64,000 bases of DNA from Macrostomum hystrix (taxonomy: Eukaryota; Animalia; Platyhelminthes), in assembly GCA_950097015.1 (NCBI GenBank), contig CATNEN010000040.1, forward strand, positions 1 through 64,000. The letters run 5' to 3'. The notes under the pieces are model-generated. The model was given only the letters and a program-made list of their open reading frames with translations. It ran no database searches and was not told the DNA's origin. Shown here piece after piece: positions 1-64,000 of the stretch (positions are counted from its first letter, which is position 1; each line of letters begins with the position of its first letter). The position numbers were made by a program, and so were the translations under genes.

Positions 1-3000
1 CTAAACCAGCGTCTGAATCATGGCTAAACCAGAGTTTGAATCATGGCTAAACCAGAGACTAAATCATGGCTAAACCATCATCATCAGCATGGCTAAACTA
101 GAGTTTGAATCATGGCTAAACCATCATCATCAGCATGGCTAAACTAGAGTTTGAATAATGGCTAAACCAGAGTTTGAATAATGGCTACACCAGAGTTTGA
201 ATCATGGCTAAACTAGAGTTTGAATCATGGCTAAACCAGAGTCTGAATCATGGCTAAACCAGCGTCAGAATCATGGCTAAAGCAGAGTTTGAATCATGGC
301 TAAAGCAGAGTTTGAATCATGGCTAAACCAGAGTCTGAATCATGGCTTAACCAGAGTTTGAATCATGGCTAAACCAGAGTTTGAATCATGGCTAAACCAG
401 AGTTTGAATCATGGCTAAACCAGATCTTGAATCATGGCTAAACTAGAGTTTGAATCTTGGCTAAACCAGAGTCTGAATCATGGCTAAACCAGAGTTTGAA
501 TCATGGCTTAACCAGAGTTTGAATCATGGCTAAACCAGAGTTTGAATCATGGCTAAACCAGAGTTTGAATCATGGCTAAACCAGAGTTTGAATCATGGCT
601 AAACCAGAGTTTGAGTCATGGCTAAACCAGAGTCTGAATCATGGCTAAACCAACGTTTGAATCATGGCTAACCTAGAGTCTGAATCATGGCTAAACCATA
701 GTCTGAATCATTGCTAAATAGAGTCTGAATCATGGCTAAACCAGAGTCTGAATCATGGCTAAACCAGAGTCTGAATCATGGCTAAACTAGAGTCTGAATC
801 ATGGCTAAACCAGAGTCTGAATCATGGCTAAACTAGAGTCTGAATCATGGCTAAACCAGAGTTTGAACCATGGCTAAACCAGAGTTTGAATCATGGCTAA
901 ACCAGCGTCTGAATCATGGCTAAACCAGCGTCTGAATCATGGCTAAACCAGAGTTTGAATCATGGCTAAACCAGAGTTTGAATATTGGCAACACCAGAGT
1001 TTGAATCATGGCTAAACCAGCGTCTGAATCATGGCTAAACCAGAGTTTGAATCATGGCTTAACCAGAGTTTGAATCATGGCTAAACCAGAGTTTGAATCA
1101 TGGCTAAACCAGAGTTTGAATCATGGCTAAACCAGATCTTGAATCATGGCTAAACCAGAGTTTGAGTCATGGCTAAACCAGAGTCTGAATCATGGCTAAA
1201 CCAACGTTTGAATCATGGCTAACCTAGAGTCTGAATCATGGCTAAACCATAGTCTGAATCATTGCTAAAATAGAGTCTGAATCATGGCTAAACCAGAGTC
1301 TGAATCATGGCTAAACCAGAGTCTGAATCATGGCTAAACTAGAGTCTGAATCATGGCTAAACCAGAGTCTGAATCATGGCTAAACTAGAGTCTGAATCAT
1401 GGCTAAACCAGAGTTTGAACCATGGCTAAACCAGAGTTTGAATCATGGCTAAACCAGCGTCTGAATCATGGCTAAACCAGCGTCTGAATCATGGCTAAAC
1501 CAGAGTTTGAATCATGGCTAAACCAGAGTTTGAATATTGGCAACACCAGAGTTTGAATCATGGCTAAACCAGCGTCTGAATCATGGCTAAACCAGAGTTT
1601 GAATCATGGCTAAACCAGAGACTAAATCATGGCTAAACCATCATCATCAGCATGGCTAAACTAGAGTTTGAATCATGGCTAAACCATCATCATCAGCATG
1701 GCTAAACTAGAGTTTGAATCATGGCTAAACCAGAGTTTGAGTCATGACTAAACCAGAGTCTGAATCATGGCTAAACCAACGTTTGAATCATGGCTAACCT
1801 AGAGTCTGAATCATGGCTAAACCATAGTCTGAATCATTGCTAAAATAGAGTCTGAATCATGGCTAAACCAGAGTCTGAATCATGGCTAAACCAGAGTCTG
1901 AATCATGGCTAAACCAGAGTCTGAATCATGGCTAAACCAGAGTCTGAATCATGGCTAAACCAGAGTTTGAACCATGGCTAAACCAGAGTTTGAATCATGG
2001 CTAAACCAGCGTCTGAATCATGGCTAAACCAGCGTCTGAATCATGGCTAAACCAGAGTTTGAATCATGGCTAAACCAGAGTTTGAATATTGGCAACACCA
2101 GAGTTTGAATCATGGCTAAACCAGCGTCTGAATCATGGCTAAACCAGAGTTTGAATCATGGCTAAACCAGAGACTAAATCATGGCTAAACCATCATCATC
2201 AGCATGGCTAAACTAGAGTTTGAATCATGGCTAAACCATCATCATCAGCATGGCTAAACTAGAGTTTGAATAATGGCTAAACCAGAGTTTGAATAATGGC
2301 TACACCAGAGTTTGAATCATGGCTAAACTAGAGTTTGAATCATGGCTAAACCAGAGTCTGAATCATGGCTAAACCAGCGTCAGAATCATGGCTAAAGCAG
2401 AGTTTGAATCATGGCTAAAGCAGAGTTTGAATCATGGCTAAACCAGAGTCTGAATCATGGCTTAACCAGAGTTTGAATCATGGCTAAACCAGAGTTTGAA
2501 TCATGGCTAAACCAGAGTTTGAATCATGGCTAAACCAGATCTTGAATCATGGCTAAACTAGAGTTTGAATCTTGGCTAAACCAGAGTCTGAATCATGGCT
2601 AAACCAGAGTTTGAATCATGGCTTAACCAGAGTTTGAATCATGGCTAAACCAGAGTTTGAATCATGGCTAAACCAGAGTTTGAATCATGGCTAAACCAGA
2701 GTTTGAATCATGGCTAAACCAGAGTTTGAGTCATGGCTAAACCAGAGTCTGAATCATGGCTAAACCAACGTTTGAATCATGGCTAACCTAGAGTCTGAAT
2801 CATGGCTAAACCATAGTCTGAATCATTGCTAAAATAGAGTCTGAATCATGGCTAAACCAGAGTCTGAATCATGGCTAAACCAGAGTCTGAATCATGGCTA
2901 AACTAGAGTCTGAATCATGGCTAAACCAGAGTCTGAATCATGGCTAAACTAGAGTCTGAATCATGGCTAAACCAGAGTTTGAACCATGGCTAAACCAGAG

Positions 3001-5472
3001 TTTGAATCATGGCTAAACCAGCGTCTGAATCATGGCTAAACCAGCGTCTGAATCATGGCTAAACCAGAGTTTGAATCATGGCTAAACCAGAGTTTGAATA
3101 TTGGCAACACCAGAGTTTGAATCATGGCTAAACCAGCGTCTGAATCATGGCTAAACCAGAGTTTGAATCATGGCTAAACCAGAGACTAAATCATGGCTAA
3201 ACCATCATCATCAGCATGGCTAAACTAGAGTTTGAATCATGGCTAAACCATCATCATCAGCATGGCTAAACTAGAGTTTGAATAATGGCTAAACCAGAGT
3301 TTGAATAATGGCTACACCAGAGTTTGAATCATGGCTAAACTAGAGTTTGAATCATGGCTAAACCAGAGTCTGAATCATGGCTAAACCAGCGTCAGAATCA
3401 TGGCTAAAGCAGAGTTTGAATCATGGCTAAACCAGAGTCTGAATCATGGCTTAACCAGAGTTTGAATCATGGCTAAACCAGAGTTTGAATCATGGCTAAA
3501 CCAGAGTTTGAATCATGGCTAAACCAGATCTTGAATCATGGCTAAACTAGAGTTTGAATCTTGGCTAAACCAGAGTCTGAATCATGGCTAAACCAGAGTT
3601 TGAATCATGGCTTAACCAGAGTTTGAATCATGGCTAAACCAGAGTTTGAATCATGGCTAAACCAGAGTTTGAATCATGGCTAAACCAGAGTCTGAATCAT
3701 GGCTAAACCAGAGTTTGAACCATGGCTAAACCAGAGTTTGAATCATGGCTAAACCAGCGTCTGAATCATGGCTAAACCAGCGTCTGAATCATGGCTAAAC
3801 CAGAGTTTGAATCATGGCTAAACCAGAGTTTGAATATTGGCAACACCAGAGTTTGAATCATGGCTAAACCAGCGTCTGAATCATGGCTAAACCAGAGTTT
3901 GAATCATGGCTAAACCAGAGACTAAATCATGGCTAAACCATCATCATCAGCATGGCTAAACTAGAGTTTGAATCATGGCTAAACCATCATCATCAGCATG
4001 GCTAAACTAGAGTTTGAATAATGGCTAAACCAGAGTTTGAATAATGGCTACACCAGAGTTTGAATCATGGCTAAACTAGAGTTTGAATCATGGCTAAACC
4101 AGAGTCTGAATCATGGCTAAACCAGCGTCAGAATCATGGCTAAAGCAGAGTTTGAATCATGGCTAAAGCAGAGTTTGAATCATGGCTAAACCAGAGTCTG
4201 AATCATGGCTAAACCAGAGTTTGAATCATGGCTAAACCAGAGTTTGAATCATGGCTAAACCAGAGTTTGAATCATGGCTAAACCAGATCTTGAATCATGG
4301 CTAAACTAGAGTTTGAATCTTGGCTAAACCAGAGTCTGAATCATGGCTAAACCAGAGTTTGAATCATGGCTAAACCAGAGTTTAAGTCATGGCTAAACCA
4401 TAGTCTGAATCATTGCTAAAATAGAGTCTGAATCATGGCTAAACCAGAGTCTGAATCATGGCTAAACCAACGTTTGAATCATGGCTAACCTAGAGTCTGA
4501 ATCATGGCTAAACCATAGTCTGAATCATTGCTAAAATAGAGTCTGAATCATGGCTAAACCAGAGTCTGAATCATGGCTAAACCAGAGTCTGAATCATGGC
4601 TAAACTAGAGTCTGAATCATGGCTAAACCAGAGTCTGAATCATGGCTAAACTAGAGTCTGAATCATGGCTAAACCAGAGTTTGAACCATGGCTAAACCAG
4701 AGTTTGAATCATGGCTAAACCAGCGTCTGAATCATGGCTAAACCAGCGTCTGAATCATGGCTAAACCAGAGTTTGAATCATGGCTAAACCAGAGTTTGAA
4801 TATTGGCAACACCAGAGTTTGAATCATGGCTAAACCAGCGTCTGAATCATGGCTAAACCAGAGTTTGAATCATGGCTAAACCAGAGACTAAATCATGGCT
4901 AAACCATCATCATCAGCATGGCTAAACTAGAGTTTGAATCATGGCTAAACCATCATCATCAGCATGGCTAAACTAGAGTTTGAATAATGGCTAAACCAGA
5001 GTTTGAATAATGGCTACACCAGAGTTTGAATCATGGCTAAACTAGAGTTTGAATCATGGCTAAACCAGAGTCTGAATCATGGCTAAACCAGCGTCAGAAT
5101 CATGGCTAAAGCAGAGTTTGAATCATGGCTAAACCAGAGTCTGAATCATGGCTTAACCAGAGTTTGAATCATGGCTAAACCAGAGTTTGAATCATGGCTA
5201 AACCAGAGTTTGAATCATGGCTAAACCAGATCTTGAATCATGGCTAAACTAGAGTTTGAATCTTGGCTAAACCAGAGTCTGCATCATGGCAAAACTGGAG
5301 TTTGAATCATGGCTTAACCAGAGTTTGAATCATGGCTAAACCAGAGTTTGAATCATGGCTAAACCAGAGTTTGAATCATGGCTAAACCAGAGTTTGAATC
5401 ATGGCTAAACCAGAGTTTGAATCATGGCTAAACCAGAGTCTGAATCATGGCTAAACCAACGTTTGAATCATG
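1..5472 (+). repeat. 23-bp satellite array (GAATCATGGCTAAACCAGAGTYT) with higher-order structure
   Basis: Direct reading. The variant AATATTGGCAACACC recurs at 981, 1533, 2085, 3097, 3833 and 4799, all spacings being multiples of 23. Confidence 0.97.
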
Positions 5473-5629
5473 GAAAAAATTTTATTTTGTCATTGAATCG
5501 AATTCTCTAACTTTTGATTTTGTTGTGTTATATCATCATAATGATATTCAATTAATTCATTTAATTGTTGTACTTCTCAATTTTCTACAAAAGCAGCTAA
5601 TATAAATATTCAACAGGCAAAAATTTTCA

Positions 5630-6560
5630 ACTGAGGATCATTATCAATAGGGAGTAATCATCAAATGAGGGATCATGATCAACTGGGGGATCATTGTCAA
5701 CTAAGGGGTCATTGTCAACCGGCGGATCATTGTCAAATGGGGGATCATTGTCAACTGGGAATCATCATCAATGGGGATTATCATCAATGGGGATTATCAT
5801 CAAATAGGGGATCATGGTCAACTGGGGGATCATGGTCAACTGGGGGATCATTGTCAACTGGTGGAACATTGTCAACTGGGGGATCATCATCAACTGGGGG
5901 ATCATTGTCAACTGGGGGATCATTGTCAACGGGGGGAACATTGTCAACTGAGTATCATCATCAATGGGGATTATCATCAAATCGGGGATCATGGTCAACT
6001 GGGGGATCATTGTCAACTGGGGAATCATTGTCAACTGGGGGATCATTGTCAACTGGGGGATCATTGTCAACTGGGGGATCATTGTCAACTAAGGGGTCAT
6101 TGTCAACCGGCGGATCATTGTCAAATGGGGGATCATTGTCAACTAAGGGGTCATTGTCAACCGGCGGATCATTGTCAAATGGGGGATCATTGTCAACTGG
6201 GAATCATCATCAATGGGGATTATCATCAATGGGGATTATCATCAAATAGGGGATCATGGTGAACTGGGGGATCATGGTCAACTGGGGGATCATTGTCAAC
6301 TGGTGGAACATTGTCAACTGGGGGATCATCATCAACTGGGGGATCATTGTCAACTGGGGGATCATTGTCAACGGGGGGAACATTGTCAACTGAGTATCAT
6401 CATCAATGGGGATTATCATCAAATCGGGGATCATGGTCAACTGGGGGATCATTGTCAACTGGGGAATCATTGTCAACTGGGGGATCATTGTCAACTGGGG
6501 GATCATTGTCAACTGGGGGATCATTGTCAACTGGGGGATCATTGTCAACTGGGGGATCAA
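5630..6560 (+). repeat. 18-bp satellite array (GGGGGATCATTGTCAACT)
   Basis: Direct reading. It explains the LGDHCQ, STGGSL and QLTMIP repeat ORFs. Confidence 0.97.
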
Positions 6561-7309
6561 TCTCATCTAGAGGATAAATGTCATCTGGGGGATCATTTTA
6601 TCTTTAAGAAGCTGTAAATTCAGCTGCTTAAAAGTATATACTCGACGAATTAAAATTTTTTCTGCTCCCCGAAGGGGGGCAAAACTTGCTAGTCCACTAT
6701 ACTAAAAATGAAATGCTTGCTTGCTTGCTTGCTTGCTTGGTTGCTTGTAATTGATTTTCTCCCGAACGGCTCAACCGATTTTCACCATTTCTTCACCAAA
6801 AGATGCCAAATATGGGGACAATTATACACGTATTTTTATTAAGCTTAACTTTATTGCTAAAGGGATTAAATATTCGAAAAACATGATTTTTTCAAAGGTC
6901 AAACCATCTTGGCCTATTGAGAATTTCACTCACTGCCACTGAATTGAAATTGCATCGTCAAATTGCGCAACAACCCCAAGCTGATTGAATTTGAAGCCTG
7001 CACTCTGGAGACAAATTGGAAATAAATGTACACAACCAACCGCGAGACTGAGTGTACTCTATTTTCTCACTTCATTGTACAAAGCCAGAACTTTGAGAAT
7101 TCATTTTATAAGGCTGATTTCTGCACCCACTAACCAACAGTCGGAATAGCCGATGTGTAGGCACTAGGAATAGGTTATAGGCTAGGCTAGGGTTCGATTC
7201 TGCACTGCGTCAAATCATTTTAGACTAATTGTCAGCCAGTAGTGATTGAAGACTATTTTAATTTATTTTTTTCATTTCGTAAATAAAATATCACAAATCA
7301 TAGCAAATC

Positions 7310-8370
7310 TGAGTTTGAATCATTGCAACAATAGCGTCTGAATCATGGCTAAACCAGAGTCTGAAACATGGCTAAACCAGAGCTTGAATCATGGCTAAAC
7401 TGGAGTCTGAATAATGGCTAAACCAGAGTCTGAATCATTGCTAAACAAGAGTTTGAATCATGGCTAAACCAGAGTTTGAATCATTCTAAACCAGCGTTTG
7501 AATCATGGCTAAACCAGAGTTTGAATCACGGCTAAACCAGAGTTTGAATCATGTCTAAACCAGAGCTTGAATGATGGCTAAACCAGTGTTTGAATCATGG
7601 CTAAAGCATAGTTTGAATCATGGCTAAACCAGAGTCTGAATCATGGCTTAACCAGAGTTTGAATCATGGCTTAACCAGAGTTTGAATCATGGCCAAACCA
7701 GAGTTTGAATCATGGCTAAACCAGAGTCTGAATCATGGCAAAACTGGAGTCTGAATCATGGCTAAACCAGAGTTTGAATCATGGCTAAACCAGAGTCTGA
7801 ATCATGGCTAAACCAGAGTTTGAATCATGGCTAAACCAGAGTTTGAATCATGGCTAAACCAGAGTCTGAATCATGGTTAACCTAGAGTCTGAATCATGGC
7901 TAAATTTGAATCAAGGCGAAACCAGAGTTTGAATCATGGCTACACCAGAGTTTAAATCATGGCTAAAACAGAGTTTGAATCATGGCTAAAGCAGACTTTA
8001 AATCATCACAGCGTCTGAATCATGGCTAAACCAGAGTTTGAATCATGGCTAAACCAGAGTTTGAATCATGGCTAAACCAACGTTTGAATCATGGCTAACC
8101 TAGAGTCTGAATCATGGCTAAATTTGAATCAAGGCGAAACTAGAGTTTGAATCATGGCTACACCAGAGTTTAAATCATGGCTAAAACAGAGTTTGAATCA
8201 TGGCTAAAGCACACTTTAAATCATCACAGCGTCTGAATCATGGCTAAACCAGAGTTTGAATCATGGCTAAACCAGAGTTTGAATCATGGTAAAACGAGAG
8301 TTTGAATCATAGCCCACCAGGGTTTAAAACATAGCGAAACCTGAGTTTGAATCTTGGCTAACCCAGCGTT
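7310..8370 (+). repeat. 23-bp satellite array inside Helitron copy 2
   Basis: Same monomer as 1-5472, more diverged. Confidence 0.95.
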
Positions 8371-8384
8371 TGAAAAATCAACGT

Positions 8385-9980
8385 CAATTGGGAGTCATCA
8401 TCAAAATGGGGATCAAGGTAAACTGGGGGATAATTGTCAACTGGAGGATCTTGGTAAGCTGGGGGATAATTGTCAACTGGGGGATCATTGTCAACTGGGG
8501 GATCGTTGTGAACTAGGGGATCATTGTCAATTAGAGGGTAATGGTCAACTGGGGGATAATTGTCAACTGGGGAATCATCATCAAATGGGGGATCATGGTC
8601 AACTTGGGGATCATTGTCAACTGGGGGATCATTGTCAACTGTGGGATCATTGTCAACTGGGGGATCATTGTCAAATGGGGGATCATTGTCAACTGGGGGA
8701 TCATTGTCAACTGGGGGTTCATTGTCAACTGGGGGTTCATTGTCAACTGGGGGATCATTGTCAACTGGGGGAACATTGTCTACTGGGGATCTTCATCAAT
8801 GGGGAATCATCATCAAATGGGGGATCATGGTCAACTCGGGGATCATTGTGAACTGGGGGATCTTTGTCAACTGGGGGATCATTGTCAACTGGGGGATCGT
8901 TGTCAACTGGGGGTTTATTGTCAACTGGGGGATCATTGTCAACTGTGGGATCATTGTCAACCGGCGGGATCATTGTCAACTGGGGGATCATTGTCAACTG
9001 GGGGATCATTGTCAACTGGGGGATCATTGTCAACTGGGTGATCATTGTCAAATGGGGGATCATTGTCAACTGGGGGATCATTGTCAACTGGGGGATCATT
9101 GTCAACTGGGGGATCATTGTCAACTGGGTGATCATCATCAACTGGGGGATCATTGTCAACTGGGGGAACATTGTCAACTGGAGGAACATTGTTAACTAGC
9201 GATCATCATCAATGGGGAGACTTCATCAACTGGGGGATCATTGTGAACTGGGGGATCTTTGTTAACTGGGGGATCATTGTCAACTGGGGGATCATTCTCA
9301 ACTGGGGGATCATTGTCAACTGGGGGATCATTTTCAACTGGGGGATCATCATCAACTGAGGGATCATTGTCAACTGGGGGATCATTGTCAACTGGGGGAT
9401 CATTGTCAACTGGGGGATCATTGTCAACTGGGTGATCATCATCAACTGGTGGATCGTTGTCAACTGGGGGAACATTGTCAAATGGAGGAACATTGTTAAC
9501 TGGGGATCATCATCAATGGGGAGACTTCATCAACTGGGGGATCATTGTGAACTGGGGGATCTTTGTTAACTGGGGGATCATTGTCAACTGGGGGATCATT
9601 GTCAACTGGGGGATCATTGTCAACTGGGGGATCATCATCAACTGGGTGATCATTGTGAACTGGGGGATCTTTGTCAACTGGGGGATCATTGTCAACTGTG
9701 GGATCATTGTCAACTGGGGGATCATTTTCAACTGGGGGATCATCATCAACTGGGGGATCATCATCAACTGGGTGATCATTGGGAACTGGGGGATCTTTGT
9801 CAACTGGGGGATCATTGTCCACTGTGGGATCATTGTCAACTGGGGGATCATTGTCAAATGGGGGATCATTGTCAACTGGGGGATCGTTGTCAACTGGGGG
9901 TTCATTGTCAACTGGGGGTTCATTGTCAACTGGGGGATCATTGTCAACTGGGGGATCATTGTCAACTGGGGGTTCATTGT
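8385..9980 (+). repeat. 18-bp satellite array inside Helitron copy 2
   Basis: Direct reading. Confidence 0.95.
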
Positions 9981-10699
9981 AGCTTTAAAAAGCTGTAAAT
10001 TCAGCTGCTAAAAAGTATATAGTAGACGAATTAAAAGTATTTCTGCTCCCCGAAGGGGGGCAAAACTTGCTAGTCCACTATACTAAAAATGAAATGGTTG
10101 CTTGGTTGCTTGCTTGCTTGGTTGCTTGTAATTGATTTTCTCCCGAACGGCTCAACCGATTTTCACCATTTCTTAACCAAAAGATGCCAAATATGGGGAC
10201 AATTATACACGTATTTTTATTAAGCTTAACTTTATTGCTAAGGGGATTAAATATTCGAAAAACATGCTTTTTGACCATTTTTCAAAGGTCAAACTATCTA
10301 GGCCAATTGAGAATTTCACTCAATGCCACTGAATTAGAATTGCATCGTCAAATTGCGCAACAACCCCTAGCTGATTGAATTTGAAGCCTGCACTCTGGAG
10401 ACAAATTGGAAATAAATGTACACAACCAACCGCGAGACTGAGTGTACTCTATTTTCTCACTTCATTGTACAAAGCCAGAACTTTGAGAATTCATTTTATA
10501 AGGCTGATTTTTGCACCCACTAACCAACAGTCGGAATAGCCTATGTGCAGGCACTAGGAATAGGTTATAGGCTAGGCTAGGGTTCGATTCTGCACTGCGT
10601 CAAATCATTTTAGACTAATTTTCAGCCAGTAGTGATTGAAGACTATTTTAATTTATTTTTTTCATTTCGTAAATAAAATATCATAAATCATAGCACACC

Positions 10700-13600
10700 T
10701 GAGTTTGAATCATTGCAAAAATAGGGTTTAAATCATGGCTAAACCAGAGTTTGAATCATGGCTAAACCAGAGTTTGAATCATGGCTAAACCAGATCTTGA
10801 ATCATGGCTAAACTAGAGTCTGAATCATGGCTAAACCAGAGTCTGAATCATGGCTAAACTAGAGTCTGAATCATGGCTAAACCAGAGTCTGAATCATGGC
10901 TAAAATAGAGTCTGAATCATGGCTAAACCAGAGTCTGAATCATGGCTAAACTAGAGTCTGAATCATGGCTAAAATTAAGTCTGAATCATGGCTAAACTAG
11001 AGTCTGAATCATGGCTAAACTAGAGTCTGAATCATGGCTAAACCAGAGTCTGAATCATGGCTAAACTAGAGTCTGAATCATGGCTAAACCAGAGTTTGAA
11101 CCATGGCTAAACCAGAGTTTCAATCATGGCTAAACCAGCGTTTGAATCATGGCTAAACCAGAGTCTGAATCATGGCTAAACCAGAGTCTGAATCATGGCT
11201 AAACTAGAGTCTGAATCATGGCTAAACTAGAGTCTGAATCATGGCAAAACTGGAGTCTGAATCATGGCTTAACCATAGTCTGAATCATGGCTACAATAGA
11301 GTCTGAATCATGGCTAAACCAGAGTCTGAATCATGGCTAAACTAGAGTCTGAATCATGGCTAAACCAGCGTCTGAATCATGGCTAAACTAGAGTCTGAAT
11401 CATGGCTAAACCAGAGTCTGAATCATGGCTAAACTAGAGTCTAAATCATGGCTAAACCAGAGTCTGAATCATGGCTAAACTAGAGTCTGAATCATGGCTA
11501 AACTAGAGTCTGAATCATGGCAAAACTGGAGTCTGAATCATGGCTTAACCATAGTCTGAATCATGGCTACAATAGAGTCTGAATCATGGCTAAACCAGAG
11601 TCTGAATCATGGCTAAACTAGAGTCTGAATCATGGCTAAACCAGCGTCTGAATCATGGCTAAACTAGAGTCTGAATCATGGCTAAACCAGAGTCTGAATC
11701 ATGGCTAAACTAGAGTCTGAATCATGGCTAAACCATAGTCTGAATCATGGCTAAAATAGAGTCTGAATCATGGCTAAACCAGAGTCTGAATCATGGCTAA
11801 ACTAGAGTCTGAATCATGGCTAAAATTAAGTCTGAATCATGGCTAAAATAAAGTCTGAATCATGGCTAAACCAGAGTCTGAATCATGGCTAAACTAGAGT
11901 CTGAATCATGGCTAAACCAGAGTTTGAACCATGGCTAAACCAGAGTTTGAATCATGGCTAAACCAGAGTCTGAATCATGGCTAAACCAGAGTTTCAATCA
12001 TGGCTAAACTAGAGTCTGAATCATGGCTAAACCAGAGTTTGAACCATGGCTAAACCAGAGTTTGAATCATGGCTAAACCAGAGTCTGAATCATGGCTAAA
12101 CCAGAGTTTCAATCATGGCTAAACCAGCGTTTGAATCATGGCTAAACCAGAGTCTGAATCATGGCTAAACCAGAGTCTGAATCATGGCTAAACCAGAGTC
12201 TGAATCATGGCTAAACTAGAGTCTGAATCATGGCTAAACTAGAGTCTGAATCATGGCAAAACTGGAGTCTGAATCATGGCTTAACCATAGTCTGAATCAT
12301 GGCTACAATAGAGTCTGAATCATGGCTAAACCAGAGTCTGAATCATGGCTAAACTAGAGTCTGAATCATGGCTAAACCAGCGTCTGAATCATGGCTAAAC
12401 TAGAGTCTGAATCATGGCTAAACCAGAGTCTGAATCATGGCTAAACTAGAGTCTGAATCATGGCTAAACCATAGTCTGAATCATGGCTAAAATAGAGTCT
12501 GAATCATGGCTAAACCAGAGTCTGAATCATGGCTAAACTAGAGTCTGAATCATGGCTAAAATTAAGTCTGAATCATGGCTAAACTAGAGTCTGAATCATG
12601 GCTAAACCAGAGTCTGAATCATGGCTAAACCAGAGTCTGAATCATGGCTAAACTAGAGTCTGAATCATGGCTAAACCAGAGTTTGAACCATGGCTAAACC
12701 AGAGTTTGAATCATGGCTAAACCAGAGTCTGAATCATGGCAAAACCAGAGTTTCAATCATGGCTAAACCAGAGTTTCAATCATGGCTAAACCAGCGTTTG
12801 AATCATGGCTAAACCAGAGTTTGAATCATGGCTAAACCAGAGTTTGAATCATGGCTAAACCAGATCTTGAATTATGGCTAAACTAGAGTCTGAATCATGG
12901 CTAAACCAGAGTCTGAATCATGGCAAAACTGGAGTCTGAATCATGGCTAAACCAGAGTTTGAATCATGGCTAAAATAGAGTCTGAATCATGGCTAAACCA
13001 GAGTCTGAATCATGGCTTAACCAGAGTCTGAATCATGGCTAAACTAGAGTCTGAATCATGGCTAAACCAGAGTCTGAATCATGGCTACACCAGAGTCTGA
13101 ATCATGGCTAAACCAGAGTCTGAATCATGGCTACACCAGAGTCTGAATCATAGCTAAACCAGAGTCTGAATCATGGCTAAACCAGAGTTTGAACCATGGC
13201 TAAACCAGAGTTTGAATCATGGCTAAACCAGAGTCTGAATCATGGCAAAACCAGAGTTTCAATCATGGCTAAACCAGAGTCTGAATCATGGCTTAACCAG
13301 AGTCTGAATCATGGCTAAACTAGAGTCTGAATCATGGCTAAACCAGAGTCTGAATCATGGCTACACCAGAGTCTGAATCATGGCTAAACCAGAGTCTGAA
13401 TCATGGCTACACCAGAGTCTGAATCATAGCTAAACCAGAGTCTGAATCATGGCTAAACCAGCGTTTGAATCATGGCTAAACCAGCGTTTGAATCATGGCA
13501 AAACCAGAGCTTGAATCATGGCTAAACCAGAGCTTGAATCATGGCTAAACCAGCGTTTCAATCATGGCTAACCCAGCGTTTGAATCATGGCTAAACCAGC

Positions 13601-14105
13601 GTTTGAATCATGGCTAAACCAGAGCTTGAATCATGGCTAAACCAGAGTTTGAATCATGGCTAAACCAGAGCTTAAATCATGGCTAAACCAGAGTTTGAAT
13701 CATGGCTAACCAGCGTATGAATCATGGCAAAACCAGAGTTTGAATCATAGTCAACCGGAGTCTGAATCATTGCTAAACCAGCGTATGAATCATGGCAAAA
13801 CCAGCGTATGAATCATGGCAAAACCAGCGTTTGAATCATGGCAAAACCAGAGTTTGAATCATTGCTAAACCAGAGTTTGAATCATGGCTAAAAACCAGAG
13901 TTTGAATCATAGCCAACCAGAGTTTGAATCTTGGCTAAACCAGCGTTTGAATCATGGCAAAATCAGAGTTTGAATCATAGCCAACCAGAGTTCGAATCAT
14001 AGTCAACCAGAGTCTGAATCATGGCAAAACGAGAGTTTAAATCATAGCCCACCAGGGTTTAAAACATGGCGAAATCTGAGTTTGAATCTTGGCTTACCCA
14101 GCGTT
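10700..14105 (+). repeat. 23-bp satellite array inside Helitron copy 3
   Basis: Direct reading. Dominated by GAGTCT variants. Confidence 0.95.
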
Positions 14106-14109
14106 TGAA

Positions 14110-15120
14110 AAATCAACGTCAACTGGGGAGTCATCATCAAAATGGGGATCATGGTAAACTGGGGGATAATCGTCAACTGGGGGATCATCATCAAATGGGG
14201 GATCATGGTCAACTTGGGGATCATTGTCAACTGGGTGATCATCATCAACTGGGGGATCATCATCAATTGGGGGATCTTTGTCAACTGGGGGATCATTGTC
14301 AACTGTGGGATCATTGTCAACTGGGGGATCATTGTCAACTGGTGGATCGTTGTCAACTGGGGGTTCATTGTCAACTGGGTGATCATCATCAACTGGGGGA
14401 TCATTGTCAACTGGGGGAACATTGTCAACTGGAGGAACATTGTTAACTGGGGATCATCATCAATGGGGAGTCATCATCAACTGGGGGATCATTGTGAACT
14501 GGAGGATCTTTGTCAACTGGGGGATCATTGTCAACTGGGGGATCGTTGTCAACTGGGGGTTCATTGTCAACTGGGTGATCATCATCAACTGGGGGATCAT
14601 TGTCAATTGGGGGAACATTGTCAACTGAAGGAACATTGTTAACTGGGGATCATCATCAATGGGGAGTCATCATCAACTGGGGGATCATTGTGAACTGGAA
14701 GATCTTTGTCAACTGGGGGATCATTCTCAACTGGGGGATCATTGTCAACTGGGGGATCATTGTCAACTGGGGGATCGTTGTCAACTGGGGGATCATCATC
14801 AACTGGGGGATCATTGTCAACTGGGGGTTCATTGTCAACTGTGGGATCATTGTCAACTGGGAGATCATCATCAAATGGGGGATCATTGTAAACTGTGGGA
14901 TCATTGTCAACTGGGGGATCATTGTCAACTGGGGGATCATTGTCAACTGGGGGATCATTGTCAACTGGGTTATCATTGTCAACTGGGGGATCATCATCAA
15001 CTGGGGGATTATTGTCAACTGGGGGTTCATTGTCAACTGGGGGATTATTGTCAACTGGGGGATTATTGTCAACTGGGAATTTATCATCAACGGGGGGATC
15101 ATTGTCAACTTGAGGTTCAT
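14110..15120 (+). repeat. 18-bp satellite array inside Helitron copy 3
   Basis: Direct reading. Confidence 0.95.
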
Positions 15121-15199
15121 TGTAGCTTTAAAAAGCTGTAAATTCAGCTGCTAAAAAGTATATACTAGACGAATTAAAAGTATTTCTGCTCCCCGAAGG

Positions 15200-16568
15200 A
15201 GCTAAACCAGCTATACCAGCTTTTGAATCATGGCTAAAACAGAGTTCTCAGTATCTGAGAAAATAAATAATCACCCCCCTGTTGACAACTATATGACAAC
15301 TGGGGGTTCATTGTCAACTGTGGGATCATTGTCAACGGGCGGGATCATTGTCAACTGGGAGATCATCATCAACGGGGGGATTATCATCAACTGGGGGATC
15401 ATTGTCAACTGGGGGATCATTGTCAACTGGGGGATCATTGTCAACTGGGGGATCATCATCAACTGGGGGATTATTGTCAACTGGGGGTTCATTGTCAACT
15501 GGGGGATTATTGTCAACTGGGGGATTATTGTCAACTGGGAATTTATCATCAACGGGGGGATCATTGTCAACTTGAGGTTCATTGTAGCTTTAAAAAGCTG
15601 TAAATTCAGCTGCTAAAAAGTATATACTAGACGAATTAAAAGTATTTCTGCTCCCCGAAGGAGCTAAACCAGCTATACCAGCTTTTGAATCATGGCTAAA
15701 ACAGAGTTCTCAGTATCTGAGAAAATAAATAATCACCCCCCTGTTGACAACTATATGACAACTGGGGGTTCATTGTCAACTGTGGGATCATTGTCAACGG
15801 GCGGGATCATTGTCAACTGGGAGATCATCATCAACGGGGGGATTATCATCAACTGGGGGATCATTGTCAACTGGGGGATCATTGTCAACTGGGGGATCAT
15901 TGTCAACTGGGGGATCATCATCAACTGGGGGATTATTGTCAACTGGGGGTTCATTGTCAACTGGGGGATTATTGTCAACTGGGGGATTATTGTCAACTGG
16001 GAATTTATCATCAACGGGGGGATCATTGTCAACTTGAGGTTCATTGTAGCTTTAAAAAGCTGTAAATTCAGCTGCTAAAAAGTATATACTAGACGAATTA
16101 AAAGTATTTCTGCTCCCCGAAGGAGCTAAACCAGCTATACCAGCTTTTGAATCATGGCTAAAACAGAGTTCTCAGTATCTGAGAAAATAAATAATCACCC
16201 CCCTGTTGACAACTATATGACAACTGGGGGTTCATTGTCAACTGTGGGATCATTGTCAACGGGCGGGATCATTGTCAACTGGGAGATCATCATCAACGGG
16301 GGGATTATCATCAACTGGGGGATCATTGTCAACTGGGGGATCATTGTCAACTGGGGGATCATTGTCAACTGGGGGATCATTGTCAACTGGGGGATCATTG
16401 TCAACTGGGGGATCATTGTCAACTGGGGGATCATTGTCAACTGGGGGATCATTGTCAACTGGGGGCTCATTGTAGCTTTAAAAAGCTGTAAATTCAGCTG
16501 CTAAAAAATATATATACTAGACGAATTAAAAGTATTTCTGCTCCCCGAAGGGGGGCAAAACTTGCTAG
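15200..16568 (+). repeat. Three tandem ~462-bp units containing the Helitron 3' terminal segment
   Basis: Units start at 15200, 15662 and 16124. Identical ORFs are called at 15230 and 15692 and a matching start at 16154. The hairpin is truncated (CCCCGAAGG|AGCT) before each unit, and only the last unit ends with an intact terminus. Confidence 0.92.
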
Positions 16569-17054
16569 TTATATCCTAAACTCCTTTAAAGAGTATAAAG
16601 CCTACATTGTACAAGAACAGATTTGGGCCAATTCAAACTTTAAATTATATAATGCAGTAAACTAGGAGTTTGTCCAAATTAGGATATCGTGATATTTTGT
16701 GGCATCTACGAACATCTCGTATGATGTTTTTTTCCTATAATTTTCTAGCAGTGAATCTCAGTCGTTCTATTTTGCTATTTTTTACGCCCTTTTTCTAGAC
16801 GAGATCCATTTTTTGCTTGAAGTAATTTATAAAACTCGATACTACGAACGTAAAAGAGCAAATTCAAATGAAGTTGATTACAAACAGTTTTCTTTGTTTT
16901 AGAAATCTAAATCATTCGATTTACCAACCGAATACGAGTGTACGATTCGCGTGTGTCTGTATCAGCTAAAATGTTTTGTGATTTTACATCCTAAGGCTGT
17001 GGTCCGCGCCTTGGTATGCAGGCAAAACGAAGGTACAAGAGACAAAAGCGGAAC

Positions 17055-17515
17055 TGGTTGACAGTGGAGAGATGAGATCAGGGAGACGGGAAACATGGGA
17101 GATGAGAATAAGGAGCATCAGGAACATTGGAGAGATGACTCAGATGAGACGGGAGAGATGAGAAAGGGGAGAGATGAGACGGGAGAAATTAGACAGGGGA
17201 GAGATAAGAGAGATAAGACGGGAGAGGTGAGACAGGAGCGATGAGACAGGGGAGATGAGACAGGGGGAGATAAGACGGGAGAGGTGAGACAGGAGCGATG
17301 AGACAGGGGAGATGAGACAGGGGAGAGATGAGACGGGAGAGGTGAGACAGGAGCGATGAGACAGGAGCGATGAGACAGGGGAGATGAGACAGGGGAGAGA
17401 TGAGACGGGAGAGGTGAGACAGGAGAGGTGAGACAGGAGTGATGAGACAGGGGAGAGTTGAGACATGGGAGAAATGAGACGGGAGAGATGGGACAAGGGG
17501 GAGTTGAGACAGGGT
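17055..17515 (+). repeat. Purine-rich degenerate minisatellite (GAGATGAGACAGGG-like)
   Basis: Direct reading. Resembles the reverse complement of the internal repeat of the hAT MITE at 36284. Confidence 0.85.
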
Positions 17516-18297
17516 TTTGCGGGCCGTACCCTACTAGTGTCCCAGAGTTTTGACCCCTTCGCGAAGGTTCTGCTGGGAAGCTACCACTTGGAAAAGCTAC
17601 CAAGACAGTGATTACACGAATAGTTTTTAACCCCGCGACGGTAAACGCATCGTGTTCTTTTCTCAACAGCTAAACTCTCCGCCACGTTGTGAGCAATTTA
17701 CGAGCGGTAATTATTCACTTGAACTGTCATTTCGTGTGTTTTTTAAGAGGCTTGATTGCCCAGTTGCACCCTTTAACAATTTTCTATTCCGAGCAGCTTG
17801 CGATTTTACGTGTTTTCGGCAGTGTTTTCACAATTCTTTAGACAGCTGCTAGCGTACCTGATTCTAAACATTCTTTGGTTTTTTGGCAATTAAATTTACA
17901 AAACTATCCCTGTTCGCTTTTATTAGCACTTTGCAATGCTTATTGTTATTCCACAATTAACACACAAATACAAAAAACTGAAGATAAGCGTGGAAAAGTG
18001 CGCGCTGATTGGGCAGCATAGAAGATAAGACTGGAGGCTGCCCAGCAACCGGCAGCAGCTCACTCATGCCGCATTTTATCCCTGAGTTTCTTCAGACTGA
18101 CCACAAAGGCCAGACAAGCGAGAAATTAAGGTTGACACCAGGCCTGATAAGATCCATCACCTGCTGGACTTGGTGCCGCATCTGAATCCAAGGAGTCACC
18201 CCCAAATCCTCGGTGGCGAGATTGCAATTGCGAGATTTAACTGAGCGCAGCTATAGCGCGGCGCTTCAAAAGGCTGAGCGCAGCTGCTCCAAATACA

Positions 18298-18455
18298 TGT
18301 TCAGTCCATGGACAGTAGACACCAAACCCGCTGAAATGTTTACGCCAGCTAATGCTGGCACTCATTTTTTGGCTGGTTGACTGAAAGCAATAGAGAATTG
18401 CTCAAGGACTTAAAATTATGAGATTCGAACTGCGGACCTCCATTTGCGCATGAGC
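18298..18455 (-). mobile_element. tRNA-derived SINE fragment
   Basis: Reverse B-box (GAGATTCGAACT) and the CAGTCCATGGAC motif shared with 36870 and 39232. Confidence 0.5.
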
Positions 18456-18923
18456 AATGATAGGTCTCTTTAGGTATCGAGAAAGATTAAAAGTCTATGG
18501 ATAGAAATAATGAATCCAAGATAGAAAAAATTACAAAGCACGTTCAAACAACTCATAAGTCAGCAACAGCAGCAGCCTAAAACAGTTCAATTGCATGTGA
18601 TTTGCTTCTCTGTTTATATTCTTTATTGAAACTTCACGACCAACATTTAATTATCCAGACAAATCAGCGACTAAAAGCAGCAATAAAATATGGGCATTCG
18701 CGATGCGAGAAATGCAAGTTCGCACATGCACACACGAGCACTCTGCGCCTGAGTAGGGCTAGCAGGCGTCAATGCTGGATCTCTTATTAGTAGTTGAGCT
18801 GAAAACGGTGTCCCAATCCCGCAAGCCAGCCATCGCTCGCTAAACACAATTCTTAAACACACTCAATATACTCAAGAAGCAGTAGGTAAATTACAGGAAA
18901 TGAGCCTAGCCAGTGTCAGGACA

Positions 18924-21900
18924 TTATCGCCCTCGCCGAGGCCTCTTGGCTACTCGACCGCCGCCAACGCCGGTTGCCCGCCGTTTGCGCTGATTAGCCA
19001 TCGACCGCCCGCCTCCGCGTCGATCGATGCGGTCTGCGCGCACCCGGTCCCAGTGGGCCCGCTTTGCAGCCTTCGCCTGATCGATAGTGTCGCCTTCCAA
19101 CAGCTCGGCGAAACCTTCCGCATCCTCGTCGGCGTCGACTTCGCCTTGGCCAGCGTCCTCGCCGATATCATCACCGACATCCATTTCTCCATCGTTTCCG
19201 TCGTCTCCATCGTCCGTCATGCCGAGATCAGACAGCTCCTCATCGTCCAGCATGTCAATGTCGCCATCGTCGCCGTCCTCATCGTCGTCCACACTGTCGC
19301 CATCGTCGTCCTGGCCGCGAGACTTTGCCTTCTTTTTCTTCGCCCCACCCTTGTCGTGTTCTGCAGCCGCCCTGCCGAAATCGTCGGCAAAGTCGGTGGC
19401 CTCAGCGTCGCCAGCCAGGCCGTGCTCGTAGTCGTCCAAGAAGCTGTCAAACTCTTCGTCGGCAACGGAGCTGGCGTCCGAATCGAAGTCGTCCGGCGGT
19501 CGGCGGCCTTCGCCAACGATGCGCAGGTAGCGATGCAGGTGACGCTCCGTTGGGGCCACCTCGGCCTCGTCAGGAATGCGCGCCAGCTCTTCGCGCGTTG
19601 GCGCCGACTTGGCGCCGGCAGCGGATCGGCGCCTAGGCCGAAACCGAGCGGAGGGATCGCCGGGCGGAGGTGCCTTTTTCGGATTTTTAAACGAGAATCG
19701 CTCCAGAAACTTGGATAACGAGAAGTCCACAAGAGGATCGCCGTCGTACACTATTGGCTGCCTGCGGGATTGACGATGGTGAGCAACGGATCGGAAATAA
19801 ATTCACATACATGAATGTCACATGCTTTCGCAATGTAAGGGCTATTATCACCTACTTTCATGATCTGTAATATGTACTCTGTTACAGAACTGCCATGCTA
19901 TAATGTACCTACGGTCTACCATGGGGGGTGACCAAGAACTCGATTCCGTGGCGAGGCTACATTCATTTTGGGCGCAGCCGCGGAGAGAAGGCTTGGGGCT
20001 TGTCGTGCAATTTAAGCTTTTGAGGGCCAACCTTCAAGGCAATTGGCAAGTAAACATAGTACAAGCCATATCAATTTAAAGTCAGCGGCGGCTGTGGCCC
20101 ATATCAGGCTGAGCAAAAAATGGGCGGAAAATAGAATGGCAATGCAGGAACGAGTTTTAATCTACATTGAGTTAGTGCTCTGAGACAATACAATGCTTAA
20201 CTATGCGACATCACTCACTTGGCAATGATCTGCGATGTGAACAGTCGCACAGACGGGTGACAGTGTGACAGGAAATGCGGCAGCTCCCAGAGTGGCTCCG
20301 CCTCGGCGCCGCAGAATTCCGGCTGGCGACTCAGCGGGTCGTAGGTTGGCGACGACTCAGCCGCAGCGGCGGCGGCCGAGCTGCCTGGCTCGGTGCAGCG
20401 GCCAGAGAGCATGTCGGTTACTAGGCCGGGCCTATCGCCCTCCAACTGGCCAATTAGTAGCAGGGTGGCGCAGATAAATGCCGAGTCTTGCAGCGTGGCC
20501 ACCTGTGGTATCATAGGGATGTAGCTGTATATTTATGATTGGACTAAGGTGGGCTCGATTGGTTACAATACCCGATTTATGATTTATGGCACAATTCCGA
20601 TCTCATTTACAATCCAGATTTCAGGTACAATCCCCGAATTCAGGTACAATCCCGGATTTCAGGTACAATCCCGGATTTCAGGTACAATCCGGATTTCAGG
20701 TACAATCCTGATCTCAGGCACAATCCTGATGTCAGGTACAATCCTGATCTCTGGCACATCCCTGATCTCTGGCACAATCCTGATCTCAGGTACAACATTG
20801 GTTTCCATGAATTCCATTCGCTAAGAGAAGGTGCTTAGAAAAATGTGAATAAACCCAATGGGCAACGAACTCAGGACCCCACACAGTCGCTCGCTAGTCC
20901 TCACCTGCAGTAGTCGGCGCACAAACGCGCGCACCCTGGCCAGCCGGCTGTCCCAGCTCAGACTGCGGTATAGCAGATGCAGCAGCATGGTCCGCTTGGC
21001 CACCGGGCCAATGTCCAATAGGCGCTGGTACAGGGCCCGATAGAATCGATCGCTAAGCGACGGATCTCGCTGAACTAATTGGAACAGCACCAGCAGGCAC
21101 TGGACGCCGACATTGAATCCGGCCAGGTGGACCAGGCCGAACAGCAGGCGGGCGTGCTCGGACAGTTCGGCCAGTTTATCCGGGCCGCAGAATGGCAGCG
21201 CCCGGTGCAGGCCAGTCAAGAGGCCTGCAAATAGGCGGCCGGCCACTTCCTGCCGCTTGGCGGCCGCTTTGAAGAAGGCCAGGTAGATTCCAGCGAGTCG
21301 GCCAGCCACGCCGCCAGTGTTTGTGTCGGCTGCGGTCAGGGGCAGCTGGCATAGCAGGCAGACGGCGTAGCGCTGGGTGCGCGCCACCCCGGAGCTGCCG
21401 CCGCTGTTGCTGCCGCCGCGAAAGAGAAGGCGCTCGATTTCGTCAACTAGGGTGGCCTGGTTTGGTAATGTCAAAATTGAATAAAAAAGTACTTAAATAA
21501 TTTTAGCAATATTTGATTGCTAATCAAATCTTTGATTGCATCTGCCTGAATTGGGCCAGATGTGCAGCCAACAGCACAGCCGCATCTGAAAGCTGCGCAC
21601 AGCTTTTCAGTACATCGACTAAAGAGACACCACCCCGCCCTTGACTAGCCCATACCTTAACAACTGGGTGTCTTGCCAAAGGTCACAAATTGTTCCAGCA
21701 GAGTCAGGAATCGAACCCCCGACAGTTAAATCGTGAGTCCGTGAGTCCAACATTTTAACCACTATGCTACAACCATGACTAGCTGTAGCTAGATTCACAC
21801 GACTCACAATGAAGCTATTTTTCGTATATTAAATGGTCCTTGGTCATGGGCACAAGCCTTATAGGTAAAGTTCGCTTACCTTCATCTCCGGCCGCTGGGT

Positions 21901-22704
21901 GGCCAGCAGCCGCAGGCGGTGCAGGGCGGCGCCGCAGACCCGCCTGCTCGGATCGCCCAGCTTGTTAGCCAGGCTGGCCAGGGCCCGGCTGCGACAGTCT
22001 CGATGCCCGACGGCCAACTCGGCGACAGCGGCAACTGCGCGCAGCCTGGCCGCGTCAACCGGATCGCGCAGCAGGCCGTCCAGCCTGTCAAGGAACTGCT
22101 CCAGGAGGCGGGCCAAGCGCTCTTCGAAGCTCCAGAGAGCGCGAATATGGCGCGCCGCTTCGCGACCTTTGCGCGTCAGAATCGGCGCCAGTCGAGTGAA
22201 CGGGCGCCGATCTAGAGGGACCAGGCGCCTACCTGGCGGCAACAGGTGCTCCAGGAACAAAGACTTGACAGCTTCAAGAACAGTGAGAGCGTCGCGCTTG
22301 GCCTTCGGTGTCACCATGTCGATGAGAGACTCCAGGTGGGCCAGACTCGCCAGTGGGTGGTCGCGAACCAGGCCGATCATGACGCCCATCCGATCAGCCT
22401 GTGTGCCCGATTCCAGCACTCTGGCAGCGAATCGGTCAGCGAAGGTCTTCGAGGCCTGCATGTCCGCCCGGAAGGCTTTGGCCATCTGGGCCAGAGCTTC
22501 GGAACCTTTTTTGCGGGCGAAATCCGCCTTGCCAGACGGCTCGGAAGGTTCGCTTGGCTTCAACGAGGCCTTCGTGAGTGGATCTCGGTACCACTTGGGG
22601 GCGGCTGCGCCAGACGAGCCTTCCTCATCGTCCCGCTTGGCTGACGTTGAGGATGGCGCAACTCGCGCCTGCTTCGACTTGGAGTGATTGCCGTTTGGTA
22701 TCGT
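18924..22704 (-). CDS. CEBPZ: CCAAT/enhancer-binding protein zeta / Noc1-Mak21 (CBF domain) 60S biogenesis factor; exons 22704-21880, 21456-20905, 20502-20219, 19761-18924
   Basis: Recognisable motifs GTQADRM...LLPPGRRL..RPF, DEIERLLFR, SDRFYRALY, YDPLSRQPEFCGAE..LWEL..HPSVRLF and YDGDPLVDFSLSKFLERF, plus an acidic/basic tail. GT-AG junctions join in frame. No in-frame ATG before the 22704 acceptor. Confidence 0.93.
19920..20040 (+). mobile_element. SINE fragment in CEBPZ intron (family also at 39500-39600 and 50170-50290)
   Basis: Shared GCCTTCTCTCCGC.GCTGCGCCC.AAAT.AAT.T.GCCTCGCC.CGGAATCGAG on the minus strand, containing a B-box-like CTCGATTCC on plus. Confidence 0.6.
20590..20795 (+). 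repeat. 18/19-bp intronic minisatellite (CAGGTACAATCCYGRTYT)
   Basis: Direct reading. Confidence 0.9.
21610..21785 (-). mobile_element. tRNA/CORE-like SINE in CEBPZ intron
   Basis: The minus strand has an A-box-like TAGCATAGTGG, B-box GGTTCGATTCC and core TGTGACCTTTGGCAAGACAC. A similar copy lies at 39230-39400. Confidence 0.6.
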
Positions 22705-22784
22705 CTGCAAAGTTAAGTTTGAATTGTTTAATGCATGCACGGCTGACGCAACAGCAAGCTTAACAGGACTACCCGTTTTTGGTG

Positions 22785-23260
22785 GGGGTGGCAGAGCGGG
22801 CTGCAGACCCCATGCCTTCTATGGTGATGGTGGCAGAGCGGGCGGCAGACCCCATGCCTTCTATGGTGAGGGTGGCAGAGCGGGCGACAGACCCCATGCC
22901 TTCTATGGTGATGGTGGCAGACCCCATGCCTTCTATGGTGATGGTGGCAGAGCGGGCTGCAGACCCCATGCCTTCTATGGTGATGGTGGCAGAGCGGGCT
23001 GCAGACCCCATGCCTTCTATGGTGATGGTGGCAGAGCGGGTGGCAGACTCCATGCCTTCTATGGTGATGGTGGCAGAGCGGGTGGCAGACTCCATGCCTT
23101 CTATGGTGATGGTGGCAGAGCGGGTGGCAGACCCCATGCCTTCTATGGTGATGGTGGCAGAGCGGGTGGCAGACCCCATGCCTTCTATGGTGAGGGTGGC
23201 AGAGCGGATGGCAGACTCCATGCCTTCTATGGTGAGGGTGGCAGAGCGGGCGGCAGATCC
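22785..23260 (+). repeat. 42-bp minisatellite just upstream of the CEBPZ acceptor
   Basis: 14-aa periodicity in three overlapping ORFs. Confidence 0.93.
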
Positions 23261-24519
23261 CATAACATTATGATTCCGTGAGTGTAGAGCGGGCATTTCT
23301 ACTGTGCCTGTGAGTGCTAACAAAATAATTCAGTAAGAATGAATAAAGGAGAAGAGAACTGTTAAATATTGATATAAGGCAAACGAGCAGTTTATAATAG
23401 ACGATTGCTAATTATTGTAAATATTTGAAGGCTGATGATATAAAATAGTACACAACTAACATTTAGAATTGGTAGGTTAACAATAGTCACTAATAAATTG
23501 CGCAATAATAGTCATATTTATGCCAAACAGTAAAGGCAATAAACAACAAAGCTATTTATTTGATTATTGAGAAAACTTTTAGAAGAAAAATAGCAAAACA
23601 TATTTTTACTATTTTACTACTAATTTTTGCTTAATCGGAATGTGTGCGAAAATGATTCGATCTGATTAGCAGAATAAAAAGTAGCCGATCAAAAAAACTT
23701 TTAATCAGCAGACTGGCAGCAAGCCGTTAACAATATTCACACACTAGGCACTATTGGCAGTAATATAAGCACTTGCGTATAAATAGTGAACAGATGAATA
23801 AAACAATTTTAATTATCAGTATTCCAGCATGATAGCCGAGCTAAATCAGAAAAATGATGGCACCAATTTAAAAACAAGACCAAAAAGGACAAAACGACTT
23901 TCATTAAAATATCTGTCATGAAAAAAGTTAGAAAACACAAAAATGTAGAAAAAAATTTCTGCCGGAATATCCTAGGATTTTTGTTTCAATATCTTGGAAG
24001 ATCAAGGACAAAACTAGTAGATTTCTTAAGTTACAAAAAACAACAAAAAAATGAGACCAAAATCAACTAATGAGCATTAACTAGTGTTTTTATAAAAATG
24101 TAGACAAACAGAACTAAAAAACTGGCCATGGAATGTTGCTATGTACATACAATTACAGTGCTTTTACCACACTACTTATTAAAAAAAGCAGAATAAAGTA
24201 AAATTTCGCATTCATTGTGAATGTCTGATCGGAAGACAGAATATTTGATTGAAATTGGGCACAAATAGTGCATAAAAAACAGCAAAGCACATTTATCAGC
24301 TTTCCAGACGACATTTTCAATCGACATAGCGTGAAATCAGAAGACCATTAATTAAAAATAAAGTTCACATATTAACATTTATATTACACATTATTATTTG
24401 TCTCCAGAAGCCACTGAAATCGTGAGTGTCAGTTGTTACTAGAAAGCAGGCACTGCAGTTTATTCCTTTCATTCATGGGACAAATTAAAATAACAAATAA
24501 GTTAAGTCTATAAGTAAGC

Positions 24520-25370
24520 CCTATACAGTCTAGAACAGTAGACTGTACAGCCTGGAACAGTAGACCCTACAGCCTGGAACAGTAAACCCTACAGCTAATA
24601 CAGTAAACACTACAGCCTGGAACAGTAAACCAAACAGCCTGGAACAGTAAACCCTACATCCTTATACAGTAAACACTACAGCCTGGAACTGTAAACCCAA
24701 CAGCCTGGAACAGTAAACCCTTCAGCCTTATACAGTAAACACTAGTCTGGAACTGTAAACCCAACAGCCTGGAACAGTAAACCCTACATCCTTATACAGT
24801 AAACACTACAGCCTGGAACTGTAAACCCTACATCCTTATACAGTAAACACTACAGCCTGGAACTGTAAACCCAACAGCCTGGAACAGTAAACCCTTCAGC
24901 CTTATACAGTAAACACTAGTCTGGAACTGTAAACCCAACAGCCTGGAACAGTAAACCCTTCAGCCTTATACAGTAAACACTAGTCTGGAACTGTAAAACC
25001 TACAGCCTGGTACAGTAAACCCTTCAGCCTTATACAGTAAACACTAGTCTGGAACTGTAAACCCAACAGCCTGGAACAGTAAACCCTTTAGCCTTATACA
25101 GTAAACACTAGTCTGGAACTGTAAACCCAACAGCCTGGAACAGTAAACCCTTCAGCCTTATACAGTAAACACTAGTCTGGAACTGTAAAACCTACAGCCT
25201 GGTACAGTAAACCCAACAGCCTGGAACAGTAAACCCTTCAGCCTTATACAATAAACACTACAGCCTGGTACAGTAAAACCTACAGCCTAGTACAGTAAAA
25301 CCTACAGCCTAGTACAGTAAACCCAACAGTCTGGAACAGTAAGCCTACAGCCTGGTACAGTAAACCCAGT
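24520..25370 (+). repeat. ~22-bp minisatellite (CAGCCTGGAACAGTAAACCCTA) with ~64-bp higher-order unit
   Basis: Direct reading. Begins about 100 bp downstream of the claudin-like stop. Confidence 0.9.
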
Positions 25371-25474
25371 AAACAGTTCGAAACAGAAAGTTTTACAGCT
25401 TAACACAGCAGATCCTACAGTTAAAAACAGTAAACCGTCAGACAGGCTTTGCGGCTATTAGTCCGTGCAGCAGC

Positions 25475-26185
25475 TCAAATGACGGTATCCGCCCCAGACT
25501 GGCTGCGCGACACCAGCTTCTCAGTGACAGACTTGGCGTGCATTGGAAAGGCGTACTCATGGATCTGGGTGAGCTCCCTATCCAGCTTCATCTGCGGCAC
25601 CAGGAAGCAGCTGGTGAAGAAGCAGAACAGTGCGGCAATGATGGCCAGGCCGAAGCTCCAGGATGGCCAGTTGAGTGACGGCAGCGGCAGCCAGTAGGGA
25701 TCCAGACATTTGCCACCGAAGATGATGACACCGATGCCAATCAGGCTTCCAATGACCATGAACAGGTAGGCCAGACTGCGGCTGAGCAGCGCTCGCCTCT
25801 CCGCATTTTTGATGCAGCCCAGGACGTACAGAATGCAGAGAATGAAGCCGGCAATGAGCAGGAGCAGGCTGATGGTGATGAGAAACTGTACAAAGCGGAA
25901 CCAGGGCGGCATGAGGAAGTCGCGAATCGGGTAGAACTCGGGCGCGAATGCCCACCAGCAGCCAAAGTAGGAGCGCATGTCCGGGTCCAACCGGTGCACC
26001 AGGCCGTCTAGGCAGAATTCCCACAGGCCCAACCGGTCCACCGGGGTGTGCACCCGGGGCCAGGACTGCAGCCAGTAGGGTGTCACAAATGACAGGATGG
26101 TGCAGAGCAGGCTGATTAGTGAGCACACAAGGGCTGCTCGGGCGTAGCCGGAAACGCGGCGCTTTGTTTCGTACTCGGATGTCAT
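25475..26185 (-). CDS. Claudin/PMP22-family four-TM protein (invertebrate septate-junction claudin-like), single coding exon
   Basis: PYW...GLWEFC...C signature and four hydrophobic segments. ATG at 26185, acceptor TTTTACAG 20 nt upstream. Confidence 0.88.
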   Translation of the reverse strand: MTSEYETKRRVSGYARAALVCSLISLLCTILSFVTPYWLQSWPRVHTPVDRLGLWEFCLDGLVHRLDPDMRSYFGCWWAFAPEFYPIRDFLMPPWFRFVQFLITISLLLLIAGFILCILYVLGCIKNAERRALLSRSLAYLFMVIGSLIGIGVIIFGGKCLDPYWLPLPSLNWPSWSFGLAIIAALFCFFTSCFLVPQMKLDRELTQIHEYAFPMHAKSVTEKLVSRSQSGADTVI

Positions 26186-26614
26186 GGCTGGAATGTTATA
26201 GGGCACTGTAAAACTGGAGCAACTAAGATCAGCGGTTGGTGGAAAATAGTCCTAGCTTAAACACTATCTAAACTATAACAACTGAATTGAAATACCCTGT
26301 GGTCCTTCTACTATTAGTAGTAAGCAAAAGAAGAACGCTGTAAAATTCCACACAAAGTGTTTAAAAGTTTTTGTTTCAAAAAATGCATCATTCATTGCGT
26401 CAACGCGCAATGAGATGGGGCCGATCTCATTACTCATTCAGATAGCAATGAGTCGAAATGCATCTTTACTAAGCATGCTTGCAAAGGCTTTATATTTTGA
26501 AGGATTACATATCGGCTGACAAACAGTGCATCTGATGTGAGATAAGACATAGAAAATCAGCAGCCACAAGCAACAGTGGGCCAGTCAGCACCTCTCCGGC
26601 TCCATTAGCAGTGC

Positions 26615-28886
26615 TCACTTTCGCTTCCTTGCTTTTCCAACTTTTGCCGACAGCTTCGAGCTTTTTCTCGCCGTCGACTTGGCCTTCAATCCTTTGCCTT
26701 TGAGGATTCCGCTTCTGGCTTTGAAGGCGACCGGCTTCGCTTTTAGTCTTTTGTCTTTGATGATGCGGCTTTTCGACGTCGCCTTCGCCCGATCGCCATT
26801 GGCGAGGTCGAATTTCACCTTGGACGCCGAATTGACGGTAGACTTAGCCGTCGACATCTTCGACGATGACGATAGTCGAGCCTTCTTGTTTGGCGGAGCC
26901 GACTCGGCATCGTCGTTATCCGCTGGCGCCGCACCTTCGCCTTCTTTAGCTTCGGCTGCAAGCAGTCGGTCGGCCTCTTCAGCACTGAGCTGGCCGGCTG
27001 CCACCATGCCCTCCAGGCAGCGCCGCTTGTGCCGCAGCCGCTCCTCGGCCTTGGCGGTGATCCGATCGGCCTGGAAACACAGTGGTGCACTTAAGTTGAT
27101 CTACTTATTTAACATTCTTTAACAGCAAAAAAATTGATTCACCTGGACTGAGATTCGAACTCCAGACCTTTTTGTTAAGGAGACTGAAGCTTTAAACACT
27201 AGGCTATACAAAACAACTTTTTTTGTTTATCTGTTGTATTTAAATGAAGTGAGCAGTAAGCCAGGGCTTTAACTTTGATTGAAAGTACAAGTAGATAAAC
27301 TTGCAAGATGGAATCGCAAATTTGTGGGAAAACGATGTAAAAAAATATGGTGAAGCATATGGCACTTTATTCATAGAATGTCGCTCTTTACCTGTTCCGA
27401 CTTCCTCTTAGCCTTGAGTCGTTTCTTCCTCCTAGCCCGACTGTCCAACTCAACCAGTTCTTCCTGAGACTTGGACACAAATTTGTGATAGAGCACAGCG
27501 CCTGAATTGACGCCCTCCTCAACTTTCAGCAGCTGGAGCTCAATCCTGGGTCCTAGTTCGGTTAGGCGCACAGCGGAGGCGCCGCCTTGGGGATTGGAGG
27601 GCCCGATGGTCACGGGCAGGCTATCGATGGTATTGTGGTCGCCGTCCAAATCGGCGTCTGACAGACCGGAGTCTGAGGCGTTGCCGGCGCCGTTCATGAA
27701 ATCGTTGAAGTCTGCGTAGCGACTGAGGTCCGGAACCTGATATTTGATTTTAGGATCAGCTCACGCACAGTAGCAAACGTAGAGCAAACAAGACACACAT
27801 AGACACACACACACATGATTTACAATCAGTCACCCGACTTAATTAGTACTATTCTTTTCTAACAGTACTTCTGCCTCCAGTCAGTCAGTTGTTATCCCAG
27901 TCGGTCAGCTATAATTATAGTATTTCAGCTACAATTCTACAGTCTGTAAGCTACAATTCTACAGTCTGTAAGATACAATGCTACAGTCTGTAAGCTACAA
28001 TGCTACAGTCTGTAAGCTACAATTCTACAGTCTGTAAGCTATAATTCTACAGTCTGTAAGCTACAATTCTACAGTCTGTAAGCTACAATTCTACAGTCTG
28101 TAAGCTACAATTCTACAGTCTGTAAGCTACAATTCTAGAGTCTGTCAGCTACAATTCTACAGTCTGTCAGCTGTTTTAATATGTTTTAATATTATCAATC
28201 AGCGTTAATCCATCAGCCAGTTAGCAGCGAGCACAAACCTTCTTTCTCCTCAGCCGGCGCACAGCCTTGGACACGCCCCTGGGTGCCAGCCTGATGCTGT
28301 AGTGGCGCAGCTGAATTCGATCGCTCTCGGGCAAATAATTCAGCAGCAGGCAGCGGCGCACAGTTCGCAGGTTTAATTGCTGCAAATTTAACGCCGGTAG
28401 GAGGCTGCGAAAGGTGGCAGTGAGCAGCCGCAGCTGGTGACCTTCGCCAGTAAATCCGTTCATGATCAGCAGCGGCGGATTGTGATAAATAGACGAGCTG
28501 CTGTTAATCCGTCGGGCCGAGCTCAGAACGTCGGAGCGCAGACTGTAGGACAGCACTCGAAATGTCAGAGTGGGACCGTGCGGACAGGCCACAATGCGCA
28601 TATTGACAGAATCAGCCGGGTGAGTCAGGTAGATCAGATGGCTGACAGCGAATTTTCCAGCAATGGCGACGGCGTCCTTCAACACGTTGGACTTGCTGAA
28701 TCGCAGGCGCATGGCCGTGTAGGGCTCGAATGCCAGACGAAGATCGGTGGATAACTGTTTAACAAATTTGCCAACACCGGCGCGCGAGAATATCATAGTG
28801 TGCGGCTTAGCTCGCTCTTCCTCTTCTCGGCCCGGCTGGGCTTTGTTGCGCCGCTTGGCGCGGCCTTTCTTATTTTTGCGGGACAT
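26615..28886 (-). CDS. PPAN: Peter Pan / Ssf1 Brix-domain protein; exons 28886-28239, 27736-27392, 27070-26615
   Basis: PHTMIF, EPYTAMRL...N.LKD, GPTLTF, PPLLIMNGF, RRCLLLNY, LRHYSI, SAVRLTELGPRIELQLLKVEEG and VLYHKFV motifs. Junctions join in frame. Confidence 0.93.
27930..28170 (+). repeat. 22-bp intronic minisatellite (CTACAATTCTACAGTCTGTAAG)
   Basis: Direct reading. Confidence 0.92.
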
Positions 28887-31800
28887 TATATGGCTGCGGG
28901 AGGAACACAGATTTGGAAATTAAAACTAAGTAGTTAAATACGCTGCTAGTCATTTGCAGCTGTAGTTATCATATTTTAATAACAAAGATGAATGTTGCAA
29001 ACAATGGCAAATATGGTCCAATCGTCCAAGTCCAATTAAATCGAATACAAGTTAATTGGTCTGCAGCCAGCTGCTTAACTAAGTAGTTTGTACCACTGCT
29101 ACCTATATGGAATTACATTAGAGGGCATTGGCCAATGCTAGAATATCGACAGAAGCTAAAACAGCAAATAAGTACACAATATTTGCAACAAGCAACAACA
29201 ATTATAAATGACAACTAGACAATACAAAAAAGTATACAAACATGCTTTTTAGACCTGACCTAGATGTGTGAAACTAACCCAAATTAAAAGTGCACTTGTG
29301 TATAAATTCTACTGTGTGATTAGTAAAAACTTAACTTTTGTTCAGGGCACTACTACTTTCTGGATAACTCGACAACCTGCTGTCCCACATTGGATTCAGC
29401 TAGAGTAGAGTAGGCTTATAAACATTTATAGTTACCCTGAGCTCAGGTCAATATTATATTACAACTTTTAGCTAGTCTTGCTAAAAGTTACAATAATTAG
29501 CCTACTAAAGATTAGTGTCCTTTGATATCTCTGCTAGTAAATTTTTTTGTAGAGTTCCATTGTAGCCTTAGATATGGCAATGGGAAGTTACAGATACAGA
29601 ACTTTTTTCACAAAAGTTATAGGGATATGGTTATGGCAATTTGTGTGCATCTGGGGTTTTTTCCCAGATACAATGGTACTGAAGCCCATGAATATGTGTA
29701 TTGTGGGCTAGGGTTTCCCTTGTTGGGGCTGAAGATTGACAAGTTTAAACGAAATATTATTTTTTAATGCATTAATTTAAATTTGTCTAAAAAGGAAAAA
29801 TAATTTTTTTAAATGCCATGTGCATTTGTTGTGGGGTTTTATCCTAATCTGGTTAAGTCCCAGGAATTATATATTATAAACTTCAAACAAAACCATATGC
29901 ACATTGTGCCCTGTGGGATAGGGTTTTTCCTAGTTGGGGAGGCAATTGATAGACAACTGAATTATAATAAAGTCACTTATTTAGACAGAATACAATGATA
30001 AAATGGAAACTGTAAATTCCCTGGTATGGTGTTATGGACTCCAGATCTGGATATAATGTCAGTTTTAATCTTCAGGCCTACATATGTTACATTTCTGTGT
30101 TACATGCATAATACATTGGTATTTAAGTAAATAAAATTTTCAAAATTGTCTTATTTTCCACTAAATCTACCTACTCACAGTTGTGAGACTAGTATAGGCT
30201 TAGCAATAAAAGAAAGCTTATGAACATCACTAATTGTGAATTGCTAATTGAATATTGCTAAGCTGGAACTGTGTCAATGAGTTCTTTTTTATAGTATAGT
30301 ATGCCTAAGTTTAAAGGACACAATTGTAACGATTTGCAGAGGAAAGTGCGGAACTAGTTAACATGCTTTCATCGAGTTTCTGAAACCTTTTTTTGTTCAG
30401 TAACAAGTCAGTAGTGTCATTTGCGCATGTTCATCATATCATATTTCAAGCATGTATGCAATACAATAGTCAGCGCAATTTTTCATGCAATTGTTAGCAA
30501 CATTACATATTATTCAAAATTAATGATTGTTCAAAATTTAACGTACACGTGCATTGCTCGTAATTAAAAGAGGGCCTACTACAGGTACTGGAGGTTCTGG
30601 AAAACATGTATATGGCCAGTTGTATATAGCACATGAAAATTGCTAGGATACAGTTCCTGTAAAATATGTGCTTTAAGTTCTTAAAGTTATCGGCAAAACA
30701 AGCTGCCATGTAGATAGGCAGAGAATTATCGGCACGGATCTGTGTGGATAAAATTGAAATTAACAACATAGCATACATAAAGAGTTGTAGACCTATTCAT
30801 ACAAGCTGCCATGTGGATAAGTAGAAAATTATCGACATGGATCCGTGTGGATAAAATTGAAATTATTGGCACTGGACTGTGGGAATAAGCACTGCCAGAT
30901 ATTTTTCTATTTCAGCAATCATGGCTTGCATCAAGGAGGCAAAATTGATTAACCATGCTTATTCATTTCAGTAGACAAACTGAATGGAATAGCCAACCCC
31001 CATTGCATGACAATCCATTAACAAGAAAAATAGAATTTTGCAACTTCAAGCCAAATGGTCGTCTAGCTAAGTCAATTTTGTGTCCAACATGGAGTAGTGC
31101 AATGAAACTAACACCTGCACACAACAATATAGACTACCTAACTAGCGTATAACTAACTAGACACTATGCCCCTCAGCTGTGGTTCACAATCATTTACATA
31201 TATTTCAGCTATTTAAATGATCCTAAACCAAAGTTTTTAGAAAAGTTTTTAGATCCTCTTTTTAGAGAAGTTTTGGAACTTGAATGATGCACTAAAACAC
31301 TATTACATTTGGGTCATGATCATTTATATATATTTCTGCCAAATGATAATGAATAAAAGTTCATTAGGCCTATTAAAAGTTAAAAGTTTTAAAGTTAATT
31401 AAAATTTAACTAAAAGTTAATGAAAAATGACTTATTAAAGTTATCAAAGTGGTTTGTTTCCGAAATGGTTAGTGGACCAAATTGATTCAAGAGACATGTC
31501 ATACATGAAGCATGAAGCTAGATCAATGGGAGGTTAAGGAAATCAGGAAGTTAAGCTAGGTTAGTTAATCTTGCTTTGGATACAGATAGGCCTAGGCTAA
31601 TGAAAAGTTTTTAAAATACCGATTATACATAAATATACAGAAAAGTAAAAATATTTGGTTATGATAGAAAAATATTTTTGGTAGTTAACCAGAAAGCAAG
31701 AAACACAATACAATACACAGGGCCTATTGAAAAAATAATTTGCTAGGTATTTAAACTCGTTAGGTCTTATAAATAAGCAAGTATGAAGCAATAAGTTTTA

Positions 31801-32009
31801 CATATGAGTAGGCCCTAGAGAATTGTCTCTACTCTCTAGATAGGCCTATCTATCAGAATCTCATGTAGTACCGCCAGGCGCCAGTATGTTAGAAAACATC
31901 TAGCACTTATTAAATAGTGTAATAAAGTAAGCACCATTAGCACTGACATATCAGCTTTGTCATGTCTGTCGGAAAATGTCTGTCAGAGAATCTCTTAGAC
32001 TAAAAAATA

Positions 32010-32085
32010 TCCACGACGTAGTGTCTTCCGGTTTGAACATTCCCTTCCGGACGTAACATGGCCTGTGCCACAGGCTGCGACGGAC
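32010..32085. promoter_or_regulatory. Candidate bidirectional housekeeping promoter
   Basis: CpG-rich island in AT-rich DNA between divergent PPAN and DNAJC9. Two CTTCCGG (ETS-like) sites and AACATGGC (YY1-like). Motif-based only. Confidence 0.35.
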
Positions 32086-33049
32086 GCAAACTTTAATTTA
32101 AAAGTTTTTTGTTTTCTACATAACAAACTATAATGCAAATCGGCGACAAATCTACAAATGCAAAGCAAATATATTCACTATTTGATAATTTTTTGTAAAT
32201 TTTACTTATTTCGTTTATTGAGTGTCTCCTTATATTCGTATGTCGCACCGTGTTTCGTGTACACTAGCATCACAAATTATTCACATTTTACTTTAGTATG
32301 ATGTCATGATGTGTGGTGCGTACGTCTACGTTTTTGCTAGGCTAACATAAGCAGTGGGAGGCATGTATATGCTCTAGTTGTCAGAGTCTAATATTTCTGA
32401 AAGATATAATTTTATAATAATGTTACTAATGAATTTTTCATTGATTCTAGAATATGAGTATATGCTTTTTTTTATTTTCCTAGAGCCCTTTTTAAAATAA
32501 AACTGCTCCTTTATAAATAAAATTTTTTTATATTTCTTCGGACTCTATAACAAACTCATATTATTACACTTAAAAATTTAATAATGTATTTCAAGGACCA
32601 CTAGGAGTACTCTACTACTACTACCACTAGGGTTCTAGTCTCTTCATCTGCCGCAATCTGGTCTGGCAACATATGAGTTGATTTATTTGTAGGCAAGTTA
32701 AATTCATGAGCAAATGAATAATTTGCAAACAGCATTTGATTTAATGGCTACAAGAAGAGCATTTAAAATGAGTCAAATCTTGTTTAGATTTGCTGCTGAC
32801 TAAAGAAGTGGGAAATCAGTGTTTTATTTAGTGTTTTAATAACTCTCTGGAAATTATAGATTGTTACCTCTATGTTGAAATCTTATTTTAAAATTTAAAT
32901 GAAACTTTATGTCCACATCATGCAGTACACTAATAAACCAATCAAGACTAGCTTATCTAGTAATCAATCAACAGGTTGTAGATAAGTCTAGGCCAACATT
33001 GTGGTTGTAATTTTGTGGCAGATTCTGTGTAGGTTTAGTGCAGGTGTGA

Positions 33050-33540
33050 AATGGTATGTAGGTCCTGGCCCCAGTCCTGGCCAGTGAGGCATCTCAGGAC
33101 TCTAGAGTATATCTGCAGGTTCTAGTACTAGACAGAGGCATGGTGGTAGATGAACTGCAGGTTCAGCTGAACACCTAACAGTTTTGAGTGTAGTTCAAAG
33201 GGTACCTTAGAGACATCAAGCATGATGCAAGGCTGTACCATTCCATTAGTCTGATGCAGATTAAGGGAGAAGTTGAGGCAGACACAATTAGCTTCTAGGT
33301 TTAGGACCATAGCAGTAGCCAGTTGGCCATACATTGCAGAGTTTGTTTGCACTTGTAGAGATTAGATCCCTGAGCTCCAAAGTACTGTTGTCACCATTGG
33401 CTAGATTCAGTATCTCCTTGGGCACACCATCTAGGTTGTTCATGTAGATGATCCACAGGGTTGGGGCAAGGACTGAGCCCTGAGGGAGGCCATCATAGAA
33501 GATAAGAATTTAGCTACTGGTTCTTATCTAGGTGACATGG
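33050..33540 (-). pseudogene. Degenerate non-LTR retrotransposon reverse transcriptase fragment
   Basis: Minus strand reads GLPQGSVLAPTLWIIYMNNL (LINE GVPQGSVLxP motif). The YADD motif has decayed (ANGDN), and KLLGVQL resembles KYLGV. Confidence 0.75.
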
Positions 33541-34459
33541 GTGTATCTGTTAGAGAGAAACCATATAAGCTAGTTTATAAGCCTTATAAACCTTATACAG
33601 ATGGCAACTTTGGGAAGTGTTCTAGGCATGCTTAGTGGTCTGGCCCACAGCCTATTTTTTTTATTTTTATGCTTTATCAGTATCAGTAGTAAGTAACAGA
33701 ATTGACTACTATGTAATCTAGTTTAATTAAGTGGAAAGTAAAAACCAATGGCAATGGCAATTTCCACCTTGTAGCTAGCTAGGTCATATTCAGGGCTACA
33801 ATATGGTGTAATGAAACATGTTTTATTCTTGGCAAATGAAAAAATTAATCTGAGGCAGTTACTATAGCCACTTTTAGTGCATACTCATACTATCTTGTTA
33901 TATTAGTTATGTCAGTGCAAAGGGACTATTTAATGCTGTTATATATTGTACTCTTGTCTGTTACTTTTTAGTTTCTGGGTACATGTAAGTTATACTAACT
34001 GTATTGTAACTATACTCATCTAATATAGGTTGCAGTATAGCTATACCTTTAATAGGTAGTATCCTCCAGTAATTTATAGTACATATTATTAGATAGGCCT
34101 ATACTTTTCACCATAGTCTGTTTTGGTGAATCATGTTACAAGCATATTTGTCCAGCAAATCTCATCAAGATAGCTATCTGCCTGTTTCAGGTTGTAAATC
34201 TACATACTAAATAATAAAATAAGTTTTTTCTTGTCATTATCTCCTACCAATATATGTTTATTGTAGCATTCCATAATTATGAGCTTATTTATAATGAGAT
34301 AAGTACTCATATATAGAATCAAGATTACTGTATAAAAAGAGTCGCTCTAGATGACCCAGACGACATGCTAAGGATTCCAAAATCAAGTAAATCATGTAAA
34401 GCAAAATGAACAATTAAGCTTAGCTTAGAGATTGATTGCTTCCAATCTGCAATCTCCAG

Positions 34460-35774
34460 GCCCCCGGATTCCTAGAGCAGTGCGAGAAGCACTTTGGCAC
34501 CAAGGACCTCTATGCGGTGATTGGCTGCGACTCCAGTGCTACGCCAGCCCAGCTAAAGAAGGCCTATTATAAGAAGTCTCTGGAGCTGCATCCGGATACA
34601 AATCGGTCGGACGAGAAGGTGGAAGCCACCGCCAAATTCCAGGTACTTTCAAAGGCCTACTCTCTGCTTGGCGACGTAGAGAAACGCAAAATCTATGATG
34701 AAACTGGCAGCGTTGACGACGACTCGGGCGTTGAACTAGCCGAAGAGTTTCAACGCTGGGAGGATTACTGGCGCCTCCTGTTTCCCAGGGTCACCACGCA
34801 GCGCTACAATGAGTTCAAGGCTAGCTATGTTGGCAGCGAGAAGGAAGTGGCCGATATTAAGAAGGTAAATCAGCTTTCACTGGAAATATTTAGATGCATG
34901 GCATTTGTTATTAAAATACGAGTACATCATGTAATCTAACTAATTCCTCATTACTAATATTTGGCATATTTGCATATTCTTTAAATTCAAACTTTTAGTG
35001 CCAAAATATTCTAAGAAAATTCCGTTAATATGTAAATTATAAAGAACTTTATTATTTGATAAAAAAATTATGCACACAAATTAATTTAAACACCTTTTTT
35101 TCTTGCTATCCAATGCTTTTTTAGTTTTATGTTTCTTAGAAAACTGACAATAAGCGAAAGAATCTTTGACAGGCAATAATGGCTTGTTTTTTAGGGCGTC
35201 ATGATGTACATACCATGTGTTAAAGTGTAGTCACCAATTGTATAAGTGTTTTCCTAAATTGCCTTGTGTCCATTCGAACACTCAGGCCTACCTGGAATTC
35301 AACGGCGACATGGACAAGGTGCTGGAGTCGGTGCTGTTCGCTGACTATCCGGAAGAGGACCGAATCAGCGGTATAATCAGCGGCCTGATCGACTCCGGCG
35401 AGCTGCCCGCACTTGATGCCTTCACTGCCGAGCCGGCCAAGAAGAAGGCCAGCCGCAAGCGGGCCTACGAGCGGGAGCGTCGGGAATTTGAGAAGGCCAA
35501 TGCCGAAGAGAAGAAACGCAGCGGGAAAGGCGTCGCCGGCTTGGAGGACGACGGCGAGAACAATCTGGCTCAGGCCATTCAGCTGAACATGCGGCAGCGA
35601 GCCGGGGCCATGGAGTCGCTGATTGACAGCCTGGCTGCCAAGTACGGCGCAGCTGGCAAAGCAAAAGCCAGAACAGCCGGTGTGGCCAACGGTGGCGTCA
35701 AGAAGCGGCCGAAGGCAAAGATTGGCGCTGCTTCTGCGGCTTCTAGTAGCGGCAAGCGCGCTAAAAAGTCTTGA
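34460..35774 (+). CDS. DNAJC9: DnaJ homolog subfamily C member 9; exons 34460-34864, 35286-35774
   Basis: J domain with HPD (LELHPD), DLYAVIG, FQVLSKAY, YDETG, W.DYWRLLF, YVGSEKE, AYLEFNGDMDKVLESV and KYG tail. No in-frame ATG (TGA at 34433). Confidence 0.93.
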
Positions 35775-36283
35775 CAAGAAACACTGCTGTGTTTTTATAC
35801 CTGTTTAATAGCCAGTGAGTGTCTATTTATCCCTCATTTTAGTGGCTAAACTCCATATTAAGTGCATAAAAATATTCAGCATTTTATAACAATTTCAAAA
35901 CTATAAGCTCACTAATGCTTCACTACTTTCCTATTTGCTAGAAAAAATCTGCGCTGGCAACATTTGACTTGCAAACTATTTTCTTTACTAATAGGAGTAT
36001 AAAATCTGCATTTTCTATTTTGCTAAAGCAACACTTCGACAAAAATATGAAATATTTCATTCTTTTTTCAGTGGTATTATTATTTAATATTCAATCCGAA
36101 TATACGAGTATTACTTCCTGTCATACAAAAATATAACCGGTTAAAACTGTGCGTAAGTGGCAAGAAGTCTTAACTTTAATAGCTTAATCTTACTAATGTC
36201 TAGATATAATAGCGAGTAAATAAGAAGGGTTCCTGCGCGATCTGTGCACATACTATTATTAGCTCAAGGCATATGATCTAGAG

Positions 36284-36766
36284 CAGGGGTCGGCAAACTC
36301 CGGCCCGCGGGCCAGATGCGGCCCTCGAAGCTCCCAAATCCGGCCCTTTGCCCCTTCTGACATCTACAGTGTCCTGTTTCATCTCTCTCGTGTCTAATCT
36401 CTCCCGTGTCTAATCTCTCCCGTGTCTAATCTCTCTCGTGTCTAATCTCTCCCGTGTCTAATCTCTCCTGTGTCTAATCTCTCCCGTATCTAATCTCTCC
36501 CGTATCTAATCTCTCCCGTGTCTAATCTCTTCCCTGTCTAATCTCTCCTGTGTCTAATCTCTCCCGTGTCTAATCTCTCCCGTGTCTAATCTCTTCCCTG
36601 TCTTATCTCTCCCGTGTCTCATCTCTCTCGTGTCCCATCTTTCCTGTGTCTCATCTCTCACGTGTCTCATCTCTCCCCTATCTCATACTTATACAGTCAA
36701 TGCGGCCCGCTGTCGTCTTTTGGGCTCTCTCTTTGGCCCGCCAGCGCATAAGTTTGCCTACCCCTG
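36284..36766. mobile_element. hAT (Charlie/Buster-like) MITE, 483 bp, with internal 16-bp repeat
   Basis: TIRs CAGGGGTCGGCAAAC / GTTTGCCTACCCCTG. Perfect 8-bp TSD ATCTAGAG (36276-36283 and 36767-36774). Subterminal GGCCC motifs. Confidence 0.93.
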
Positions 36767-37083
36767 ATCTAGAGCTCAGAGTTAAGCCACTCTAATACTG
36801 TGGGCATACATCGGGAGTTGGCACCAGCATTAGCTGTGATAATTAAGGGTGGGTGCGGCGTTCCCCCAGTCCATGGACTGAAAAGCCGTAGGGAGCCTTC
36901 AGAGACACCGCGCAATAGCTGCGGCTGTGCTGCTGGCTAGACACGTGGCAGATTAGAGGGGGATAGATAGGACATTGGGACAAGACAGGAGAGATAAAAC
37001 CGGTGGGAATGGGCCAGGATTTAGGAGCCTTGTCGATCGTGATTACCCTCTCTTGAAGTCTAGAATATTTTCAATTCTTGCAG

Positions 37084-40000
37084 GAGTCCAAATTGCCCGC
37101 AAGCGTCCCTAGTGGCAGCCAGCGCAGTCAGCCGCATCAGCGAAGCCAGGCCGACTCCGTCAGCAACTGGCGCCGGCCAGCCGTTCCAGCAGGCGCTGCG
37201 CCGACTGGCGGCGGCGCCGCTTTCAACGACAAGTGGCGAAGCGGTGGTAGAAGGCCGCCTCGCGGAGGGGGCGAAGGTGGCAGCAGGTACGCTCGTATTT
37301 AATCTGCACTTTTAAGGTTAAACCACGATTAACAATTAGCTTCTAAAAATGCGCTTTGGAAGGCCACTGAACATTCTGCTTGATATCTAAGCTGAAATTT
37401 CGTATGATGATCTATACATCATGTCTACATGTACCAGCGTATATACATGTATAGACATCTCAATCTATGCGTTTTGTACAGTTTTTGCGAATATATTCAC
37501 CATGCATACGTACTCGTACTGTAGTTTAAATCTGCGTACGTAGGAAAGTGCAGTCTGCGTGCATAGGAAAGTACAGCCTGCGTGCATAGGAATGTACAGC
37601 CTGCGTACATTGGAATGTACAGCCTGCGTACATTGGAATGTACAGCCTGCGTACATTGGAATGTACAGCCTGCGTACATTGGAAAGTACAGCCTGCGTGC
37701 ATAGTAATGTACAGCCTGCGTACATTGGAATGTACAGCCTGCGTACATTGGAATGTAGATCCTGAACTTTCTATTTACTTCGGAATGTGCATGTCTTGTA
37801 TCTTAAATTCGATGCCAAGGATAACTCTCGACTCACGACCCGCTGCTTCTTCCACCTTGCAGGCGTTCTGGAGCACAGTCAGCAATCGGCGACTCGTCTG
37901 GCTTTTCAGCAACGTCTTCGTCAGCGTCAACTGCCGCGGCCAGCTTAGACACATACGATCTGCAACGCCTAGATCCGTGCGTGCAGAAGCTGCTGCTGCT
38001 GCTGACCTCGCCGCCAGATCCAGAGAGAGCTCCCGCTACCGTGCGCAGCCTGTGGCGTGCCAACTGCGCCCAGGCGTTGGCCGAATTGCGCTCGGCCGCC
38101 GAGCTGGGGCCGGACAACGAAGTTGGCCAACGCGTGGTCAGCCCGGACGCTTTGGCCATCCTGATGCAGCTTCTGCCGCGCTTTCAGCCGGGCGACGAAG
38201 CGCCAGTGGCGCCTCTACAGGTGAATATCGAGTTAACATGCTTTATGTAATTTTAGCCACTCGATGAATATTATAACCGCAGGTAGAATGCTTTCATTAG
38301 AATCGCACCCAGAAGCTTAATGCTAAAATCGCAGCTAGATGGCTTAATACTGGAATCGCAGCTAGATGGCTTAATACTGGAATCGCAGCTAGATGGCTTA
38401 ATACTGGAATCGCAGCTAGATGGCTTAATACTGGAATCGCAGCTAGATGACTTAATGCTGGAATCGCAGCTAGATGGCTTAATACTGGAATCGCAGCTAG
38501 ATGGCTTAATACTGGAATCGCAGCTAGATGGCTTAATACTGGAATCGCAGCTAGAAGGCTTAATACTGGAATCGCAGCTAGATGGCTCAATTCTGGGCTA
38601 AATACTGGAATCGCAGCTGGGTGCCAGAATCAACCTGCTCTCCAAAATGAATCAATCAATCGATCACTCAGGCCCTGATCGCCAGCGCTCTGATCAGCCA
38701 CAAGATCACGCCGGCTGAGCCGCTCACCCTGGCCACCGTTCGCCACCTGCTGGCCCGCCTGTACAGTGACCCCATGAGCTCCGAGAACAATCATTCGGAG
38801 CTGACATGTGCTCACCTGCAGCTGCTGGCCGCACTGTGCCTGCCAGTCAGTCATTTCAGCCAGCAGCAGGGCCTTCTGCGTGACACGGTGCGCAGATTGC
38901 TGGAACGACTGGACCGCTGGCCTGATGAGTCGACAGCCGAAGATCAGCTGGCGTCTTCCTGCCAGTTCTATGCTGCTCAGGCGTTGGCCAATCTGGCCTA
39001 TTTAAAGCCTACTGATCAGCGCGACTGCCTGCCCCCGGATTTGGTATCTGTTCTGATGGCGCGCTGTTTGTCAATGTTGGAATCTGCGCCAACTGAAACA
39101 GGCGGAAATAGCGCCAGAGTGCTGCAACTGCTGCTGCATCTGCTAACCTTTCTAATCAGCAGGTAGAAACATTAATATCAATATTGTTATTATTACTGAT
39201 TACACCTCTGAAAGCTGCGTACGGACTGTTCAGTCCATGGACTTGGGGACCGCAGCACTCACCCTCAATTTTCCCAGCCAATGTCGGTAAAATGTGGATT
39301 TTAATGTCTTGCTAAAGGACACAAATTGTTCCACGGGAGTCGGGAATCGAACCCTCAACGTTCAAGTCATTAGTCCGACCTCTAGACTACAACCCCCTGG
39401 CTATAATTAATGTAACCGTGGGCAATGACGCAGCATTCTGTTACATTCGACCAGCAAGCAATTTTCATGTATCTTTGGGATCGACTTGATTGCGCCACAA
39501 GTTCCCAAATAAATGTGGCCTCGCTGCGGATTCGAGCTCAGGAACCTTTGTTCCGAGTGTGAGACGCGTACGTTGCCGCTGCGCTGCTCAACCAGTGACA
39601 TTATCCAGTGCTATTATTTCCCTATCGGCCAGGTCGCCTCCGATTCGCCCTGCCGACCTGCCCCGCCTGCTGACCCAGCTGCGTCGCTACTTGTGGCACG
39701 GCCTGCCTCCGTCGACCGGCTCCGCCTCTGAACCCGACGCGCAGATTGTCTTCGCCCGAGAACCGGAGCTGGACCAGCTCGATTCGGTCACTGTGCCCGG
39801 CCTGCGATCAAAGAAGCCCCTGAAGAAGGCTCGCTACGTTGCCAGGGGCGACGGCGGCGACTCGGACGAAGAGGCCGGCGGCAGCTTGGAGCAGCGGCTC
39901 AGCGGCTTAGACCTGCGGGATGCCGACCTGGCCGACCTAATGATCAGCCGGGACGGTGAGTGCAGCCTTCTTGCTTCAAAATTTAATCTGAATCTTGGGG

Positions 40001-43000
40001 GGGGCTGTGGACGCGGGCATATTATTTGGTGGCAATTCTGCAAATTTCGCTGACTCCTGAGCACCTGGTGCGAGAGGCAAGCGCATTAGAACCCTCTGCC
40101 ACACCCAAACATTCTTCACGATCGAGAACTTCCTCTCGGGTGTATGACATCAGTGTCAGGGTGTATGACATCAGTGTCGGGGTGTATGCCATCAGTGTCA
40201 GGGTGTATGACATCAGTGTCAGGGTGTATGACATCAGTGTCAGGGTTTATGACATCAGTGTCGTGTGTATGACATCAGTGTCAGGGTGTATGACATCAGT
40301 GTCAGGGTGTATGACATCAGTGTCGGGGTGTATGACACCAGTGTCAGGGTGTATGACATCAGTGTCAGGGTGTATGACATCAGTGTCGGGGTGTATGACA
40401 CCAGTGTCAAGGTGTATGACATCAGTGTCGGGGTGAATGCCATCAGTGTCAGGGTGTATGACATCAGTGTCGGGTGTATGACATCAGTGTCGGGTGTATG
40501 ACATCAGTGTCAGGGTGTATGACATCAGTGTCAGGGTGTATGACATCAGTGTCAGGGTGTATGACATCAGTGTCGGGGTGTATGCCACCAGTGTCGGGGT
40601 GTATGCCACCAGTGTCGGGGTGTATGCCACCAGTGTCAGGGTGTATGACATCAGTGTCAGGGTGTATGACATCAGTGTCAGGGTGTATGACATCAGTGTC
40701 GGGGTGTATGCCATCAGTGTCAGGGTGTATGACATCAGTGTCGGGGTGTATGCCACCAGTGTATGACATCAGTGTCGTGTGTATGACATCAGTGTCGAGT
40801 GTATGACATCAGTGTCGAGTGTATGACATCAGTGTCGGGTGTATGACATCAGTGTCGAGTGTATGACATCAATGTCGAGTGTATGACATCAGTGTCGAGT
40901 GTATGACATCAATGTCGAGTGTATGACATCAGTGTCAGGGTGTATGACATCAGTGTCGAGTGTATGACATCAGTGCCAGCACGTTAAGTGTCCAAAACCA
41001 AAAAAATCGGCATTGAACAGAGCGTCAGCAGCAGCCAGCTCAAGACTCTCTGGATGACGCCAAAATTCGCTTCATCAGCAGCTCCTGTTTGCGCCGGCTT
41101 GTTGAATCGCTTCACAAGCGGGCCCTGCAGTGCCATTGGTTGGCATTCTTCCCGGATCCCGGCAGGCCTTCATTCCTATTGGTCCAGCTGTTGCGAGAGC
41201 CTAACTCTAGGGTATGTAAGGCTTCTCTGTTGCTTTTAGGCCTTCGTTTCCAGCGTAACTTTATCATCACTGAAACTTCCGTTAATTTTTTTTGCTAAAT
41301 ATCGCACCCTCATTATCAATTCAAGTTACAAAGGCCAGCCAATATCCAATCAATAACTCCAGGTTCGCGTCAATCTGCTAGACCTGCTAGGCAGCCTATT
41401 TCATGGCTCCAAGGCTTTCTTATTGTTAGCCGAAGATTTTGGCGTACCAAAGACGGCTTTTACGCCGCTGTCTACCCGGCTGGCCGCCTCTCTTCGCGAA
41501 CTGCATCGCCAGATCTTGCAGGCTCTGCTAGCAGAACGCAGCCAAGCCACTCAGGCTCAGCTATTGCGCTGCATTGGCCAGCTGGCTATCAATGTGCCCT
41601 ATCAGAAGCTGCGGCCAGGACTGGTCACCAAAGTGTTCAAGGTGAGGTCTAAGGGCTCCTAGAAAAAGGGGCTGTCTATCTAGTGGGTCTAACACGGGTG
41701 TCTATCTATCTAGTGGGTCTAACACGTGTGTCTATCTATCTAGTGGATCTAACACGGGTGTCTATCTAGTGGATCTAACACGGGTGTCTATCTATCTAGT
41801 GGGTCTAAACACAGGTGTCTATCTATCTAGTGGGTCTAAACACGGGTGTCTATCTATCTAGTGGGTCTAAACACGGGTGTCTATCTAGTGGGTCTAAAAA
41901 TCTGTGAATTTCTGCGTGTTAAATCAACAGTCAGTGGTATCTGGAGGTGTCAAACTAGCGGGTATCTGGAGGTGTCAAACCAGCGGGTATCAGGAGGTGT
42001 CAAACTAGCGGGTATCAGGTGTCAAACCAGCGGGTATCAGGAGGTGTCAAACTAGCGGGTATCTGGAGGTGTCAAACCAGCGGGTATCTGGAGGTGTCAA
42101 ACCAGCGGGTATCTGGAGGTGTCAAACCAGCGGGTATCAGGAGGTGTCAAACCAGCGGGTATCAGGAGGTGTCAAACCAGCGGGTATCTGGAGGTGTCAA
42201 ACCAGCGGGTATCTAGAGTTGTCAATCCAGCGGGTATCTGGAGGTGTCAAACCAGCGGGTATCTGGAGGTGTCAAACCAGCGGGTATCAGGAGGTGTGAA
42301 ACCAGCGGGTATCAGGAGGTGTCAAACTAGCGGGTATCAGGAGGTGTCAAACCAGCGGGTATCTGGAGGTGTCAAACCAGCGGGTATCAGGAGGTGTCAA
42401 ACCAGCGGGTATCTGGATTGCAGCCGAATCAATTTCATGTCCTCATTCGAAGGTGGCCTCCCCGTTCCTCCTGTCGGATTCGCCCGAAGTGAAGTCAGCC
42501 GCTCTCCAGTGCTTCGGCCAGCTTGCCTCGCTGGAGGGCCCGGCATTCGAAGTGTCCCACTGCCTGCTGCAGGACTGCCTTCGATCTCCGGCCGCCTCGC
42601 CGATGCTGACCGGCTTTCACACGCCTCTGCTTGGGCCGCAGACTGCGCCATTTGAATCGTCCTGGCTAGTGCAGCACTGCCTGCGAGTGGCTCACCCGAC
42701 TGGCGACGGCTGGCAGGTTTGTTGCCTTGAATCTCACCCTAGCCCAGTATTTCTAGCCCAACTAATGCTGCTACTCATTGTACAGTGAACTGAAGCAATG
42801 GGAGATTAACAGTACAACTAGTACCAAAGGTGGAATTTCCCTAACAATTATTTTGCTACACCCGAACGGAGCAACGCAAGCACCCGAAACTCAAGAACAC
42901 GGGCCAATTTTTTTTGCGCATCTTCTGAAACAATAATCAAGTTGCCAGCTCATAAGACCGTCGAGATATTCAATAGTCCTGGCCGAAGGTCTGATTTTTC

Positions 43001-45862
43001 CCATAAGCGCTTGTGTATTTCACGAATTAGCACTGCGCTAGGCCTTATAAATTGATCAGCATGTCACCCGAATGTGCCTGCATTATCTCCATCTGCGGTG
43101 GTCACCTAGCTTTATCTAGACGTTGCTCAATAGTTTCCCCTGGGATTCAAACTTGCAATATCTTGGTCAAGTGCTCTAGCCACTACTCGTATAAACTGCT
43201 TCAATGCGATTAGCTAAACAATCAACTCAGATTGACAATGTGGCAACAGCGGCGTCCCAACAGCAGCAGCAGCAGCAGCAGCAGATTCTGGAGCCAGCAG
43301 CAGTTCGCGTGGAGGCTCTGGCAACACTTCGTTGGCTCATCTTGCACTATTGGAACTTTGTCAGCCCCGTGGCAGAGCAGCTCCGCCGCACCCTGCAGTT
43401 CTGCCTGCTGCCCGAATCTAACCGCACCGTCCGGGCGGCCGCCGTGCGCGCACTCGACGCTCTCCTGACTTCGCTGCCTGCGGCCGAAGCGGCGGAGACC
43501 GTCTGGCCAGCCTTCCTGCCTCCGCTACTGGCCTGTCTGCAGCCGACCGCTCACTACAGCGTCCGATCAGCCGCTGCCGAGTGCCTGGCCCTGCTCAGCG
43601 ATGCCTCGTCGGCCGGTCTACCCTCCGAGCTGCTCAGCCAAGCCTGCCAGGCGCTGCTGGCCCTGTGCCAGGACGGCCCGAACACTGTCCGGGCCGGAGC
43701 TGTCCGCGCCCTGGGCGCCTGGACCTCGCTGGCTCCGGTCCGCTGCGAGTCCAACGGTCGCCGCCTGCTGGCTCTGGTCTGGCGATTCGCAGACCTCTGC
43801 TCCGGCGTCGAGTCGCTTGGTGGTGCGAGCTCAGGCAGCCTGGTCCCTTGCTCAGGTAGTTTCCCCTGATATCCCCTGATAGCTTCCCTTCCCTGTTCTA
43901 CGAAAAGTATTTTCCCATTCTTCAATCCTGTTCCCTCTTCCCTACTCACCATTTTCCTAGTATTCAATCGTGTTCCCTCTTCCCTACTCACGATTTTCCT
44001 AGTATTCAATCGTGTTCCCTCTTCCCTACTCACGATTTTCCTAGTATTCAATCGTGTTCCCTCTTCCCTACTCACGATTTTCCTAGTATTCAATCGTGTT
44101 CCCTCTTCCCTACTCTCCATTTGCCTAGTAATTAGTCGTGTTCCCTCTTCCCTACTCACAATTTTCCTAGAATTCAATCGTGTTTCCATCTTCCCTATTC
44201 CACATTCTCCCAATCATCAATCATGTTCTCCTCTTCCCTTCTCACCATTTTCCCAATCCTCAATCGTGTTCCTCTCTTCCTTTATTATCCATCTTTCTTT
44301 CTTATGCCATCTTATCTGTACGGCATTATTCCGATATCTATTTTAACCTCAATTTGCTCCGCAGGCATCCGAGGCACTTCTCGCCCTAGCCGCCGCTGCC
44401 CCGTCGCCGGCCGACAGTCCGCAGTCGCCGCAGCTGCTCTCCCAGGCAGATTTGATTCGCCTGTTCCTGGCCGCCATGAATCTGTGCGCCGATGCGCCGA
44501 AAGTTCGCGAGAATGCTGCTCGCCTATTGGGCAACCTGTTCTGCTTAGCAACGGGCTCTGGCGAAGATTTGTCCTCTGCTGCTTATACTATTGCTTCTCC
44601 GGGAGCTAGTAGTAGTAGCGGGGGACATCTCCGAGCCTGCATGGAGCAGGCGGCCACTGGTCTGGCCAATCTGGTTACGCCTGGCGGCTCGGACTCCGCC
44701 AGTGCCAGGGTTCGCTGGAACGCTTCGCTAGCTATTCGATGCGCCTTCAGCCGCTTGCCAGTCGGAGAGAACTGGACCCTGTGCCTGCACTCCGCACTGT
44801 ACGACGCCCTGCGATCCGACAAATACTTTAAGGTTTGTTCTTCGATGATAGCGAAAGTTCCTCATTATCTGAAATCCCAGCCCTTCAACAGAAGAAAGAC
44901 CATGGGGCTATTTCAAACACCCGCAGGCCATTTCACGGTAGCTCCCAAACCGAATGACCGACTTTCATGAAACCTCCTTGGCGATTCCATATTGGTTCAA
45001 AAATAAAAAAATTAACAATTTAATCAGTCCAAAATAGTCAATAATGATAACCAACATGAAATTTTGTGAGTAGAAAACTATCTAGTTGTCCCTATTATCT
45101 AAAATCCCATCTGTGACTGCGCCTAAATTGTTTTCACAGTTTTTTTGTTTCGCAACCTGAATTTCCTAATCGACCAACATCTCACAGGTGAAAATTCACG
45201 CCGCCTGCGCCTTGCTGACTCTGCAGCAGAGGCGCCAATTCGGAGAGCCAGCAGCCGCTGTCCAGCTGCAGAAGGCCGGCGGGCGTCAGTCGTCCGGCAA
45301 TCCGATGTCTCGCCTGATTGATTCCGTGATTGGCTGCGCTCGCCACGTGCGCACAATGGACATTCCGTTTAGCGAGCAGACACACAAGACAGTCCTGGAC
45401 TATCTACTTTGCCTGCTGCTATTAAAATTGTGCGCCCTAATGACAATAGACGACGCTCTCGCCGTTTCGCCGTTGCTAGTCGACGCCAAAGTCGACAATG
45501 ACGTCAGTGCGGAGATCGGACCGTTGGATCTTCTGGCCAGCCAGCTGAGTCGGCTTTGGCCTGCTCAGGCCGCCCTCGCCTGGGACAGCGGCGCCCCCGT
45601 CAGGCAGGCCTTCTTCCTAGGCCGCGGCGCCTCCTCGGCCGTCGCCCTACTGGAGCCCGACTATCCGCTGAAGGCGCTGAATGAAGCCGAGGCCAATCTG
45701 ACGGAGCTGCTGGCGGCGTCTGAGTCAGATCGGCCGCCCGTCGGCGAGTGCTGCCGTCGCCTGCTGGAACTGGTAACCAGCAGCCCGCTCCGAGCAGGCG
45801 ATGCACGCCACCTCGCTGACGTCGGCATTCCGGCAAACCTACGACTGAAGGCGACAGTCTGA
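37084..45862 (+). CDS. HEATR6: HEAT repeat-containing protein 6; exons 37084-37286, 37863-38220, 38672-39162, 39633-39955, 41021-41211, 41363-41641, 42453-42716, 43231-43855 (+1 frameshift near 43819), 44365-44832, 45188-45862
   Basis: Motifs SKAFLLLAED, LEPAAVRVEAL, VRAQAAWSLA, KVRENAARLLGNL, VRWNASLA and YFKVKIHAACAL. Splice phases are consistent apart from one frameshift. Confidence 0.85.
37530..37760 (+). repeat. 23-bp minisatellite, HEATR6 intron 1 (ATGTACAGCCTGCGTACATTGGA)
   Basis: Direct reading. Confidence 0.92.
38320..38620 (+). repeat. 27-bp minisatellite, HEATR6 intron 2
   Basis: CTGGAATCGCAGCTAGATGGCTTAATA units. Confidence 0.93.
39230..39400 (-). mobile_element. tRNA/CORE-like SINE, HEATR6 intron 3
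   Basis: Plus-strand GGGAATCGAACCC (reverse B-box) and GTCTTGCTAAAGGACACA core. Similar to 21610-21785. Confidence 0.6.
40135..40980 (+). repeat. 21/19-bp minisatellite, HEATR6 intron 4 (GGGTGTATGACATCAGTGTCA)
   Basis: Direct reading. Confidence 0.94.
41670..41900 (+). repeat. ~29-bp minisatellite, HEATR6 intron 6
   Basis: TCTATCTAGTGGGTCTAACACGGGTG units. Confidence 0.88.
41935..42417 (+). repeat. 25-bp minisatellite, HEATR6 intron 6
   Basis: CCAGCGGGTATCWGGAGGTGTCAAA units. Confidence 0.93.
43890..44200 (+). repeat. 42-bp pyrimidine-rich minisatellite, HEATR6 intron 8
   Basis: 14-aa periodic ORF on the minus strand. Confidence 0.88.
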
Positions 45863-45889
45863 GGGAGAGAGTGAACTCTTTAGGCTGGG

Positions 45890-47160
45890 TCTCCCCAGAT
45901 CCTCAGGCTGAACTTTGGCACTTCCCAGAATCTCAGACTGAATCGGCACTCCCCCAGATCCTCAGGCTAGAGTCTGCCACTCCCCCAGATCCTCAGGCTG
46001 ACTCTGGCACTCCCCCAGATCCTCAAGCTGACTCTGCCACTCCCCCCAGATCCTCAGGCTGACTCTGGCACTCCCCCAGATCCTCAGGCTGACTCTGGCA
46101 CTCCCCCAGATCCTCAGGCTGACTCTGGCCCTTCCCCAGATCCTCAGGCTGACTCTGCCACTCCCCCAGATCCTCAGGCTGACTCTGGCACTCCCCCAGA
46201 TCCTCAGGCTGACTCTGGCCCTTCCCCAGATCCTCAGGCTGACTCTGCCACTCCCCCAGATCCTCAGGCTGACTCTGCCACTCCCCCAGATCCTCAGGCT
46301 GACTCTGCCACTCCCCCAGATCCTCAGGCTGACTCTGCCACTCCCCCAGATCCTCAGGCTGACTCTGGCCCTTCCCCAGATCCTCAGGCTGACTCTGGCA
46401 CTCCCCCAGATCCTCAGGCTGACTCTGGCCCTTCCCCAGATCCTCAGGCTGACTCTGCCACTCCCCCAGATCCTCAAGCTGACTCTGCCACTCCCCCAGA
46501 TCCTCAGGCTGACTCTGGCACTCCCCCAGATCCTCAGGCTGACTCTGGCACTCCCCCAGATCCTCAGGCTGACTCTGGCCCTTCCCCAGATCCTCAGGCT
46601 GACTCTGGCACTCCCCCAGATCCTCAGGCTGACTCTGGCACTCCCCCAGATCCTCAGGCTGACTCTGGCACTCCCCCAGATCCTCAGGCTGACTCTGGCA
46701 CTCCCCCAGATCCTCAGGCTGACTCTGGCACTCCCCCAGATCCTCAGGCTGACTCTGGCCCTTCCCCAGATCCTCAGGCTGACTCTGCCACTCCCCCAGA
46801 TCCTCAGGCTGACTCTGGCACTCCCCCAGATCCTCAGGCTGACTCTGCCACTCCCCCAGATCCTCAGGCTGACTCTGGCCCTTCCCCAGATCCTCAGGCT
46901 GACTCTGCCACTCCCCCAGATCCTCAGGCTGACTCTGCCCTCCCCCAGATCCTCAGGCTGGAGTCTGGCACTCCCCCAGATCCTCAGGCTGGAGTCTGGC
47001 ACTCCCCCAGATCCTCAGGCTGGAGTCTGGCACTCCCCCAGATCCTCAGGCTGGAGTCTGGCACTCCCCCAGATCCTCAGGCTGGAGTCTGGCACTCCCC
47101 CAGATCCTCAGGCTGGAGTCTGGCACTCCCCCAGATCCTCAGGCTGGAGTCTGGCACTCG
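45890..47160 (+). repeat. 30-bp minisatellite immediately after the HEATR6 stop
   Basis: CCCCAGATCCTCAGGCTGACTCTGGCACTC units. Confidence 0.95.
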
Positions 47161-48044
47161 CCTGTTCCCCAGGTGGTCTAACTGTAATCCAATCTTTCGC
47201 AATTAATTTAGGTTTAAATAACAAGGCCCATTACTATTTTCTGTACGTCCAAAGGTTCAGGCCGTCCTTTCTTTTCGGGAAACGCTTATTCAGTGGAACA
47301 CCTGTGTAGTTTGAACTTTTGCGTTTTAATTTCTTGTCGCTGATTTCACGCTTGAATAATAAAAAACATATTTCCTTTATTCCTCACGAAGAAATGACAG
47401 CAGAAATTATATTATTCGCATTTTTCAATACTTTAAATTAGTAAGGAATATTTTTGGTAAATTCCTCTGAAGCCTCTGCAGATTATATAGTAATAGTGTT
47501 GTGCTACACTGTACATGTACTTGGCCGTATACATAGAGATATATAGATTACTCTATATATAGAGAGCACAGCCCTGTAAAAAAGTGGCTTTGGTACTCGT
47601 AAGTTATCTTGCGCATAATTTTCTGTTCCCTTCTGTCTCTGCTCACGATAGTCTATTTAAGTTCTGCGGTTAAAAAGTGCCACTCGTGGTACACTACTTA
47701 TTTTTATAGTTTAAGTAGTGCTGCTCAAAAATCGTTGTTTTTATTTTTTCTACTGTTTTGCACGAAAAAGGAGAAAGAAAACGGCAAGAGAATTTTTTAT
47801 TCACTCATAAGTGCCTGCTCACCTTCCTACATTCGGAGCATCAGCTGCAAATTATGCTTTCTGTTAAACTCAATATTTGATTATTCTAGAGAGAGATACT
47901 GACGCTTCAGACAAAAGGATCGCTTGCTCACTTAAAAACTAATTTTAAACGAATGCCTTTGTTATTTTGTAATTTTTGAAGCTTATACGTATAGCCTATA
48001 CGTATAGCCTATACGACTGCAGTGTATTCAAACATATAATCCAC

Positions 48045-49612
48045 ACAGCTGCTTGTAGGACAGCAGAAAATCCACTCTGCTACATGTAGGACAGCAGATA
48101 ATCCACACTGCTACATGTAGGACAGCAGATAATCCACTCTGCTACATGTAGCACAGCAGATAATCCACTCTGCTACATGTAGGACAGCAGATAATCCACT
48201 CTGCTACATGTAGGACAGCAGATAATCCACTCTGCTACATGTAGGACAGCAGATAATCCACTCTGCTACATGTAGGACAGCAGATAATCCACTCTGCTAC
48301 TTGTTGGACAGCAGATAATCCACTCTGCTACATGTAGGACAGCAGATAATCCACTCTGCTACATGTAGGACAGCAGATAATCCACACAGCTACATGTAGG
48401 ACAGCAGAAAATCCACTCTGCTACATGTAGGACAGCAGATAATCCACTCTGCTACTTGTTGGACAGCAGATAATCCACTCTGCTACATGTAGGACAGCAG
48501 ATAATCCACTCTGCTACATGTAGGACAGCAGATAATCCACTCTGCTACATTTAGGACAGCAGATAATCCTCTCTGCTACATGTAGGACAGCAGATAATCC
48601 ACTCTGCTACTTGTTGGACAGCAGATAATCCACTCTGCTACATGTAGGACAGCAGAAAATCCACTCTGCTACATGTAGGACAGCAGATAATCCACTCTGC
48701 TACATGTAAGAGAGCAGATAATCCACTCTGCTACTTGTTGGACAGCAGATAATCCACTCTGCTACTTGTTGGACAGCAGATAATCCACTCTGCTACATGT
48801 AGGACAGCAGATAATCCACTCTGCTACATGTAGGACAGCAGATAATCCACTCTGCTACATGTAGGACAGCAGATAATCCACTCTGCTACTTGTTGGACAG
48901 CAGATAATCCACTCTGCTACATGTAGGACAGCAGATAATCCACTCTGCTACATGTAGGACAGCAGATAATCCACACAGCTACATGTAGGACAGCAGAAAA
49001 TCCACTCTGCTACATGTAGGACAGCAGATAATCCACTCTGCTACTTGTTGGACAGCAGATAATCCACTCTGCTACATGTAGGACAGCAGATAATCCACTC
49101 TGCTACATGTAGGACAGCAGATAATCCACTCTGCTACATTTAGGACAGCAGATAATCCACTCTGCTACATGTAGGACAGCAGATAATCCACTCTGCTACT
49201 TGTTGGACAGCAGATAATCCACTCTGCTACATGTAGGACAGCAGAAAATCCACTCTGCTACATGTAGGACAGCAGATAATCCACTCTGCTACATGTAAGA
49301 GAGCAGATAATCCACTCTGCTACTTGTTGGACAGCAGATAATCCACTCTGCTACTTGTTGGACAGCAGATAATCCACTCTGCTACATGTAGGACAGCAGA
49401 TAATCCACTCTGCTACATGTAGGACAGCAGATAATCCACTCTGCTACATGTAGGACAGCAGATAATCCACTCTGCTACATGTAGGACAGCAGATAATCCA
49501 CTCTGCTACATGGAATACAGCAGAAAATCCACTCTGCTACATGTAGGACAGCAGATAATCCACTCAGCTACTTGTTGAACAGCAGATAATCCACTCTGCT
49601 ACATGTACGACA
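48045..49612 (+). repeat. 31-bp palindromic minisatellite overlapping the Amt stop codon
   Basis: CCACTCTGCTACATGTAGGACAGCAGATAAT units, each containing the palindrome CTACATGTAG. Confidence 0.95.
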
Positions 49613-52600
49613 GCACAGTGTCCAGAGATCGAAGACTCTGCGAGGCTGCCGCTGCGGGGCACCTTCGGTTGGCACTTCTGTAGTTGGGCGCCGCAGCCAG
49701 CTGCTCGTTGGGCAAGGACCCCGCCATCGATAGAAGAGAAATTGCGGACTTCGCGCCGATCTCCGGGGTGCCTTCTGAAACATGTAGACATTTGGAAGTC
49801 AGCTTCAGAGGCGTTGGTTGAGTTGCTTTACAAGCCAAGCTGTGTGAAGCAAAGAGTGATAATTCATCCTTACCACCCCATCCGTGGCCGTAGGCGCTCA
49901 GTGGGTAGGCAACTTCGCCGTGCCTGGCTCTGTCGATTCCTATTGAAAACGATAGAAAATGATGTGTAACTGCCCGCAGTCCTCCTGATATAATAATTGC
50001 AGGAGGACTGCGGGCGATTGTACATCATTTGGTGACAGTCAGCCCGCAGCCAGCGAGGAGGCAATTCTGAGCACACAGATACCGTACTCAGGCATACGCT
50101 CACACAGGTGTGTACATCTGCCCTGACTTTCTCAGTCAGGCAGTGTACACTTCACTGTGCCTTGGAGATTGGCCCTCAAGGGCGTAAATTACACGACAAT
50201 CGTCCAAAGCCTTCTCTCCGCTGCTGCGCCCCAAATAAATATGGCCTCGCCGCGGAATCGAGCTCAGGGACCTTGGTGAGAGATGCAAACGCGTTAGATC
50301 GCTCTGCCACCGACCCCTTGGGATCAGATTCGAACTCCCGACTTCTCATTCCGATAGCTACTGGGTTACAATTAAAGCTCTTTCGATCTCAACAACTCCA
50401 CTTTAAAACTCATAGAGTACAATGGACCACTAGCAGTTGATGGACGGGAAAACACGTTTCTTGGAAAAAGTTGAGAAGGCAGTTTTTCGCCGAAAAATAC
50501 ACCACCGAGATAGTGAAATTTCCCCTCTTTCACAAAAAATTGTGAAGAGTAGAAGAAAAAAGCAGAAAATGTTAAAATATCTCGTCTTTTTTTCATAACC
50601 CGCCTCTGAAACTTTTTCTTACAAGCGTAGGTTCCCGTTCTTCTACTCCTATATACCTCCAAGGCTTGTACAGTTGCCATAGCAACAATGCTAGTATTCA
50701 CACCTTTCAACTCCACCAGCCTCGCCATCCGATGCTGCCGCGCCAGCCGCAGGCAGCCGAACCCGGCTATCGAAGTTGCCGCCGACCAGGCCACGATGGC
50801 CAGGAGGCCAGACAGCTGCACAGCCAGCTGGCGCCCGCCTGTCGAGTCCCAGCGGGTCAGCAGACCCAGCTGATCGTGCAGAAGGCCGACGCCGATGAGG
50901 CCCCAGGCGCCAGCGCCAAGGTGAACGGAGACGACGCCGAGCGGGTCGTCAAGCGGACAGAGAAACAGCAGCGCAGCGGACCAGGCCGACCAGGCAGCGG
51001 CGCCGACAGCTCCGATGGTGCATGCAGCCCAAGGCTGGACGGCGTCGCAGCCGGCGCCGATGGCCACCGCGCCCGCCAGGGTGGCGTTGAAGAGGCGCAG
51101 CAGCTGTGGGAGTCGGCATCGTCGGCGCTGTCGATGCAGACGATGCGCCGTCGTTGTCCAGGACTTTGATGATCTTGATCTCGAAGCCGTCACCAGCAGG
51201 TCTAAGGCAACGCCGACAGCGGCAGCAGTTGCGCAGGCCAGCATCGTGTTGACCACGGAGAGAGCGACTGTGCTTCCATCGCCATTTTCGGTGATGCTGC
51301 ATCTTCGGCCAGCGTTGAATGCGAATCCGGCGAACAGCCGAATGCCGGCGCCGATTCCGATCAGCGGCGTCGAGTGACCGGGAATGTCGCCGATCTCTGG
51401 TTCAAGCCGTCGCCGACTTTGTCGCCGACGCCGGGGTCCCGTCAGTAGGCCAGCCACCAGCGCGGCCACGCCGCCAGTCAGGTGGACAACACCACTTCCG
51501 GCGAAGTCCAAGAAGGCGACATTGTCAGCCTCCGACCCTGGCAGCGTCGAGTTGGTGCTGTCAGCACTCTCGAAGCGGACGCCCACGGCCAGCCAGCCGG
51601 CGGGACTCCAGGCCCAGTGGGCAGCGATCGGCTGGATGAAGCCTGCGCATGGGAATGGGGTGTGCTCAGGCCTTTGCTGATAGTGCTCAACACTCTCTCT
51701 GGGAAGAATAATAATCAAACTTGTCTCGGGCCGCCTGATCCTAATTAATTATTTATTTGTCATCCACCTCTCTACAACGGCCATTATTGACTCCATCCGG
51801 TGGACTTTCGCATGACTTGTCCATTCGCTTGGCTTACAATAAGACTGCAAACTATTGACGGACCCATTGCTGGCGCCTCTGACTTCTCCACAATGTGACT
51901 GTAAGTCACGCTTGGGCGTGCCTGAGTTGAGACAATGAGTCAGCTGTGTATGCGATCGAGAAATAACTTGCCTAGTAGCTTTTCCGGGAAAATCTGGGCA
52001 CCTTTTTCGGAATGGATGCTATACTTCTCGATGCTATGTACCCGCTATGCTAAAAATTTGATACTTTAATTTCCGTGATTCTTTAACTTTAAAATCGCTG
52101 TCACTCATCCAGTCATAGCTGTCTGTCATTTAGTCATAGCTGTCTGTCATTTAGTCATAGCTGCCACTCATCCAGTCATAGCTGTCACTCATCCAGTCAT
52201 AGCTGTCACTCATCCAGTCTTAGTTGTCAGTCATCCAGTCATAGCTGTCACTCATCCAGTCTTAGTTGTCACTCATCCAGTCATAGCTGTCACTCTTCCA
52301 TTCATAGCTGTCACTCATCCAGTCATAGCTGTCACTCATCCAGTCATAGCTGTCACTCATCCAGTCATAGCTGTCACTCATCCAGTCATAGCTGTCACTC
52401 ATCCAGTCATAGCTGTCACTCATCTCTCCTTCAGTCTGCAAATCTTTCTCCCTCTGGAAAAGTCTGGAAAAACTCTCACCGGCCACCAGCACCGACTGCG
52501 CAATCCTGCCGGGCAGGTCGCTCCGCTCAGCGGAAGCGCCGCCGACAACTGCTGCAGCCGTGGCCGCCACTCCGCAGTGCCAGAGCCACCGATGATACTG

Positions 52601-52921
52601 GCCGGCCTCGGTCCAGGCCAAGGCCACGCCGACTCCGCCGGCACCGCCGCTCAACCGGTTCGAACCGGTGCCGCCGAAAGCCAGAGCCCAGCCGAAGACA
52701 AAGTAGGCTAGGACCGCTGCGCAATGTCCAAGCAGGCCCTTGGCGATTGCATTCACGGTCGATCTCGAAGGTCCAATGCCGGCTTCAGCGAAAGCAAATC
52801 CGCTCACACCAAAATGTACTATCGTGGCTAGCGTCACTGCGAAGAAGGCGTCAAACGAGGCGTTGGCGTTGGCGACTGCGAGCTGCAATGTGGCCGCTGG
52901 ACCGGCTAGTGCGTCTAGCAT
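49599..52921 (-). CDS. Ammonium transporter (Amt/MEP family), divergent; exons 52921-52480, 51642-50704, 49939-49874, 49774-49599
   Basis: AATAAAVVGGASAER, GFIQPIAAHWAW, DFAGSGVVHLTGG, GHSTPL, DDPLGVVSVHLGAGAWG and GIDRARHGEVAYP motifs. Junction phases are consistent. Confidence 0.9.
52095..52420 (+). repeat. 21-bp minisatellite, Amt intron 1 (CAGTCATAGCTGTCACTCATC)
   Basis: Direct reading. Confidence 0.93.
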
Positions 52922-54564
52922 TCCTATAAAAATCCGATCGAGCTACAGTTCAAGATTAGGTTTCCTGCAGAACTTCTTTTTAAGTGTACAAAGTCTCCCA
53001 ATGCGGTGAAGCTACTATAAATATATCTATCTAAATTTGTCACTTAGTTTCCCTAAAAAATCTGCATTATTAAGGGAAGGTTTCATGAATGAGTAAGAGA
53101 ATGAGATTGATTATTTTCTGGAACACAGTTCACCATTCGAATCTTGATTGAAATCTTTCGATTTTGGAAATCGATAATAACTATCTTTATAGTTCATACC
53201 AATACGAGCTAGCCAGTCCCTATGTGCATGTACAGAAATCTTCCCAATTATTCGCGACAGAAATTAAGTCAGTTCGATAGTATATTTCACTGGATCTTTA
53301 TATTAAAGGCTAAGAGAAAATATATACCACCATGCAAATATGCAAACTATGCATTTTTTCAGAAGTTTTATGACGTAGCCTACTAAGATGTAAAATAATC
53401 TATAGTATTCGGCGATGAACAAGTACAAGTTAGTTAATCCTACCTTATGTTGTCGCTGTACCCGGGCTGTTTTGCCTTTATTGGCAGGAATAAGTGCAGT
53501 GCTGACTAATTCAGTGAGTGATTGTCAAATCACATAACTTGGCTTTTCAGAATAAAGCACTAATTCGTTTCTTTATGTCAATCCAGTGTTTGTTTGTCAG
53601 GGATTCTGGAAAAAATAATGCTAGCCTAAAGATCAATACATGTGTAGCCGACTCTGGGTTCCTAAATTAGCTGTGTAAAACCAACAAATAATTTGATTTG
53701 CAACAAAAAATAAGAAAACGTAACTAGGTGTATTATATTTGTGAATTGCTACATATACAAGAATAAGCAACAAATATATTTGTTATAAATGGTGCTAAGT
53801 TTTCCAGAAAAACTATAGGAAATGCCAAGGACAAACTAAGAAGGACGGGACTGACTGCTTATAAGTTTTTATTGGAAGCGGATCCAATGGTGTTTTTTAA
53901 GTATTTCGCAAAACATGTGCTTTAAAGAATTTTAGAAAGCTTCATCCATAAATAATTTGTCTTCATTTTATTTTCGTTTATTTATCATAAAACACAATTA
54001 CTATCTCATGACTAGCTCAATTTCACAGTAACTTTCTAATTAAGTATGTGTAGGCCTATTACAAGAATTGTTTAGAATTTTTTCATTAAAAAATCAGTAG
54101 GTCAAGCTAAAGATAAGCTAATTTTATGTCGGATTGGTTGCTCTTGTTATTCACAATAAATTAGCGAAAATAAAAAAAACGTTTAATTGCATGTTATTAT
54201 TCATCTAGTGGTCCTTGGTGCCACATGGAAGGTGGACATTTGATCCAGTTCAATTAATTAACCAAATGGGGAGATAAGACAGTACGTGATAAGAGATAAG
54301 AAATGGTAGATATTAGATAGAGGACAGAGATGAAACAGCAGAAAGGGGAGAGAAGACACAAGAGATATGAGACTGGGTAGACCCTAGCAATAGGTTTTAA
54401 TTTGGATAGCATTTACTACCCAAGTTATTGACTTGTTACCGTCAGTCATTAATCATTTGGCCAAAGTTGGTACCAAACTGGATTATATTCATAACTAGGC
54501 CTATGTATTAACCCTTATAAATAGCATGGTTGTACACAGTATGGCTGTATGTAGTATGTTCATA

Positions 54565-54846
54565 CCATACATGCGCAACCTCCCAAATCTTATCCGGCCA
54601 TGCGACTTAGTTTTTGCTCTCATTTGCGACTTAGTTCATTTCATTGCTCTATTTATGACTTAGTTTGCTCTCATTTGCTCTCTTTTTCTCTCCCCTTTTT
54701 CCTTTTCTTCACGCCTTCCTTTTTTGTCCCTTGGTCCCCCCTTTGATTTTTTGCGCTTGGTCTATTGGTTTTTGCGACTTACCTTGCTTGGCCCTCGTTT
54801 CACCCGGCCGGTTCGGCTGGGTCGGCCGGGTGTTGCGCATGTATGG
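54565..54846. mobile_element. 282-bp MITE of unclear superfamily
   Basis: Perfect 15-bp TIR CCATACATGCGCAAC, flanked by TTCATA on both sides. Internal TGCGACTTA repeats. Confidence 0.8.
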
Positions 54847-55815
54847 TTCATACACAGTATAGAAATTAAAGTGCAAAAATAGTTTACATGCTATTTAAAT
54901 GTTAAATAAACATGCATGCACTAAATAACCTTTAGGCTATATATCAACTTATTCTAGTAGGAGTATTTCTTCAGAGTTTTTAATATATGGTCATGGAGCC
55001 ATAGTTTTTTTATTGCTAGGCCTAAGCTAGGGGTGTAAATAGAAAGGTGATTTTTGGCAAAGACAGTTGTGTAGGCCTATAGCATAAATTAAATTTCTTT
55101 TTATACTTAGACTCTGTAAATCTAACACTACTATTGGTGTCTTGCATAGATTGCCTACACAGGTATTTTTGTGAAATGTTAATTAGGGTACTCATGCAAT
55201 ATATAGCCATAGGGTTATTTTTAGTACTAAGTTACTAGACTTTCTCAAACAATTCCATACTATTTAGTGTATATTTATTGTAACACTCTATAATTTTTAT
55301 TGGCAGCATATATTTTCTTAGTATTAAATAAAACTGCTTTAGTTATAAAAACAATCCCATAGTGAATTTTAGTCTGATTGTTATCCAAAGTATGTTTTTT
55401 CAAGGATGGCTTATATAAATGGGAGATAGAAAATTAGTCAGAGTTTTCATTGGTTAGGGTTTAGGGTACAATTTTAAAATGGAATTCCAATTTATTCAAA
55501 AATTAGGCAAGCTGATTAACAACAAGGGTCAGCTAAATAGTATAGTTTGCGCTTGTGCAACAATGACAAAGAAAAGTGAGATAAGATACAAAAATGAGAG
55601 AGAGAGAGCAGCAACCAAGAGAGTAATATGAGTTTTTCATAATAAATAATCTATAAATGTGTGTAAATTGAATGAAATGTGTAAATCAGTGAATCAGAAA
55701 AACAAAAAGACTAAAAATGTTGTATGTATTTCAAATGCAACAAATATACAAAGAGGTTAGAAAGTTAGTGTGTTGTTTAAGGTAATTGCAAGTGAACAAG
55801 CTGGCAGAGCATAAC

Positions 55816-58740
55816 ATGGAGTTAAATGAAGAAGGCAAAGCACCACAGGACAGTAGTGAAGAAGCTGATGAATTTATTCAAGTAGAACAAGAATCAGATG
55901 CAGAAATGACAGCAGAAGAAGTTTGAGCTTTGAGAAACGAGCTGTAGCAGTTGAGGCTCAAGAGAACGACTGCACAAATCCCAAATATTGATCAGGCTGA
56001 ACAGCTAAGGCCAGGTAGATATAAGATTGGTGCACCATTTGCACAATATTTAATCCAGTTTGAGTTGATGATGAATACCTATGGACTGTCAGAGCGGGAG
56101 AAAGCATGTATCTTACCAGCTTTCCTGCAAGCGAACACTCTGAGCGTGTATGCAACACAGCCAGAGGCAGTAAGACAAGACTACAGACAGCTCTCAGCAG
56201 CCCTTAGAGCTGCATTCAACACCCAATCAGAGAATAGACAAGCGGCCCAGGTGCAGCTATGGGCAAGGAAAATGGCATCAGATGAGGATGTGAATAAGTT
56301 CATAGCAGACATCAGACGTCTGGCAGAGAACGCAGTCTACCAAGAAGGAGCTCTAGATAGTTAAGACAATGCAGCGAGAACAGCTAGGCAGGCGAGAAAC
56401 GGAGCAATTCTCCAAGACACATTGATTGCCACGGTGAAGCAAAATGCTACACCTAGCCTAAGGCGCTATCTGATGACAAGGAATAGCAACATCGTGGAAG
56501 AACTGCTGAAACAGGCGCTCCTTTGGCAATCAATGAAGGAGTAAGACGACGAGGAGAATGCGAAGAGACAACTGATAGCAAAAATTGGAGAGTTAAGACA
56601 GGAAAGAGAAAAGCTGGAAGAAATCAAGGTAGTCAAGGCCCAGAATCCGATGGAGCAGAAAAAGGAATTGCAATTCCAGTGGTGCGACAGAAAAGGACAT
56701 TCAGCTGTAGACTGCTACAAACTGCAGAAGAGTAATCAACAAGATCCAAGGGGAACAGGGGACTTACTCCCACCGTTTCAATGGCACCATCACTATTGGC
56801 CAAGACTGTATTCAGCACAGATAAGATCGCAACAGAGGAGGAGTGACATGTGCTTTAAAAACCACCAATCCAGCTTGTGCTAAAACGACGAGAGAACTGG
56901 CAAACAGGATTTCTAAACACCAAATCTATGAGAATCTAGAAAGATGTGGAAAAGACCAATATTACTTTCTACAGAAAGGAAACAGACTATTCCGTGTCGA
57001 CCAACATTTTTCGAAGTTTGAACCAGTGCTTGTCAAAACTCTCACTGATAATGTGTGGAAATACAGGCTAGAGCAACCGTGGGAATCACCAAGACTGATA
57101 TTTCAAGCCATAGAAGACTATAACATGTCAAACATTTAAAGACCCCGTCACGATGTCAGAAATGTATAGACAGATGTTAGATCATGGAGCACTTCTAAGA
57201 ACTTTGTTTACTTCACCGAAGATAAAAAGAGTAAAGCGATCAAAATTACCACCGTTGGACGCAGAAGAAGCAAGAGAAACCATATGGCCATCGACCTGGT
57301 GGGCAGGTTTGAAACTAGACTTCCACAACATTTTCGTTATGATAGCCGCGACACTGACATACATCGCCATGACAGTGAAACTTCTGCGATGTATAACAAA
57401 AAGGCAGAGGGCGGCAATTCTAGAAATAGAAATGCAAGAAAACCCCACCTTAAGAACAAGTGAAAGGCTGCCAGAGGAAAGACAGCCGTTGCACAGGGCA
57501 GGACCAAGTAGGAAGCCACCGGAACCAGACAGACGAGAGCCATCGGCTCCACCGAAATATCGCGAATAAAAATTGAGCTGGCCACCTCCTTTGTATGTAG
57601 TGCCGGACATACGCACACTGAACTACCAGGCGATAATAGGAATCGATTTTTTCAAAAAAAATTAAACAAAGAAATGACAGTAAACTATCAGGTAGGAAAA
57701 TTGACACTAGACAGCGAAAACTATGAGATAATGACACTAGAGGAGGAAGAAACGGAAGGACGGGACGAACGGAGAGTGCAACTGATAAGAACTGCAAGTT
57801 ACAACCATACACAGAAGGCAGAGTAGAGATGGATATTCTAGGATCAGATAATGCAGACGATAACGCTCTATTCAAACCCAAAGAAGAACTGTTGCAAAGA
57901 AAGAATTTAATGATGACACCCGAAATTCTGACCATAAAAAGGGAAGGTCACAAATTACGGTACTTAATAACAACCCAAAGGAAACAAGCGTTGCATGCCT
58001 TGAAAATAATGGGAGAATACGAGAAGGAATTCGAGGTGCCAGAAATCATTAACATCGAAGAAGAGGACGAAGAGATAACAAGGGACAAGTTTGACTGAAT
58101 GATTGACCTTAAACAAGCATCACTTACCGATGAGCAGAAGGATAAGGTCAGACAAGTGCTGTGGAAATTTAAAGCGGCATTCTGTATAACCGAAGAGGAC
58201 ATAGACCATTCAGAAGTGATCAAGCACCAACTACAGTTGAAACCAGGCGCGGAGCTAAAATTAACAAAGCGATACCCGGAAAGCCTTAAACTAGCTTAGC
58301 TTAGTTGTGATTAACTGCACCAAGATTGCTGATTCAATCTTAAGAGCCTTTCAAAGAATAAGTTAGTGTAGTATAGAATGTACGACTACGAATTTGATTA
58401 TATAGACGACGTGACCATAGACGAGGAGACAGTGACCCAAGCGGAGCAAGAACCAGTGTTCAAGAAATATATAAGTAGGTTAGAGAAAGGGGGAATGAGT
58501 GGTAGAAGGCAGGACACCAAAAATAATTAAAGACGCGAAATCAATCAATAAACACAGCAGAATAGGAGGGTAGGAGAGGTTGGGCAGGTAAAGGAAAGGT
58601 CCAAAGTCACTTATGTACAAGTTTACGAGACGTTAAAATGTACATAGAGGAAGCACGGAGGGGGACAATTAGAGGGTAAGAAATAATGAAGGTTCGTTAA
58701 CCAGGAAAAAATTTAACGCGACACAGTAAGCGTAGGCCAG
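55816..58740 (+). mobile_element. Degenerate Ty3/Gypsy LTR retrotransposon (gag, env-like block, protease C-half, pre-RT linker, integrase-proximal remnants)
   Basis: Gag-like frame from ATG 55816 with four in-frame stops and a decayed zinc knuckle (FQWCDRKGHSAVDC). LYVVPD...IIGIDFF protease end. LTDEQKDKVRQVLWKFKAAF...IKHQLQLKPGA pre-RT linker. Confidence 0.8.
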
Positions 58741-58741
58741 G

Positions 58742-59444
58742 TGTGGCCCAGTTTGAAGAAGGGGCAGGTATGGGAGATAGAAAATGAGTCTAGCTTCAAG
58801 GAGGGAGGGCTCCGGGGCGAGCGACAGCGGCAGCGAACGACGGCGAGAAACAGCGGATCGACAACAATCGATATCAGCAAGCGTTTACAGCAAAGGGCGC
58901 GCCAACTCTATGCGAAGCGCAGGTCTCAGTCTGGCATCGAGTGACGATAAGAAAAAAAACTCAAGTGGCCGAGCCTGGGGCCTGTCAAGATTAAAAACTG
59001 CTGACGCGGAGGAGACGGCGCAGACGAAAGCAGACGACAAGGCAGCGGAGGGCGGGAGCGAATCAAGCGAATGATAGCGGCTACATTAATACATGCGTTT
59101 GAAGAAGGGGCAGGTATGGGAGATAGAAAATGAGTCTAGCTTCAAGGAGGGAGGGCTCCGGGGCGAGCGACAGCGGCAGCGAACGACGGCGAGAAACAGC
59201 GGATCGACAACAATCGATATCAGCAAGCGTTTACAGCAAAGGGCGCGCCAACTCTATGCGAAGCGCAGGTCTCAGTCTGGCATCGAGTGACGATAAGAAA
59301 AAAACTCAAGTGGCCGAGCCTGGGGCCTGTCAAGATTAAAAACTGCTGACGCGGAGGAGACGGCGCAGACGAAAGCAGACGACAAGGCAGCGGAGGGCGG
59401 GAGCGAATCAAGCGAATGATAGCGGCTACATTAATACATGCGTT
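58742..59444 (+). repeat. Candidate LTR (58742-59085, TGTGGCC...GGCTACA) plus near-complete tandem duplicate (period ~346 bp)
   Basis: Direct repeat 58751-59096 / 59097-59441. TG...CA inverted termini and an ATTAAA signal. No matching 5' LTR found. Confidence 0.55.
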
Positions 59445-60278
59445 ACCGTAATGTGATACTAGTATTAACAATGAACTAACTATTATAAATTAGAGACGAG
59501 AAATCTTGTCCTGAACACAATTGCTTTGATAAAAAAACTGCTGACATGATTCCATTATAAATATATTGAGCCTAGAAAGGTTTTCTGTATCCCCTGGCAG
59601 CTCGAAGCGAGATCCGAAGTATAAACTGAGAAGACTACAACTCGACTACTATTTGTTCGGAGCGACCAAGTCTTGATAGTCTGGGCAGACGCTTTTGACT
59701 AAAACTTATTATTGTAATCCAACAAAGAAGAGAAGAACCAAGAAACCCCATATATGTCCTGTAAAATTTCTTTCTTCTAGTGATTTATGAATAGGCACCA
59801 AAATTTTTCTTTATTTTAAAATTAGTTTTTTATACCTAGGTTCGCAATCTGTTTCAGGTACTATTCATAAGCTTGGCTAGCTGAAAGCAACTGCTTTATC
59901 TATTAAATGGCTTTGAACTGGTACCTCAGAAGAAAAGTGAGGGCTGTTGTAGTTTTTTAGAATTAACTTAGATACATTGGCAAATGTGAAACTCCGAAAG
60001 CTTTAGTTTAGTAAGTTTATGACTTCTTTATTGTTTATGATCTAGATACATTTTTTTTGTTCTATTCCCATGTTCTCTTGTTATAGAAATCGCCTATATT
60101 GTATGTGGCCAAATTAAAAATGTAGTCTTATAGTCTTCTAAGGTAATAAATTAATCACTAATATCTATTGCCAAATTAGTTTCATGCCTGTGCGAAACTT
60201 TTTGTAATTTTATTAGCCAATTTGTTTTTTATATGACTACTGTCTATACACTAATAAGTAGTCAGCAAAGCAAATTCA

Positions 60279-60437
60279 AATCCCCTTAGCAATAAAGTTA
60301 AGCTTAATAAAAATACGTGTATAATTGTCCCCATATTTGGCATCTTTTGGTGAAGAAATTGTGAAAATCGGTTAAGCCGTCCGGTAGAAAATAAATTACA
60401 AGCAAGCAAGCAAGATTTACACTTTTATTATATAAGA
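60279..60437 (-). mobile_element. 5' fragment of the same Helitron family
   Basis: Minus strand reads A|TCTTATATAATAAAAG, (GCTT)n, AACCGATTTTCAC...CACCAAAAGATGCCAAATATGGGGACAATTATACACG, matching 6693-6870. Confidence 0.85.
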
Positions 60438-60524
60438 TTTATTATATGACTATTGTCTATGCACTAATAAGTAGTCAGCAAACCAAATTCATGTTACCAC
60501 ATCCTACAAATATTTACTCTTCAG

Positions 60525-61958
60525 GCTGGCCTAGACGAAAACAGCTACGAAAAGGCGGAGAGCATTGCTCGCTACCTACTACAGCTGACTAAGCAACGAC
60601 CCGACCTAGCTGTGGTCCTGGGATCTGGACTCGGCGGCCTTGGCGACTCCCTCACTGACAAACTGGTGCTGCCCTACACCAGCATTCCCGGCTTCCCGAC
60701 CAGCACCGTAGCCGGTCACCATGGCAACCTGATTTTCGGCAAAGCCGGCGAGCGCTCCGTGGTGCTGATGCAGGGCAGGTTTCATGCCTACGAGGGCTAC
60801 TCTGTGCACCAGGTAATGATCGTTCCGCTGAACCTTTCTCAGTGGCCCCGAGGCATTCCATCATGGCTCTAAACTACTTCGCCCTCAAACCAGGTGACGC
60901 TGCCTATGCGAGTGTTCCGCCTAATGGGCGTGCGAGCCGTGCTGCTAACCAACGCCGCTGGCGGCCTCAACCGCGACTACGCCGTCGGCGATGTGATGCT
61001 GCTGCGCGACCACCTCAACCTGCCCGGCCTGGTTGGCTGCAATCCGTTGCGCGGTCCTAACGACGACCGGTTCGGGCCGAGATTCCCGGCCACTTCGGAT
61101 GTGTACGATAAGCGCCTGCGAGACCAGCTGAGCCAGGCCTTTGAGAGCTGCAGCTTTCCGGGGGCCACTAGGCTGGGCGTGTACGCCTATCAGCAGGGTC
61201 CGTGCTACGAATCCGTGACCGAGTGCCGCATGCTCATCACCATGGGAGCCGATGCTGTTGGTGAGAATAACTGACTGATTGCAGCAGCTAAAGTGGAATG
61301 ACTAAGATACTTCAAACTGTGTACATCAAGTCAAAACACAAGGCGAGAGAAGTCACAAATCACAAATAGAGTTACACTTAGGACATGAGTAGTGTCAGGA
61401 AAGACAAGAATAATGACAGGAAGGACAAGAATAATGACAGGAAGGACAAGAGTATTGACAGGAAGGACAAGAATAATGGCAGGAAGGACAAGAATAATGA
61501 CAGGAAGGACAAGAATAATGACAGGAAGGACAAGAATAATGACAGGAAGGACAAGAATAATGACAGGAAGGACAAGAATAATGACAGGAAGGACAAGAGA
61601 GGTGACATTAAACTACTATCAGAGTTGCGTGAAGTGTCAGGCAGGACGCGAAGAAAGATCCAAAATCTAGGAGTAGTGGAAAGATTGAAACTCACTAAGT
61701 GGTGACAGAACGGCAGCAAAGGCGTCCCTGACCCCAACATCTCGTCTGGCAGGCATGTCCACTGTGCCCGAGGCCATTGTGGCGCACCACGCCGGCATGA
61801 GAGTAGTGGCCTTCTCCTTGGTAACAAACATGGCCCTGCTAGACTGGGACTCAACTGAGAAGGCCAACCACGCCGAGGTGCTGCAGACCGGGCAGCTCAG
61901 AGCCGATCAGCTAAAGAGCAGTGTTGCTCATTTTATGAACAATTTGAGTCTAGACTGA
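60525..61958 (+). CDS. PNP: Purine nucleoside phosphorylase; exons 60525-60812, 60894-61260, 61753-61958
   Basis: GSGLGG, IPGFP.STVAGHHG.L, MQGRFHAYEG, TNAAGGLN, GPCYES, GADAVGMSTVPE, SLVTN and NHAEVL motifs. No in-frame ATG upstream of the acceptor. Confidence 0.95.
61385..61600 (+). repeat. 21-bp minisatellite, PNP intron 2
   Basis: GACAGGAAGGACAAGAATAAT units. Confidence 0.92.
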
Positions 61959-62429
61959 CCGCAGTCTTTGTCGGCACCTTGAGTAACTGGCTGATGGAAA
62001 AATAACCGAATTTTCCATTGTTTTTTTCGATTCTCTGTTTGATTGATTGGTTCTAGTGTGTATTCACGTACACATATAATGAACAAAAAAGTACGATTAA
62101 GTCCAATACTTATTTCTCTAATGCAGTAGCAAATTTTCTAATTTTTTACTAACAAAGCGGTAAAACTTTATTCAACCAATTGATTCCTACTGATTCTAGG
62201 CCACTAGGCCATAAGCTATGCGTGATGCTTAGTTCTTTTGTTATTTGAATCTCCGTTTATGATTTCACTTTTGTTTGGCTTTGTGGCCAGTTGAACAAGC
62301 TGTTTGCTTGTTTCATTTCTATTTCTTTACCGAACAGATTTTTCTGTTTTGATATTTTATTCTCGATATTTTAGTGTCAAGTTTTTAATTAAAATTAATA
62401 GTATGACAGCTCAAGAGCTTAAGAGTGAA

Positions 62430-63160
62430 AAGGAACAGTGAGGGTGACAAGAAACAGCCGAGAGTGACAAGAAACAGAGGAGTTTGACAAGGAACAGAGG
62501 AGTTTGACAAGGAACAGAGGAGAGTGACAAGAAACAGAGGAGAGTGACAAGGAATAGAGGAGAGTGACAAGGAACAGAGGAGAGTGACAAGGAACAGAGG
62601 AGAGTGACAAGGAGCAGAGAAGAGTGACAAGGAGCAGAGAAGAGTGACAAGGAGCAGAGAAGAGGCACAAGAAACAGCGGAGAGTGACAAGGAGCAGAGA
62701 AGAGTGACAAGGAACAGAGGAGAGTGACAAGAAACAGAGGAGAGTGACAAGGAACAGAGGAGAGTGACAAGGAACAGAGGAGAGTGACAAGGAGCAGAGA
62801 AGAGTGACAAGGAGCAGAGAAGAGTGACAAGGAGCAGAGAAGAGGCACAAGGAACAGAGGAGAGTGACAAGAAACAGCGGAGAGTGACAAGGAGCAGAGA
62901 AGAGTGACAAGGAGCAGAGAAGAGGCACAAGGAACAGAGGAGAGTGACAAGAAACAGCGGAGAGTGACAAGGAGCAGAGAAGAGTGACAAGGAACAGAGG
63001 AGATTGACAAGAAACAGAGGAGTTTGACAAGAAACAGAGGAGTTTGACAAGAAGCAGGAGAGTGACAAGGAACAGAGGAGAGTGACAAGAAACAGAGGAG
63101 AGTGACAAGGAATAGAGGAGAGTGACAAGGAACAGAGGAGAGTGACAATGAGCAAATGAG
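62430..63160 (+). repeat. 20-bp purine-rich minisatellite (GAGAGTGACAAGGARCAGAR)
   Basis: Direct reading. Confidence 0.93.
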
Positions 63161-63639
63161 AGTTTGTTGTTTTGACTTGCAATCAATAAAGAGAGTTCGT
63201 GGGCAAGAAGCTTGTATTTAAATTTATTAACCTAATTTTATACTTTTTATCAATAATTGAATCTGCAGTTTCTCAGTTTTGTTCTGCCTTTTATTAACTT
63301 TGAATGGCTCAAAAAGTTTTTGATCGCTTCATATACACCTGCTGGCTATATGGCTTTTGTACACTCAGAAGAACTTTGATTAGCTGAAATACAACGTTAG
63401 AAATTTATCTAACTGCACTATTTTTTGCTTTGTGTTTTCTCTCCACTTATTCGTTGGTCGATGATGTCAGAATTTTTACACGAAATTACACGACTCGTGA
63501 GCTTGGGCTATTTTATTTAACTTAATTAAACGTAGGGAACACATCTGAATTACTTTTTCTATTATATACTATGCAAAGACGACAACCGACTAAGCAAAAT
63601 GATCCGCAAATTTATTGATAAGTAACAGTAAAGTGTAAT

Positions 63640-64000
63640 CAGGAGCATTAAAGAGTGATCAGGAACAGCAGGGAGTGATCAGGAACAGCAGGGAGTGATC
63701 AGGAACAGCAGGGAGTGATTAGAAACACAAAGGAGTGATCAGGAACAGTAAGGGGTGATTAGAAACACAAAGGAGTGATCAGGAACAGTAAGGGGTGATT
63801 AGAAACACAAAGGAGTGATCAGGAACAGTAAGGAGTGATTAGAAACACAAAGGAGTGATCAGGAACAGTAAGGAGTGATTAGAAACGCAAAGGAGTGATC
63901 AGACACAGTAAGGAGTGATTAGAAACACAAAGGAGTGATCAGGAACAGTAAGGGGTGATTAGAAACACAAAGGAGTGATCAGGAACAGTAAGGAGTGATT
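63640..64000 (+). repeat. 20-bp minisatellite with 40-bp dimer (GGAGTGATCAGGAACAGTAA / GGAGTGATTAGAAACACAAA), runs off window
   Basis: Direct reading. Confidence 0.92.

Follow-up and report, generated by a model that had tools for sequence, protein, structure and literature searches.

A gene whose first coding exon carries no start codon raises the question of where its translation begins. Four of about seven genes in the window, which comprises 64,000 nucleotides of Macrostomum hystrix contig CATNEN010000040.1, raise it together: the genes for CEBPZ/Mak21-like, DNAJC9, HEATR6-like and PNP proteins. The reading favored here, to which we assign a probability of roughly 0.85, is that all four start at an AUG supplied by the spliced leader (SL) through trans-splicing.

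The bases 22704 (minus strand), 34460, 37084 and 60525 (plus strand) are each the first base after an AG, as read from the window at all four sites, and the acceptors are of the YAG type: TTGCAG/ACG in CEBPZ, CTCCAG/GCC in DNAJC9, TTGCAG/GAG in HEATR6 and CTTCAG/GCT in PNP. Every one of these exons starts in codon phase 0. Read from the acceptor, the frame runs without a stop for 281, 159, 72 and 115 codons, respectively; upstream, an in-frame stop is reached after 38, 8, 9 and 18 codons, and a walk along the frame found no in-frame ATG between stop and acceptor at any of the four sites. The coordinates, the phase and the lack of an upstream in-frame ATG reported in the initial annotation were all exact on re-reading. 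The first in-frame Met is codon 74 in CEBPZ, 147 in DNAJC9, 168 in HEATR6 (counted in the spliced mRNA, exon 1 containing none) and 82 in PNP; these positions fall inside or past conserved parts of all four genes, CEBPZ being the weakest case. With ordinary acceptors, the chance that four out of four ATG-less first exons would be in phase 0 is ∼0.04, as estimated from textbook phase frequencies. Such a count is only mildly improbable, and the weight of the case is carried by the N-terminal alignments and the RNA rather than by the count.

The initial annotation presupposed an SL ending in AUG, and this genome possesses one. The 3' part of the SL (29 nt, ending in ATG) has at least 27 exact copies in the genome, compared with zero for the same letters read backwards as a control, and many of these copies lie in arrays with a spacing of 11.6 kb. 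In one copy of the SL RNA gene the sequence TTGCATG/GTAAG is followed by the Sm-like AUAUUUUUAG, so that the SL exon ends in AUG immediately 5' of a GU donor, and the leader read from this copy is identical to the published 45-nt SL of M. cliftonense. The SL RNA genes sit on other contigs; an Rfam scan of the window gave no matches.

In the proposed mechanism, the outron of each of the four pre-mRNAs would be removed at the named acceptor and the 45-nt Macrostomum SL put in its place. The only AUG of the SL, formed by its last three bases, would become codon 1 because each exon begins in phase 0; in all four exons the main open reading frame continues from this AUG without shift or stop, and the spliced frames are open. 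The proteins would then begin M-APGFLEQ... (DNAJC9), M-ESKLPAS... (HEATR6), M-AGLDENS... (PNP) and M-TIPNGNH... (CEBPZ), and the entire 5' UTR would consist of the 42 SL bases before the AUG. Since a transcript that escaped trans-splicing would offer an in-frame stop and no usable AUG, the protein would depend on trans-splicing. Ribosomes would presumably initiate at the SL AUG in these genes, and some leaky scanning is likely because the AUG has a U at −3.

The alternative that survives best is ordinary cis-splicing, in which the same acceptors would receive either a short 5' exon from upstream that finishes with ATG or additional coding exons. For DNAJC9 and HEATR6 this can be weighed against RNA. 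The DNAJC9 gene has a first exon of 135 codons with a J domain (34460–34864, plus strand; recognized from frame, domain and RNA contigs) and a second exon with the stop codon (35286–35774), separated by a GT..AG intron (34865–35285) whose joint was found in three runs; the spliced open frame has 297 residues, or 298 including the SL Met. The HEATR6-like gene has, as delimited by RNA contigs, a low-complexity first exon of 67 codons plus 2 nt (37084–37286, plus strand), followed by exons 2 (37863–38220) and 3 (38672 to at least 39164) joined in the RNA at GT..AG boundaries in the same frame. In this three-exon mRNA, frame 0 is the only frame that stays open. Synteny connects the gene with one in M. 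lignano that bears DUF4042, the HEATR6 domain.

Contigs from four runs, three from one study (X5, X6 and X7) and one from another (X1), were compared with the window over positions 33600–39400, which contain both genes. The contigs lack the introns, with GT..AG at the junctions, and are therefore derived from RNA. The DNAJC9 contigs align from 34459 and carry 24 (X5), 24 (X6), 24 (X7) and 22 (X1) extra letters at the 5' end, while those of HEATR6 (X5 and X7) begin to match at 37083, with 22 such letters; none of these 5' tails is present in the window. Alignments beginning one base before the exon, at a G, are expected for a leader ending in G, such as one ending in AUG. The 860 nt that precede 34459 are free of contigs, with a depth of zero, and no joint from the acceptors at 34460 or 37084 to upstream window sequence was seen in the RNA contigs. 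The near-constant length of the tails, 22–24 nt in all runs and both genes, speaks against cis-splicing together with the G at which the alignments start and the missing upstream joints. We infer that the non-genomic leader is the SL, and the 23–25 SL letters retained would fit a k = 31 assembly of a sequence common to thousands of mRNAs. As the leader is joined at the acceptor base itself, the AUG that ends the SL is the most likely start in both genes. DNAJC9 almost certainly initiates there, and the same can be said of HEATR6 with only slightly less assurance. The prediction of the initial annotation that RNA would show the SL at these exact positions is thus borne out at 34460 and 37084 as far as a non-genomic leader is concerned, its identity with the SL being deduced.

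The same junctions can be followed in M. lignano, where the acceptors of DNAJC9 and HEATR6 are conserved at the same codon, a hint that reliance on the SL AUG is stably inherited. A protein search of the collection with DNAJC9 matched M. lignano proteins only, and the M. lignano orthologues contain PF23302 (HTH_DNAJC9). The seven M. lignano DNAJC9 models are all 5'-partial and without a Met; one of them, which is based on ML2, begins FQ-APGF, implying TTTCAG/GCG. In the public assembly, the DNAJC9 junctions read ATG/GCG in three of three copies, and the HEATR6 junctions read ATTGCAG/GAG in two of three copies and ATTCATG/GAG in the third. An ATG at these junctions might be taken as a real genomic start (CATG/G as opposed to CAG/G). 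This was rejected because two of the three HEATR6 copies keep CAG with otherwise identical flanks, because the ML2-based DNAJC9 model reads FQ/APGF, and because, according to the assembly paper, its polishing with Pilon drew on RNA-seq reads.

As a side observation, these acceptors appear to have been partly overwritten in the RNA-polished assembly by the last letters of the SL (CATG or TGCATG).

For PNP and CEBPZ, initiation at an SL AUG is argued from sequence and homology, whereas the claim of the initial annotation that the SL supplies the start codon is supported for DNAJC9 and HEATR6 by the SL gene, the RNA leader and the M. lignano junctions. The first exon of PNP (60525–60812, plus strand; frame and homology) has 96 codons, including the phosphate-loop motif GSGLGG, and the product is 50–60% identical to PNPs. 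Residue 7 of the query aligns with residue 6 of human PNP, and once one Met is added, the protein extends two residues beyond the human N-terminus. A word search for a Macrostomum orthologue returned only short PNP fragments from other organisms, the longest stop-free reference (133 aa) being too short for a protein of ∼290 aa. The first coding exon of the CEBPZ/Mak21-like gene (21880–22704, minus strand; frame, donor and homology) has 275 codons and ends at AAG/GTAAGC. Its residues 64–275 align with residues 246–446 of yeast Mak21, the first 63 being without alignment, and the CBF/Mak21 domain lies in the exon that follows. A word search with this exon for a Macrostomum orthologue gave no match, a blank that says nothing about absence. 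Both genes would be trans-spliced on this evidence. Very probably PNP initiates at the SL AUG; CEBPZ probably does as well, with an A at +4 that makes for a weaker start context.

It is at CEBPZ that cis-splicing retains most room. In yeast Mak21, 245 residues precede the part aligned with exon 1, and since the N-termini of CEBPZ/Mak21 orthologues are long and variable, an upstream coding exon is conceivable there. Cis-splicing also draws on the deduced identity of the DNAJC9 and HEATR6 tails and on the kind of evidence available for the other two genes. Set against it, apart from the RNA, are the SL letters at the M. lignano junctions, the PNP N-terminus that one Met brings to within two residues of the human one, and a 42-bp satellite that lies upstream of the CEBPZ acceptor itself. 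Overall, we consider cis-splicing unlikely.

A second alternative places the beginning of translation at a downstream AUG or a non-AUG codon, the stretch between acceptor and start being 5' UTR. The low complexity of HEATR6 exon 1 and the Met at codon 74 of CEBPZ, with 63 unaligned residues at the beginning of the exon, would be compatible with this, although codon 74 is already within the stretch aligned with Mak21. However, such a start would remove the J domain of DNAJC9, which begins at residue 14–16 (the DnaJ domain occupying residues 16–80 of the exon) and precedes the first Met, or the phosphate loop of PNP, after which the Met at codon 82 is found. HEATR6 exon 1 is kept in frame in M. 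lignano: conservation starts at residue 1, all indels preserve the frame, and the first in-frame Met of the protein is replaced by Leu in that species. On a trans-spliced mRNA, moreover, the SL AUG would be the first AUG and in frame. A downstream start is therefore regarded as very improbable.

An explanation of the missing ATGs by assembly errors, or by decay of the genes into pseudogenes, has a negligible probability: apart from the M. lignano assembly, which shows that polishing can alter junction bases, nothing specific favors it, whereas the RNA contigs are correctly spliced and differ from the window at 0–1 positions over 400–2000 nt, the frames are intact and conserved, and the same acceptor recurs in a second species.

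Initiation at an SL-supplied AUG in these four genes has close precedents. In Schistosoma mansoni the 3'-terminal AUG of the SL serves as the initiator Met (Cheng et al., 2006, as cited in PMC9851317 and PMC12582326); as relayed by these citing papers, the AUG-ending SL is joined in frame to AUG-less exons, as here, and more than 40 cDNAs are reported to need the SL AUG, but only 28% of SL junctions are reported to be in frame. S. mansoni belongs to another flatworm order than the free-living Macrostomorpha and the genes differ, those described here being known from sequence and RNA contigs. In Echinococcus granulosus, 143 of 187 SL clusters count as full length when the SL ATG is taken as the start, and some cDNAs likewise need it for a conserved N-terminus (PMC3510090); that work was a cestode EST survey, in contrast to the genomic acceptors and two-species comparison used here. 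In Macrostomum, 20–39% of genes are reported to be trans-spliced, with the same SL sequence, and the terminal SL ATG has been called a translation start codon (PMC8629364, PMC5730564, PMC10468722); a list or count of genes depending on it was not found in this searched literature. The slORFs of nematodes, Oikopleura and trypanosomes (slORFfinder, PMC9851317) similarly arise when a start codon in the SL creates or extends an open reading frame, but mostly from a near-cognate NUG inside the SL rather than from a true AUG at its very end. The initial annotation had treated the finding as fairly new; the mechanism is already described in flatworms, and the four genes are new examples and no new principle. 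Since the principle has been known since 2006, the value of the present cases lies in well supported examples and in their conservation across two Macrostomum species.

If the reading is correct, such genes would lack a 5' UTR of their own, and their expression would require trans-splicing, which bears on transgene design in the model genus Macrostomum and on the purpose of SL trans-splicing. Gene finders that demand an ATG would truncate them, mark them as partial or place their starts wrongly. It may be suggested, tentatively and with the balance somewhat against it, that dependence on the SL AUG is the common state of conserved trans-spliced Macrostomum genes and not an occasional accident. 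A strong excess of phase-0 acceptors at SL sites would then be expected, and a large class of genes would carry the very same 5' UTR and lack translational control specific to each gene.

Three further genes in the window, all on the minus strand, have an ATG of their own shortly after an AG, as read from the window letters. In these the initial annotation had placed acceptors 2, 7 and 20 nt before the ATG and had proposed that an SL AUG would create out-of-frame upstream open reading frames, a possible layer of translational control, with a short one ending on the ATG in the claudin gene. In the claudin-like gene (26185–26189), the AG acceptor is indeed 2 nt before the ATG (26185), and a hypothetical SL AUG would give AUG CCA UGA, confirming the short frame; an exact look-up of its single-exon product gave no match in the protein collection, which seems to leave out the contigs of these runs. 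The 7-nt spacing was located at a Brix/PPAN-like gene (28884–28895; ATG at 28886) with a CGCAG acceptor, where the hypothetical SL AUG would open an out-of-frame reading frame of eight codons. The spacing of 20 nt needs correction: in the ammonium transporter gene (52919–52944; ATG at 52921), the AGs are 2 and 21 nt before the ATG. At 21 nt, a hypothetical SL AUG would therefore be in frame, adding an eight-residue extension and creating no upstream open reading frame.

Every reported flatworm spliced leader (SL) ends in AUG (PMC12582326), and the Macrostomum genome paper terms the terminal ATG of the SL a translation start codon. ATG is the end of the published M. lignano SL (PMC8629364), the last 29 bases of which are present in the M. 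hystrix genome as 27 exact copies, many at an 11.6-kb period; the backwards control of the same 29 bases gave zero matches in this genome. An AUG-ending leader, as the initial annotation had supposed, therefore exists in genomic copies, one of which reads ...TTGCATG/GTAAG followed by the Sm-like AUAUUUUUAG. This copy is identical to the 45-nt M. cliftonense SL published in the supplement of PMC10468722, and the single ATG of the SL is formed by its last three bases. Use of the SL AUG as the initiator is well supported for the DNAJC9 and HEATR6-like genes and, from the genomic sequence, likely for the PNP and CEBPZ/Mak21-like genes. The mechanism is already known in flatworms, and these four genes are further examples. 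In trans-spliced cDNAs of S. mansoni (Cheng et al., 2006, according to PMC9851317), the SL AUG is in frame in 28% and is needed by more than 40; counted from the SL ATG, 143 of 187 SL clusters of E. granulosus are full length, some of them requiring it (PMC3510090). A count of SL-AUG-dependent genes in Macrostomum was not found in the searched literature.

The four acceptor coordinates proposed initially proved to be exact, each named base being the first after an AG, and a pyrimidine-rich stretch precedes the AG at all four. From the CEBPZ acceptor (22704, minus strand; TTGCAG/ACG) the frame is open for 281 codons, with an upstream in-frame stop after 38 and the first Met at codon 74; the exon matches yeast Mak21 residues 246-446, and the CBF/Mak21 domain lies in the next exon. 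The DNAJC9 acceptor (34460, plus strand; CTCCAG/GCC) is followed by 159 open codons, with the upstream stop after 8 and the first Met at codon 147. Residues 16-80 of this exon form a DnaJ domain, the M. lignano relatives contain DnaJ and HTH_DNAJC9, with 75% identity to M. lignano over the C-terminal part, a level that places the window in a different species of the genus, and the spliced frame comprises 297 residues, or 298 with the SL Met. At HEATR6 (37084, plus strand; TTGCAG/GAG) 72 codons are open, the upstream stop lies after 9 and exon 1 contains no Met; the sole frame that is open across three exons is the one starting at the acceptor, and its first Met is codon 168. The gene encodes a HEAT-repeat protein, the syntenic M. 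lignano gene of which carries DUF4042, the HEATR6 domain. The PNP acceptor (60525, plus strand; CTTCAG/GCT) opens 115 codons, with the upstream stop after 18 and the first Met at codon 82, and together with two later exons this exon encodes purine nucleoside phosphorylase. A frame walk found no ATG between the acceptor and the upstream in-frame stop at any of the four sites. The G+C content is higher in the DNAJC9, HEATR6 and PNP exons (54-69%) than in the 150 nt before them (31-47%), indicating that these exons really begin there; the same comparison gave no step at the CEBPZ acceptor.

RNA was compared over 33600-39400 using four sequencing runs from two studies (X5, X6 and X7 from one, X1 from the other), all in the form of Logan contigs. 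The contigs differ from the window at 0-1 positions and skip 34865-35285, 37287-37862 and 38221-38671 at GT..AG, and thus derive from spliced RNA. At DNAJC9, contigs of X5, X6, X7 and X1 match from 34459 and carry 24, 24, 24 and 22 earlier letters, respectively, and at HEATR6 contigs of X5 and X7 match from 37083 with 22 earlier letters; in both genes these letters match nothing in the stretch compared. A match that starts one base before the exon would arise if the last base of the foreign segment is G, as it is in ...AUG. With k=31, assembly of a leader common to several thousand mRNAs is expected to retain about 23-25 of its letters, which would agree with the 22-24 seen in both genes and in all runs; a gene-specific first exon would not be trimmed to so uniform a length. 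Depth over 33600-34375 was zero in all four runs, and no joint from the 34460 or 37084 acceptor to upstream sequence was found in these runs over 33600-39400.

The locus is syntenic in M. lignano (GCA_002269645.1, Mlig_3_7), with Brix on the minus strand, DNAJC9 and HEATR6 in that order in three copies (loci L006, L007 and L008). Conservation extends from residue 1 on in both DNAJC9 (exon 1 identity 87%) and HEATR6 (59%, in-frame indels only), DNA similarity falls off directly upstream of the acceptor, and Met168 of the window HEATR6 is replaced by Leu. None of the seven M. lignano models of DNAJC9 has a starting Met; four begin with APGF and one, based on ML2, with FQ-APGF, which implies TTTCAG/GCG. 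The assembly reads ATG/GCG in all three DNAJC9 copies; two of the three HEATR6 copies read ATTGCAG/GAG and keep the acceptor found in the window, and the third reads ATTCATG/GAG, its preceding 67 bases being identical to those of the other copies. The junctions (L006:9985-10000 and 13960-13970, and the same genes in L007 and L008) thus show ATG, CATG or TGCATG instead of the expected CAG. Rather than a genomic start codon, this ATG looks like a polishing artefact, since two HEATR6 copies keep CAG, the ML2 model implies it, and Mlig_3_7 was polished by Pilon with STAR-mapped RNA-seq (PMC5730564). The most economical explanation is that reads bearing the SL replaced the final three to six bases of the outron (the 5' part of the pre-mRNA removed at the acceptor) with SL letters, leaving an assembly artefact that would also record, at precisely the orthologous codon, reads spanning the SL-exon junction. 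Among the evidence for DNAJC9 and HEATR6, SL letters are directly visible only at these apparently overwritten junctions, where polishing of Mlig_3_7 seems to have mimicked genomic start codons at the SL acceptors of the two genes.

For PNP, query residue 7 pairs with human PNP residue 6 in the alignment, so that with one added Met the window protein would be two residues longer; the proposed fit to the orthologue N-terminus therefore holds to within two residues. A start at the next Met would delete the GSGLGG phosphate loop, and PNP very probably starts at the SL AUG. Elsewhere in the genome lies a diverged PNP paralogue (42% identity; locus L010, G000:C29:8526485-8526739, minus strand), in which six bases separate a CCCACAG acceptor from the gene's own ATG; an SL AUG joined at this acceptor would likewise be in frame, lengthening the protein by two residues. 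In CEBPZ, Met74 falls within the Mak21-aligned stretch and the frame is already open at the acceptor, but Mak21/CEBPZ proteins have long N-termini that vary, and A occupies the +4 position; a start at the SL AUG is reasonably likely on these sequence grounds. A 42-bp tandem array of 11.8 copies (22780-23263) lies directly upstream of the CEBPZ acceptor.

The other three genes lie on the minus strand and have their own ATG. The claudin-like acceptor was correctly placed 2 nt before the ATG, where the SL AUG would give AUG CCA UGA, overlapping the ATG, and the Brix/PPAN-like acceptor lies 7 nt before its ATG, as had been described; there the SL AUG would start an out-of-frame ORF of 8 codons. 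The 20 nt given for the ammonium transporter was not borne out: AGs were found 2 and 21 nt before the ATG (52919-52944), and an SL AUG at 21 nt would be in frame, yielding MLDRIFIG-MLDALAG.... An upstream-ORF layer of translational control in these three genes is speculation. In the Brix/PPAN-like gene of M. lignano (L006:2478-2492, minus strand) the sequence is TTTTCAG/CCTCATTTGCATG/GCT, in which TTGC, the last letters of the SL before its own ATG, precedes the ATG, either by chance or through the same overwriting; if the latter, initiation of this gene in M. lignano would require the SL AUG, unlike in the window species, where the gene carries an ATG of its own.

Further tandem arrays lie below the claudin gene (22/64 bp, 39 copies, 24513-25367) and below the first Brix exon (22 bp, 11 copies, 27927-28172). 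Within the DNAJC9-HEATR6 spacer (36270-36775), about 18.6 copies of the 16-bp unit ATCTCTCCCGTGTCTA form a satellite (36381-36677) that is bracketed by inverted flanks, TGATCTAGAGC...GGCCC at either end; the summed contig depth there, about 100,000 in the RNA-derived runs across more than 1000 contigs of 90-95% likeness, suggests a repeat family that is abundant and dispersed. On the 3' side of the HEATR6-like gene, a 346-codon open frame (45965-47002, minus strand) matches mostly bacterial beta-solenoid/adhesin-head families (DUF2807, 4.7e-13; YdcK solenoid repeat; LEA_2) and probably encodes a repetitive protein.
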